Positions 1 to 64,000 of a stretch of DNA of 64,000 bases are shown here, piece after piece (the first letter of the stretch is position 1; each line of letters opens with the position of its first letter). Source of the DNA: Eutreptiella sp. 'Long Island Sound 2002'. Lineage: Eukaryota > Protista > Euglenida. The translations under genes were made by a program, and so were the position numbers. The stretch spans positions 31,434,001 to 31,498,000 of the forward strand of contig OZ038379.1 of NCBI GenBank assembly GCA_964036045.1, read 5' to 3'. Below the pieces are notes generated by a model that made no database searches, was not told where the DNA came from, and saw only the letters and a list, made by a program, of their open reading frames with translations.

Positions 1-1420
1 CCTCCCTACTGCCTCTGTAGGCCATCCAGCCCCTCATCCCCGCCGCTCAAGCCCACTCAAATATCCCCTGCCTGACCGCGGCCTTCACCATCGCCAACGC
101 CCCATCCTTTCCCATCGATGCCTACCAGGACCTCCAGCACGTCAACTCCGTTGACACCCTGTGTGCGGGCACTGCCCGCTTGTGTGGTGGTCTGACCACC
201 CCCGCCCAGTTCATGGAGCTTATCTCCTTCGCCAAGACCGCGCTCTCCCCCCGCACCACAGCGGACGTGGACTGGTTCCGCCTAGGCTCGTCCGCCCCTC
301 CTGCACCCTCCCTCCTTGCCACGGGCGCCCCCCCTCCCCCCTCACCCCTTTGACCGCCCCGGCCGCCCTCAGCCTGCTCCACCCCACTGTCGCCCCCACC
401 CTCCGTCCGGCCGGCTCCATCTCGTCCTCTGCGGTCCCCACCTACTCCCCCATTGGCGCCTCCCCCGCAGCCTCCAGCGTGGTGCGCATCTCCGGCCTCC
501 GCCTCGGCCCCCACGCCTCCATGGCCCTCACCCTCACGCACAACCTCCAGACCGTCGTGTACGTGACCGAAGCACGCCGAGGCCACGCCTTCGCCATCAT
601 CACCCCCGCCCTGCACTCCTCCCTGTTCGCCTCCCTACCCGCCCACACCATCTAGCACCTTGACAGCTGGTCGCTCACCGTTCAAGGCAAGCGGGACGAC
701 AACCTTCCTTAACACTCGCCCGTCGCGTCGCTCAACACCCCCCCCTCCCAGCGTGCCCCCGCACCCGGCAACACCAATCCCACGCCCCCCCAAGAAGAGT
801 CGCCACCAGTCCCCTCCCCGCACCTCCCCCCGACGCTCGCTACGCCACCATGGCCGCACCACCCCCTCTAGCACCCCCTCAGGCAGGGCAGTCCGCGGCC
901 CTATGTTCCGCAGCGCCCGCCGGCACAACTGACTGGTCCCGCCGGACACCCTCGCCGCCTCGTGCGCCCCGGACCTCCCGACCATCCCGTGGTCCGTCAT
1001 CCTCTCTCCCGTCAGTACCCGCTCCCCCAGGACGCATGCCGCGTAGGAGCGGACGTCCTCCTCCACCCTAAGCCCCCTAGCCACCTCCCCCTTGGAGGGC
1101 ACCTCCACCCCGCCCCGACCTTTCCGGCCGCCCCACCGCCCGAGCACGACCCACGCATATGCCTCCGCTGCGGCTCCCTCCGCCGCCATGACCTCCTGCA
1201 GTGCCCCGAGTGTGCCCACTCCGCTAACCTCCGCCCCCCTTCCATCCCCTCGGCCACCGCTCCCCTCCGCGGCACATATCTGGACGTCCTCCAGCATGCC
1301 CAAGCCTCCTCGCCGCTGCCACCGGCACTCCTCTCCGCCGCCCTCCCCACCATCCTGAGCTGGCTCTCCTCCTTCCCCCGCCAACGTCATGAGGCCCACT
1401 TCTAGATCACCCCGCCCCTG
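1..1420 (+). mobile_element. Degenerate 3' part of a non-LTR retrotransposon (third family), truncated by the window edge
   Basis: C-rich broken reading frames ending in a CCHC-like motif, CLRCGSLRRHDLLQCPEC (about 1150-1210), then a stop at 1405. This is typical of a LINE ORF2 C-terminus. No RT motif is visible in the window. Confidence 0.4.
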
Positions 1421-2222
1421 CATGTAGGCGACAGGTGGACCGCCTTCTGGGACACCAACTTTGTCCCGCCATCCCCCCTACCTCCGTCTCCAGCCTACGC
1501 CGCACCTCTAGCCCCGTCTCCTTAGGAGGCCCATAGTGCCTCCTATCGTTTTAGCGAAAAAAGGGGTGATAGGTGGTCTTTTGCATGTGCTAAAATAGGG
1601 GTGCAAATTTGCATTTCTGCATCAAGCTTGGCTCTGTAGAGCCCAGAACGGTTGTGTAACTCATTTTAGGCCCCAATATTACACATTTTAGAGCTCTTTG
1701 CTCCGCAGAGCCCAGGTTACAAGTTATTCCCTGTGTGCCCACCCCCGTTACAACAATTGGCTCATGTATACAGTTGTCAAGTGCCCACGCGACATGGCGC
1801 TGGGTGAAGTGGTATACCTTTCCCGACGCTCTAACATAGTTAGCCTAAACATTGTCCCCGATTTGGTGAGCCGGAAAAGGAATCAAGGATACAACTTTGG
1901 CATTCATTACTGGTGGGTAATGAACCAAGACACATGCCACATCAGGCACCGCATCATCTAGATGGAAGTGCCAAAATCACACCTATATTAAGACTTTCCA
2001 ACAACCTGGGCTCTGCAGAGCCCAGCATTTATATACTTGGTACTTAAGGGGTGCTTATTAGGGTTTCTTTGTTGGCTAGGCTCTGCGGCCGTTCCCTGAA
2101 TATACCCTAATCTATTGCAGTTGACTTTTGTGCATACTATGCAGTGATGTTATATTTACGATCTGGTCGTATGTCCCATAAATTAAGTACATGTAACTTG
2201 CCATTTTCTTTTTACAGCAGCC

Positions 2223-2960
2223 ATGGCTGATTTTCCACATGTTAGATGTACGGAGGTGGATGTACCGGGTGCCGGCCAAGATACCGAAGGAGATGAGGTT
2301 GTAGGACCTGTACCCTTACCGGTCCCATCAACCGGAGAAACGGCAGCGCGTGCTACAGCTACGCTCGCCTTGCAAGAGGTGATTATGTTTATGGGGTCAG
2401 CATCCCCATCCCCACCGCGGCCACCAAAGTGTGTCCCAAAGGACCGGCCCACCCCACCAAAGGCCTCCCTCAATGACCCATTGATTCTGAAGACAATGGA
2501 GTTGCTGAGGGACAACAGTGGTTGCCAGGCACGCGGGTTCGTGCAATACATTTCGGGGCTTCGCGCACAGTTCCGTTTTGCATTGCGGAACCCAATGCGC
2601 AACCCCTTGTCACATGGCAGCAAGGGGATTGGATATGCCGATCCCATGCAGCGAGGAGCGGGCTGCATTGATCTTGGATACACTTAATGCAGAATCACGT
2701 CCCACTGTTGAGTCGTCTTCCCATCCCCGTATCGCACCTCCTCGGCCACTTCCTCCCCCGCAAGCCGACCAGCCCACACTTACACAGATTGATCGGCAGA
2801 ACTCCGATTGCCAGCACATACGGTCGCTTTGACCACTTGTGGAAGCAGACCACACGGGTGGGCTGTTTCTTGTCTCTATGCAATGAGGACGCTTGCAACT
2901 CATGCAAACCCTTCTGCATAAGTGTTGTTGGAGACAAGGCAAAACATACATTTTTGGTGA
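2223..2960 (+). pseudogene. Orphan ORF fragment with a Cys-rich C-terminal part (frameshifted), probably transposon cargo
   Basis: ATG at 2223 follows a pyrimidine tract and AG (ttttctttttacagcagccATG). The 154-aa ORF continues after frameshifts into CQHIRS...CFLSLCNEDACNSCKPFC. Confidence 0.3.
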
Positions 2961-4639
2961 AAAAAAGGTGCAATGATGGGCAACCACAAATGGAAAACAC
3001 ATATACCTCTCGAAAACAGAAAAAAACACAAAAAACATAAAAAAACATCGAAAAACAACCCAAACGGGGCAAAAACGGCAAAATAAACAAAATAAATACA
3101 AAATCGCGTTTATTCCGGTTTGACGGGCTGACGGGACGGGCAATTACGGATCCGCCGCCTTCCCCATGTGCACACCCCAGAGAACTCCTTGGTTGTCCAA
3201 GTGTAGTGTAGCCCACGGTAGTTTGCGCCACACCACCGACTTCACTGCCGCCGTTGCCCCCCGGAACTCAGCACCTGCTGATTTTGCAAGGGCACACGCA
3301 TGGAGTCGTGTGCCCTCGCAGACAAACACATCCCCGCACACATACACCGCCTCCTACGAAATGTGGTTGATAACACCGGGAGTGACAAGCAGCAAGCGCT
3401 TTCCGGTGCTAATGCGCATCTGCACGCGCATGGAAGCGGCGTGGCAGCCTGAAATGCAAAGAACGATCACCGGAAAACCAGGCGGAACTCACTTGATGGA
3501 TAGGGTTGTGTTCGTCCCCGAATGGAGTGGCACGGTGCACGGCATCAAGGTTTCCATCACGGAGGAACAACCGCGGCATGGGCCGAGGCAGCCATCGGGA
3601 ACTCAAAGACTCCGGGCCCCTGGTTGGTTCCCCGGCCATGGTCCTGGCGGTGGCTTCAGTGATGCAGGACGTATGCCCAAAGTCCATCTTGGGCTCTGCA
3701 GCTTCTTGCCAAGGGAGTAACAGCCCTCCTCCAAATCCCTAGTAGAAGGGTGTGATTCCCCACGGCGCTTAACATTCAGCCTTGAAAAACAGGTTGAAAT
3801 TGTTTCCCCCCCCATGGGCTAGGCACTAGCTGCCTCGACCCAGACCTCACCTTGTTCTCTACTTGCCCCTCACTGCCATACCCACAACAGGCAAGACAGC
3901 AGAGCACAGCCAGGAACACTACCACAGTGCAAAACGTTGTGTCGCGTGACCATCCGGCTGCTATGCCGGCAACAACCCGGCACCACCACCACCAAAAATG
4001 CAAAATAGAAATTCTAAACCACCCCTTGCAGGCACGGACGCACTCCTCCGTCTCCGCCCGTTGGCCCGTTCAGGCCACCCCCCCCGTAACTGCTGCATCC
4101 ACATGTGCCTTGCCCCTTCTAGGCACTCATGTTTGCCTCTTCTTTGGTGGACGTTTTGCAGTCCACCCGGACTCCTCAATTTAGAGGAACTGCCCCAAGG
4201 CCACTCTACTCTAAAAAATGCACATGCACCATGTCAAGATATGGGGTCTCCAAGCTTGCTTGCTTGGCGGCTCCGATGATGCCTTCCTCTGAGGCGGCGG
4301 CCAGTTCTGCCCTGTCCTTACTGCACGCCTAAATTCCTAACGGACCAGCAACAGGGGCCGGGGATTTTTCCTTGGGCAAATTGGCTTCTATCATCCCAAA
4401 GGCACACTGCAGGCGCAATCTAGGCGGCGCATGGAAGTGGTACCTAAACTCCCTTGAGCTAATGGGGCATTGAAGGGTGTTGGTGGTGCACATGGTGACT
4501 ACTAGTGTACTTAGTTATCAACGTGCATCGCCATAAGGCTTCTCAAAACACTAAATGGCACTCATAGCAAGAAAAAGCAGGATAATCTTGAAAACGAGGG
4601 ATTGTGGGTCATTGGCAGGGCAATTTGCATTATTTGCCT

Positions 4640-5190
4640 AGAACGGCTTGAGAGACGCCTCATTGAACACCCATTAGCAATCATCTGATAGCCTAATTGC
4701 CGTGGATGAAGAATGAATTTCATTGGAAACGCCTACGTGACACAACCGTTGTTGTCGTGAGGTTTCAAGATAATATGCCATGAAAACGGGCTAGAAAACC
4801 GCTCATTTGCACCTCAAAATGGACCATGGCATGCCTGGAGACGCCTCATTGAACACCCATTTGCAATCATTTGATAGCTAATCGCCGTGGAAGAAGAATG
4901 GCCGTCATCTGAGACGCCTGCATGATACACTGATGATTGTCCTCAACTTTGAGGACGGTTGTTGAAAATAGGCAGGAAAACAGCTCATTTTCACCTCAAA
5001 ATGGACCATGGCATGGCACCATGGCATGAAAGACGCCTCGTTGAACAACCATTTTCAATGATTTGATAGCCCAATGGCTGTGGAAGAAGAATGGCCTCAT
5101 CCGAGATGCCTACATGACACACTGGTGATCATCCTTAATTTGCAGGACAATCGCCATGAAAACTGGCTGAAATTAGCCATTTTTGGGACA
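4640..5190. repeat. Tandem repeat, about 190-bp unit, about 3 diverged copies
   Basis: The motifs gagacgcctcattgaacacccatt and cacctcaaaatggaccatggcat recur at about 190-bp spacing. Confidence 0.85.
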
Positions 5191-6385
5191 CTAAATCAGC
5201 CATAAATCGGGCCAGCCGGCTCAAAATGACACGCAGCTTTTTTAGATGATGTACATTTGCTCTGCAATCTTTTTGAGCCCCTTGGATGCCCATTTTCAGC
5301 CACAGTGTCCACAGAAATAATTTTTGATCGTCTGCTGCTGCTTGCTGCTGCTTCCCGCAGCTTGCTGTTGCCTCTGCTGCTACTGTTGCTTGCTGTTAAC
5401 ATACACTGCTCTCACTTGGACCTAAAATGGTTTGTAAAACCTCCACTGGGAGACCCAGCTTGGTATTCAAATCTTACTACTGTGACCAAGCTGGGGACAC
5501 ACTTTGGAGTGGTGTGGCACATATGACAAAAGCCAAAGGAATTGTGATTCACTTTGCAGAGTTCAGTGCACACTCAGTACACTGCATCGTGTGCACCCTA
5601 CACACTGCACACTGCACACTCTAGATCGCCAAACGAAATTGGTTGCTTGCCTGCGACTAATGCTTAACAAAAAGGGGCAGCTATAGCCCAGCCAATTCTG
5701 TTGCGTTGCACGAGGTTAGCATTGCCAAGTTCTGAGGCAGATTTGATGGTGATGTATGGAAGGTGTTCGGCTTCAAGGAATGGTGGGAAATGACAGAGAG
5801 AAGCAAGCAGTGGACCGTTGTGGTACTAAAGGCCACTAAAGGTACTAAAGGGACACGCCGTGAGTGCACTATGTCACACAAAGACGGTTGCATAGCTTGC
5901 TATTTGATTCACATTGCGACACACACGCCCCTGCCCCCCGGCACACACATGCAACAGTGCATTGCACAACTCATTGTCCTGGACTAGATCCTGTACTTTG
6001 TTGCAGACGAGTCCTCCATACATGACTCAAGTATATGTGATCACAGGTTGTATCAGACCTGCAAGTTGAGTGAACTCCGTCACCTAGGGTTGGGTTATTG
6101 CTGCAACCCTTCTGGGGAGCATTGAGTGACCTTTTGCTCCATACGAAGTTTGCCACCAACCTCTTCAAGGTGACTGTTGGCAGGGATATTCTGCTGCTTC
6201 TGCTACTTTTTTTGAGGTCTTTCCATGTGTGAATGTACCACAATTAGACCCCCCCCCCCTTTGCAATGTGGGGCGCGCCGTTCGCGCACTGTGCAACCGT
6301 TCACCCTCACAAGCATGCTGTTGCTGAACAAGGACCTAATGATGCACTGCAGTACTGTATCTCACTGCATCTGTGCTCTGGTTAG

Positions 6386-6553
6386 GGACCAATGGTGGCC
6401 AGGCCTCAATGATCAATCATGTCGTCTGGTTGGAGACCGTCCAGCCCATTGCATATGGCATCAACCTCGGGCCTGCTGCCATCTTCCTGGCAGCCACTAT
6501 GTGGGCCTGCGACGGCATTTTCCGTCCTTATGTGAGTGTGCGGATGGATGCAG
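6386..6553 (+). CDS. EamA/DMT transporter exon 1 (possible start ATG at 6409)
   Basis: Acceptor ttag|gg. Encodes MINHVVWLETVQPIAYGINLGPAAIFLAATMWACDGIFRPYVSVRMDA, which fits the first EamA helix (G..AI..AA..W...G). Donor g|gtcgtt (phase 1) matches exon 2. Other GT donors at 6532 and 6592 are phase 0 and do not match. Confidence 0.75.
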
Positions 6554-8447
6554 GTCGTTGCTGGGATGCACATGGGATGAATGGGATGCAGGTGAGGACA
6601 GTCGCTTGCGCCTGAACATGACGCCCTGCCTTGACTGCAAGCATACCGAAAGCATCACAGTCATGAAGCTTTTGTGACGCTTTTGCCCCCTTCTTCCCTT
6701 TTCAACATCCACTACGTACTCGCGAAAGGAATTTCCAAAGGCCAGTAATGTGAAATGCAGAGATCTAGATGTCATCCCCCCGTTGATGCCCTGCGCTTCA
6801 TGCGATCAGGCCAGGGCGCAAGGGGCATGCATGCGGGCCGGCCGGCCGGCCGGCCGGCCAACAAGGCAGCGAGCCAGGCTGTCAACAGCGAACCAAACTG
6901 GACATGTGGGTCTTGCCCACATTGCCAGAGGTAGGTGGCGAAAGATACTGGAAATGGAGGAGGAACGGAAGCATGAATCTTCCAATTCGCTGCTGTATGT
7001 TGTGTGTTCACAGGAGCGCAGCCAATGCAGACGTAAAGGCAAAAAGTGGAGTGACAGTATAGGGAATGCCGTGCAAGGAAGTGTACACACAGTGCCAAGG
7101 TTTGGACATGAGCAACAACCCGAACCATAGTTCGGTGGGCTTTTTCCACACACACCCATTTTCTCTTGGCTGGAAAATGACTTGAATTGTATTGATGCCA
7201 TCCATATCATAAGAGTTTGTGTGCAAGGGAGTTGTGGAAACGCTGTTTCCATGCCTGTTGAGGGGGTGCGGCGTATGTAGTGTGTGTGCAGCGGTAGTGT
7301 GCACACAATGCAATGGCTACCCCCTAGAGCAGGAGTGTACATACTACTCCCCCGTAGAGTGTACTGAGACGGTGTAGAGTAAGAGGAGCAGTGGAGTGAC
7401 TATATCGGGTGACACGAAAGAGTAACAATATGGGGTGACACTGACAGTACAGATTGACATGCAAAGTAAGACAGTGCAGAGTGACAGTGCAGAGCGAAAG
7501 TGACAGTGCAGAGCGAGAGTTGTCACTTTCACGTACTCTGTCACTGCTTTACTGTCACTCAGTGATAGTATGATTGAGACTCCAGCCCCCTCAAAAATTT
7601 TTTTGGCCCCAGTCTTGAACCCTTGTCATCCAGAGTGCACCTTGTCTGAACCCCTGTGGCAGGGGCACCTGCCAATATATGCTGGCTGATTCCGGTCCCC
7701 TCAGGGTTCCGTTATTGACGGTTTACTCTGACGGCAGTTTGAGAAATGTAGTTTGTAAAAACGGTGCTGTGCCGATGGTGAGTGCAACATTTTTATGGCA
7801 GCGACAGGGTGCACCAATGGCTTGCTTCGGTTGCTCGGGTGTGCAGTTGCGTGTTTGCAGCAGTCGCGTCCTCCAGTTCATCACTGACATTGTGCAAGTG
7901 ACAGCCAGGCAACTGGGACAAGATATGGCTCCTGTGACCACCGGGGCAGTGGCCAGGCTGTGGTGCCGATGTGCGTCCTGCGATGTTCATACTCGTTTGA
8001 AATCATGCGGCACCGGAACCCAAACACATTGGCCTTGTTCTTGAGGTCATTCCAGGATTGCCTGGGGATCAGGGGCAGAAGGGGTTGCACGATTGGGGGT
8101 GAGAGTGCAGAGCAACCGCATAGCGTGACGCTTGCGGTCTATGATATTGTCACTCAACGAGTGCAGTGGATGATGCCCCGCACCCATCCGCTGCCCAGGC
8201 ATGGGTGTTGTCCCCCCGCCCCCTCTCCGGAACCCCCCATCCGAACCTTACTGACCGCCCGACATTTAGTGGAGGGCGAATTTCTTTGGGCCATTTTTGG
8301 TCCACAAACTTTTCGGTCCCAGAAACACCCCATTCAAGCACAGGCCTGCCCCTGGCCCAGCCCCAGGGCTTTTGGAGACAGTTGCAGTCGACCCCCCCCT
8401 CGACACATTTCGTGTTGTGGAGCACAGGACCGTTCTCTCTCCTGCAG

Positions 8448-8537
8448 AGGCGCTGGTGGCGTGGGAGCACGTCATTAGTCTACTGCCGCTCCTGCCCCTG
8501 ATCCATCACTATTGTATACGGAATCGGAAGGCGTTGG
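8448..8537 (+). CDS. EamA/DMT transporter exon 2
   Basis: ctctctcctgcag|ag...ttgg|gtatgc; 90 nt, phase 1 to 1. Encodes (E)ALVAWEHVISLLPLLPLIHHYCIRNRKAL(G). Confidence 0.85.
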
Positions 8538-8681
8538 GTATGCCCCACTGCCGTGCTCCTCTGTGCCTGTGCGGGTGCCTGCCATGGGATGTGTTGTTAG
8601 GCACGCTGCCCCTGCCCCCAAACACTGTTCCCGCAGCCCTCCTCGCCGCACCGCATCCAGGAATGTGGGGATGAAGTGTGT

Positions 8682-8712
<31 letters not shown>

Positions 8713-9648
8713 CATGTGTTGTGGTGCAGACGCAAGGCAGGTGCGCCCCCTCCCCCTGGGCCAGCACGGCCTTGTCTGAGCACGGCCTAGTCTAGGCGGC
8801 CCCGGTTGACCGTCGTTTTTCTGACCCTACTTTTCGTGGTCTAGAATGTGTTTATGAGCCGGTCACAGTGGGAGAGCGGTCGCTGCTCATCACGCCATCG
8901 TGCTGAGACTGCCCTGCACACAGGGGATGCCCAGCTGGAGCCCTTCACCCCCTCCTCCTCCAAAATCTTTAGAAGGTTCGGACCACATTTGGGCCAAATT
9001 TGACGCCAAAGGCGCCGGCAACTTTTTTTTAGCATTTGGTGGGGGGCAAAATTTCGTTCTTACCTCAAGTGTGTATACCCAAAATGCTCAGAATTTTATG
9101 GGGAATCCAAATATGTATGCAAATATGAAAATTTTTTCTGGCCCCTGCCCTCCCCCCTCCGGGCTCCCAAACCTGGCTGTTGAGACTGGACGCCCCGGGG
9201 GGTAAAAATATTGTGTTTCAAAGACCCCACATATGTGTGTTCAAAATGGTCAGTGCTACAAGGGGATCATTTTGAGGCATGTATGTTACCTGGGACCCCC
9301 ACGCCCCCCCCCCCCCTCTTAAGAGGCCAAAATGTTTAAGGGGTGTCGGGGTCAAGGGCTGCACCTGGGCACCCCCCATGTCCCCCCCCTTCTGTTATGT
9401 GTTAATGTGGGTGTCGGCAAATGGTGCTGCCACGGGCCCAAACCCCGCAACAACCGCCTGCCTGTGGGTTGCGCGCAGGGTACCCCTGTGTGACGGACGT
9501 TGTCCTTGACCACGGCCGTGCTTGCGCCAGAACGGGGGTTCGCTCGCAAATGCTGGGAGGCCTCGGGGGAGTTGCCCTTATCTTTGTCGCCTGTGCCCCT
9601 CATTCTGCCGTCCGCCCCCTCTTCCCCTGCCCGTACCCGTGTCGTCAG

Positions 9649-9829
9649 GGTACAAGCTGTGGGCCTGTTTGTTCGTGATTGGCATTGCTGCCGACGCCGT
9701 CGCCAACACCTTGGTGACAATGGGGTACTCGTTAGGGCATGTGGCCCTTGTGGCGCTGCTGCAGCAGTCACAGCCTATCTTTGGCTTGGCTGGGGCCTGT
9801 GTGGCCCTTCGGGAGGACGTCCACAGCAG
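9649..9829 (+). CDS. EamA/DMT transporter exon 3
   Basis: gtcgtcag|gg...agcag|gtagcc; 181 nt, phase 1 to 2. Encodes YKLWACLFVIGIAADAVANTLVTMGYSLGHVALVALLQQSQPIFGLAGACVALREDVHS, including the EamA-type Q..QPIF...A...L.E motif. Confidence 0.9.
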
Positions 9830-10659
9830 GTAGCCTCCTGATGAAGGGTGCAGGGCTGATGCCTGGGGCCGCATCCCAAAGGGGAGTCAGAGGTGTCTCC
9901 CCCGTGTGGATCCCCCAACCAACCAGAGGATCCGTGAACACTGCTCGCCGAATGCGCCGGACAAGCCCATTTGGCTCCAGAGCTGGTCCAGAGCTCGTCT
10001 CCATAGAGGTGGTCCGCATCAATGCGCCGCAGGCTGTGCTGCCAGGGTCAAGACGGACCCCAAAGGCGCTCAGAGAGGGCTCCAACATCAGCACATGGAC
10101 GAACTCCACCGGGTCACAGATCTGAGTCACAACGGGGCAGAATTCAATGACAAAGGGGTTTGCATATACTGCGACGGAGTACATTTCTACCATAGAACAA
10201 ATGTATTACAGGGGGGGGGGGGGGTGGAAGAAAAAAAAATGCGCGCATGGAAAACAATTAGGCCCCCCCCCCCACCCTCTAGGGGTTGCCTACGCAAAAA
10301 AGGCCGTCGCACCATAATTATAGCATTTGGAAAAAATTTTATCCAGGGCCAATTCTTGAGGCAGAAATGGAATTCTTTGCACCAAACTTCCCTTTGCACA
10401 TGGCATGTACTGAATTGTTTGAACCCATTGATCATTTCAAACTTGTGCTTCTGGTAGAGGTTATTTGTGAGGGTGCTTTTTTTTGCTTCTAGGGACCAAT
10501 GTTGGTACAAGGATTGAATTCTTTGCATCAAATTAGTGAATGTGTTTGCATTTCCCTTTGGCACATGGCATATAAAGAATTGTTTAAACCTATTGATGCA
10601 TCAATTTCGATATGGTGCTTCATCATTTGGATTAGGGGAGAGGTCAACTATAAGTGTGT

Positions 10660-12580
10660 TTTTGCTTTGCATTCCAGACATGTCATCCTCTTCTCTTTCT
10701 TCTCCGCCGAACATTGCATGGGCGAACCGCACCGTGGACGGGTGGAATTGCATTTGTGGGGAGCGGCTATTGGTTTTGGACGGTCCGGACACACAACAGT
10801 TTGCTGCTCATTGTTAGGGTCGGAAACACCGGGCAGGTACAGCCCCTCCGCTGAAGCCCAAACGCCAATTGGCTGTTACACAATTTTTCGCTGCCGCCCC
10901 CCCACGGGTCACGGAGGAGGTGCCCCCTCCGATAGAGAGCGATGGGCAAGACGAGGTTGCAGCAAATGACCTAGAGACATAGGGTATTGCTCCTCCCCCA
11001 GCCAGCAACGACAAGTGCATGGGAGCCCTGCCCTTGGGTATTCCCAATGCCAATGCTTTGCGTGGCAAATACCCCGTGATGCGTCATGCAAATGAGAAAG
11101 TCCACTAGAGGCACGTGGATGGCATGGGGATCGTGTCATTGGACCCTCCATGTACTAGAAAGGCACGCTTTTGGTGATTCTAGTGAGAAATTGCCTTGCA
11201 ACCCGTGCTATGAGGTGCCACGCAATAAAACACTCTGCAAATGGATGTGTGAGGAACGCAACGCTGATTCCAGCACGGAACACTTCAAACCGGGATTCCT
11301 CGATTTGGCAAAGCGCGCAAACGCTCTTCGTGCCGACAAGAATACCGCAATCAAAGCACTTCGCCGTGTCTCGGATGTTTGCGAGACTCTAGTGCAAAAG
11401 TGCGATGCACACAAGGCTTTGATCTGCGCAATCGGTGCCGACGATCGTCCCTTGGCATCACGCCGCGCTGCGCGCCTCATTGCCGCTGGGCAAAGTGTAG
11501 CCGCTGTATTGGAAGAATTGTCGAAAGCAATTCAAACCCGCTCTTACAATGAGACGGATCGTGATTTGGCGTGCCTTGTTGCTATTGGCATTGGTGGCAG
11601 CCGCGCATTGTGTGCTTTGAATCGAGCTGGACGCTTACCCTCCGAGGACGCGTTGAGAGAACGCCTCCGCTTGGACCCCCCATTGCCAAACAACCCCCAA
11701 CAGTAGAGTTCATCGTCTCGCGCTTACCCAAAGTGGAATGTCCTTTGTTGTGGGACATCTTGGTGGATGAGATCTTTTTGGAGGCCTTGGTTGGTGTTGA
11801 TCGTCGTTGCCAAGCATCGGGAATATGCACAACGTGCTGCCCCGAGGCCAAATGGGACGTTCCGGAGGAAGAGAATGCTATCGTCCAAATGGGGTTGACC
11901 ACTTGGCAAAAGCAATTATCAACCCAAAAGAGCGCAAAAGAGAAAAAGCGCGTGCAGGAGAAGCGCCATAAATTGAAGGGCGAGGTTGCACTGCAACATG
12001 AGATCCTCGCAAAGGCAGAGAAGAAAGCAGCACGTCGGGCAGAGAAAAAAGCAGCAAAAAAGCAGCACGCCGGGCAGCTAAGACTGAAGACCGAGAAGCA
12101 AAAGCAGTTAGGGAGGCACAGGACAAGAAAGACAAAGACTACTAGCCACGGAGCAGGTCCGAAGGTAGCGAAAGCCACAGCAATAGCATCGGCAGCGGTA
12201 GTAGTACAAGTGGCAGTACGAGTACCACCAGCAGTGGCAGCAACGGGAGCAGCAGTAGCAGCATTAGCAGCAGCAACAGCGGCAACAACAAGAAACCAGC
12301 CAAAAAGAAGGCAGCAACTAAGAAGGGCAAAAAGCAGGCAATAGCTTCCGAGGCTAGCGATGGCAGCCGCAGCAGTAGTAGCAAGAAGCCAGCGAAAAAG
12401 AAACCAGCCGTCGGCAAGGGCAAGAAGCAAGCCGTGGCTTCCCATGGTGGGAAGGCCAAGAAGCAGTAGGTAGCGGCATAGCAGTAGGCACAACAACTCG
12501 AAACGCAAAACGACTCGAAACACGAAACGTCGCAACATGCGAACCGAAACGACTACATCACGAAAATGGGCACCCTGTGA
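10660..12580 (+). mobile_element. Decayed, truncated DNA transposon with a P-element/THAP9-like transposase (copy 1)
   Basis: N-terminal Zn finger WNCICG...FAAHC*GRKH. Central RSYNETDRDLACLVAIGIGGSRALCALNRAGRLPSEDALR. After a frameshift, DILVDEIFLE...GIC (first catalytic acidic motif), then a Lys-rich tail. Subterminal cgaaac repeats and an end ...gggcaccctg at about 12578. Confidence 0.6.
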
Positions 12581-13199
12581 CACAGTGGGTCAGGCAGGTT
12601 GTTGCCTGAACCTCGGGAAATGGCTGAGCTACTTCTAACCGAGGGAGTAACGCCCCTCCTCCTTAACCACAATTGAAGGGTGAGACTTCCCTACCGCGCT
12701 TTGCATGTTGAGCCGGGAACGTAGTCTTCACTATGATGGAGTGATGGTGTCAAAAGATCAACGTACATTATTTTTGCCTTGAAACGGCTTTGTTTGGTAA
12801 AATTTTTGGTCATACGTGGAAGGAAAAAATTTGCTAACCCCCCCCCCCCCTCACCCTCTGGGGATTGGCTGCGCAGAAAAAACTGTATGCCATTCCGAGG
12901 AATCCCCCCCCCCCCCCGATGTATTGTACGTGATGCCTTGCATGACTAGCCTGCCCGGATGCATCATTTTAAAGACACCGGGGGTCTTCTGGATAGCAGA
13001 AGATGGCTGGGCCCTAAGGGACGTGGTCCAGAACCCCCCCCCCCCCCCCACCACCACCGCACAAAATCTCCCCCCTCCCCATACTCTCTCTCACAATGCA
13101 GATGGCAGAAGCCACAGGCGACACCATCGCCCCGCGGCGAGAGGAGAGATCACCAGACAGAAAAGAGCAAAACTTATCGCCGCGCGTTGATATAGAGAA

Positions 13200-13740
13200 C
13201 GGTGTTACTCCAACCCACCTGTGGCACATGCCGGGGTAGTGTTCTCCCCCCCCCCCCCCCCCAAGATTGGAATGCAATATCAGCGCATGCTCCTTCAGTT
13301 CACTCAACACAAATGTTTACCTGTTATTATTGCAGTTGCAAATGATTTTGAGGGAATCACACGAGTACATGGTGTCACGATAAAAAGTGCAACAAAGACA
13401 ACAAAGCGCACATAACATGCGGTGGTGACAGCACCAAGAGTATCATGTATAGCACAAGAAGGCAGAATGGGCTTGAAGCCCTCAGCCAATGCGTGATCCT
13501 TTACGGGATCATTGGATAGGGCCTGCTTCATGAACAACGAACAGTCTGCTTTGCGCTCTTTACTGGCAGCGGCCTGGCTTCATGGGCATCCCCTCTTATC
13601 GCTCTTCACTGGCAGTGGCCCGGCTTCATGGGCATCCCCTCTTATCACTTCGAGAGTCGTCGAACCCACGACATTGAGGTCTCTTCTTAATCCTTCGAAA
13701 TCAATTGCCAGCAGCAGTCATAGTAAGTGAAGAAAAACTT
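13200..13740 (+). mobile_element. Diverged fragment homologous to the 5'/ORF1 region of LINE family A
   Basis: 13645-13730 (atcacttcgagagtcgtcgaacccacgacattgaggtctcttcttaatccttcga...gccagcagcagtcatagtaagtgaag) aligns by eye with 16170-16260 (atcgcttcgagaatcggcggatccacggcaccgaggtctcttctcaacccttcga...gccagcatcagtcataagtgaag). Confidence 0.7.
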
Positions 13741-13760
13741 TTGCTCCAAATAGCATAAGA

Positions 13761-13832
13761 GGCATGGACGGTCTAGTGGTATGCGCCATGGATGGCACTC
13801 GTCGTTGTAGGGGGTTCGAACCCCGGTTTGTC
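13761..13832 (+). pseudogene. tRNA-derived pseudogene or SINE head
   Basis: A-box-like ggtctagtggtatg and B-box/T-arm ggggttcgaacccc. The acceptor and anticodon stems do not pair properly. Confidence 0.55.
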
Positions 13833-14369
13833 CGTCTGTCCACGGGCCCGTTGGCGAGCCCCCCGCCACCGCCCCCTTCAGCATCCCCCTCCACCACCGG
13901 TACCGCCGATGGATGGGTGGCGTGTCTCGTCCTCGTAGTTGTTTCTTTTATCTTTAGAATTTTTTGCATATGGTCCAGTCCAGGCAGGCATCAGAGCACG
14001 CATAAAAACAAGGCACCAGGCACAACACACCTGCAACAGTGCCCCCAGTCACCGGTACCGCCGGCCGACGGGAGCCGCATCTCCTCCTCGTATTCCCCTT
14101 GGGGGAATCGAACCAGCGTCTTCAAGGCAGCGACTGGCCGCACGACCGCTGCAGTACCCGGCCAAAAACCCATCTTAGGAGCTGTTACCAAAAGGGGCTT
14201 TAATTGGGCCCGGAGAAAGTTGATATGGACAAATTTCGAAGCCCTCCCTCGTACCAAATATTTCCTTCGATTTTAAGGATTCTTTGTGCCATATTGTGTC
14301 AGGGGGTGCCATAAGGACACTCACCCTTTTTTTTTCTTATGCCATCAATTCTCTAATGTTGAAATTCCG

Positions 14370-14457
14370 GCAGATCCTAATATAGCTTAGTTAGTAGTTG
14401 TACTAGCTTCTAATCCCAAGGGTCCTGGGTTCAAACCCTGGTGTCTGCAATTTTTTT
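14370..14457 (+). pseudogene. tRNA-Arg(TCT)-like pseudogene or SINE head with a T7 terminator
   Basis: gcaga...tagcttagttagtag (A box), loop cttctaa (anticodon TCT), ggtcctgggttcaaaccctgg (T arm), tgtctgca, then ttttttt. An insertion in the acceptor stem and an unpaired anticodon stem indicate it is non-functional. Confidence 0.6.
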
Positions 14458-15221
14458 AGCTTCGCTTTTTTGGTCTTTTTTATGTCTGCATGTCTGCATG
14501 TTTGCATGTGCATGCACCCCCGGGATATGGATGCTACGGGACCCTTTCAGTCAGTCACAAGCACACATACCCGTTAAACCCCTCCCCCCTGCTCTCAACC
14601 TCTTCCCCGAAGCAATCAGCCCCAGACAAGGAGCCAAACAAAAGTCAGTGAAACACATGGGGCCACTGATAGCACCTCTTTGCAAATTTTCTTTTTTCTT
14701 TTTTTGGTGAACCATCCTTTCTTGGTTAAACAGGTGCTGTGTGATGGCTGGGTGCCTGGGCAGGCAGGTTTCACCTTCTTGCCCTACTGGGGGGGGGGAG
14801 GAGAGGACGCCCAGGCACCCAAGGGGTCCGAGAGAGCAGGGTGGGTTATAAAAATAAAAATTTGTAAGTTCCTCTCCTGCCCTCCCGCCTGGGCCACCCC
14901 CGCCTTCTTTGCCCCCTACCTTCGGGTTCCACACCTTTCTGGACTTGAACAGGTTAGGGATGTTGAAGACATTGAAATTTTTTGTGTTGTGTCTGTGTCA
15001 CTGAAGGTCATCTCCTTTGAACTGCCCCCTAGGGGAGGGAAGGTAACATAGAGATGAGACGCGGTGTCGATTGACACTGTGTTGTCTGTAGGTCCGCATG
15101 ACCGTCGACGTTCACAACGAATGTGGTGTGCATCTAGCAGGCTCAGCGATTGGCAAGTGATTTGCAAGTGGTGATACCATTGCTCACTTTTGTGTCGTGT
15201 TGTCTTCGTGCCATCCGCACA

Positions 15222-15745
15222 GGAAATAACAGGAACCATGCAGAGCCCACCAGGAAACAACAACAACCATCCAGAGCCCACCAGGAAATAGCAACCATCC
15301 AGAGCCCACCAGGAAACAACAGCAACCATCCAGAGCCCACCAAGGAATAACAGCAAACATCCAGAGCCCACCAGGAAATAACAGGAACCATCCAGAGCCC
15401 ACCAGGAAATAACAGCCACCATGTAGAGCCCATCAAGAAATAACAGCAACCATCCAGAGGTCACAAGGAAATAACAGGAACCACCCACAGCCGACCAGGA
15501 AATAGCAACCATCCAGAGCCCACCAAGAAATAACAGTAACGATCCAGAGCCCACCAAGAAATAACAGCAACCATCCAGAGCCCACCAGGAAATAGCAGGA
15601 ACCTTCCAGAGCCCACCAAGAAATAAGAGTAACCATCCAGAGCCCACCAAGAAGTACTCGCAACCATCCAAAGCCCACCAGAAAATAACAGCAACCATCC
15701 AGAGCCCACCAAGAAATAACAGCGACCATCCAGAGCCCACCCGGA
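15222..15745. repeat. Minisatellite, 28-31-bp unit ccatccagagcccaccaggaaataacagcaa, about 17 copies
   Basis: Tandem copies are directly visible. A two-unit relic occurs at about 62180-62240. Confidence 0.95.
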
Positions 15746-15889
15746 ATCCACAATGAACATCCACTAAGAATCAACGGCAAGGGGCCTCATACCAAATTTT
15801 TCCTTCATTTCTAAGGAGCAATACCAATTTTTTACCCCTTTCATTTTGGTCATCCGAAAAAAAACCTCTTAAATTAAAGGCTCTGTTGG

Positions 15890-18800
15890 TAGCTCTCAGC
15901 AAGCCATCGTAGCTCTCAACAAGCATCGTCATGACATCGTGATTGAGGGAGGGATAGGCTATGTAAAGCTCAGAACTGCATCAGGAAAATACAAGAATCG
16001 TACATATTTCACTCCACAGGTCTGTGGAGAATACAGATCACCAGTAGGAGCCCAGCTTTGGGGCAAGACATCGTTATCTTTGACATTGGCCCAGCTTTCC
16101 GGGCAAGCTCCCTTGCAACTGTCATATCTCATAGCCCATGGCGAAAGCTTTCTTTGAAACAAATTTCCTGTCATCGCTTCGAGAATCGGCGGATCCACGG
16201 CACCGAGGTCTCTTCTCAACCCTTCGAGATGAGTTGCCAGCATCAGTCATAAGTGAAGCACAAATGTCCATACCGTCTGCGTTGGACAAGCCTGCCAAAT
16301 TTGTTTGCGATGCACTGAGATGGGTGGCAGCACGTGGAAAGATTATTCATATAGCCGGCATCTCCAAGACTCTCACACCATATGGGATGCTCCTCACAGC
16401 GTCTGTGGATATTCAAATGGACACGGAAAAGACCTCTCTGCACTAAGTCCCACTACCCATCTTGAAATCACCAGCGCTTCTCTACAATGTGGAACAACAG
16501 CCAATGGAAATACGACTTGTGCATCAATGGGATCCCACATATCGTGCAATTACAAAGACATCAAAAATTTCTTGCAGAAGCACCCCAAACCGCTGGATGC
16601 GGACATAGATAAAGTCTCAGCTACAGTGATCAAAGAGCATCAATATGACCCAATTAAAGACCACCTTCCGCAATATCAGCGGAAAGCATGGGCAGAATGG
16701 CAAAAGCATGGTCACAAACAGATTCTTGAGCACATCATGGCTCTACCAAAGTTGCTCCGGCGAAGACCACATCGAATTTGACAGCAGAAGATCACCACCA
16801 GCTGAGTTTGCATATTCTGTCATGGCTTGCTGATCATGTAGCTCTGCCGCATCGCAGGACTCTACACAAATTCAAAGGACACATCCCATCGATCTCAATT
16901 GAAAATGCCAGAGAACAGCTGATGAACTCCATTCTGTTTATGAACACAGCCAATGATCTCGATCGGATTCACGGAGCAGGAGCAATCTCATGGATCACAG
17001 CTCCAACATATGCACTCATGTTACCAGATAATGCACATCCAATGTCATCAGATCACATCAACTTGCTCTCTCAGCCACCAGCAAATCTTTCGCTCATTTC
17101 ATCGGTGGATGATGAATCACTTTCAGCCTCGAGATCACGTCTAGCAATGAGCTTATTTCCAGATATCGATTCGGTCTCTCGGGCAGAATTTGAGCGCGTG
17201 CAAAAAGAGAATGCAGAGAATCGCAAGCAGGCACAAGCACATCGACAACAAATGGAGGCTCTCTCACAGGAAGTTCAGAAATGGAGCAACAAAGCTTTAC
17301 TCCTGTCCACGACCAAGGATGATCACACCATCACTAACCTACCTTCTACCATGCCTCATTTGGTTTCACTAGTCCAGAAGTCACATGAGTGGAAAGGTCC
17401 CCCTCGAGATGCGGTGTCTCAATACATCGATCGGTACCTCCCACCCCATGTAACCCCAGTCCCCCCCCCCCCCCCATGCACAAGCATTACTTAACCATGT
17501 TACCGATTCTGGCAACTTTTTTGGCAGTCACTGGCACAGTGAAAGATTTACCACATTACCGATGGCTTTGGACACGGAAGAACCACGGCTAGACACCAGC
17601 GTGAATCTTTTGAACTTTTGGCCCGAATCCCCGCCGAAAACTTATACACATGAAAAGGAAAGACAATCAGATCGAGACACCGCATCAGGAACTAACCCCT
17701 CTGTGACAAGCAAGACAAAACATGTCACATTTTTGGATGTAATGCAACGCTTTCCTGTTTGGATAAATGATCAATCTAGTGAACACAGTGTTTAACAAGC
17801 CAGAAGTGTTCACATGCACTTGTATACCCATGGCATACATATGCCACGATTTCCTCATTCAGATCTTCATGGTCAATGGAGCCAATTGGAATGCATGGAA
17901 TTGACAGATTCCATAAGAAAAGCCATTCATCAGTTTCTCGAGACCCCTCCGACCCCAAAACGAGACGCAATACAAAAAGAAATCAAAAAGCCCACCACCC
18001 CTTCACCTTCATCACATATTACACCAAGTCCACAGGTTAGGGTACACCACATATTACACCACATCCACAGATCCAACAAAATACCCCATCAACATTTTAA
18101 TGGGACGGTCAGCATACGATGACCCACCACAAACCACAATCACAGCCCGCATTTTAGGCACAACACTGTGTCCTATTTTTGGGAAACATTTATGTTCCAT
18201 CCGAGATGATGTTGTAAAAGCACCAAAGTCATTCACCCTTTTTGGTGTGGCAGACGAAGGAAAAAAATTCACTGAGATCGTTGGTGCAGTAAATATGTTT
18301 GGATGGCGGGTGAACTAGAAAAAAGCCAACAGACAACCATGGACTCCACGGGTACCTGGCATCATTTACAAAACCCCAACTGCTGCCAAGGAAACACAGA
18401 AAGAGAGCACAGGAAGAAAGCACAAGCATCACAAACGATCAAGATCACGAAGCACCTCCTCAGCAAGCAGTGACAGTTCTGTTGACAAGGACAAACACAA
18501 AAGGTCACGAGAAAGACGAGAGAAAAAGAAATACAAAAGATCAAAGTGACGATCAAGATGATGGTCAAGAAGAAAGCACAAGACAAGCATAGAAAGGCTG
18601 GAACGTCACTCCGCAACACTCACATTCAGCACCTCCAACCCAATACACACTAGGAACTCAACCCCCACCCACCCAACCTACACAAACATATCAAACTCCG
18701 AGACATGCATCACAGACCTCGCAGAATGGTCCTGATGGGCAAGGATGGAGAGGGGACTCCCAATGGAACTGGTGACCCCTTGTCTAAAAACATGGATCCC

Positions 18801-21800
18801 AGTCCCTTCCCACCCGAGATTTCAGTACATATGCTACGAAGGTATCTATCAGCTCAACCGAAACAAGGTGAGCAATGGGGTGTGGGTTTTGAAGGCACAG
18901 AATGCATCGGACATACAAAACCCCCTTTGGAGCTTTTGACACACACAAATGTGTTACCCTCGATGATGCATGTTCAGTACATCACTACAGACACAGTCCT
19001 TTCTTCTCTTCTCAGTCAATGGGTAGAACAGATCTTTGTCTGTCAAATCAAAGGCAATGCCACAATCATGGCCATTTCCAAACACATGCGATATGGACCG
19101 GTCATGCTACCGGAAAAACACTTGGTCTTGCCACACAATGCATTCTTTGCACGCCACACTGTACACATACGTCCAACATCCCAGGAGAATCAGACTTTGT
19201 TGTATGCAAATTTCAAAATGAAAACAATAAAAAAGTTCCTGGGAAGGACAATACAAATACCCACACACATCCGAGATGCATTGCAAAGATTTACAACACA
19301 TGTACCCCTGCCTGCTCAGACTGTGAGTGAACCAGCAAGTTCACCGACCACAGGATTGCAAGTATTATGTTTGAATACCCAAGTTTCTGTGCAATCAAAG
19401 ATCCGTGCTTTACATGCCATTCTTAAACAGACCGGATTTCTAGCTGCTCTCATGCTACATGAAGTTGGCAAGATTCCAGATGATTTCGTTTTTCATCCAC
19501 TGTATGCCAGTTTCTGCAAGTCACCAAACAGAAACTCAGCAGGTGCATGTATTTTGATGAGAAGGACTCAGCAGATTGTGGTTTTAGAGGTTCACTTTGA
19601 ACCGAACTACCGAGCAGTGGTAGTACGTGCAACCATATCATTGAAAAAGGTACAAATGATCAATGTTACCTGAAGTCAGGTGGTGAACCACCTGAACTCC
19701 GTGTCACCTTGGAGTGGACTGTTCCCTTTATTCTGGACACAGAATTTTTCACTATATACGGAGGTGATTTCCAAGCAAATCCACGATGGGACACATCATG
19801 CCCTTTGGCATCCACAGCGATCAGCACAGCCATCTTGGATACCTTTGCAGATACCCCACTACGAGTGAGGCCCAAAGAACATGATATGCCAACATGGATT
19901 GCACCTCAAGGTTTCTATGGAGCGCTAGATCACTTTTTGATTCCTGAACCCCTCAGATACAATGCTACAGTACGTGGACAAGCAACATCCTCCTTCCCAT
20001 CATACCACACCTCAATGCTGCCCTGCATACCTCTGCTGCTCACTACAGCGGATACAATGGAAGATGAATGTCAAAAATTTTCAACAGCAGTACTACACCC
20101 CGCAAAGAAAAATTTTGGACCGCCTGTAAACCTCACAGCTGTACCAACAGTAGTACAACAAGCACAAAACCGATAATGAACAATTTGTCACGCGGTATCC
20201 ATACTGGTGGAAAGACACCACACATATACTCACATACTAAAGCAAGAAAGCACGAATCAGAGAAGCATGGGATTTGGTACAGCTGGAGCGCAAACTACAG
20301 ATATCAATCATCAATGCCCACGCAGCTAATGAAGCGAATGCTCCGAGAAAGCCCCTGTACTGAAAAATTTTTCGCACAGGGTTACAGACCAAAGTAGAGC
20401 CCATGTTTGTATCAGGCATCCCCACGCCCACAGAGCTGCACGGTCTGGTTGGTATGGACCAGTTTGGACGGAGACACTTAGCCCCCCCCTCTCCGCATGG
20501 AAGCGGAACACATACGGTATTATATGCAACGGTCCCCTCTCACAATACCAGACATCCAATTCACAGCTCAGATGATCAGATACACACTGTCAAATGCATC
20601 CCATACCACTCCTTATCACGATCTTTTGGAATATAAATTTCTATGTTTCTTGTCTTACAAACAATTGGAACGTTTGGCACAGATTTATAACCGGTGGTAT
20701 CATGGAGAACACCTTCATAAACTTTTCCAAGGGGATTTCCATAGTCTGCCTAATAAAATACCACATGGACCCATTGCAAATGCTCGACCACTCCTAAATT
20801 TCACTACCATTTGGAAGATATTCCCAGCATGTTTGAAACAGTTCCTCATTCCCATTCTGTGTGCAACACATGTCATCCCCCCTTCCCAATTTGCCCTCCA
20901 TAGTGGTGCATCAGCCATAGACACGCTTCGGGTCATACATGACCACATCTTGGACAGATGGTTTGCACATTTGCTTGTTTGTATGGCATTTGATGATGTC
21001 CGACATGTCTTTGGATTAGTGCAACACGATACTCTTGAAGCTATACTTCGCTTACTTCACTTCCCCTCTCACCTGATAAGTATTCTCATGAATGCTGCCA
21101 CAGGTGCAACTCTACACATGGGTGGAAAAAATGGAATAGTTGAAGCCCTGGCAAAAAGCAGGTATAGCACAAGGGTGCCCCATGTCAGCACTCTTATTCT
21201 GCATCCTTTTGGAGCTCCGGATTCGCATGGTTTTGCATGGTATTCCTAAACCACGATCAAAATGTGGAGATTTTGGACATGTGGCTTACATGGATGATAC
21301 CACATATCTCCTGGATGAAGTGACAGATATTCAACAGCTGTTGTCGAATCTGTATCAGACAGGCATCATGACCCATCTTCACACATCCACAGTGAAACTT
21401 GTGGTAGCCGTGACACACCGTCAGGGTCTGCAAGTCATTTTTGACAAGCCAGACATTTTAGCAGGAGGAAGTATAGCACCAATGGCAGATGGAAAAATGT
21501 ACATTCGGCTACTGGGCAGACATGCCATGCCACACATCTTTCATACCAATGATTTTATGAAAATGATGAGTGCATCCCGCAGAGCCAGTATAGTATTAAG
21601 ATACGCCAGGTTACCAGCAAACTACCCCATTTTGATGTACAATGCATCTGCAGGTGGGGCACACAGATGGTTGGGAGGGATCAGACCCCCATCACCAGGA
21701 TAAATGCGTCTGTCAGATCACCCAGCAGCATCAGCAATCCGTGCCACAGCAAATTGGGATTTTGTCCCATCAGCATTATTTTTGCAGCCTTTGGAAGCTG

Positions 21801-24000
21801 GATGGACAGGCATACAACCCACAACAATAGTTATGTTACTTCAGTTTTTACTCAACTATATCAAACAAGTCAGCCACACAAATCCAGTAGTCAGATACTC
21901 GGTCCTGCGAAGCCTATGGCGAGCTAGGCAGAACTTTAGTGAACACATGTCCTGTGCCCAGCAACCTCTTTCCGGCATTTGTCCAGTACATTACACAAAC
22001 CACTCACGTTTTCTCATTCTAATGCACCACATGGATGTAGAGACACACTTTCCTTCGTCCATCATGGAAATGGATGATGATATACCCATGTATAAAGCAA
22101 ATCACCCCGTGGAAGCCAGCCAAATACACGCATGGATGTCAGAGGGATACCAAACACAGCACAAAGCCAAGCAAAAGGGACGGCCCATTCCTATGTGGCA
22201 GTATGATCTCCCCCCGAAACACATCCCAATAGCACACCCTCTCAAAGCACAGATACCAGTCGTCACACATATACCACAGGATCCCCTCCTCGTGACAGAT
22301 GGGTCATGGTACCCAGATGGACGTTGTGGAGGGTGTATAGCTTTTGTATGCACCCACACATATCAGTACACACTGTACCCAGTAGTAATCCCCCTCTCTC
22401 TGGATCATTCATACGCTGTTGAATTGTATGTTGCCTGGATTTTATTGCGCATCGGGACGAACCTGCAGTCAGTAGACCATGGACAATGGTATTTCAGAGG
22501 GCAGCCATACACAGACTCAATGTCTTACATTCAAGCATTACAGGCGGAAAATGATGCCACCACTCCCATCGTCAGCAAACTTTTGCAGGCATGTCGTCTT
22601 TTAGTTAAATCATTTGTTCCGCCCAAGCATATTCATTCTCACAGGATAGGCACAATTTTGGATAGAATTTTGGATGCAGTGGATCAGGAAGCTAAAGACA
22701 CAGCACAGAAACAGCAACGGCAAGTAGGATGGATCACGGATCTAGACACAGAGCAAGCAGTTTTCTCAGTGACAGGCACACAGAAACATGATTTGTCAAT
22801 GTACATTGAACGTAAGTTGCGAGAGATGTACTGCACGCAGCATGGAGTAACATATGCACGCAATCACACCTTATATGCAAACACAGTGATGCAAGGTGAA
22901 CTGCTATGGTCGGTACACTTACACACTGTCACACAGAGACATCACATGCAAGACCTGTCAGACACCAAGTGTACCTTGTGTTACCCATCACACACGCGCA
23001 TGCTCAAGCAGATTGTCCACTCCTTTTCTTGCGAACATGGTTCCTGTACATCAAACTCAGTCATCTCCTTCCAGCCTTGAATCCGTCGTGGCACAAGTGC
23101 CTGCCTACCCCCCGGGGTACTTTGATTGCTACGCCTGCGAGGCACCTGGTTTTAACGGTCAACCCAGTCAAGTACATGAGAATTCCACATGATTTGTGTG
23201 TTATCAGCTTGACAGGGGAAGTTTCGTCTCAATCTATGCACCAAGCAGCAGAACATGGAGACACCAACACAATGATGACACGAGTTCTGGGATCCCTTCT
23301 CACAACATGGTATAACGTTCAACAGGTGGAGGGTCCACCACTATTACCGGTCCACCAGGAATACGCAGTGCCACGCAATCCGTACGGCATGACATCACAT
23401 ATCCTCACCAATCCAGAGAGTCTGCATAGCAATTGGAAACCATGGACGGGGGACACAGTTTTATGGCCTTCCCCACCACTTTTGTATCACGTAGCTCATC
23501 AATACTCAATGAATGCAAGTTTACCTCATATGTTTTTGCCGTCTCCACACCTTTCCTCGGTTTTATATTGGTATGTGACAAAGTTTACAGGCCATTGACC
23601 AGTAACTCCGGTGGGTATACCTTCGGTAGCGTTTGTGGACACCCCAAAACCAATCCAATTACAAGGGTGTTTTACGGGTATCACATATTGGTCTGTGATG
23701 TATGGATACCCAGAACACCGTAGGTATTTGACATGTGTCAATTAGGATCAACACAAGACGTTTATATCACAGGCAGCGGTCATGCAACACGTATTCAGAA
23801 CAATCTTTGCCTCATTGGCCATACCATTGGTCCAAGTATATCAAGACTATCGCATCCCGATGCAACCACTAACAACATCCACTTGGCACGTAAATTGGTT
23901 TGCATGAATTCGATCAGTGCTTGTCTTGCTATGTCACAGTCAGAGAGCTATACCGCCATGCACGCAGTGCCACGACTTCAACCCAGGAGGAACGCTTAAT
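15890..24000 (+). mobile_element. Near-full-length decayed LINE, family A: ORF1-like region, APE endonuclease, RT, RNase H, C-terminal extension
   Basis: APE: VLCLNTQ...LMLHEVG...GGDFQ...LDHFL (19360-19950). RT: ARPLLNF...AFDDVRHVF...QGCPMSALLF...AYMDD (YMDD at 21287-21298). RNase H: LVTDGS...AVEL...YTDS...HIHSH...LDAVDQEAK (22290-22700). CTLCYPSH follows. Several stops and frameshifts; the ends are approximate. Confidence 0.9.
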
Positions 24001-25504
24001 CTGGTTGAGATACCGGGGGAATCACTGTAGACGTAGTCTGGTCTCCCGGGTAATGTGTCGTACACCCATGTGGCTAAAGAGTATGCATGAGGTGGAGCGC
24101 AGAAGGTGAGTCGGAGGTCCGTCCCGTGACCAGCCTTCGGCGCAGTGGACAGCCAATTACCGTACACTAGTCCTCCTCCTCCTCCTCCTCCCCTGGGGAT
24201 TCGTGCAGTCGTGAGCAGTGGGGCTGGCATTCTACCCTCCTGGACAAAACTGCAGCTACCCCCCCTCATTTCCCCAACAGGCCGAAAAGCTGATGTGCAG
24301 TAGGCTCTTGCTCTGACAGTGCTCTTGTGCAGTGCGTATTTCACACACCAATTTGCATCATCCTTCCTTCCCACTCCTCTTTGAAGTTATGTGCCTTTGA
24401 GTGGTTGCAATCCAGTAGCTCTTGGGAGGTGGCGGTGTGGAACAGGGTGAGTCTACCTGCACCTTCGCTTAGCTCACTTTAATTAGGTCCCCCCCCCCCA
24501 GTAGTATGGATGCCTGCTTGTCATAGCAGAAGGTTCAAAGGCGAGAGGCCAATAGGCGCCGCCACAGGCTAAGCGAGCCAACCACCAAGGCCTTGTGCCA
24601 ACCCCCCCCCCCTCCCCCCCAAAAAACAAAAGGCAGGCGCGGCTGGAGCAAAGTGGCGGGTCCACACCTGACCTTCTGCCCCCCCCCCCCCCCAAAAGTG
24701 CGCCATACAAAGTGCACGAAGCAGCCTTTATGGAAGACGCCACCCCACCCCCTCCCGACCCCCCAATCTCATGCCGCCGGGCTTGGGCCCCAAAAGGTAC
24801 TCCTCAGCACCCCTTTTGTGCCCCATACATTGGGGCCGTGTTGGGCTATGACCTACGACTTCCGGTGGGCAGCGGTGTGAAACCATCTCAGACGCCCCGT
24901 TAGGGATCTTTTACATTTTTTGGGGGCATTTTTGTTTGAGTAGCGCGTGACGCCTTCAATGTGGTGAAGCATGGGGCAAGTGAGTCCCACTGGACACATG
25001 GCGGACCCCCATGCCTCCAGGCAGACCTGCCTGGTGGCAAGGCTCATGGAAAGCGTGTGCAGGGCTGTTCCGGCATGTGCCGAAGCCCTCCTCGTCTGTG
25101 GGGTGTGCGAGTCATGCTGATCAGTGTGAGCCCACTTTCGTGCCTGAGGGTGCTCTGGGCCCTGCAGACAGATTGCATGAGAAGGACACACAGAGTCGTC
25201 AGGGAGACATCAACGTCAGGCACCACAACTGCCAGAGCTGCCACAAGGCGATTTGCCTCTCATCATAGCGTCTGGCAGGGTCTCTCCATCCAAGAGATGG
25301 ATCAACAGCTTGCGTGTGTGCCGTGGGTGACATGGGAAGAATGCGTCAAGGATTGCCCACACAAATCAGTAATCTGCAGGTCGGCGTTCATCCAAACCAC
25401 GTCTTCACACATGCTGCGCACGTCTATGCTCGTCACGTCCGCTTCTGCATGCGCATAAGCCCCCACGTGCATTCGTTGGGCAATTTCCCTGCGTTTGTTC
25501 TCAG

Positions 25505-25579
25505 AGTTGCAATTCCACTTGCGCTGGCTGCAGTTGTTGGCCTGTTCCTCATGATGTGGCCGTATGCACGAGAGGCTAG
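25505..25579 (+). CDS. EamA/DMT transporter exon 4
   Basis: tttgttctcag|a...gctag|gtatga; 75 nt, phase 2 to 2. Encodes (R)VAIPLALAAVVGLFLMMWPYAREA, the last helix of EamA domain 1. Confidence 0.85.
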   Translation, partial: SCNSTCAGCSCWPVPHDVAVCTRG

Positions 25580-25739
25580 GTATGACCGGAGCATTTGTGA
25601 GGCGCCACACCCACAGCCCAATGTTATCCCCTTCCAACATGACACGACACAACACAATGCAACACAATTGGTGCCCAGGGCTCCGGATGCAGTGAACTGA
25701 TGGTGGTTGATGGTTGGCTGACAGCAGGTGGCCGTTCTC

Positions 25740-25880
25740 AGATAGACAGATGGACGGATGGATGGACGAACAGACAGACAGACCGATAGACCGACAGACA
25801 CACAGATAGACACACAGACAAACAGACAGACACACAGACCAATAGACAGACCAGACGGATGGACGGATGGACGGACAGAC
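25740..25880. repeat. Compound (GACA/GACG/GATG)n microsatellite; similar tracts at 31365-31530 and 33700-33880
   Basis: Directly visible. Confidence 0.9.
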
Positions 25881-26519
25881 AGACAGACAGACTGACTGAC
25901 GGAGGCTTTGGGCTCGAGCTTGCAGCTTGCCGAATCTTGGGGACTGGTACGGGGGTCTCGACGTCCGTTTCGGCGATTTTGAGGGGTGGTAACCAAAAAA
26001 AGGGGGTGGTTGCGGGTGGACTAGATGCCCTCAGAATTGCGTTTTGAGCCAGGTGACCCAAGTTATAGCCTGATCTTTGCCTGGGGCTGTTAGCCCTGCT
26101 TTGCGCAGATTCTAGAGCCTTTTTGGGGCCTTTTGGGGGCATTTTTTCGGACATATCGCAGAGTTAGACGGCACCAAAAGGCTCGTTGGCACAAGGAAGT
26201 CAAGCCACACATAGAATGTAGGTGTAGAATGTAGAATGTATGTACCAGGGGGGGGGGTTTCTGAGAAATCCGATAGCGTGGGGGGTTTTGAAAAAACCCC
26301 CCTTTTTTAAAAAAAATGGTCTCTGGGGGGGTGTTAAGGGTGTTTTTCGACGCAAACACACCATTTCTGCGAAAATTTTTTTTGGTGGTATTCTTTTGGA
26401 CTGCACATCCAAAGTTTCGTCCTTCCCCCCAATTCAGCCACTTTTGGTGTTGTCCCCCCACTCTGAAATCCACGCTTTGTTGCGCGGCCCCCCAAAAATT
26501 AGATTTTCCACTTCTGACT

Positions 26520-26970
26520 GCTGCCACTTCTGATTCTGCCCCCCCGCTCTGAAGCGGTGGGGATCCCCCAGGCGGCAGGGGTTATGTAGCCACCTTGCCC
26601 ACTTGTGGGCCACCTCTGATTCTGCCCCCGGCTCGGAAGCGGTGAGGATCCCCCAGGCGGCAGGGGTTATGTAGCCACCTTGCCCACTTGTGGGCCACTT
26701 CTGATTCTGCCCCCCGCTCTGAAGCGGTGTGGGGACCCCCCAGGCGGCAGGGGTTATGTAGCCACCTTGCCCACTTGTGGGCCACCTGTGATTTTGCCCC
26801 CGGCCCGGAAGCGGTGGGGATCCCCCAGGCGGCAGGGGTTATGTAGCCACCTTGCCCACTTGTGGGCCACCTCTGATTCTGCCCCCCGCTCTGAAGTGGT
26901 GGGGATCCCCCAGGCGGCAGGGGTTATGTAGCCACCTTGCCCACTTGTAGGCCACTTCTGATTCTGCCCC
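26520..26970. repeat. Tandem repeat, about 86-bp unit, about 5 copies
   Basis: tctgattctgccccc...gatcccccaggcggcaggggttatgtagccaccttgcccacttgtgggcca recurs at 26528, 26614, 26700, about 26790, 26872 and 26958. Diverged inverted copies (tggctacataacccctgcc) occur at 33120-33310. Confidence 0.95.
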
Positions 26971-27328
26971 TTGCGTGGCCCCTCGAGTTGGGGCGAGGTA
27001 CTCTCATTTTATTCCTCTTTGTTGGGGACCACTTCTGATTTTGCTCCCTTTGTTGGTCGTATTGCCCTTTATTTTGCTCGTATGCATGTGGTTTTTTTAG
27101 GTAAGTGGTCGCAGGGGCCGTCCCCCTGATGAAATGGAGTAGGCATCCAGGACAACACCTTTGTGCTATTCCATTTCCATGCTTCATACATTTTGTGTCC
27201 ATTACAGCTCTTAAAGTACACTATCTAATGTCGCGTGACGAGTTGCTGCCTACGGCCGTGGGGAAATCACGAGTTCAAGGTCTGGTGTGCACTAGAACAC
27301 AATATTAATTGGGTATTGTGGGTTGCAG

Positions 27329-27879
27329 GACGGCATGCTCTAGTATTGCTATGCTTTTGGGTACTACCCTCACTTGCGGGACATTGGCTTTGACAGCATA
27401 CTCCGTCTTGTATGCCACGTGCGGCGCCACTACGGCTCATGCTAGTTTAAAAACCGACAACAATGCGAACGGTGGTACCTTCTCCGAGGCAGCTGAAGCG
27501 TTGCAGTTGTCCAATCATTTGGAGGTGGCTTCCCTTGCATCCTTATTTCCTCGACCACACAACTGTTCGTCACCATGCATCGGATCCGTTGCTCCTTTGT
27601 GTCCCGGCGTTTCCATGTGTTTCTTGTGTGCCTCAGATTGGGGCTACTGTCCTCCTTCCATGGAAAGATATTGTTACTTCATTGAAGGAGTACATACACC
27701 GAGACTATGGTCACCGCCATTTCTTGGGTGTTCTCTACGGATACTATTCAGTAGCTATGGGTTACACTGCTGGGAAGTATTGGTACCTGGATTCTCATGG
27801 TACAACCGTAGGGAAAGAGGCTGGTGTGACGTACTTGCAGTCCACGGACTTAAAGCATTTGGTCCTCGATGTTCTTTAG
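27329..27879 (+). pseudogene. Candidate spliced papain-fold deubiquitinase/peptidase-like ORF just upstream of transposase copy 2
   Basis: TACSSIAMLLG near the N-terminus. After a good acceptor (gtttcttgtgtgcctcag|att, 27657) comes ...YSVAMGYTAGKYWYLDSHG...*. The AC..IA and Y.(F/L)DSH spacing resembles Cys/Asp/His peptidase domains carried by transposons. Confidence 0.4.
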
Positions 27880-27909
27880 GCAGATGCATTAGGCAGATGC
27901 ATTAAACCG

Positions 27910-30440
27910 GTCTTCTTGGTGCGATTGTGGCAACGGGGGTTGTCCACGTTGCAATCTTGCCGTCACCATTGTTCTTATTAAGCGCTCCGCCTCGGTGTCT
28001 GCCTCGGCGGAGCAAATCTTACCCCTTTCGGAGGAAAGGGGTGTGCATATCATGCAGTTGTGGCACAAGAAGGAGGTGCAATATGCCATTTAGTGTGCAA
28101 CTTGCCCACAGTCATATGAGGTGTTGCGCGACCTTTTGCATAACCATGGTGTGCGTCCCGTGTCATCATCTTGGGTCAACGTAATGAATGAAGAAGCCCG
28201 CAAAAAGGCGCGGACGGCCGGGAGAGAAAACTATATATGTGTGTGTGGTGGGACCCTACCGGTGTCGTGCGCACCGCCGAACGGGTGGTACGTTGCACAT
28301 TGCACTCAAGCGAAGGCCCATTTGCATTTTTTGACGCATGGGCCACGCATGCCCGTTGGGCGTGGCCATAGGAAGGGTACAGCGAAGAGGGCGGAGCCCA
28401 AACGGGCAACCCCGCAAAAGGTTGGCATTGCATCCCTGTTGCAAACCCGCCCTAGCATGTCCTTCCCTAGTGGTTTGCAAACACAAAGTACCGCCGTTCC
28501 GGAGGTGCCTCTTTCTCTTTGGCAACCAACACCAGGTCCGCAACAGGGTGCAACCCAAAGTACTAATGTCCCTGACGTTCCTCTTTCTCTGTCCGATCCA
28601 ACACCGGCACTATACTTGTTTGGGGAATCCTTCACCACCACTAGGTAGGCATGAATGTGTGGGATTTTTCCCTTGTGGTTTATCGCGTAGTGAGTTCGTC
28701 ATGGTGCATTCGTTCGTGAGGCATGCTGATGGCACCAACCGTAAATGGGTTGCCGGCGCAGAGGGTGTGCGGTCACAACGCTGTAGCGGCTATACCGAAA
28801 ACGAAGGTGCGTGTGACCATTGTCAACAAGTTGCAAGTGACAAAGACTTGTTGCGGCTCATGCATGTAGCGTTGGGTGGGCTAAAAAAAAACAAACCTCA
28901 CTTTGTTGGGCGCTAGCCCCCTTACTGACCGTTTCTGTGATTTGAAGCGAAAGAACACACAAAGACGGTTAATGGCACTAAATGCAATCCGAGATGTGTC
29001 ACGACCTCACGATGCATGGGGACGATGAGCCAAACGGCACAAAACGACGCCCTGTGGATGGTACCGGCCTCCGGCTGCTGGCGAAGGGCAAGCAAATCAC
29101 TTTCACTTTGAATTCCAGGAACACCTGTATGCTTAATGCAACATCCATAAAGCACCGCGGATGGACCGCCAACCAATGATGGTCCAATGTCCCCCTCAAC
29201 CGCCACCTCGTCCACGCAAATGGAGTATGCACAAAAAGGCAATTTGCTTGGCAAGACAGCCAACATGTCTTCTGCTGTTATCGTTTTCCCATAAGCAATT
29301 GGTTGATGTTTGTGCTTGGGGAGCACTTGGTCCCTACTTGGGGCACACCCCGCATGGTTTGCGGCATGCAAGAGCCGTGGGCCACCAATGCGCAAGGTGA
29401 GCAATCCGAAGTCCCTCTCATTTTGAGTGTACTTGGCACGGTAGCCCCGTTGCAACATCTCAATACAATGCGCTACGCTGCGGCCTTGCTGTAGGAGCGA
29501 CGACAAGACGCGCCCGGCACAAGGCGGGCAGTTCGGGTGTGCAAGTGCACTAGCAAGTTGCTTGTAGCGGAATACCCTTCTTAATGTATGCCTCGTGTAA
29601 CAAGTTCACACGGTTGGTGTGGCACATACTAGCGTGCGGCCCGCGGAAGCAACAGAATTTTGTTTGTTTTGTGGAGCGCCCATAGCTTTGGCAAGGATGC
29701 GCAATCATGTGGCAGTGCACCTGCAGAAAGGAGAGGTGGTAACGGACCCAAGGATGCGTGGTGAGGCCGAACCTTGTGGTTTCTGTGGGCGCACAACAGG
29801 CACGTGTACCACAAGTATTGTGCGCAAGAAAATCAGTAGCACCTGCCCGTGTGTGGTCCCATTGAAGCTCGCAGTGGCCATGCGCAAACAAGAAAACATG
29901 CCCCGTGAATGTCCTATTCCCGGGTGTAGTGGCACCCCGTGGGTTTTGAACATCAAAACTCACTTGGCACGGTGCCATCCAACCGTGGCACCAAACACGG
30001 TTGATTTGACGGAATGGGTTGTACTCAGCCAGGACGATGAGAGAAAAAAGGGGCGAGCCAAAAAAAAATCCCCATGGTGATGAAGCCCAAGATCACCTTG
30101 AAAGTGGCAAAGGCAGTCGACAACGAGAGTGCATCCTTCTTTGAAGCCTCTCTTGGCCGCTCTGATTGGGAGTGGAAACCGGAGGAGGATGCAAGCTCTG
30201 TGGAATATGGGTCTTCTGCAGATCATGATTCGTCCAGCGGTAACGAGAGTTCCGCAACTTCCGAAGACGGTAATAGCTCCTCCTCTTCCTCATCTTCTTC
30301 CTCTTCTACCTCTTCTTCCGGGGTGGAAGTTCTCCCCCAAAAGAAAGCTGTGCCCGGCAAGGGCACAAAGCGGCCCATCACCACTCCCAAGCAAAGTGCT
30401 AAGAAGCGTTGCACGGTGAAGACGTCAGGGCGGAAGAAGT
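27910..30440 (+). mobile_element. Decayed P-element/THAP9-like transposase (copy 2) with an internal inversion and loss of the core
   Basis: + strand: Zn finger YICVCGG...VAHCTQAKAH and VRSQRCSG...CDHC...LNAIRDV (to about 29010). - strand 29010-29595: YRAKYTQNERDFGLLTLRIGGPRLLHAANHAGCAPS...SICVDEVAVE...YGCCIKH. + strand again: FCLFCG...MRNHVAVHL...PCGFCG...CPIPGC...NIKTHLARCH, then an acidic/Ser-rich tail. Confidence 0.65.
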
Positions 30441-31914
30441 AGGCGGAGCTACATGCACACACCTCCCCCACCCCCTACACCTCCTTGCTCTCCCTCTCCT
30501 TCCCTTGTAGTAGCATGCACACTAGGACTGGAAGGCCCACACCATGGCGCAGGGAGGGAGGCCTGGCCCGCCATAGCCTTAAGGGCCTCCCGAGTTGTGT
30601 CGGCCGACCGGTGTAGTCACACACACACCCCTTCTTTTATGCCCTCCCCTTGACGCATTTCTCACCCCATGGTGTATTTCTAACCCCCTGATGCATTCCG
30701 AACCCCATGACCAACCTTGATGCGTTTCAACCCCCATGCTGCAATTCTAACCCCATGGTGTATTTCGAACCCCATGACCGCCTTGGAGGCCCACAGTCCC
30801 GAGGTTTCTGGTACCCACGGCCGGAAATACCCAAGCCGATGAAACCCTACCATAGACGTTGGTAGGGGCGGTGCGAATTGTCGGATCACACCTGGGCCGC
30901 ATACCCAACTGTTCGGAGGTGCCCAACACTATGTATTTCATTGGGGGGGGGGGCGGGGTGCCCTTCCCGCGGACAATACCCCCGTGTAGCGAAAAACCCC
31001 CTTAAACCCCCCCCCCCCAAACCCCCCCTTTTTTAAATTTGGCTCTGGGGGGTTTTAAGCATGATATCCGATTTCCAAGAATCCCCCCCCCCCTAGTATG
31101 TACCAACCATTTCCCTTCGCTTGGCTGTTTTAAACGGGTTCCACGGCCGTTTGGGGCCAAAAAAATGCTGGTTTTTTTTCCGTGGGGCAGCTGCAAGGCC
31201 AGTGGAGGGCGCGTGGAGCGGCTGAAGGGTGCACAGAGGGTGCATGGGGCAGCTACAGGGCACACAGGGAGCATGGCAGCCAGCTGCAAGGTTCATCGAG
31301 GGCGCAGGGGGCAGCTGCAGCGCACAGCAGGTGTGTGGGGCAGACCGACTGGCCTGCCCACCCTGACGGACAGATGGATGGAGAGACGGACGGACAGACA
31401 GACAGACAGACAGACCGACAGACAGACAGATGGACGGACGGACAGACAAACAAACGGACAGACGGACAGACAGATGGACAGACGGACGAATGGACGGACG
31501 AATGGACGGACGGACAGGCAGACAGACGTATGGATATATGGGTATGAAGGGCTGCCATCTACCGATGTGGGGCTGTATGCAGGCGACACATACACCCCAC
31601 AGCCCACGTCAGCCAGCAGACTAAGAGCTAATGGTAGGCCATGATGGCAGCCCGTCCCTGCGGATGGATGTGCTGAGTTGTTAAGGAAACACGGAAAATG
31701 GCTCTAAATTTCCAGGGAAAAAATTGTTTACCTCTCAGTCGGAAAATGTTCCTTGACTAGAGGTAAGTCAGTGAAGGTCAGTGCCCCAGTGGTCTGGCGT
31801 GAGGTAGGGGCGGGATCAAGTCCCACTGAACACTTTTTTCTACCCACTTCAGATAGAACAACGAAAACTTGAGCAAGCAAGCACGACCACTGCCGAGACC
31901 CGGTGGCATGTTGC

Positions 31915-32280
31915 AAACTGGGGGATGTATGCACTATGCCACGGAAGTGTGTGATCTCGTTGCTTCACACCTTGTGGGGTGATGGCGAAACCCTGCTACC
32001 GCATGCTGTAGACGGGGGGATGTATGTACTATGCCATGTAAGCATGTGATCTCGTAGTTTCACACCCTGTAGGGTGATGGCAAAAAACTGCTTTGGCGCG
32101 GCGGCATGCTACTGACCAGGGGACACATGCACTATGCCACAAATACCCGGCAGCATGCTGCAGACCAAGGGATGTATGCGCTATGCCACCAAAGTGTGTG
32201 ATCTCGTGGCTTCACACTCCGTGGGGTGATGGCGTAACCGTTGGGGACGTGCTCTACATAGAAAATCCATGCACCCCCGG
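31915..32280. repeat. Diverged tandem repeat, about 97-bp unit, 3-4 copies
   Basis: gggggatgtatgcactatgccac...gtgtgatctcgt.gcttcacac...ggtgatggc recurs. Confidence 0.8.
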
Positions 32281-32904
32281 GCTGACGGTGACACCGATGA
32301 GGCAAAACAAAGCATTGAAGTGGCACATCCACACCCGGGGGGGGTGGGGGGGCTGAGCAGACACACTAGAATGTCATCAGCCCCGACATAGGGAAGACAG
32401 TGCAACGGACAAAGGTGTGAGACGATCTGAGGCATCACCGTCATTCTGTGACACTGTCCAAGGCTGACCAAACAGATGCTAGGGTCGATCAGGATAGGAC
32501 TAGTGCCGTGCACTATGAAAGAAGTGTATTTGAAGGACAGCTAGCGATAGAGGGGCCGACACACAACCCCAACCTAGTACCATCGAGTTGTCACATTCAG
32601 GCGGCCCCGGGAGAAGAGCAGTGGGAGCACCCCACACAAATGACATTCCACCGATTTCAGCAACCGCTTACAGCAAGGCTGCCTTTCCTCAATGCCAAGT
32701 TGGCAAAGGGGGAATGTTTGCCTAGCGTGCTACCTTTGTATCAAGTATCCTAGCTGTAGCCCCAAGTTTACCCTCACCTAGGGAAGTCCCTCAAGTAGAC
32801 CACACTGGACCGCAAACCTTCCCTGCAAAGCACATTGCATTCGCCAAAATATGAGAATTCAACAAAACAAAATGTCATTTGGAATGTGCTTAACAAATAG
32901 TATT

Positions 32905-33040
32905 ATTGTCAATACATTTAGAACAATAGTGCTCCTTACACTCACCACAAACTGTGACGGTGGAGCGCTCGTGATGACACAACGCACACACTTCTATCTT
33001 ATAGTCTCCCTCATCCTGTGTGGCGGCCGAGTTGCTCTTG
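32905..33040 (-). pseudogene. Cys-rich (B-box/PHD-like) ORF fragment
   Basis: EVCALCHHERSTVTVCGECKEHYCSKCID on the - strand, followed by an intron-like AT-rich stretch ending ctttgcag. The downstream frames contain stops. Confidence 0.3.
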
Positions 33041-34378
33041 TTTGTCGAAATATGAGGCGGAACATGGTCCCATGGTCCACAAGGAGGGTGGCGGGGTCCC
33101 CACACAGGGACAAAATCAGAATTGGCTACCTAACCCTTGCCTTCTCGGGGTCCCAGTAGAAGGGGCCAAAATCAGAAGTGGCGACATCACCCATGCCTCC
33201 TTGGGAGGCCAAAAATGGGTGGATTGGCTACATAACCCCTGCCTTCTTGCAGGCCCCTAATAGAAGGGGACCAAATCACAAGTGGCTACACCACCCCTGC
33301 CTTCTTGGGGTAGATTATTTGGTGAGGGGGGGGCAAAAACAAGCACGGGTGGGGAATGGTCAAAAAAGATGCCCGGCGTTCGCCCGGCGCGCTGACAATC
33401 CCCCAAACCCCAACAAATGGGACGCTGCAACTGATGCAAATAATCTAAGGGACCAGGGCGCTGTTGGAGGGCATGCATCTGCTTGAGATACGTCACCACT
33501 AAGTGGCTACACACACCCTAAGGAAGCAGGTGGCTATCCTCAAGGCCCGGGCAGGCTGAGACCCACACCAGACCAGACCACATGCAGTGTACCCCAAAGT
33601 GAGGGGAGGAGATGGACTGTTCATCGTCGAGCATGCTAATGACCCCTGGGAAACCCTTGATTACCGATGAAGTGGACCACTGAGAGGTCTGAGGTCTGAA
33701 CGGAATGACGGACGGACAGACAAACGGAAAGACAGAAGGACAGGCGGATGGACGGACGGACGGGCGAACAGACAGACGGACGGCAACAAACAGACAGGCA
33801 GACAATCGGACGGACAGATGGACAGATAGATGGACGGATGGACTGACAGGCAGGCAGACAGACTGACAGACAGACAGGCAACAACATTCCTTCATGACAG
33901 CCCTGCCACTGCTCTTGTTGCGTGAAGATCCTTTGCTGCTGCACCATGCTGATAACCATTGCTATTGCTGATTGTCTTCGAGCCTGACTGGTTTGGTGCG
34001 GCGTTTTGGCGCAGAGTCCGCCATCGGGATGTTTTCAAGGTTCGCTTGTGCTGTTTTTTTGTTTTTTGTCTGGAACCCAGTTTTGTTTGCATTTGCATCC
34101 CCCAACTCGACCAGCTCTGCATATGACTGTGTTTGTCGCGACGGCGCTGCTGCTGCTCCTGTTGTTGACCGGCGATGGCAGTGGCAACAGCAGCAGCAGC
34201 AGCAGAGGTTGTGGCAGCAGCAAAAAGCACCAGAGGCTCAGCAGACCAAGCGACTGCTGCCACGGTGTCAGCAGCTGTGGCTGCCAAATGTGTTCCTCTC
34301 TTGCATAGCTCATCGGTCAGTGGGTTAGCGCCAGTCCCCACAGCACCATAGAGCATTGTATCTGTCTTCATTTGGCAG

Positions 34379-34531
34379 TCAAGAGCATGGCGCTGCTTGG
34401 GATGGGCTCAGAGCTGGGGCTTATGGCTTAGCTGCAGCAGTGATTTGGGCCAGCGAGACCGTGATCGGGCGTTATCTGCTGCAATACGCCTCCCCGTCAG
34501 TCACTTCTCTTGAACTGCTGACATACAGACA
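34379..34531 (+). CDS. EamA/DMT transporter exon 5
   Basis: tcttcatttggcag|t...agaca|gtatgt; 153 nt, phase 2 to 2. Encodes QEHGAAWDGLRAGAYGLAAAVIWASETVIGRYLLQYASPSVTSLELLTYR, the start of EamA domain 2. Confidence 0.9.
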
Positions 34532-35699
34532 GTATGTGTGCGGGTAGCCGAGGGTCCTGGGCTGTGGTCTGCGGAGATCAGGGGTTGTGTGTGATCTTCT
34601 TGCCTGTTCATACGATGCAGTGTCCTGTAGGAAATGGGGCACACTCCTCTGAGTACACCACAAATGAGGTACAATGCCATTCACCATTTCCCATGAGTGA
34701 GAATTGAATTCAACTCAGGGACATCAGCGTGCACCTTCATCCGCTCGATGGCCCCATGGGCTTTTGCTTTTGGTAAAACTGCTTGCCCTCATTGGCGTAG
34801 GTTGGGGGTCTAAAGGGAGGGGTGTAGGTCCGGCCCTACACGTGACCACCCACCGTGCGCATCAGTTCCAGCGACTCTGACGATTGAGCTGTCTACGCGG
34901 TGCTGACATAAGCGCCGTCGGTTGGATGCTATCTGAAGGATTGGTGCCGAACTGCTGTCACATAACTGCCAACTGGTAGGTTCAAGACAGGGAATTCAAA
35001 AAATCCCCCAACCCCCCAACAAAATTCACTAAATTGACCCCCCCCCCCCCCTGTCCCACTCTCACGTCCCAAAAATACCTTTCCCCAGTTGTTTGGAAAA
35101 GCAGTTTGAACAGTTTGTTTCTAAATGTATTTTTGTATAGGCAAACCAGTGCGTACACCCAGAAGTACCAACCGGCACACTTGCTCAGCCTGTACGGCAC
35201 CCCCCCCCCCCCCCTTCCGGACCGTCCTGCTCACGCCGCATGAGTTGGGGTCTGGAACTGATCTGCACCCCCGGTGTGGGGGTATCTCATACCATCCACT
35301 TGGGAGTCCTTGTGCCTGCCGTCCTGTGGTGCCCTACAGACATTGGTTCCGACGCCGATGTCAAACCTCCGGTGAGAACCCTCCACCCTCCGTAGCGGCT
35401 TTCGAGGGATTTCGGGACCTCGAGCTTTCCTTCCGGCGCCAGGGGCAATCATTATTGTGAACCGTTGGTTCATACCTGAGGAGTAGGGTCCAGGAGTCCT
35501 GTGCCCCACGCACATGCGAACGTTCTTGCCCCTGTGTATCAGTGTCGGCGTGTTCAAGCCCGCAGTAGTGCCTGAGGTGCTGTGAGTCAGAGGGTGAGGA
35601 GATGAAGGGAGATTCTTCGGGGCTTGTGCCTGGCCCTCAGAGATCCGAACCCGACCCTCGCCCCATGTTGCTGCACGCAGCCACACTCCTGTGCCTCAG

Positions 35700-35811
35700 G
35701 TTTATTGGCCTTATATTTTTATTGATTTATGTGTGGGTGCTTTCGGTGCCTCCCGTCTGTCACTGGACCAGATTTGAGTGTCTGGATTCTACGATGCCCA
35801 CATTGTGGCAG
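35700..35811 (+). CDS. EamA/DMT transporter exon 6
   Basis: ctgtgcctcag|g...tggcag|gtgttt; 112 nt, phase 2 to 0. Encodes (Q)FIGLIFLLIYVWVLSVPPVCHWTRFECLDSTMPTLWQ. Confidence 0.8.
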
Positions 35812-35986
35812 GTGTTTGTCAGGGACGTGTGATGGAGGATGTGTGGGCGTCCCACCACCACCAGCACTCACCACCGGCGAATCTTCAGTGGTTGGCGGTG
35901 GTAGGCGGTGGAGGCAGTGCTGTGTGGCACGCTCGAAGGGCCGGTCCGGCGCTGAGGGCAAGACACCCCCCCCCCCCCCCCAACGC

Positions 35987-37090
35987 TTACCTGGTTATAG
36001 CCTGTAGACACTGTGCATAGGTGGAGAACAGCGTGCACATGTTGTAGACACTGTGCACATGTTGTAGATGTGAATAGACAATATTGCAGAAGGCCCCTAA
36101 ACAGGGCAGCAACAGCATTTACCCGTGCACAGTCGTCTGGCGGTCTGTAGTCTGTAGACACTGTGTGCCACAAGTCGACACGGCCTGCTAATTGTAGACA
36201 ATTTATGCGCACACATACAAGGAATGTGCATACGCGTGAATACACGCGAATACTCGTGAATACGCGTATGCACATGCACGTGAATACACAACACATACAC
36301 GACAATTACGCAACGAATATGTGATTGCGCATACACGAATACTTATGCATATGCGCATATTCATGTGTATATGTACCGCCCTCTCGTTTGCGGTGTCTTC
36401 ATCGGGACTGGGAGATCTTGGGGGGGGGGGTGTTCTGTTCCTCGGAAGTTACCTGGAATTTTTTGCTGGCACTTGGTTTCATGCAGCAGTGCAGCCTCCC
36501 ATCTCCCAATCCCCCATCCATCTTCTAACCAGCCATGCCACTTTCCGGTGAATTCCAGAGCTTTCCGCCCCGGCCGATAGTACTTGGTGCGGCAGCGCAA
36601 TCCAGCGTTTTGATGCACCCATTAATCAATTGATGGATGGATTGATGGACGGATTAAAGCCCAGGCTCCAGCCCTGACCCCAGCCCTGGGCCCAATGCAG
36701 TCGGCTCTCAGCCAGGCCCCACCATCCCCCGCCGGATGTTCCTTCGACGTGTCGTCAGACATGAAGAAATGTCCCCTTCGCCCCAGGGCCTGGCCACTCC
36801 GGGGGACAACACCTCCGTCCAGTACAACTCCCGTCCATGAATGCCTTGGACAACAATTGGCGTATCATCGACAGCGGGAGGTGGTCAACCGACGTGAGTT
36901 GGCGGTGGTGGTTTGCATTTCCACCGTCGGTTTGCAATTGACCACCGGGGGGGCGATTCAACTGACGCCTACAAACTGCGCACAGTGTCTACAAGCTATG
37001 CACAGTGTCTACGCGTATGTACAGTGTCTACGCACCATACTCTGGTAATCGTATGTGTGCACAGTGCCTACAAGTTGGAGCACTGTGTCT
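35987..37090. mobile_element. MITE/foldback-like element with imperfect inverted arms built from a 14-bp motif
   Basis: gtagacactgtgca occurs three times at 36003-36165. Its reverse complement gcacagtgtctac occurs 3-5 times at 36979-37092. The outer arm ends also align (ttacc.g..tat.g...gtagacactgt). Confidence 0.5.
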
Positions 37091-38585
37091 ACATGTATGC
37101 ATGTATACACGCATACATAACACATATATGCAGGCACCCTACATAGAAATGGCTTCAGTTCATGCGCATGCGCATGGGCGTGAGTGCGCGTGTGGATACA
37201 TACGCGTATGCATTGCATATTCTTCCATGCATCGCGTATTTGCACACACGTGTTCATGCGTATGCATATATGCATATGCGTTTATCTCTCGGGGGCATTC
37301 CATAACATGCCAACTCGGTAGGTTTTGGCACCTTCCCCAGGTTTTCTGAACTTTCGGTCTGATGCGCCAAAATATCGTTTCCTTGGGTATGTGTCTACTT
37401 TTTAAAATCTGTGTAAAATGGCCATTTCAGAAATGTATGGGTCAGGGGAAGGGGGGTTAGGTGGTCACATTTTTGGGCACACAGCAGCAAATGGGATGAT
37501 GTTCATAAAACATGCACTGCAGAGTTTGGAACACTCATTTTTTTATCATGCTATCATGTTTTATGCCCCCTCTTTCTGGTGTGCCTGTGCCACGGTAGAT
37601 GCTTGACGTTCTTCTCCAGATCAATGTCAATGTGGCCTAAAACTCCTGCTGTGAGGCCTTTGTGGGGTATTCCTTTCGATCCAAAAGCTGGGCTGCAAAA
37701 GCAGTGGCCTCACTAGACGTCAGAATCTGGTGCTCCTTGTGGGTGCATGCAGGTTGCTGTGAGTTGGTTGTGCGATCTTTTTTTGCCCGGCTGCCAGGCT
37801 GATGCACCTCTGCACCCACCTTGCACCCCCAGAGCGAGCCCTCTTGCACACCAAAGACTTTTGTGGTGCAACAGGGGAAGCAATAGCATGTGGTGTAAAT
37901 TTGTGTGCAGACATGGTAGCTGCCTGTTGACAAAAACAGGCAGCAAGCAACACGGGCAGTGACCAACATGGACGAAAATCTCAAACATATCGTCAGTACA
38001 GCATGCAGACCTGGGGTGTTCCAAATAGCCCTTTTCAAGGGCTTTCCAAATATACCCCATATCCCACCCCCAACAGGACACACAGTGGGCACAAGTAAGG
38101 CAACAATGACGACGACCACCAAAAAGCCACGGAGTTGGCATAATTGGTACCGTCACCGAGAGATATGCTTATGTGAATATGTGTATGTGAATACACATGT
38201 CCATGAATGCGCGCATTCATGCATTTTCATACACATCTGGCAACGTTCACGACACCAGTCCGCTGCGACACTGGTCGCTGGCAGCCACTGTCAGTCACTG
38301 TCAGCCAACCCCAACCTTGGCCGGACGATTCACGACAATGCCACCACGGTGCTCTTTCGTCACTGCAGTCTGGCCTCCATGTGCACATGAGCTGCACGTT
38401 TTGGGCCGGTGAGGCATTCAGGCCGCAGCGGTATCTTTATCTGATGCAGAGAGAGCTGTGGGTGGCGTAGGGTTCATGCAGCACGTGTCCAAGGGTGTTG
38501 TGCCGTCCGTTCTTTACGCAAAGCCCTGGCTCAGGTTTTCCCGCCCGAAACTCTGCACAAATACGTTCTGTTTCTGTGTCTGCAG

Positions 38586-38717
38586 ACCGCAATCATCACT
38601 GTTATGGCGGTGATAGAACTGACCTCCCATTTTCTTTACTACATGGGGCTGAACTGCACCCCCGCCAGCATCGCAGTGGTCATGGAACTGGCACACCCCC
38701 TGTGGATTCTAACTCTG
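38586..38717 (+). CDS. EamA/DMT transporter exon 7
   Basis: tttctgtgtctgcag|acc...ctg|gtatgt; 132 nt, phase 0 to 0. Encodes TAIITVMAVIELTSHFLYYMGLNCTPASIAVVMELAHPLWILTL, including the EamA-type L...PAS.A...E...P motif. Confidence 0.9.
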
Positions 38718-38829
38718 GTATGTCTTGTGTTGGCGCCGCCTCCCACCACAACGCAACACGGCGCAGCACAATGCAACGCAACACAACACAACACACAGCA
38801 CACCACACTACACCACGACACACCGCACT

Positions 38830-40855
38830 TGCTGTGTAGCCTGCAGCTGGTTGTGGACCAGGTGGGCCTGCCCATGTGGCTCTCAGGACACTCTTCGGGA
38901 ACGACCCCTATCCTCATGCTCCGCCCCCCCCTACCCCAAGCGCAGGCAAGCCCGGCTGCACATCCCCCCGGTGGTGACCACGCATGATACTGCGTATGGT
39001 ATTGTAACCCACGTCTAGCTGCCCGGGGCAGTCTACTCGGCGGCCATTACGCTGGGCTACCACCACCTCGGGGTCTTCTACACCCCGGATGTAGTGCCCA
39101 AGATCTACGGGCACGGGCACCCCGTAGCAGCACAGTACACACGGTGTCAGCCTGGCTCCACCGGCACCAAGCAACCCTACAGCCCCTGATAGGGGCTCGC
39201 GCCCTGCGCTGACAGCAAGCCCCCAAGGATCGGGGTGCCGGGGCTGATAAGGCCCATCCCCTCCACGGTCCTATTGGGGGCCGGGAGGCAAAAACCACCT
39301 GGTAGCAGGTGGTCTACTAGCATTGCCGGGTGATACAGATCACTACAGCCATGGAGGACATCATTGCCGTCATGGGGTGGTCCGTGGTACTCCGGGTCCG
39401 CGAGCAGCCACGCCGGGACCTCCCGAGGGACACCCTACACCGGCCGTTGGTGATCCTCCCGGACATTCAAACGCTGGTCAAACCTGCAGTGGCGTGCTTC
39501 GGGTACCCAACCCAGTGCCTAGCCCACAAGTGCCCGGGGTACCCCCATAGAGGCCCGCTCTACATGGCCGTGCACGCCCTGGAGGCCCTGCCGTCGGAGC
39601 TAGATCCCGCGCTCCGGACGCACTTACGAGACCATTTCCGGATACATGCCGCGCTACACCCCCAGCAAGCCCCAGCAGCGGCCCCCATGTACCTACAGCC
39701 CCGGACGGAACCGGGTATATCGTTCCATGACCTACCCCTGCTGGCCATGATCCACGGGGCCATAGTAGCGACCCACGCCGCCACCACCCCGGCGGGCATG
39801 GCGATTGCTCTCGCATATGAGCATGCGCGAGGGGAGTACGCGGTTGTGGCAACCTCGGGAGTGGGGACGTCCCAAGAAAGAAGGCCTTGACGCAGCTGCT
39901 TTGCGCATGGCAACTGGCATCACAGCAAGGCGTCTACTGGGTGGTGCTGGACTCGGAATCGGCGGTGGGCACCCTACAAACTTACCAAGAGGGCGGATAG
40001 TGCGGTGATGGGATACACCAACTCTATGCGCAGACCCTGGGAGCGGAGCGCCTGGCCCCCACGGCTGCTATCACTGTAGTGTTCACCCCCTCCCACCGGA
40101 GAACTGCCATCAATGTACGGGTGGATGCAGCGACCAGAGAGGAGCCACGTGCGGACCTATGGTTCGCCGCCCCTACGCATGCTTGCCCCAGTAAAGTTCC
40201 GGGGCCACTGCCCGCTTGCCCCTTTTGAAACTTCACATGTGGTTGCAGGAGCAAGCAGCGGTCCCCGCTCTGGTACACTACGAATATGGTGGGGGCCGAA
40301 CTTCCGGCCACGCCTCCGCTTGCCCCCGGACTGTTTCACCACCAGTGACCAGCAGCGGCATCTCGTGGCCCGATGCACGCGCAACTTGCCCACCATGACG
40401 GTGCTAGTAGAATGATTGGCGCACTGCGTGCGCCACCTGTGCGAGTGCCCAGTGCATTCCCATGAGTGGCGCCCGGCCCGGAAGCGCCTACATACATGGC
40501 TCACCACCCACGTTGGGCCACGGATGGTTAGCAGGTTTAGGGTCAAGTGTGGGACTCCGCCGTCCTAGAACAGTGGTCGGTGGCAATTGCCACACCGTCC
40601 CTGCAAGCGACCTGGGTCTAGGACTGGTAGGATTGCACGACATCGTGACAAAGTTCATCCTGCAACTATCGTCGGAGTCACAAAAAGTCTGGCTCGCCCA
40701 TGCTAAGACCCGCAAAGGCATCGGGAAAGGCCTGTTCCCTGTATGCAAGACCATGCCAGCCATTGCCTTTTGGCAACAACGCCTTGGGTACACCACACCA
40801 CACCACACCACACCACACCACACCGCACCACACCACACCACACCACACCACACAG
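38830..40855 (+). mobile_element. LINE family B, 5'-truncated copy B1 (RT-RNH linker, RNase H, CCHC region, (CACCA)n tail)
   Basis: 38840-38920 matches 48030-48115. PGISFHDLPLLAMIHGAIVATHA...AYEHARGEYAVVATSGVGTSQE matches the RNase H of the long copy. Ends gccttttggcaacaacgccttggg(caccA)n. Confidence 0.85.
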
Positions 40856-42520
40856 GAGTTCCGCTGCCCACTGCCCCAGGGCAGTGAGGCAGTGCATTGC
40901 AGGAGTTCCGCTGCCCACTGCCCCAGGGCAGTGAGGCAGTGCATTGCAGGAGTTGCACTGCCCACTGCCCCCAGGCAGTGGGGCAGTGCATTGCAGGAGT
41001 TCCACTGCCCACTGCCCCCAGGCAGCGAGGCAGTGCATTGCAGGAGTTGCACTGTCCACTGCCCCCAGGGCAGTGAGGCAGTGCATTGCAGGAGTTGCAC
41101 TGCCCACTGCCCCCAGGCAGTGAGGCGGTGCATTGCAGGAGTACCACTGCCCACTGCCCCCAGGCAGTGAGGCAGTGCATTGCAGGAGTTGCACTGCCCG
41201 CTGCCCCCAGGCAGTGAGGCAGTGCATTGCAGGAGTTGCACTGTCCACTGCCCCCAGGCAGTGAGGCAGTGCATTGCAGGAGTTGCACTGCCCACTGCCC
41301 CCAGGCAGTGAGGCGGTGCATTGCAGGAGTACCACTGCCCACTGCCCCCAGGCAGTGAGGCAGTGCATTGCAGGAGTTGCACTGCCCACTGCCTCCAGGC
41401 AGTGAGGCAGTGCATTGCAGGAGTTCCACTGCCCACTGCCCCAGGGCAGTGAGGCAGTGCATTGCCGAAGTTGCACTGTCCACTGCCCCCAGGCAGCGAG
41501 GCAGTGCATTGCAGGAGTTCCACTGCCAACTGCCCCAGGGCAGTGAGGCAGTGCATTGCAGGAGTTCCACTGCCAACTGCCCCAGGGCAGTGAGGCAGTG
41601 CATTGCAGAAGTTGCACTGCCCACTACCCCCAGGCAGCGAGGCAGTGCATTGCAGGAGTTGCACTGCCCACTGCCCCCAGGCAGTGAGGCAGTGCATTGC
41701 AGGAGTTGCACTGCCCACTGCCCCCAGGCAGTGAGGCAGTGCGTTGCAGGAGTTGCACTGCCCACTGCCCCCAAGGCGGTGAGGCCGTGCATTGCAGGGG
41801 TTCCACTGCCCACTGCCCCCAGGCAGTGGGGCAGTGCATTGCAGGAGTTCCACTGCCCGCTGCGCCCAGGCAGTGAGGTAGTGCATTGCAGGAGTTGCAC
41901 TGCCCACTGCCCCCAGGCAGTGAGACAGTACATTGCAGGAGTTGCACTGCCCACTGCCCCCAGGCAGTGGGGCAGTGCATTGCAGAAGTTCCACTGCCCA
42001 CTGCCCCAGGGCAGTGAGGCAGTGCATTGCAGGAGTTGCACTGTCCACTGCCCCCAGGCAGTGAGGCAGTGCATTGCAGGAGTTCCACTGCCCACTGCCC
42101 CAGGGCAGTGAGGCAGTGTATTGCAGGAGTTGCGCCGTCCACTGCCCCCAGGCAGTGAGGCGGTGCATTGCAGGAGTTCCACTGCCCACTGCCCCAGGGC
42201 AGTGAGGCAGTGCATTGCAGGAGTTGCACTGCCCACTGCCCCCGGGCAGTGAGGCAGTGGATTGCAGGAGTTGCACTGCCCACCGCCCCTAGGTAGTGAG
42301 GCAGTGGATTGCAGGAGTTCCACTGCCCACTGCCCCAGGGCAGTGAGGCCGTGCATTGTAGAAGTTGCACCGCCCACTGCCCCCAGGCAGTGAGGCCGTG
42401 CATTGCAGGAGTTGCACTGTCCACTGCCCTCGGGCAGTGAAGCAGTGCATTGCAGGAGTTGCACTGCCCGCCGCTCCCAGGCAGTGCGGCAGTGCGTTGC
42501 AGGAGTTGCACTGTCTACTG
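40856..42520 (+). repeat. 47-bp satellite, about 35 copies, each unit a near-perfect hairpin
   Basis: Unit caggagttgcactgcccactgcccccaggcagtgaggcagtgcattg. The internal inverted repeat is tgcactgcccactgcc / ggcagtgaggcagtgca. Confidence 0.97.
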
Positions 42521-43130
42521 CCCGAGACACAGCCCGAGACGGCGCCCCACCTGTGGGCCTGCTCGGCTCAATCGCACGAATGGGGGCCAGCCCGCCGGCG
42601 CCTCGCAGCGTGGCTCGACCAGAAGGTGGGGCCACGGGCGGCCCCAGTGCGTCACCAGCTGTGGGTACCGACTGTGCTGGAGCAGTGGGCGGCAGCCCTG
42701 CGGACCCCCTCCATGCAGCTAGCCCACCTGGAGTGTACGGGGCCCCACTCGCTGGGCACGGAGTTCCTCCGCCACGTCGTGGAGGAGTCCATACGGATCT
42801 GGTACGCCCACGCCAAGGCGCGTGCCACACTGCTGAAGGCCCGCCTGGGCCCGGGCAGCACGATGGCGTGGGCGTTGCAGGAGCTGCGCTTGCACCAGCA
42901 AGCAGAAAGGGAAGGGGTGCAGCGGGAGCTCCTGGAATAAGCGCGGTCGCCAGAGGCGAACTCACCAGGTCTCCCCGACTCCCCCTTCCCCTGCCGAGGC
43001 CTACACACATACGCACAGCGCGCACACAACACACACAGCCAGCCCGTTTACCTGTACCCGTGGGTAGACATCCCGGCCTTTTGCCTTTTGGTAACAGCGC
43101 CTTCGGCACACCACACCACACCACACCACA
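42521..43130 (+). mobile_element. LINE family B, short 3' fragment B2
   Basis: ETAPHLWACSAQSHEW...WALQELRLHQQAEREGVQRELLE*, the conserved 3' UTR (cccgtttacctgtacccgtgggtagacatcccggcc) and a (CACCA)n tail. Confidence 0.9.
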
Positions 43131-46100
43131 CCTGGCACCCCCACCAGGGCAGTTGCCGGCGGCTGTCCACTGTGTTTTTACTATGATGTCATGCGTGGCC
43201 TCACGATGTATACACGGCATGACGCGGAGGGCCGGCAGGAGGCACTGCCCACCCATGCGCCCCCCCCGCGCTCGGATCGCCCCCCCCTCACGGAAGCAGA
43301 CGTCCGGCGCCTCATAGCTGACGCCGTTGGCCAGCCGCCGCGAGTGGCGCCTACACAGGTGAGGCCGATCACCCAACAGCCGACAGCCAATGCTGCGGAC
43401 GATGCCGTGCGGCCCCTGCCGGTAGGCCCGCCCCCCCCCACCCCGACACGCCTGGCTAAGCAGCCGACGCCCCCCTCCCGGAGCCCTGATCTCCCACAAC
43501 CGAAAGGCCAGGGAGCAGCGCCAGAGCTACAGCACCGTAGGCCCATGGCCCCGGCCGACTCACCGAAGCCTAAGACTGCAGGCGCGGATCGCCGAGGCAG
43601 CCGGCTTCGCCGGCGCCTGCCCACAGAGGCCAAGCAGGCCCCCAGCCCCCACCCTGGGCGGAGCCCCACGAGGCCCACACCCGCAAGCGGAGTGGCGGGT
43701 GCCCCCCGGTCCGAGCCCCCTGAATGCCCGCCGTCGACGGGGGTGGAACTGTCCAAGGACCTAATGGAAATAGGCCCCCTTGAAGCGGACCAGCATCCTG
43801 CGCCCGCTGACGCCCAAGCAGCCCCTGCGGCCAACCCCCAGCAAACAACCCACGGGCCCGCGGCCCCCCCAGGCCCCAGAGAGCGACCGGAATCCGGCCC
43901 CCCTGGCGCCAGAGAGCCCCACGGGCGAACAAGCCTTGGAATGGTGCGACGCCTGCCACTTGTGGTGACCCCGCCCCTGCGGCCATTGCCCCTAGTGGCC
44001 TTTCCCCCAGGAGACCAACAGGGCCATCACGGAGCCTGCCCCCGAAGATGGTCCCGTGCTTGAGCCCGCTTAGGAAGATTGGCCCTATGCCGCCCCACAC
44101 GTCTTGACTGTTGAGGCCCTAAGAATTGTCGCGGCCCACCCCCCCCCCCCCTCCCCATTGACGTAGACGCCTCCCAGGGCACGGCCACCCAATTGGCCGA
44201 TCTCATGGGGGACGATGCTCACGGCCTAAGCCCCCCCGACATCTCACAACCGGCGGACACGTCAGACGAAGACCCCGAGCTGCCTGCCGCAGGCCCCCCC
44301 GAAGGCCCCCCAGGAGATATGCACCAGCACGAGTCCAGCCTTGCGGCGCTCGTCGCTGACATTGCCCTGGAGGAGGTGAACCCCTGCACGGCCATGGACG
44401 TCGTTGTCTTCCTCAACAGCGAGCGCCTGTTGGCGGTGCGACGCCCCATGCGCGCGGCGGGCCAAAAGGCCACCCCCCTCCCCGGCCCCCACTCCTCTGA
44501 GAGTGATGGCCTCTCCCCCCTTCTGGCACAGTTTGCCAAGCGGAGCCGTGAGCTGCTCCAGCTCGTGGACTTCACCTTGGGGGTCCCTCCTTCTGCCTCT
44601 CTAGCTGGGAGGGAGATGCCATCCCGGCCCCTCACCCGCCGGGACTCGGGATCACGGCTTACTACGTGATCGAGGGGAAGGTGGAGCTCCGCCTCCCGAC
44701 CCCCGACGGGAACACCCGCCCCGGCTGGTGGCTCCAGGCCATGGCATATGCGTATGCCTAGTCTGCCCCGCCCCCGCCCCGGGTATTGCCCCTGGACACC
44801 CGGGCTTTGGTGCTGATATGCCAATGCCCACTGTATGTCCCACGAGAAACCCCGGCGACCGCCCCACACCCGGTGCAGATCTGCATGCAGCGGGGGGATC
44901 AGTATGCCCAGGTGGACACGGCCCGGCTGGACCTCGGGCCCTCCAACCTGTCAGCCCCGTGGGGTTCAAAATCCTGGGAGCGCAGGCCCAAGCCCTGCAT
45001 GACTGGATAGTCCTCAGGCTAACCGGCGAGCGGCTGGCAGGGACCCCTTCCTTGACTAAGGTGTTCGGCCTCATCGGGCGCGACCTGCGTGCCGCCCAGG
45101 AGTCTGCCAAAACCTCAGCACCAGAAGTGAGCCCCTAGGGCGAGCCTACTCCTGCCGAGCTGAACCCGGTGCCGGAGGACCCCGGCCTCTCGCCCTCCCG
45201 GAACTGATCGCACGCCGGAGGACATGCATGCCGTTGGGTATGTGTGGCTCAATGTCCGTGGCACATACCCGCGGCAACGCCTGCTGGCGCAGGCCCTGCA
45301 CATGGCAGCACACTGCCCCACAATCCTCATTGTGGCCGAGGCCCAATCCAAGGTAGGCGCCGAGGATCCCCCTTTCCAAGATTACACCCGGCGCGTCGTG
45401 CTCCCCGCCCATGGAAAGACGGGGGCAGGCCTCGACATGTATGTCCGTTCCGGCACTACAACCCGGGCCACCTTGCTCTGGGGCAAGGAGGACGCGAACG
45501 CCCTCCTCATGGAGGTGTTGATCCCGTGGGGTAAGCACCATGTGCTAGCGGCCCATGCCCCCCAAATCAACATTGGTGTTGAGCCATATGTGCGATGGTG
45601 GGCAGGCATCTGGCGCGAGGTCACCTGCTAGTGGACCCGGCGACCGTTCTGGTGGTGACCGACACCAACTGAGCGGCCCGACCGGCGGACCGGGGAACTC
45701 CGCGCCCCGATACAGGCTACCGCGCGTTCTTGCAGGCTTTCACCCTCAGGCACCCTCCTCTCGGACCACCATCTACCCCTCCTATTCACTATCGCCCATC
45801 CGGTTGCCCGGCTAGACAAACCCAGCCCCCATACAGTCTCCCGCACGCCGGAGTACCACTTCGGCTTAGTGGCTCTGTCCCCAGCGGATACGGCCGATTT
45901 CCAGAGGTCGGTGCTCGGCAGGAGAGACATTGACCCCCAACTCGCCCCAGCCGGATGGCTGAAAGGCCTGCAGCGGGCGAGCTATGATTGAGCCCACGCC
46001 GCGGGCATGGTCCGGGCTCTCCACTTCCGGCACTACCGCCTCCGGGCACGCCCCGCGGAGTGAGCCCCTCCCTCGAAGTCCCCCCAGCCGCCTTTCCTGG

Positions 46101-49100
46101 CGCGCAGTATGCTCCCCTCCGTGGGACGCTTACGGCGATACCTCAAAGCATGCTGGGTAACTCCGTGGCGGTGGGGCACACCCTCAAAAGAAGCTTAGTG
46201 GTGCTAGGGGAGGCCCGGCGCCCACAAAGCCTCCGGGATAACAAACGCGGGGCCCTCCGGCGTCCACAAGAAACTCGCAACCTCCGGCGCACCCTGGAGC
46301 AGTGGGGGGAGGTGCAACGGCGCAGCCGGCCCCCCCCGCGGGATATCTCCGAAATCCCATCGGACAACAAGGAAGTCCTGAACTCCAGGGAGACTTTGTC
46401 TGCCCTATATGCGAGCCGCATGCGGCTCTAGGGCCACAGCTACTGAATCCGGTATGACCCCGAACGGTGGGCCCACTTCAAACAATACCTGGTGCTCCTG
46501 CCACAGCATGCCCCGCCGGCCCGGGAAGCCTATGTCCAGCCTCTCCACCTCTAGAAGGTACAATCCGGTAAGGCCCGCGGCCCGGACCTCCGTCTGCCAG
46601 AGGCGGACGTCTGCATCGACATATCTTGGTACCGGCACCTGCTGGGGGCGGACCATGTGACCCTGCGCCATCGTGCGCAGCCGCCTAGTATGCCGCACGG
46701 TGGGCAGGCGTGGGCGGGTCACCCTACTCCTTAAAAACCTTGACAAGCCCATCCAGGAGGCAAACCCCCGGGGCATCACCATCTCCTCCCACGTCTCAAA
46801 GCTGGAGCCCGAGGCTTTCTACGCCCCGGCGACGGCTATCTACGAGCAGGACCTGGGGGCCCCTTGCCTCGTAGGAGGCATGCGAGGAGTGTCCCTCCAG
46901 GAAGTGGTCCGCACGGTGCACATGAAGTTAGACCTCGCTAAGCTTCAACACCGGTTGGTGGACATCCTCATCACGGACCTCGCAAAATTCTTCAACGTAA
47001 TCGCCCACGGCATCCACCCCATTGTGGGGGCCCGCGTGGGCCAGGTAAAGGCTCGCCACCTCGCCACCCACCTTGAAGGCTTCTCGTACACCCTGCCCTT
47101 GGGCCCCTGGCAGTCGAGTACCGTGACCCAACTCTTGGGTACTCCCCAGGGCACTATCCAAGGGGTCCATTCGGGCGCCAGGGCGGCTTTCCCGTTCCTA
47201 CAATTCCTGGACATTGCATGCAAGGCCTTAGCCGTTTCGCTTCCCGGGGCTCATGTGGGTGGACGACACGATCATCCTACTGGAACGGGGCGACGGCCGC
47301 CCTATACAGGGCGTCCTGGTGGATCATCGGACGTACTACGAGGGTATCTTGCGGGTAGATGTCCCGGACCGCAAAATCCAGCACGGATAGACTTCAGATC
47401 CCCAGCCCCTACGATCGCCCACTCCCGCAGCGGTGGGCCCGACATGTGGGCCAAGCGTGGGCAACGGATAGCCCGGAGCAACGGGAGGAGGCGTTGGCCG
47501 GGGCCCCGGAGATCCAGCCCTCCCGGGTTCTCTGATATATGGGGACGGACATCTACCTCTAGGGCACACCCACGGCCCCCCGTAACCTACCGGAGATCCG
47601 GGCGGCGGTGTGGAAGCAACTCCGCCCCCAGCGACTCTCCCCAGACGCGGCCATGATAGTGCTAATGGCCAAGCACCCGAGAAAATTGCTCCCCTTGGCC
47701 AGCGTATACCGCCCCACGGCCCAGGTGCACGCGGCCAACGACGCCCTAATGGTGCGGGCATACAAGCACATGACGGGAATCTCCCGCCATGCCCACACCG
47801 AAGCACTCTAGGGGCACTGAGAGCATGGCGGCCAGGGTTTGACCCGGTCCTCATACTCGTGGCAGGCTGCAGTCGCCCGGGAATGGGTCTGGCAGGGGGG
47901 TTGGGCCAAGAAAGAATTTCGAGAGTCTCAAACCTATGCCCTCCAGGCACACCCCACGCTCAGAGGGGGGTGCTTCGTGGTGCTTACCCCAGGGCAGTAC
48001 ACCCACCACCCGCGGTGCCCCCACCTCATCGCTACATTGCAGCGGGTAGTGGATGAAGTGTCCATGCCCATGTGGATGCCGGGCCCGTGCTCAGGGACAA
48101 CCCCCATCCTGGTGCGGGGCCCGGGCAGACCCCGTGCAGGGGCGGCGGCGGCCCCCGCCCCCCAGGTGGAGGTGTACCCGACCTAGTACGGCGATGTCGT
48201 ACAGGTGATCATCCCCCCGACCGTCCACGAAACCGTGCAGGCTTTGGGATACCAGCACCTGGGAGACCGGAGCGCCCCCTTAAAGAGCGGGCACCAGCCC
48301 GCAAGTGTTTCCCCGGCCTTAGGGCCTACTCGCAATGGGCCCAGGCGTCATCGGCCCCCCTCGTCACCGTCACCACGCCACTGCCGCCCCGGCCATGGAT
48401 AGCCATAGCCCCGGCTGCAGTGGCAAAGTTCAAGGACCCCGCGGAGTGTGTGGCGCACAGGTGCCCAGGGCACCCGAACAAGGGGCCCCTCTACTACTCG
48501 CTTGGTACGATGGGAATAGTACTGGCGGAGATCGGCCCTGCCCTGCAAACCCGGCTCCTTGAGCACCATGGAGACCTGGCCCTCCTCGTGCCGCACGGCC
48601 TTGCTACCGACCCCCCCGCGGGTGCTAGCCCCCGAAGTCAAGCCGGGCATTTGGTTCCATGACCTGCCGGTGCTGGCCACTCTTTGCGGCACTGTAGTCG
48701 CGGTGGATGCCGGGACCACGCAGGCAGGCATGGCTATGGCAGGAGTCGCCCAGAGCGGGCCCGAGGCCTACCGGACCCATGTGGCCTCCGGGGTAGGCAC
48801 CTCGCATGAGGGGGAGGCCATGATACTCCTCTCGTACGTCCGCAAGCTGACGCAACAGCCAGGGGTATTCTGGCTGGTGCCGGACCCTGAGGCGGCGGTG
48901 GGGGCCCTCCGAACGTACCAGGAAGGAGGCCATTGTGGAGATGGCATACACCACCTCTACGCCATTGTCTTGGGAGGCCAGCACCTCTCCCCGACTCGGC
49001 CATCAACGTGGTAACCACGCCGTCGCACTGGATAACGGACCGAAACGCCCAAGTTGATGCAGCGACGCAGGAGCCGCCGGAGGTTCTCCTCAGGTGGCTC

Positions 49101-49975
49101 CTCCGGCGCCCCTTCTCCTTCCTCCCCCGAGTGACCTACCGGGACTAGTGCCAGCTCTCCCCAACGGCGCTAAGCGACTGGTTGCCTCCATACCCGCACG
49201 GGCCGGCTACGAGGCCCGGTGGGAGTGAACTACACATCGGGGAGTGGACTCCCCCGGTTCCATAGTGACAAGCGGCGCCACATAACGGCGCACCGCATGG
49301 ACAACATCCCTACGATGACTGTCTTGGCACACCGGTCCTCCTACCAAGACACGGTGTTGGACACCACGTGTCGCCCCTGTGGGGGCGCACCCCGAAATGG
49401 CGCCCCCCCTCTGGGCCTGCGCGGCCCAGTCCCATGAGTGTGAGCCAGCTCGGCGGCGGCTTGCGGAGTGGCTCAATCAGAAGGTGGGGAAACAAGCGGC
49501 CCCGGTGCGCCGCCAGGAGCCGGCCGTACTGGAGCAGTGGGCGGTGGCCTTGCATTCCCCCTCCATGCAGCAGGCCCACATGGAGTGTTCAGGGCCCCAC
49601 ACGCTGGGGACAGAGTTCATACGCCACGTAATCGAGGAGTCCATCAGAGTTAGGTACACCCACGCCAAGGCGCGTGCCATGTTGCTGAAAGCCCGCGTGG
49701 CCCCAGGCAGCACGATGGCGTGGGTGTTGCAGGAGCTGCGCCTGCACCGGCAGGCGGAGAGAGAGGGAGTACAACGGGAGCTACTGGGATGACGGCACTC
49801 GCCAGGAGGGAGACAACTATTTTTCCCCGACTCCCCCTCTTTCCGCCGAAAACCACACACTTGCACACGGCGCACACGCTACACACACGGCCCTCCCGTT
49901 TACCTGTACCCGTGGGTAGACGTCCCGGCCATTGCCTTCTGGTAACAGCGCCTTCGGCACACCACACCGCACCAC
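43131..49975 (+). mobile_element. LINE family B, near-full-length decayed copy B3: Pro-rich ORF1, APE, RT (WVDD), RNase H, CCHC, (CACCA)n tail
   Basis: APE: VWLNVRG...LIVAEAQ...VVTDTN (45240-45670). RT: NPRGITISSHVSK...ITDLAKFFNV...TPQGTIQG...MWVDD (WVDD at 47256-47267). RNase H: VAVDAG...GEA...VPD.E...TPSHW...NAQVDAA (48700-49070). CRPCG...HLWAC follows, then the 3' UTR and tail. Multiple stops and frameshifts. Confidence 0.9.
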
Positions 49976-50775
49976 ATGCGCTTAGTCTGGGCCGGGGGTG
50001 TACCAAGCCCACGTCCCTTCTGGCATGGGCACCTCCCAGGAAGGGGAGGCCATGATCCTGTTGTCCTATGTCCGACGGCTAGCAGCAGAGTCCGGGGTAT
50101 AGTGGCTTGTGCCGGACTCAGAGGCAGCTATGGGGGCCCTCTGCACTTACCAGCAGGGAGGTCACTGTGGGGATAGCAGATGCCATCTGTATGCCACGCA
50201 CCTGGGGGGCAGCCGTGTGGTCCCCACCTCTCCAATCAACGTGATTACCACGCCGTCGCACTGGATCACGGGCCTCAATGTCCGGGTGGATGCAACGACG
50301 CCAGAGCCGCCTGAAGTGGACCTAACCCGGCTCCTACGTCGTTCCTTCTCTTTCCTCCCCCGGGTGGCCTACCGGGACTAGTGCCAGCTCTCCCCCACAA
50401 CGCTGCCTGACTGGTTGTACAGCTAGGCCTCCATTCCGGCAAGCGTCGGACATGAAGCCGATTGGGGGCCTCACTACACGCCGGGGGGAGGTCTCCCTCT
50501 AGACTGCAGGAGCTGCGCCTGCACCTGCAGGAGGTGTGCCTGCACCACTAGGCAGAGAGACAGGCGGTTCCGCGGGTTCTACTGGGCTAACTACGATAGC
50601 CTGGTGGTGAGCCTCCCGTTCTCCCTCTTCCCGCTCTCCACCCCTTTCTAAACACACTCGCACACGGCGCGTCACGACACGCATAGCCATCCCGTTTACC
50701 TTTCCCCGTGGGTAGACATCCCGGCCTTTGCCCTTCGGTAATAGCGCCTTCAACACACCACACCACACCACACAC
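49976..50775 (+). mobile_element. LINE family B, internally deleted 3' copy B4
   Basis: RNase H C-terminal half (GEAMILLSYVR...VPDSEAAMGAL...TPSHWITGLNVRVDA), 3' UTR and (CACCA)n tail. Confidence 0.85.
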
Positions 50776-52479
50776 CCTGAGTACTCCCCGGCTCTACCCA
50801 TGGGCTGGGTGCCGGGTGCGAAGCTCAGCACGGAGGTGTACTAACAGTGTCGGGTGTGCGCATGCCTTAGTGCCAAACACCAACCCTCGCTAGTTATGGC
50901 CGCCTTGGCTTCGGGAACGGCTAGCGACCCCTAGCAAGGATGGCAAGCATAGCTTGCCCCCCCCCCCCCCACCCACCCACCCTCCTTGCACGCGCCCTAC
51001 CCATGCACGGGGGCCACAACCGTCCCCCCCCCCCCCTCTCCCCCGCCCCATTGCCGCCGCACCACTCGCCCCTGTTCCAAAATCACCCCCCCCTCCTGTG
51101 CCTAGCCTCACCCGCTGCACCGCATGATACCCTGCTTGGCGTATGATGCCCTACCATCGTAGGATGCCCTGCAAGCGGCAGGATGCGGCTTCTCCCCCCC
51201 CCCCCCCCCCCACGTCCCTGCCCCTCTGCCTGTACTTGTGGGTGGTGCCCTATGTTGGGCGGAAGCATCCGATGCTTGTTGGTGGTGCCATGTGCCGGGC
51301 GGAGCCCTCCGAAGCCAAGGGCGGGGACCCAAGGAACGCTGTGAATGGGCGATGCGGCCTGCTGAAATGGCGGTTTGAAGCCGCATCGCCTTTGGCGCGG
51401 CCTGTTGACACAAGGAGCCCCCCCCCCCCCCCAAATATGGCTAGGGCAATGTAAGCAGTCACTGGTGCCCGGAGCAGCCCACGAGTGGACGCTGGGAGAG
51501 GCCGGGAGCAGCCTGGGGCTGACGCTTGTCGCTCGTCCCCCGCGAGCCCTCGTCCATGGGACACCCCAAGACTGGTATTTCAAACATTCTTGAGTATGGG
51601 CAAGGTATAAGGCCCCCCGGCCACCACCCTATTGCCCACATCATGGAGGGCATTTGGGAGGGGTAACAGTCCCCGAATCCCCAAAGGCAGCTCCAATGGT
51701 GAGCGCACCACTGGATGGGGCATGTCCGCGGGGTAAAACCATAGCACTAAGCAATAACCGATAACCACATTGAGCTAAAGCCGTAATTGATGCCTAAAAG
51801 GGTTAAAGGGCCTCTCCGGGCCCTGTTAAGTGCGCCCCCCCAAATCCGGACTCAACCGCCCGCGACGAGGCAGCCTCTTGGAGGTATGGCTGGCGTGCAG
51901 TTAATTGGTTGCCAAGCCTCGTCCCATCTCCGTGGGCTATAACTGCCCAAGGGGGCTCCGGGTTCTGTATCCGTTTGCGAGTAAAGCCCCGGCAAAACCC
52001 ACGTTTTTTGGTTAACGAGAGAATCACCCCCACGACACGCTAGACCAGACTGAGGATCTGTTACCGCTACCCCATGGTTATGACCCCCAGTATTGCTGCA
52101 TATTTAGCCAGGGTTTCCAGCCATGCTACACCTATCACCGCCGTCGGGTTCCCCCATCAATAGAGCTTTGAGCTGGGCACTCGGCTCAAGAGATCTTACT
52201 AGCTACCGCCACTGCCGTGATGGCCGGGAACTGCTCGTGGCCTACCCCTCTATACCGTGCACCCCTAGTGCCTACTCCACCCGTTTTGGGCTCCCCAAGA
52301 GCCCTAGCCAATTGACTACTTGCCCCCAAGGTGGGACCCTCCCACTTCTTGCGTAACCACTCATTGCTGCACCCCCCCCCCCCCCCTCCCCCAATCCAAA
52401 CACCTAGGGTGCTGCCCTCGCGACACGTGGTGACCAAAGTTGGAACAACCCACACTAGGACACGTGGTAAACGGAAAAG

Positions 52480-53040
52480 CGCTGGCAACCACAAGTGAGG
52501 GCGACAGCGGGCACCGCCCAAACCCCTTTGCACCCCCCCCCCCCCAACCCAACCCCACCAGTGCTCAAGGCCCATGCTTCGTGCGTGGCCCTTACATCCA
52601 GGCAACGACCACCAACACTGCGCGACACCCCGTCTCCCCCTAGCCAGTGATCCCGCAACCGCAGAGACGGTGGTTTTCCCAAGTGGCCGCTCTGCCCGGG
52701 CAGCGACCACCGGCATGGCGAGATATCCCGCGTGCCCCTGCCTGATGCTCCCGCAACCGGGCAGGTCATGGCCTTCCCCAATGGCTGCTCCTCCTGGGCA
52801 GCGACCACCAGCAAGGCAACACAACCCTTCTCCCCCCAGCCGGCGATCTCGCCACCGGATAGACAATGGCCTTCCGAGTTGGCCACTCCCCCCGGGCAGC
52901 GACCAACAGCATGGCGAGACACCCCCTCTCCCCCTGGCCGTTGAGCGCGCAACGAGATGAATGATGACCTTCCCCATTGACCGATCCTCCCGGGCAGCAA
53001 CCACTAGCATGGCAAGCCCTATTGACTGTTCCACCTATGC
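52480..53040. repeat. Diverged tandem repeat, about 98-bp unit, 5-6 copies
   Basis: gggcagcgaccaccagcatggcga recurs near 52600, 52699, 52797, 52896 and 52993. Confidence 0.8.
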
Positions 53041-54990
53041 AGCGGCCACCGGCACGGAGAGGCACCTAGTCTCCCCCTGGACAATGTTGCCTAGAGGTGT
53101 GCAATAGCCCTCCCACCCGTGATACCGGCTGGCTCGGCGAGACACCCTGTCTCCCACTGTTGGGGGCGGGGGGATGGAGAAAATTTTGCGTGGATTTTTT
53201 TCCCGTACCCCCCCCACCCCTCCAGGGCTTGGCCCCGAAAAAAAGCTGCCACCCCATGTAGGAATTTTTTTCGCAAAGAGGATTTTCTTGTTGTGTGCTG
53301 CTTGAACTTGCACGTAACCTTAACTTTGCTACACCGTGTGCAATTGACACGTGAACTACTACTTAGGTAACAGTAATTGGTTGGGAAGTTGAATTTATTT
53401 GCATGCTTGCATGGTTTTAGAGAGCCACAATCGATTGGCAGGGATAAGACAAAAGAGTGAAAGAAAGAGGGAATTGGGCTAGTGCACGGGGAGGGAGGGA
53501 GAAGAAAGGGTGAGAGGGAGATGGTCGAGTTAACAATAATCCACTAAGAGGTTTGGGTGCCATTGTGTGTGTTACTTACTATTTCTTGTCGCAAACCTTT
53601 TAGATGTCCTCGGTGATCAACATCGCATGGGGCTAACGGGATGCCCACAGGCGGACATGAAGCGATAAGTGGCCGCTGGGGATAACCGGCAACAAGGTGC
53701 GTTGGCCGGTAATGGGGTCACTGCCTAATGCCGTTCGAAACTCAAAACGACTCGAAACGGCCTTACACGACCGGGCCCCTTGTTTGGCGGGCAAAACGTT
53801 GGCAAGCAGATTAAGGTTGGTAGGACATGGGGCTACAGCTGGGGAGGTTAGGACGAACGATGTGCGTGCGGTGTAGCAACCCACTCGCGGTTGACTATAC
53901 ATGTTTTGTAGTCATGTAAGACCCCCAGAGAAAAATATTTTTGCAGTGTGCGCATAAGAACGGCATACTGCAACAATGTACACCATCCACACACATACAT
54001 AGACATACAAACACACCAACGCACAAACCGTAGCCTCACTGAAAAACCAATTTTTTTTTGGCAAGCCATTGTGGGTTAGCGGTCATCAACCAACATGCGA
54101 CAAGGCAATGGACATGACATCGTGGGATACAGAACGGCCAAAATGGACATTAGTCTGCCTTGTCCTTCATTGTTGCTGGTTCGGTTTCTTGCCCCAAATA
54201 GGTGTATTGCCTTGTTTGGGACTCTTTCCCACCGATAAGAGGCCAGGGCGGGGCGCTGCACTACAGCCGGACCTAACCGGGGGTCTTTGTGCCCTTAAAC
54301 ACAAACGCGACCCATAATATCCTCGTTGCACCTTCCAAATCAAAAGAGGTGTGATACAGTTCAAGACATTTCAGGTTTTGGGGTCCGGAAAAAAATGTCA
54401 CGCAATTTTTTTTATCCCCCCCCCCCCTCCGGGGGTAACCCCCCCGAAAAAAAGCCGCAGACTTGTACCGAGAATTTTTTTTGCCCGTGTCCCGTCTCCC
54501 TGCTCCCACTAGCTGGTGAGCCTACATTAGGTACGAGGCAACTATCCCCCCTCCCCTTCCCCCCCTACGAGCCTTTGCACAGGCTCTAATTAACCACTAT
54601 TCTAGTCACTAGTCAAATCGAAAACAAACACGTTTATACGTTTATTTTCGAAAAAAACGCCCGGTTTTAGGAGAGAATCGCTGTTTTTTGGTGCTTATTG
54701 ATGTTTATGTGTGTTTTCACATATTGTTGCATGGTGTCATGGTGTCATGGTGTCAACGCCAGGTCCCACCTCCCGCAGGAGGCAGTTGCCCGCGGTCCCG
54801 GCCGGACCAGAGTGGCACAATACCGCAGCAAGTGCAACACCCTGTGCGACGCTCCGCGAACCCCCTCCCCCCTTCCCCGCACTATCATTGTCCACGCCAC
54901 ACGGCATGGGCAGCTACGGGGCCGACCACACAGCCGGGCCCCCATGCAGGTCCCTGTGCACACAGGGCCCCCAATGTATTCAGTTCTGTC

Positions 54991-55340
54991 AAAGTAATAA
55001 ATTTTGCATGGGCACACACCCAATGCATTCAGTTCTCCGAAAAGTAATAAATTCTGCATGGGCACACACCCAATGCCTTCAGATCTGCCAAAAGGAATAA
55101 ATTTTGCATGGGCACACACCCAATGCCTGCAGTTCTGCCAAAAGTAATACATTTTGCATGGGCACACACCCAACGCCTTTAGTTCCGCGAAAGGCAATAA
55201 ATTCTGCATGGGCACACACCCAATGCCTCCGGTTTTGCCAAAAGTAAGAAATTCTGCATGGGCACACACCCAATGCCTCCGGTTCTGCCAAAAGTAATAA
55301 ATTCTGCATGGGCACACACCCAATGCCTTCAGTTCTGCCA
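54991..55340. repeat. Minisatellite, exact 50-bp period, 7 copies
   Basis: aaagtaataaattctgcatgggcacacacccaatgccttcagttctgcca starts at 54991, 55041, 55091, 55141, 55191, 55241 and 55291. Confidence 0.95.
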
Positions 55341-56762
55341 AAAAGCGGCGCGGAGGGTGGACGCACGTCAATCCCCACCTCAGCTGCCACACGTCTTGTA
55401 GCCGCAGCCGGTACACAGCAGCTCGACGCAGCCAACCCCCGTCCCGTTACCAATCCAGGGACTATGGGGAGGAGGTGCAACCCGCACCTCACGTGCCACA
55501 TGGCAAGAGCCCAGGCCGCAGCGGTGGCGCCTTTGCTTGACGCAGCCAGCCCCCATCCCGTTACCAATCCAGGGACTATGGGGGGTGCTGCACCGGTTCC
55601 GGAAGCACCGCAGCACTCCTTCTCAGATGCTGCAAGCACTGCAGCACTCCTTCTCAACTGCTGCAAGTATTGCGGCTCTCCTTCGCTGCCACACTGTAGC
55701 AGTCGTGGAGCGGAGCTCCAGCTGCTGCACTGCAACTTGACACAGTCACCCCTTGTCCCGTTACCAATCCAAGGACTATGGGGGGGTGCTGCCTCCCACT
55801 GCACCCGCCGCACGGCGGGGCCCAGGGCCGCAGAGCTGTCCATAGCCGACCGGCGTCACAGATGCGGTGTGCCTGGGCTCGGGGTCGTTGCAGCAGGGGC
55901 CAAGCCTCGTCACCACCGAGGCCCGGCCGGCCTAGGAAGGGCAGTACACTGGGGCTGTAGGGGGTCAGCCGCACAGCTGTCCCCAGCAGCCGCCGCCGCA
56001 CGGCGGGTCCCAGGGCCGTAGAGCTGTCCATAGCCGACCGGTGTCACAGTTGCGGGGCTCCCAGGCTCAGGCTGACCACACGGCCTGCCAAAAAAAAAAA
56101 ACTCACGCTGGGCACCCAGCCATGGGGACTTGAAACGGGCCATGTCAATTCATGGCCCCTAGTCTCACCGGACGTTATTTCAGCTTGCCCCCGCCCATTT
56201 TCCCCACCCCTTGCCGAAGCCGCCGCACGGCGGGACGGTCCTCTGCATGGTAGCCGCACGGCCCATGAGAGAAGCCAGTGAGTCAGGTGGCTGTTTTTGC
56301 ATCCCAAGTGCCCCGGCCGCACGGCCCTTGGGTAACGTCCGCGGACATATTGTTGCATGGATTGGGGAAGGTTTTGGGTTGCCTCGTTATGCCATTCACT
56401 TGATATTCGTCATTTCGGGTATGCGTCACCTACATAGGGTTCCGTAAAGCAACAATCATACTCGACATCCGGTGCCCACGGACACTTGACCGCTTAAAAC
56501 AAAGAGGTTACGGAAATGTGCCTCTTGGCACTTTGTGATAGCTTGCATTTGTAGGGCCACATTTGAACAAAAAGCTTCAACCCCAATAAACAAAGATCTC
56601 GCTTGTAATTCGGTGCATGTCCGTGAGCAGGAGCAACAATAAATAGACAAAACTTCAATTTCGGTGATTCCTACGTTTCCCCATTCTCCCAGCAGAATTA
56701 TCATCTCTCGTCTTCTTGTTTGTTCACCCTTCAAAACCTCTTTTCCTATATCGCGTCTCGGG

Positions 56763-57395
56763 ATGGGTGGTGAAGTACGGATGCGCCGCCTCGGTCCGGT
56801 TGCACCTGAGGGTGCCGATTGGATGCACTTCAACGATGCCTCGGCCGCCCTCCGGTACCTGCACTCCGAAGACGGTGGGGCGTTGACGAAGTTGGCACAC
56901 ACCTAGGTCATGCGACCTGCCAAGACGGATGGCACATGCGATGGTTGGGTGTTCCCCATGAAGAAGCTGTCGTCTAATGAAGGCGCGCCGGTTGTCCCAC
57001 CTCCATCGTCCTCACGCGCCACCCCCTCCCTAAGTCCTTTTTTTCTTGTTCCCATACGGTGTGCATGTTGTGGCGCAAACATTTGTGGCACCAAGTATTC
57101 ATGTCAGAGGTGCCACACGGTGGTTGATGAGGCGTGCATGACCATGGTTGGATCAAACATGCATTGCTTTGTGTGCACCTGCCGTGCATATGGACAAGAA
57201 GTGTCCTCCATCGACCTGGAATGTCACAAGTGTCATTTCCGCGTGCATCCAGGGTGCACCACAGATGGTATTTGCACCTCCTGCGCTGAGGGGCGCCGGC
57301 CGTCTACCCCCCCCCCCCCCCCAAGAAACGGCGGTTCAAAAAAGAGTGGCTTCTTACCCGGTCTTGGCTACGGTATGACGCTAGCAGGGACATGA
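56763..57395 (+). pseudogene. ORF with tandem DC1/C1-like Cys-rich domains, interrupted by one in-frame stop
   Basis: CACCGANICGTKYSCQRCHTVVDEAC...CFVC...LECHKCHFRVHPGC...CTSC. The upstream in-frame part MGGEVRM...WMHFNDASAALRYL is separated by TAG at 56904-56906. A pyrimidine tract precedes the ATG. Confidence 0.45.
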
Positions 57396-58199
57396 TGTGG
57401 TGTCAGCAATACCCGCAACTTGGCCACTCTGTTCCCTTCGTCCAAGGTACTTCGAACTTCATGCTATGCTCCCTTAAGTATCATCAACGGTCGGGCACAC
57501 GCTGTGTGTCCTTTGCCTTGTGGCAATCAGTTGGTCGCTTGACGTCAGGGGAATTTGGTGGGATTATACTATATTATAAAATAAACAGTGATTGGCATCA
57601 TCCTAGAATAAACAGCATGGGATTTGACTTGTACCAAAACTGAACAAATCCATTGTGCAAGGAACCATGAATAAACCACACTCAGGAAAACATGTTTGAT
57701 AAAGATACAGACATATCTGAACATGTACTAGAGAATTATACGGAACTCAATGGTACCAGCCACATGGAACAAAGTTGTGTCCTATGAACGCGCAATGGAA
57801 GGATTAGGTAAAAGGAGGCAAGCATAAGCGGAAATTGCCATGTTTGTAAACAATTTGTCAACCAAGAGGTAATAAAACAACAAATTTTCGCCAAAATAAA
57901 CAAGTTGCTAGTCACTAGTCAAATGGCCTTTGAATAGTATTTAATTAGAGTCTGCCCCCGTAGCCCCGGACGGAGCCAGGTGTATGGTTATATGACCTCC
58001 CCCCGTTGGCCATAATCCGGGGGGCCCTAGTCCCCGCCGCCGCCAGCATGCCCCCAGGGGGCATGAGGTGGCGATCATGAATGAAAGTGAACCGGGGGAG
58101 TGCGCAAACGAGACAACGTCGGGCGTAGGGACTTCCCAAGAAGGGGAAAATCCAACCCCGTTGCTCTATATCTCTGCCTTGCGGGCGCCATGTACCGGG

Positions 58200-58875
58200 G
58201 CACCGTAGGTCACCTTTGCAAGTAGATGTCGGTCCCCATGGAGCGAAGGACGGGGGCCGCTAGGAGCTCCGCTGAGTCCTTGAGGGCCCTTTCCCGAGCT
58301 ATAAGGGAATGTGTGGCCAGGGAGTGGCCCACGCCAGTGGTTACCGCCACCGGGGCCGGGGACTTCAGAGGCTGCCTACTCCCTGTGGATCCGTGCTGGA
58401 TCTTTTTGTCCGGCACGGAACCTTGGACGACCCCATGGAAATAGGTGCTTTGGTCGACGAGGACCCCTTGGATGGGCCGGCCGTCTCCTCTGGCGAGGAC
58501 TGTGATGGTGTCATCCACCTACATCATCATGGGGTTGTGCATCGGGGCAAATAAGTACGCCGTAGGCCATGTGCATGTACTTGATGAAGGGGACGGGCGC
58601 CGTGGCCCCCACATGGACCCCTTGTATGGTGCCTTGGGGGATGCCTAGCAGCTGGTGGAGCTGCTTGGTTTGCAAGGGCCCCAGCGGCATCGTGTACAAG
58701 TGCCCTACGTGTGGGTGAAGAGGTGGTTTGCTGTGCCCAACCCTAGCCATACCCTACCGTAGCCCAACCCTATGTGGCTGCCCACCACGGGGTGAACGTC
58801 CTAGCCTATGACGTCCAAGTACTTTGCTAGGTCAATGTTGAGCACCCCCCGCGGTGATGCGCCAAATCCGGCATT
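58200..58875 (-). mobile_element. LINE family B RT fragment B5 (antisense)
   Basis: On the - strand: LNIDLAKYLDV...QLLGIPQGTIQGVH...MMM*VDDTITVLARGDGRPIQGVLVDQ...VPDKKIQHG, collinear with 46970-47390. Confidence 0.85.
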
Positions 58876-58884
58876 GTGTGCACG

Positions 58885-59370
58885 GTGCATGCCACTAGGG
58901 AGCAATGGGCAACTGGATTCCTTCAGTACACTGCCACGGTGCTAGGAAGCCGTGGGCAGCATGATTCCTTCAATAAATTTCCACACTAATGGGGAGCAAT
59001 GGGTGGTGGGACTTATCCTACACATTCCTACATTGATGGGGAGCTGTGGGCAGCGGGAACCCTTTAGTACGGCGCCACACCGCTGGGGAGCAGTGGGCAA
59101 GGGGACTCCTTCCACACACTGCCATGTTGTTGGCGAACAGTGGGTAGTGGGAATCCATCAGTACACAGCCACAGTGTTGGGGAGCAGTGGGTGGTGGGAC
59201 TACTTTCGTACACAGCCACACTGCTGGGGAGCTGTGAGTAGCGAGATTTTGTCAGTACACTGCCACACTACTGGGGAGCAGTGCGTGATGGGACTCCTTT
59301 AATACGCCGCTACAGTGCTAGGGAGCAGTGGGGCGCGGGCTACCTTCAGTGCAGTGCCACATTGCTTGAG
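58885..59370 (-). repeat. Old, diverged array (about 10 copies) of the same 47-bp satellite, in inverted orientation
   Basis: One unit, cagtacactgccacactactggggagcagtgcgtgatgggactcctt, aligns ungapped to the reverse complement of the 40.9-kb unit at 33/47 positions by my hand count. Confidence 0.75.
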
Positions 59371-59699
59371 AGTAGTGCGGAGTGCTAACCACGGCCGTGG
59401 AGGGTGCCATGACCACACAGGGGTGGGCTGTGATGCTCTCGGTGTGCGAGCAGCCGCGGGCGACCTCCCAAGTGACACCCGCCTCCACCGCCTACTGGTG
59501 AGCTTGTTGGGTATCCACGTGTAGGTGGAGTCCCCCGTGTATGCATGCTTGTAGGAGGACTTGCGAGGGACCATGCTCTGACGGCTCCAAACCACGGGCA
59601 TGAAAGGATCCACAATGCTGTGGCTGGGGTACCAATACTAGGAGTGGACCTCCCAAGCACCGCACCCGCCACTCACCATTACAACTGTCCGACTGCCCG

Positions 59700-61370
59700 A
59701 ACCATGGATAGAGCTCCAGGAGGGGGCAGTGGCACTCTTTGGGTACCGAAACCGGTGCCTATCCCATAAGTGCACCCCAATAGGAGACCCTTGTACATGG
59801 CTCTCCACACCCTGAATGCGCTGTCATCAGGGCTAGACCCAGCCCTGAGGATCCTGCGCTCCTGAGCACTTTGGAGGCACCGTAACGCTGCACCGCCACA
59901 AGGCCCCCACGGAGTCGCCCAGGTGCATGCGATCCCGGACGGAACTAGGCTTATGGTTCCATGGCCCGCCACCGCTGGCAACCATCATCGGGGCCATCGT
60001 GGCCACCGATGCCGGGACCACCCAGGTGGGGATCGTCATGGCGCTAGCGTACGAAAGTGCTCCGGGAGAATACCACACTAGGGTGGCCTCCGGGGTGGGA
60101 GCCTCCCAATTAAGAGGGGGAGACCATGGCGCTGTAGCTTTGTGTCCGCCAACTAGCGTCGTAGGAAGGGGTGTACTGGGTGGTGCCTGACTCCGAGTCC
60201 GCCATAGGTGTGCTATGAACGTACTAGGAGGCCGGCCACTGCGAGGATGGCATACACCACCAGTATGCACACACCCTAGGGGCCCAATGCCTCGCCTCAA
60301 AGGTGCGATCAACATCGCCTCGCCTCAAAGCTGCGATCAACATCGTGGTCACCCACTCTCACTGGATCACCGCCATCAATGTGCATGTGGACGCCGCAAC
60401 CAAGGAGGAGCCGCTGGTGGACCTCAGCTAGATGCTACGACGGCTGTACGCGTTCATACCGGCGGCAAAGTTTCGGGACCACAGCCAACTGGCCCCGCCC
60501 GACTTGCAGGGTTGGCTGCACGAGCAGGCGGCCGTCCCTACAAGGGTGCAATATGAGCACCCGGGGACTAAACCATGAGTGGGGCCGGGGCTTGCGACTA
60601 GACTGGTGTACGAGTGACCAGCAAAGGCACTTGGTGGCCCACCGGATGCGCAACCTCCCGACCATGACCGCAATGTGCAGCTTTGCACTCGTTGCCTGCT
60701 GTACGACGGCTGCCCAGAAACGGCCCAACACCTCTAGGAGTGCCCAATCAGTCCCATGAGTGGCGGCTGGCCCGCCAACGCCTCCACACGTGGTTGAGCA
60801 CTGATGTGGGACCCAGGCGTCCCAACTGCAAGGCCGGTTGTGGGACTCGGGGTTACCGGAGCAGTGGTCAGCAGCCATCACGACGCCGTCCATGCGGACG
60901 GCGCACATGGGGCTGGCGGGACCGCACAACATGGGGACAGAGTTCATCCGGCAAGTGCTGTCGGAGTGGCAGCAGGTGTGGTTGGCCCATGCCAGAGCAA
61001 GAGACGGCCTCATCAAAGCCCAAGCAGGGCCAGGAGGCACGATGGCGTCGGTGCTACGGGAGCTCCAACTGCACCAACCGGAGCGGCAAGGCGTCCCTCA
61101 GGCAGCCCTAAACTAAGACTGCCTGGCCCGGGGGGGGGGGGGGGGGCTAGCCCCGCCATCCCAGGTGCGCCACACACTACACACAGCATGCGCTGGGACA
61201 CACAGCCCTCCAAGCTTGCAAACTCCCGCGTGCAAGACCATCCCGGCCATTGCCTTTCGGAAACAGCGCCTTCGGCACCCCGCACTACACCACACACCAC
61301 ACAATACAACACAATGCAGCACAGCACAGCACAGCACAACATAACACAACACAATATATCACGCAATACC
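59700..61370 (+). mobile_element. LINE family B, diverged 3' copy B6 with a (CACAN)n tail abutting the exon 8 acceptor
   Basis: LGLWFHGPPPLATIIGAIVATDAGTTQVG...YHTRVASGVG, GTEFIRQVLSE...LRELQLHQ, and the tail gccattgcctttcggaaacagcgccttcggcac(cacaa/cacag)n. Confidence 0.8.
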
Positions 61371-61409
61371 ACAAGCTGACACAACCAACCTCCTCTCTCT
61401 TTTCTGCAG

Positions 61410-61515
61410 CTGCCATCCCTGACCAATTTATTTGACCCGGAGTATGTCCGCACGCCTCTTGAGACCCCACAGATTATTGGTGCTCTGGTGTTGACGGCAT
61501 CTACGGCATTCCTTG
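61410..61515 (+). CDS. EamA/DMT transporter exon 8 (could instead read through to TAA at 61574)
   Basis: Strong acceptor cctcctctctcttttctgcag|ctg, phase 0. Encodes LPSLTNLFDPEYVRTPLETPQIIGALVLTASTAFL, with the Q.IGA.L last-helix motif. Donor g|gtatgc. Confidence 0.8.
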
Positions 61516-61684
61516 GTATGCCATGTGCTGTTCTATGCTCACGGACGGCTGTGACTGGTTGGCAGGTCTCTTAAGCCTGCACTGTCCGCTGACATGTCAA
61601 ATACCTCGCTCTGTGCATCGCGTGCCTGTGCGATGCTGGGTGAGGCTTACTACTGGTGTGCGTAGCTTGTGCACTGACCTGCAG

Positions 61685-61797
61685 CTTTGCAGGGGTCTGG
61701 CAGCGCTGATGACGCTGCTGAACCTCTGTCTGCTCCGCCATGCACTCCTGCCAGACGTTTGCGGATCCATACACCTGGAGGACTGGCAGGAGCCTGA
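61685..61797 (+). CDS. Candidate terminal exon 9 of the EamA/DMT transporter (hydrophilic tail)
   Basis: ctgcag|ct is phase-1 compatible with the exon 8 donor. Gives ALQGSGSADDAAEPLSAPPCTPARRLRIHTPGGLAGA*. No family motif supports it. Confidence 0.35.
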
Positions 61798-64000
61798 AGC
61801 CTGCTCCAACTGCTGCTCTGCCCCATGTATCTCAGGCATTCACGCAGCCAAGATGGAGGCCAAAGGAGGGCAATACCAGGCCTTCCCGCTTTCTGATGGA
61901 TTGGAAGCCGCTGATCCGGTGTGTTGCCCCATCCCCTATTCGTCACACCCATGTCTGCGTCACATTTTCTGGGCGGCCAGAGTGGGCTGTCCCCTCCTAC
62001 AGTGCCTCATTAAAGACCAAGGCATTTGGCCCTCTGACAGACCTGCAGACGGGTCTCTCCCGGGCTTTTGGTGCACATGACAGCCCACAGACGAGCCCAC
62101 AAATCCATCGCCCAACATGAGGTCCTCACACCCACCTCTTCAAATATCCCTGACCTTGGTTGCGATACTCTGCAAGGCAGCAACCATCCAGAGTCCACCA
62201 GGAAATGACAGCAACTATCAAGAACCAAAGTCCACTAGGAAATAACAGCAAGCGCCCACGGTTTCTCACGAGCAATTATTCGGAACCATACATAATTTGT
62301 TTGCTCATTTTTAAGAAATGGCACAGATTTTGTCGCGCCACGATTTGTAGATTCATATTTCCCCCTGCACGGAAGATCCCCCCCTCCGGTAGATGAACAA
62401 CTGGCTATGGTTTCCAATGGCTGCATGTTCTTTGGAATGTCTGTTCAGCTCTGCAGGGCTGATTGATGCCAAAGAAGGGCAAAAGATGAATCCTGCCTTC
62501 AGGGCACTCTTGTGGCGTGGTGATTTGGAGGTGAGGGTCACGGAGAATTGTCACACAGTCTGCTCAAAAGTGTGCAAGAACTGTGCAATGCATGCGTGTG
62601 TGGCACACGGTGGGATATTGTGCTGCAGATGAACAATTTTTTCTGAATCAAATGTTTCCGAATCAAAAGATATGTGTATTTCTGAACCTGTGACAGACCT
62701 TGTGGCATTGCTTGCTGCACTCTACAGATAACACACAGAGGGACCCTTGGAAGGCAATGTATCAGTTGGCCCAGGAAGATAACGAGGACATTGGTTTTTT
62801 GTTTTTGCAGCAGTCAGTTGCAGAAACTTGCGGCCCAATGCAAGCTTCTGCGGGTGAAATAACACAATTTTCAATGCATTTCCTGATCACCTCAACATGT
62901 GCAAATTTTGCGCACAGTTTCCACACATTTCAAAAAAGTGGGGAAGCCCCCCCCCCCCCCCCCTAACGTTGCCGTAGTGCAGTGGCGATACACGGGACTC
63001 CTTATCGGAAAGGTGTCAGTTCGGACTTGTACTGGGACACTTGAGCCCAGACAGGCTGAGGTGAGCAGGCGTGAAGCAGTATGGCCAAAGGAGGCATGAC
63101 ACGCTCCAATAGTAGCCTAATTTGGGCCTGGCTGGAGCTTGGGACGTCCAGTAGCGCACAATCCTGCATCCATCACCGCCCCCCCCCCCCCCCCTCCAGC
63201 TGCAGATCCACATGGATCGCTTTCATACGGTGCTCCATGATCCCCATGTGCACGTCCTGGGCATGCGCTCCAGCCCATTTCTTCAACAGGAGATGGCTGT
63301 CAGCGCTGCGACGCCGACGGATCTACGGCGTCGCGAGGGGGAGTTGACGCGGCACGCAGCCATGACCTCCCCGGCGGACAGCAGCAGGGCAGACTCTCGC
63401 ACCACAGACAAGAATGTGTAGGCCCGGCTCACCCTCCAGGGCCCAGTTTTGTATCTGGGAACGGTTGGGGCATGAGCCCCAGGGGACGCTTTTCACAGGC
63501 GGTCTGTCCCCTGGAGCATACAAATATTGCAGCGGTGAGGGCCCAGTGTCGTGCCCAGTGTCGTGCGCTGGTGCCTCAGTTGCATTGCAATGGGCTCTGG
63601 GCAGGAGAGCGCTAAGGGGCACCGATAGTCCTCTGCAAGTGTCCGTAAAGGGGAGAGGGGGGGATGTTTGTGTGCAGTTGCTGCATGTACCTGCTCCCCT
63701 CTCACCTTAGACCTCCTGCCCTGCACCTTGGTCCCTGGTAGAATCGTACACCATCGGAGGAGGGGGGGGACCCCCCCTGGACCCCCCCCAAGACCAAAAT
63801 GACCATAGTGGGAAAACATGAAATTTACCAGTGGAAAAATCTGCTTGGGCCATTTTTGGTACACAAACTTTTGGGTCCCAGACCCCCTCACCCACTTTTA
63901 ATACTTCCCTGAACCATCCCATATCGCACTAGCCCCCACCCCAGTCCCATTTAATTTTTCCCTCTGCACCCGGAGCCTTCCCTAACCTCTCTCCTGAATT

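Follow-up and report, generated by a model that had tools for sequence, protein, structure and literature searches.

The window analysed here is a stretch of 64,000 nucleotides without any N, set 31 Mb into a 193.5-Mb contig of a 2.28-Gb genome. In it, a Euglena-type alga very probably carries a single-copy nuclear gene that encodes a ten-helix transporter of the EamA/DMT superfamily and whose introns are swollen by repeats. The coding exons are short (75-245 nt) and number at least nine. Eight conventional spliceosomal GT-AG introns separate them, with ~1.24 kb of coding sequence spread over 55.7 kb (a ~56-kb locus with a coding share of 2.2%). The product is ~412 aa long, provided that exon 9 is the last exon. 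Exons 1-9 contain no stop and no frameshift, and 16/16 splice sites are canonical. The first-pass annotation had called the gene hidden. It is indeed absent as a unit from the ORF track, but this track is merely a prokaryote-style ORF list that is unable to show a spliced gene.

Homologues were gathered first from exon 3 alone (phmmer) and then from P0002; exon-length queries do not reach full-length relatives by word search, so a large representative set was searched. The closest protein relatives of the locus are all euglenid. Among them are P0002 and P0011 of E. gracilis (EG_transcript_22829 and 10158), P0012 of Eutreptiella gymnastica (UniRef cluster A0A7S1I548_9…, a partial identifier), P0005 of Rhabdomonas costata (RCo017582) and the euglenid EamA proteins P0008 (Logan run ERR11260134) and P0010 (GGOE01000389). 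When eight natural euglenid EamA proteins were used as tblastn queries, each gave eight collinear pieces on the + strand that fall exactly on exons 1-8 (E 1e-25 to 1e-5), and none had a match outside exons 1-8 in either the window or the genome. These E-values and the collinearity rule out chance as the source of the exon set. The gene is single copy, as exon and homologue searches of the whole genome match this locus alone. Both E. gracilis paralogues also map only here, with 70-72% identity in their best exons, which excludes E. gracilis as the host. No homologue is identical to the window gene, which is thus the orthologue of another species. The EamA subfamily to which it belongs has so far been found in euglenids only, and the family is kept in every phototrophic euglenid sampled.

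All features described below are on the + strand. The coding part of exon 1 (6409..6553; 48 codons plus 1 nt) encodes helix 1 with the motif MWACDGIFRPYVS, and residues 1-48 of P0002, P0008 and P0012 align with 6409-6552 (tblastn, E 1e-18 to 3e-19). Exon 1 had been drawn from 6386 to 6553; its 3' boundary holds, but the start codon is the ATG at 6409 and 6386 is just a possible leader acceptor. Positions 6386..6408 would then be a possible 5' UTR behind a candidate spliced-leader acceptor, ggttAG/G, at 6384-6385. A short upstream ORF of 6 codons (6392-6412) has a TGA that overlaps the main ATG, and a similar overlapping short upstream ORF is present in the orthologous cDNA L009 and in contig L011. 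The exon 1 donor is CAG/gtcgtt. An alternative donor at 6529/6530 (TAT/GTGAGT), though in phase, was rejected because the homologues have the eight residues that it would remove, VSVRMDA-E. Exon 2 (8448..8537, 90 nt) is entered and left in phase 1, and homologue residues 48-80 align with 8444-8542 at 64-73% identity (tblastn). Exon 3 (9649..9829, 181 nt), itself single copy in the genome, encodes helices 3-4 within EamA repeat 1, and its peptide is 72% identical to P0002 (phmmer, E 1e-19). Helix 5 is encoded by exon 4 (25505..25579, 75 nt; tblastn 25503-25592, 67-75% identity), whereafter EamA repeat 2 begins with helix 6 in exon 5 (34379..34531, 153 nt; tblastn E 1e-20). Exon 6 (35700..35811, 112 nt; tblastn 35698-35820, 46-59% identity) supplies helix 7 and a loop with conserved Cys residues, and exon 7 (38586..38717, 132 nt; tblastn E 1e-17) supplies helices 8-9. 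The seven junctions originally proposed all stand: each is GT-AG, the phases 1,1,2,2,2,0,0 are kept, no gap is needed and the homologues match exactly there. Support for these predicted junctions comes from gap-free protein collinearity.

The 3' end required correction. Exon 8 (61410..61515, 106 nt) encodes helix 10 and ends at the donor TTG/gtatgcca (61515/61516). P0003, P0005 and P0008-P0012 align with 61386-61544 (tblastn, E down to 8e-12), and since residues 288-340 of the homologues match nowhere else in the genome, exon 7 has no candidate partner other than exon 8. The 320-nt intron 8 (61516..61835, GT-AG; acceptor ...tctcag) leads to exon 9 (61836..62080), which begins with the split codon G/GC followed by IHAAKMEAK... 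and reaches its first in-frame stop, a TGA, at 62078-62080. Eight of the nine residues are those of P0008 332-340 (GIHAAKMEAK here, GIHAARMEAK in P0008), and the full-length homologues all go on past exon 8 with LLG-[IL]-[HY]-A... (P0008: LLG IHAARMEAK). The gene had been thought to end at 61797 and to encode ~350 aa; this position falls within intron 8, and the model now has the additional exon that gives the longer product stated above. The last exon had been rightly started at 61410, and frame 0 does run on from there to a stop (MPCAV...QVS), but the exon itself stops at 61515. Were intron 8 retained, translation would stop at 61572-61574 and the ~350-aa product would be real. The frame does stay open for 18 further codons beyond the donor, and alternative splicing has been reported for E. 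gracilis (PMC6366073). We nevertheless consider retention unlikely: the full-length homologues all have the LLG-[IL]-[HY]-A... continuation, the window encodes GIHAAKMEAK in phase 320 nt further on, preceded by a good acceptor, and nothing in the homologues corresponds to the read-through peptide. With intron 8 spliced out, the end of exon 9 at 62080 is provisional. A possible further donor, CCG/GTGTGT, is located inside the exon at 61917/61918, and past 61917 the C-terminal tail seems to differ from the homologue tails, which are hydrophilic, in a region that is poorly conserved. A tblastn search of 61001-71000 with the homologue tails for more C-terminal exons found GIHAAKMEAK alone. Any last exon or exons beyond 61917 are putative.

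Alignment A1 shows the homologues covered by the exon pieces end to end, with no gap between them. Over 325 aligned residues the window product is 73% identical to P0008 and 70% to P0012; identity to P0002 is 68% over 284 residues. The start position, the two EamA repeats and the motifs MWACDGIFRPYVS, GYSLGH-ALVALLQQ-QP, WASETV-GR and LELLTYRQ-IG are common to the window and the euglenid homologues, a comparison made at the level of protein, as these relatives are known solely as cDNAs or proteins. Among 104 columns invariant in seven euglenid homologues, 100 are kept in the window. Two invariant columns that are uncovered correspond to split codons and read the expected Q and G. The window differs from the homologues in its C-terminal tail and in the last loop, where the invariant Glu of PLE-x-EQ is replaced by Pro (PLETPQ).

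Four of the introns upstream of exon 8 are shorter. Intron 1 (6554..8447, 1,894 nt) has no dispersed repeat among the scored candidates, intron 2 (8538..9648) is 1,111 nt long, intron 5 (34532..35699, 1,168 nt) is apparently unique sequence, and intron 6 (35812..38585, 2,774 nt) contains one older dispersed repeat of ~0.9 kb (~37261-38188) whose copies are 68-84% identical. Dispersed repeats make up at least 62-78% of introns 3, 4 and 7, and their identity to copies elsewhere, which are spread over many chromosomes, is 75-95%. Their sizes (15,675, 8,799 and 22,692 nt) and the ~2% coding share had been given correctly. Intron 3 (9830..25504) consists of at least 78% dispersed repeats (~10209-14187 and ~15885-24195), including an ~8 kb element with several + strand ORFs; a DNA search of the alga's own genome listed 13,874 first-look candidates, and the copies, at 76-93% identity, are scattered over many chromosomes. 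Intron 4 (25580..34378) consists of at least 62% dispersed repeats, of which some match other copies at 93-95% identity, and also holds an 85/172-nt tandem array (26523-26970). In intron 7 (38718..61409), likewise at least 62% dispersed repeats, we found 35.5 copies of a 47-nt satellite (40853-42523), an ~6.8 kb element (43200-49976) and further repeats at 54572-57956. The intron repeats gave thousands of first-look candidates, with copies on many chromosomes that share one end, a pattern like that of non-LTR (LINE) retrotransposons, which are often 5'-truncated to a common 3' end. In the intron 4 search, for example, the start of the match varies from 3314 to 4729, with the end at 5494 (as numbered there).

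These introns had been described as filled with transposons. The dispersed multi-copy repeats bear this out, but no transposon domain was found by Pfam: 29 distinct intron and flanking ORFs gave no transposase, reverse transcriptase, integrase or RNase H, and their sole Pfam match is a low-complexity artefact in the ORF running across the 47-nt satellite. The reverse-transcriptase-like ORF in the ~6.8 kb element (46673-47656, +) resembles RVT_1 clusters (score 0.95, 161 common features) and ORF 21704-23080 in intron 3 resembles zf-RVT/RNase H clusters, both by language-model features only. Neither the former ORF nor its neighbours match a Pfam family, RVT_1 included, at E up to 10. Two candidates, a P/THAP9-like transposase at 10660-12580 and a reverse transcriptase at 47200-47300, are without Pfam support, and Rfam gave no match over the whole window. 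The putative transposon nature of the repeats is thus supported by copy number and by language-model resemblance, the latter giving look-alike leads to reverse transcriptase and RNase H.

There are two further ways in which the locus might be other than it appears. It could be a silent or decaying gene whose exons remain readable while its repeat load or a lost promoter keeps it switched off, as might be suspected from the Pro in place of the invariant Glu, the C-terminal tail that does not match the homologues and the fairly young insertions (93-95% identical copies) in intron 4. Decay would be expected to leave stops or frameshifts, yet there are none in nine exons with 16 canonical splice sites, 100/104 invariant residues are kept at ~70% overall identity, and this is the sole copy of a family retained by every phototrophic euglenid sampled. 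We thus regard silencing or decay as quite improbable. An assembly artefact, in which misplaced or expanded repeats gave rise to the 22.7 kb that part exon 7 from exon 8, or to another long intron, in a gene that is truly much more compact, is very unlikely: the long introns are mostly high-copy repeats and a satellite array, which assemblers do misplace, but the window has no N and lies deep within its contig, unique stretches separate the repeats, the same pattern recurs in three separate introns, and exon order, strand and phase are all preserved. Appraised exon by exon, the gene looks intact, in agreement with the original proposal; nine open exons, eight canonical introns, its single-copy state and the conserved residues all argue for this.

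The assignment to EamA/DMT with two repeats, also part of the first-pass annotation, is supported at collinear profile positions by exon 3 for repeat 1 (positions 61-115, E 8e-4, 20.1 bits) and by exons 5 (positions 6-34, E 0.0076, 17.0 bits) and 7 (positions 65-105, E 0.032, 14.9 bits) for repeat 2. The exons were scored singly, and each falls under the Pfam EamA (PF00892) gathering threshold of 28.2 bits. A six-frame EamA family search of the genome matches two of these exons, and NCBIfam gave nothing on the eight exon peptides apart from a 13-bit RhtA match on exon 7. The natural homologues, whose identity to the exons is 68-73%, pass this threshold with EamA scores of 63-70 bits, and five of six show two EamA stretches. 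A model of P0008 (pTM 0.67) has ten long helices and, like solved DMT transporters, two five-helix repeats. Its best structural matches (Foldseek) are all DMT transporters, namely LicB (7PAF), YddG (5I20), the triose-phosphate/phosphate translocator TPT (5Y78), SLC35B1, PfCRT and Vrg4, at a probability of 1.00 and TM-scores of 0.60-0.72 but with sequence identity of just 11-17%. As the exons tile P0008 without gaps, the window product would be expected to adopt the same ten-helix DMT fold. When PDB sequences were searched with the family profile, no match appeared at E up to 1. Given this result and the 11-17% identity, no substrate can be transferred from the solved proteins; by analogy with other DMT proteins, it would be an alternating-access transporter of a small polar solute.

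An RNA-derived contig of 1,348 nt, free of introns, encodes the orthologue P0008 and begins with TTTTTTTTCG, the 3'-terminal part of the spliced leader in Euglena. We propose that insertion of dispersed repeats, at least some resembling non-LTR retrotransposons, swelled three introns of the window gene to 8.8-22.7 kb. The pre-mRNA would presumably be transcribed right across these repeats, the ordinary spliceosome would remove the introns, and the mRNA would presumably be capped with the euglenid spliced leader.

Conventional introns of E. gracilis have a GT/GC 5' end, an AG 3' end, a pyrimidine tract and a CAG acceptor (PMC11170887). Introns 1-8 fit this description: all eight are GT...AG, and in 8/8 the acceptor is a CAG that follows a C/T-rich tract. 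The E. gracilis catalogue comprises 28,337 introns, the longest of which is 8.2 kb, and euglenid intron catalogues, which derive from fragmented drafts, top out at this size (PMC11170887). Nonconventional introns make up 57-72% of all euglenid introns (PMC11170887). Since these need both ends to pair, and since all eight introns here are conventional, gigantism might be confined to spliceosomal introns. It is a doubtful but conceivable extension that the 15.7- and 22.7-kb introns are the longest conventional euglenid introns documented (~2-3x 8.2 kb), that repeat-driven gigantism is spliceosomal-only and that the shared upstream ORF may add translational control.

The locus is a eukaryotic gene of an ordinary kind, with introns swollen by repeats, as expected in a large, repeat-rich genome. 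Like genes in vertebrate, conifer and salamander genomes, it combines short conserved exons with interspersed-repeat introns of tens of kb and ~2% coding sequence; unlike them, it resides in a euglenid, a lineage with mostly nonconventional introns. The gene model is well supported, in a 2.3-Gb euglenid genome that is apparently unannotated, and homologue-guided, exon-by-exon mapping recovers such genes even where introns take up 98% of the locus. The gene also offers a concrete test locus for whether the euglenid spliceosome copes with introns of >20 kb that are full of sense-strand, retroelement-like repeats.

Each exon proposed for the EamA/DMT transporter gene by the first-pass annotation was translated singly in all three frames, and its flanks were read. 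The window (C2:31434001-31498000 within a 2.28-Gb assembly of 2,317 contigs) contains no N. The frame required by the proposed phases (1,1,2,2,2,0,0) was open in every exon, and the GT-AG boundaries were borne out: all acceptors are pyrimidine-rich and end in CAG, and all donors begin with GT. All family and homology tests used single exons or natural homologues. With tblastn, each natural homologue matched the window in eight collinear + strand pieces (6409-6552, 8444-8542, 9648-9830, 25503-25592, 34377-34538, 35698-35820, 38583-38720 and 61386-61544), with no credible match elsewhere in the window. In a joint alignment that treated exon pieces as separate rows and left one free column per split codon, the eight pieces tile the homologues without a single insertion or deletion. 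Columns invariant in the seven full-length homologues are identical in the window in 100 of 104 cases; the other four are two split codons, one Ile to Val and one Glu to Pro. The split codons read CA/G (Gln) and G/GC (Gly), matching expectation. Over 325 aligned residues, identity is 73% to P0008 (a homologue from sequencing run ERR11260134) and 70% to P0012 (Eutreptiella gymnastica). An in-phase alternative donor at 6529/6530 was rejected because the homologues carry the residues from there to 6553. The Glu to Pro change, which is the sole non-conservative change at an invariant site, lies before helix 10, where exon 8 (61410-61515) reads PLETPQ and the seven euglenid homologues read PLE-x-EQ.

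The 3' end required revision. After helix 10 the homologues continue with LLG-I/L-H/Y-A. In the window, a donor (TTG/GTATGC) lies at 61515/61516, and G-IHAAKMEAK, which matches residues 332-340 of P0008 at 8 of 9 positions, follows an acceptor (...tatctcag) at 61835. Therefore, exon 8 is 61410-61515, intron 8 is 320 nt long and exon 9 starts at 61836, all on the + strand. The tail originally proposed (MPCAV...QVS, then stop) and its end point, 61797, both fall inside intron 8. With exon 9 read as far as its first stop (62078-62080), 1,239 nt are coding (2.2% of the 55,672-nt span) and encode 412 aa instead of the roughly 350 aa first estimated. Further exons may follow downstream, since in its later stretch exon 9 is rich in Cys and Trp, whereas the homologues end in hydrophilic tails, and it contains a GTGTG-type donor at 61917/61918. 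No more C-terminal exons were found in the next 7 kb.

The EamA profile matched exon 3 (positions 61-115, E 8e-4), exon 5 (positions 6-34, E 0.008) and exon 7 (positions 65-105, E 0.03), an order expected for two EamA repeats, as had been proposed. Exons 3 and 7 were also picked out independently when the whole genome was searched for EamA in six frames. Every exon singly scores under the Pfam threshold, and EamA membership thus rests on the homologues: full-length homologues exceed this threshold (63-70 bits), with two stretches in 5 of 6. Because exon-length queries cannot reach full-length kin by word search, we used a representative search with exon 3 (59 aa) as the query. The matches were the window's own ORF (P0001), the 289-aa P0002 from E. 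gracilis (72% identity) and five others that are more distant. When P0002 was in turn used for a word search, nine proteins resulted; those with names are all from euglenids, namely two E. gracilis transcripts, one GGOE transcript, the Eutreptiella gymnastica protein and one from Rhabdomonas costata. Both E. gracilis paralogues map solely to this locus in the genome (best-matching exons, 70-72% identity), and no second copy of exon 3 was found there; the gene is thus single copy as judged from the assembly, and the homologues place the genome in a euglenid that is not E. gracilis. Dozens of other EamA matches in the genome lie inside long uninterrupted ORFs of up to 500 aa or more (such as C10:39912106, C25:13111656 and C959:14139-15011), in contrast to the heavily split gene of the window. 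They would appear to be either DMT genes without introns or contigs derived from bacteria.

P0008, modelled with AlphaFold from a seven-sequence alignment, has ten long helices at moderate confidence (pLDDT 65, pTM 0.67). Every one of the model's top structural matches is a DMT transporter: LicB, the triose-phosphate translocator, YddG, SLC35B1, PfCRT and Vrg4. Sequence identity to the matched structures is only 11-17%, and no PDB sequence matched the family profile. All homologues lack an N-terminal extension before helix 1, a weak argument against import into the plastid through the usual euglenid presequences.

P0008 is encoded on a 1,348-nt contig that is intron-free and begins with TTTTTTTTCG, which we take to be the spliced-leader 3' end known from Euglena (Tessier et al. 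1991, cited in PMC6366073). These two features mark the orthologue, at the sequence level, as an mRNA that is expressed and trans-spliced in a relative. For the window's copy, the intact frames, canonical sites and kept invariant residues argue for purifying selection. Expression of the gene, as first proposed, is thereby supported indirectly. A 5-6 codon upstream ORF, out of frame, terminates at the main start codon or slightly beyond it in the window (6392-6412), in an orthologous cDNA (L009, 50-67, and also 21-53) and in a contig with an orthologue (L011, 392-412). The overlap is ATGA in the window and L009 and 7 nt in L011; L012, which is more distant, lacks the ORF. It may serve a conserved control of translation, or its recurrence may be chance. 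In L011, ATTTTTCG (374-381), 25 nt upstream of the start codon, resembles the spliced-leader 3' end, and the contig continues upstream of it. L011 may be chimeric, or ATTTTTCG may be a genomic relic.

DNA searches against the organism's own genome showed dispersed repeats to make up most of the three long introns. They occupy at least 78% of intron 3 (9830-25504; 15,675 nt; 13,874 first-look candidates, copies 76-93% identical), at least 62% of intron 4 (25580-34378; 8,799 nt; copies up to 95% identical) and at least 62% of intron 7 (38718-61409; 22,692 nt), which holds a 47-nt satellite and an element of ~6.8 kb. Each search scored no more than a few dozen candidates, so the shares are minimum values. 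Intron 6 has one older repeat of ~0.9 kb, intron 5 is apparently unique sequence, and introns 1 and 2 gave no dispersed repeat beyond a 77-nt match among 40 scored candidates. The description of the introns as transposon-filled therefore holds for the repeat load of the three long introns, but Pfam detected no transposon domain in 29 distinct ORFs. By language-model features, the ORFs at 46673-47656 and 21704-23080, both on the gene's sense strand, resemble RVT_1 and zf-RVT/RNase H clusters, respectively (score 0.95 each). Many repeat copies share one common end through truncation, a pattern that also fits non-LTR retroelements; this classification is offered as a lead only. Two long dispersed elements within the introns (15885-24195 and 43200-49976), with ORFs sense to the gene that recall LINE reverse transcriptase and RNase H regions in language-model features only, may represent a divergent euglenid-specific retroelement family. 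The satellite (40853-42523; 35.5 units, 90% matches) adjoins a repeat that accompanies it at >20 other genome loci, and a second, decayed array in intron 7 (58981-59379) has units of 47 and 94 nt. Upstream of the gene, window positions 1-2866 are likewise dispersed repeats, including a ~0.77-kb unit (2099-2866) whose copies, 88-91% identical, are very numerous.

The 28,337 introns catalogued from a draft E. gracilis assembly average ~0.5 kb, and the longest measures 8,197 nt (PMC11170887). The 15.7- and 22.7-kb introns of the window exceed this maximum, although the catalogue is bounded by the length of its contigs, and introns of this length are expected in a genome as large as that of the window. 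Repeats make up 59% of the chromosome-level E. gracilis assembly (PMC11252322). All eight introns of the gene are conventional, compared with 43% of the E. gracilis catalogue (PMC11170887) and only 28.2% in E. agilis (PMC12501133); this is mildly notable and may simply reflect the species. The first-pass annotation was correct and careful on the gene and its swollen introns, and mis-called the 3' exon structure. On sequence evidence, the locus is an ordinary one, in which repeats have swollen the introns of a conserved, single-copy EamA/DMT transporter gene.

Follow-up and report, generated by a model that had tools for sequence, protein, structure and literature searches.

The question raised by this locus is how several copies of one LINE came to be stacked head-to-tail on one strand. 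The locus lies in a window of 64,000 nucleotides (the whole stretch of DNA that was analysed) from Eutreptiella sp. 'Long Island Sound 2002' (GCA_964036045.1 OZ038379.1:31434001-31498000). A first-pass annotation of positions 38,718 to 50,775 had described four copies (B1 to B4) of a LINE family, here family B, together with a microsatellite tract and a satellite, and had proposed that the family either targets (CACCA)n, its own tails included, or concatenates by template jumping.

Layout of the stack

The tract, B1, the satellite, B2, B3 and B4 were all located as described, all on the + strand. Taking two longer copies found elsewhere, L008 and L011, as the reference, the stack (38745-61375) comprises:

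38745-38829, + strand: degenerate ACAxC tract, directly 5' of B1 (sequence; TRF period 5, 13.6 copies, 73% matches)
38830-40853, + strand: B1, 5'-truncated to its 3'-most ~2 kb, old (65-70% identity to B3/L011)
40853-43132, + strand: composite non-autonomous element, young (TRF; recurrence of its junction in the genome)
43133-49976, + strand: B3, the longest copy in the window (body 43133-49958, tail 49959-49976; comparison with L008 and L011)
49989-50775, + strand: B4, old, 5'-truncated (body 49989-50750, (ACACC)4 tail to 50775; 72-75% identity to B3/L011)
50776-51993, + strand: 'C' head, the 5' head of the partner element, starting exactly where the B4 tail ends
59726-61294, with a tract to 61375, + strand: last family-B 3' part, very old (63% identity to B1 over 1.29 kb)

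A GT at 38718 precedes the degenerate tract, whose 5-nt period runs over 38747-38829, and we read the tract at 38745-38829 as what is left, on the upstream side, of the microsatellite originally targeted. B1 (body 38830-40789, 3'-end motif at 40772, (ACACC)12.8 tail at 40790-40853) starts straight after it, as had been claimed: genomic matches begin at its first query base, 38830. The composite element is inserted into the tail of B1 and consists of a 47-bp satellite (40853-42523; 35.5 units, 90% matches by TRF), B2 (42524-43107; 79-80% identity to B3/L011), which corresponds to the 3'-terminal ~600 bp of family B, and an (ACACC)5 tail (43108-43132). B4 begins about 12 nt past the B3 tail and carries an internal deletion, other copies being ~470 bp longer between query positions 518 and 538. 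The 'C' head (50776-51993) falls beyond the interval covered by the first-pass annotation. The last copy has its 3'-end motif at 61259 and is followed by a degenerate ACAxC tract (61295-61375), ending just before an acceptor-like 'ttttctgcag' at 61409, which we take to be what remains of the target microsatellite on the downstream side; the tract that hosted the stack probably lay in an intron. Rfam gave no match in the window, and Pfam gave none for the two exon-like pieces flanking the stack, which were searched separately.

Structure and domains of family B

B3 had been called full-length; it begins at reference position 326, has lost about 185, 130 and 530 bp internally and carries many stops and frameshifts. 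The following regions are recognised in it at motif level:

about 45224-45800, + strand: APE-like
about 46673-47330, + strand: RT
about 48640-49060, + strand: RNase H-like
about 49340-49430, + strand: C-terminal Cys/His motif

The 3' motif is common to all copies, while their 5' ends fall anywhere from reference position 326 to 7820, and terminal repeats are absent, as in a LINE. The RT motifs read D-x2-K-x-F-D (A), PQG (B) and VDD (C). Pfam RVT_1, Exo_endo_phos and RNase_H gave no match in 26 family-B ORF pieces, to E = 10; a 43%-identical relative (P0035) scores 32.9 bits against RVT_1, for a cutoff of 29.6. Among look-alikes found with a language model are RVT_1 clusters (score 0.94), which make up 27 of the 30 atlas look-alikes, and RNase_H clusters (0.92). 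The putative reverse transcriptase and RNase H domains of family B are supported only indirectly. For an APE-type endonuclease preceding the RT there is a candidate at motif level only: WLNVRG, ILILAEAQ, TDTNSA, SRIDTV and SDHH occur in the expected order, and the APE-like motifs (N/E, D-N, RID, SDH) are kept among copies. Searches of the PDB (phmmer and profile searches) gave no match for the family-B pieces, the APE-like region included, and a profile of family-B relatives matched no solved RT there; an AlphaFold2 model of the RT piece, built on a 20-sequence alignment, reached a pLDDT of 42 and was unusable. A phmmer search against 1.8 billion representatives returned 229 relatives, all of them short unnamed fragments. 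A 29-mer taken close to the 5' end of family B has just two exact matches in the genome, in L008 and L011; one end of L011 contains an unrelated ~360-bp tandem repeat. Judged on these sequence features, family B is a very divergent non-LTR retrotransposon.

A satellite-carrying partner

The satellite and B2 had been taken for separate pieces. Their order stands; however, the satellite/B2 junction (42430-42640) recurs with full coverage at no fewer than 30 scattered sites, where identity is 95-99%, and at about ten more with 88-94%, and because of this recurrence the two are regarded as one retrotransposed composite, a satellite followed by an independent LINE fragment being ruled out. A linker joined to reference positions 7760-7866 is found with 88-91% identity in L001, L005, L009, L010 and L016, and at other loci the partner runs from its head through a ~100-bp repeat and the 47-bp satellite to the family-B 3' end. 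The partner and the LINE have their last ~107-600 nt in common; both a LINE-derived 3' end and a dispersed internal junction, as looked for in a partner of a LINE, are present. All seven copies of the 'C' head that were compared adjoin a microsatellite.

Family-B junctions at microsatellites

We surveyed 28 family-B 5' junctions in the window and at 20 other loci (264 kb sampled), which are the best matches to the B3 3' end and represent one subfamily. At 16 of these junctions, at least three perfect ACA[ACG]C units lie no more than 45 nt upstream on the same strand, and the count rises to 20-21 when short or degenerate tails are included. Across the 264 kb, the same arrangement holds for 2.9% of positions on the same strand and for 0.07% of those on the opposite one (binomial P = 7e-18), so that the 5' flanks are enriched over background in a fixed orientation. 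Such an enrichment had been set beforehand as the test of targeting, and the opposite outcome, in which most copies would have unrelated 5' flanks, is not what we find, since most flanks carry the microsatellite. For comparison, the genome (2.28 Gb) contains 64,932 in-register matches to perfect (ACACC)5, which cover roughly 0.02% of it. Around one junction in four has no upstream microsatellite (L006, L015, L017-7181, L018-8874, L020 and window position 59948). None is seen either upstream of the point where the alignment stops in L008 and L011, the two longest copies, whose true 5' ends were probably missed in the captured sequence. The survey revealed no empty-site allele, and any target-site duplication would be masked by the surrounding repeat.

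The upstream tract is preceded by unrelated DNA, with no family 3' end, in L002, L004, L007, L013, L014, L016 and at B1 of the window, and by a degenerate C/A-rich stretch, again with no family 3' end, in L019; at least seven upstream tracts are therefore not tails of an upstream copy. Moreover, the same repeat is found on both sides of insertions, including repeats that the family did not make: ACAAC on either flank in L013, mixed ACAGC/ACAAC in L014 and ACAGC in L007. Three insertions interrupt a single (ACAAC)n tract in L010, and the outer two carry ACACC units next to the element and ACAAC units distally. The proposal of targeting is thus upheld by the junctions, the flanks and the genome-wide counts; the part that does not stand is its restriction to (CACCA)n, since ACAAC and ACAGC tracts are used as well.

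Genome-wide, two in-phase ACANC units stand upstream of 420 of the 698 exact partner heads, where about 0.01 would be expected by chance, and these units include ACAAC, ACAGC and ACATC variants. Exact 3' ends followed by ACANCACANC number 1,997, and 639 of these have a start other than ACACCACACC. Among neighbouring 3' ends no more than 10 kb apart on contig C1, 32 of 33 are co-oriented, compared with 26 of 53 pairs more than 100 kb apart, and only 0.6 such close pairs would be expected at random.

Proposed mechanism

Taking these observations together, we consider it likely that family B targets ACAxC microsatellites, its own tails included, and that each copy provides a new landing site, which results in serial, co-oriented stacks. 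The stack in the window is made of five or six insertions that occurred separately and at different times in a single tract. The family-B RNA would end in (ACACC)n, and target-primed reverse transcription would place the element, always in the same orientation, within ACA[C/A/G]C microsatellites already present; the insertion would leave an ACAxC tract at its own 3' end, and later copies of the LINE and of its partner could land in such tails. Target selection may lie in annealing of the ACACC RNA tail to the nicked bottom strand, in a repeat-specific endonuclease, or in both, and we infer that element-proximal ACACC units are RNA-templated and distal units are target DNA. Regeneration of the target by each copy would explain why the stacks are co-oriented and how satellite arrays of kilobase size came to be dispersed.

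A variant of this explanation, which differs only in who nicks, is endonuclease-independent capture: ACAxC tracts would be fragile, the family-B RNA tail would prime at spontaneous nicks, and specificity would come from the lesion in the DNA and from the RNA tail. The acceptance of ACAAC, ACAGC and ACATC fits 4-of-5 pairing with an ACACC RNA tail. No observation counts directly against this variant, the APE-like motifs are conserved among copies, and we regard it as unlikely.

Alternatively, the stack could have been made in one event, the reverse transcriptase leaving a part-copied RNA and continuing at the 3' tail of a second RNA of the family. Such template jumping, the second of the two origins proposed by the first-pass annotation, would also yield 5'-truncated copies on one strand right after an upstream tail, as seen in the window, L001, L010 and L017. 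The members of the window array, however, differ widely in age, their best genomic relatives being 95-99% identical for the composite, 89% for B3 (over its last 597 bp), 82-85% for B4 and 74-83% for B1, and neighbouring members are of very different age. This age spread, together with the differing truncation points, argues against a single concatenation event, as do the several junctions that adjoin microsatellites with no upstream element and the agreement of ACAAC and ACAGC types across both flanks, and template jumping is very improbable as the origin of the array, although it may account for individual pairs.

A passive view, in which there is no target choice, tails expand by replication slippage and copies pile up in tolerated, low-recombination or intronic DNA, has a precedent in the accumulation near CA repeats proposed for Drosophila Waldo-A/B (PMC3812793), and some family-B tails are indeed very long (130-350 bp), suggesting expansion. 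Accumulation of this kind is nevertheless hard to reconcile with junctions that meet the repeat with single-base precision and invariably on one and the same strand, with the single repeat phase shared by 60% of exact partner heads, and with non-ACACC types that agree across both flanks, and we give it very little credence. Least credible is segmental or tandem duplication, by which unequal crossing-over between repeat tracts would have copied a unit with its LINE fragment: it does occur in the genome and contributes to the counts of co-oriented clusters, but in the window the truncation points differ (reference positions ~5900 for B1, 7272 for B2, 326 for B3 and 6691 for B4), pairwise identity among the four copies is 65-79%, their ages differ and the flanks are not common, and shared breakpoints with near-identity were found only in L009. 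Local duplication does enlarge some arrays: three 2,057-bp units in that locus are near-identical, with linkers 99-100% identical and of the same microsatellite substructure.

Returning to serial insertion into ACAxC tracts, a further-reaching version is conceivable, which we hold only tentatively and consider somewhat doubtful. The RNA tail, besides the endonuclease, would pick the target, (ACACC)n annealing to any ACAxC tract and leaving polar hybrid tails, while abortive events would seed ACACC blocks in other repeats. The family would in this way convert and multiply its own landing sites and, with its partner, would be a main vehicle for the spread of kilobase satellites and long introns through this 2.3-Gb genome.

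Comparison with known elements

LINEs that target microsatellites have been described for a few families in animals, from insects and fish. Family B resembles Waldo, found in (ACAY)n, and Mino, found in (AC)n, both of the R1 clade and described from mosquito and earwig in the portion of the review that treats them (Kojima and Fujiwara 2003, cited in PMC3812793), in being a LINE inside a CA-rich microsatellite, in one orientation and with the repeat on both sides; ACAY also resembles ACAxC. Waldo and Mino, however, have target units of 4 or 2 nt and animal hosts, whereas the family-B target is a pentanucleotide, and family B differs further in its RNase H-like domain and its satellite-carrying partner; it is set beside them by description, not by RT phylogeny. 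For Kibi in (TC)n and Koshi in (TTC)n of fish, and for Dong in (TAA)n, the same review's passages report sequence-specific integration into simple repeats (Kojima and Fujiwara 2004, cited in PMC3812793), thought there to rest on endonuclease specificity (PMC3812793). Family B differs from these in repeat units and hosts, and the review mentions neither head-to-tail stacks nor satellite cargo for them (PMC3812793).

Stacking and partnership have parallels of their own among retrotransposons. Co-oriented arrays arise by repeated insertion of TRAS and SART in the (TTAGG)n of silkworm, of HeT-A and TART in Drosophila, and in the Zepp clusters of Chlorella. Family B likewise inserts repeatedly and co-oriented into a short tandem repeat or earlier copies, but those elements occupy chromosome ends or centromere-like clusters, whereas family-B stacks are dispersed, a probable intron included, and their landing pad is an interstitial pentanucleotide repeat. 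With regard to the partner, eel UnaL2 and UnaSINE1 form a LINE/SINE pair with a common 3' tail, and human SVA is a composite with an internal VNTR. Like UnaSINE1 and SVA, the family-B partner is a gene-less element with a LINE 3' end, presumably mobilised in trans, and with variable tandem repeats in its body; unlike them, it carries kilobases of 47-bp and ~100-bp satellite and has the microsatellite target in common with its LINE.

Significance

Family B joins the known class of microsatellite-targeting LINEs, and extends it to a pentanucleotide target, ACAxC, used by a very divergent element, with an RT invisible to Pfam, in a large protist-type genome. The start of priming can be read directly from the hybrid tails, which makes the question of endonuclease versus RNA annealing testable. 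Provided the gene model is correct, the family also accounts for the way in which a short intron carrying a simple repeat could reach more than 20 kb with its exons undisrupted.

Layout of the stack

The window covers 31434001-31498000 of contig C2 in a 2.28-Gb assembly; its background GC content is ~50-55%, and that of the elements is ~65%. Copies of the LINE-type family B and their associated repeats form a plus-strand series over 38745-50775, with an older member further downstream:

38747-38829, plus strand: degenerate tract with a 5-nt period, at the start of the series
38830-40789, plus strand: B1, tail (ACACC)12.8
40853-42523, plus strand: 47-bp satellite, 35.5 units
42524-43107, plus strand: B2, tail (ACACC)5
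43133-49958, plus strand: B3, short tail
49989-50750, plus strand: B4, tail (ACACC)4
ending at 61294, plus strand: very old family-B 3' part, next to it a degenerate ACAxC tract and then an acceptor-like site at 61409

Every family-B copy is terminated by the same ~18-nt 3' motif and then the pentanucleotide repeat. B3, which the first-pass annotation had taken for a full-length element, starts at reference position 326 when compared with the two longest copies (L008 and L011), lacks three internal segments relative to them and is interrupted by numerous stops. The order of satellite and B2 proposed there holds, but B2 is not a separate LINE fragment, since the junction recurs as a unit: the stretch 42430-42640 was found over its full length in at least 30 dispersed places with 95-99% identity, and in ~10 others with 88-94%. 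Because it recurs dispersed at 95-99% identity, satellite and B2 together are one young mobile composite element.

The stack appears to carry on beyond B4 as far as 61294. The entire plus-strand stack is bracketed by a putative GT donor at 38718 and the acceptor-like site 'ttttctgcag' at 61409, and degenerate ACAxC remnants, one beside each of these sites, enclose ~22.6 kb of plus-strand elements. The open frames that flank the stack resemble membrane-protein exons (putative); two exon-like pieces beside it, searched singly, had no Pfam match.

Identity of family B

The copies have a common 3' end but differ in where their 5' side is cut short, and family B therefore follows the LINE pattern. 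Family-B pieces matched neither Pfam nor PDB sequences, and the AlphaFold model of one piece was too poor for use. Reverse transcriptase (RT) motifs A, B and C are readable, motif C including WVDD, for example at:

window 46673-47330, plus strand: RT motifs A-C
locus L001 6465-7889, minus strand: RT motifs A-C

A distant relative (P0035, 43% identical) exceeds the Pfam RVT_1 threshold, and the language-model look-alikes are RVT_1 clusters; together with the motifs, these point to an RT domain in family B. It is the only distant relative to attain that threshold. An RNase H-like domain keeps a D, E, D, H-N-D pattern across eight copies and has RNase_H clusters as look-alikes. A putative APE-like endonuclease is recognised by its ordered motifs. 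The 229 relatives found in 1.8 billion representative proteins are all short unnamed fragments.

Repeats at the 5' junctions

The sample comprised the window and 20 other loci, each 10 kb long, that surround the genomic sequences most similar to the last 597 bp of B3. With the L011 copy as mapping reference, 28 family-B 5' junctions could be judged, those of the window copies among them. An automatic rule required three or more perfect ACA[ACG]C units in the 45 nt ahead of the junction, and 16 of the 28 passed it; 4-5 further junctions adjoin short or degenerate tails, and about a quarter of the junctions have no repeat upstream. In the 264 kb sampled, itself repeat-enriched, the rule is satisfied at 2.9% of positions on the element strand and at 0.07% on the opposite strand, and the junction enrichment has a binomial P of 7e-18. 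Genome-wide, perfect (ACACC)5 has 64,932 in-register matches, ~0.02% of the sequence.

The upstream tract is preceded by unrelated DNA in L002, L007, L013, L014, L016, L004 and at window B1, and by a degenerate C/A-rich stretch in L019; at none of these places was a family 3' end found ahead of the tract. Some tracts are of other types than ACACC and are alike on both flanks of the insertion (ACAAC in L013, mixed ACAGC/ACAAC in L014, ACAGC in L007). At L010 three insertions divide one (ACAAC)n tract, and in the outer two the element-adjacent units are ACACC and the distal units ACAAC. Such polarity would be produced if an ACACC-tailed RNA annealed within a related repeat and underwent target-primed reverse transcription. 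The nick itself may be the work of a repeat-specific endonuclease or may come from fragile repeat DNA. Blocks of ACACC x18 and ACACC x5 also lie inside long (ACAAC)n arrays (L010 3385-3768, L013 5493-5753); abortive insertions of the tail alone, which would change one repeat type to another, may account for them.

L008 and L011 have no repeat upstream where their mutual alignment stops, and their true 5' ends are probably absent from the captured sequence. An exact word from the full-length 5' end occurs only twice in the genome. The 60 nt upstream of the L011 copy (L011 18-77) resemble a diverged extra copy, at a 99-nt offset, of the first 60 nt of the element (117-175); the similarity is borderline (score 34, where 200 shuffles reached at most 33) and may stem from a 5' UTR built of monomer-like repeats. 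L011 9500-9884 (contig C10, 70183837-70184221) is a tandem repeat of ~360-bp period, not related to family B; it was matched at least 292 times, in numerous arrays spread over many contigs.

A satellite-carrying partner

A ~1.2-kb sequence, the 'C' head, starts directly after an ACAxC tract in 7/7 copies. Its positions include:

window 50776-~51993, plus strand: 'C' head, directly after the tail of B4
L005 8042-9413: 'C' head
L009 8027-9329: 'C' head
L012 8061-9334: 'C' head
L020 1701-3415: 'C' head
L006 6595-5383, minus strand: 'C' head

At other loci a ~100-bp repeat comes after the 'C' sequence, and then the 47-bp satellite, a linker of 120 nt and the final 107 nt of family B; the 'C' sequence is therefore the head of a non-autonomous partner. 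The full-length partner, composed of 'C' head, ~100-bp repeat, satellite and B 3' end, is an SVA-like composite, resembling SVA in being a composite element with tandem repeats inside. The first 21 nt of the head occur 698 times in the genome, 420 of them with two ACANC units ahead in exact phase (mostly ACACC, also ACAAC, ACAGC and ACATC). Exact 3' ends with two ACANC units after them number 1,997; the units start ACACCACACC in 1,358 and otherwise in 639, many of the latter being homogeneous ACAAC or ACATC.

Several poly-C runs of 15-26 bases occur within the 'C' head region (window 50957-51432, 52372-52392). Satellites of ~98-100 bp, of at least two families, lie between microsatellites and LINE-type 3' ends:

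L020 1000-1640: ~98-100-bp satellite, with its own related 3' end and (ACACC)n tail
window 52601-53013: ~98-100-bp satellite
L010 3770-4043: ~98-100-bp satellite
L005 1420-1720: ~98-100-bp satellite

Origin of the stacks

Orientation was counted for the first 100 repeat-followed 3' ends on contig C1. Among neighbour pairs within 10 kb, 32 of 33 are co-oriented, with 0.6 close pairs expected at random; at distances above 100 kb the figure is 26 of 53. Stacking in one orientation thus characterises the genome and not the window alone.

The first-pass annotation had offered two explanations, targeting of (CACCA)n or concatenation by template jumping. The junction and flank results bear out the former. 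The window stack is unlikely to be a single template-jump concatemer, as its members differ in their best genomic relatives (B1 74-83%, the composite 95-99%, B3 89%, B4 82-85%) and did not all enter at one time. Junctions that are base-precise, strand-specific and phase-specific are left unexplained by passive accumulation. Segmental duplication of the window stack was rejected, because the members are truncated at different points and share 65-79% identity with one another. At L009 460-4806, three 2,057-bp units, each with satellite, linker, family-B 3' end and long microsatellite, are near-identical down to the substructure of their repeats; this array is a local tandem duplication and not three insertions.

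LINEs that insert into microsatellites include Waldo (ACAY), Mino (AC), Kibi (TC), Koshi (TTC) and Dong (TAA), and their targeting mechanism is poorly understood (PMC3812793). In the E. gracilis assembly, 1.5% of the genome is classed as LINE and 33% of repeats are unclassified (PMC11252322). A full-text search of the literature on Euglena non-LTR elements and microsatellites yielded one general paper and no description of family B. The head-to-tail stacks are real and already explained, arising by serial insertion, and family B, with its satellite-carrying partner, joins the known class of microsatellite-targeting LINEs as a new family.
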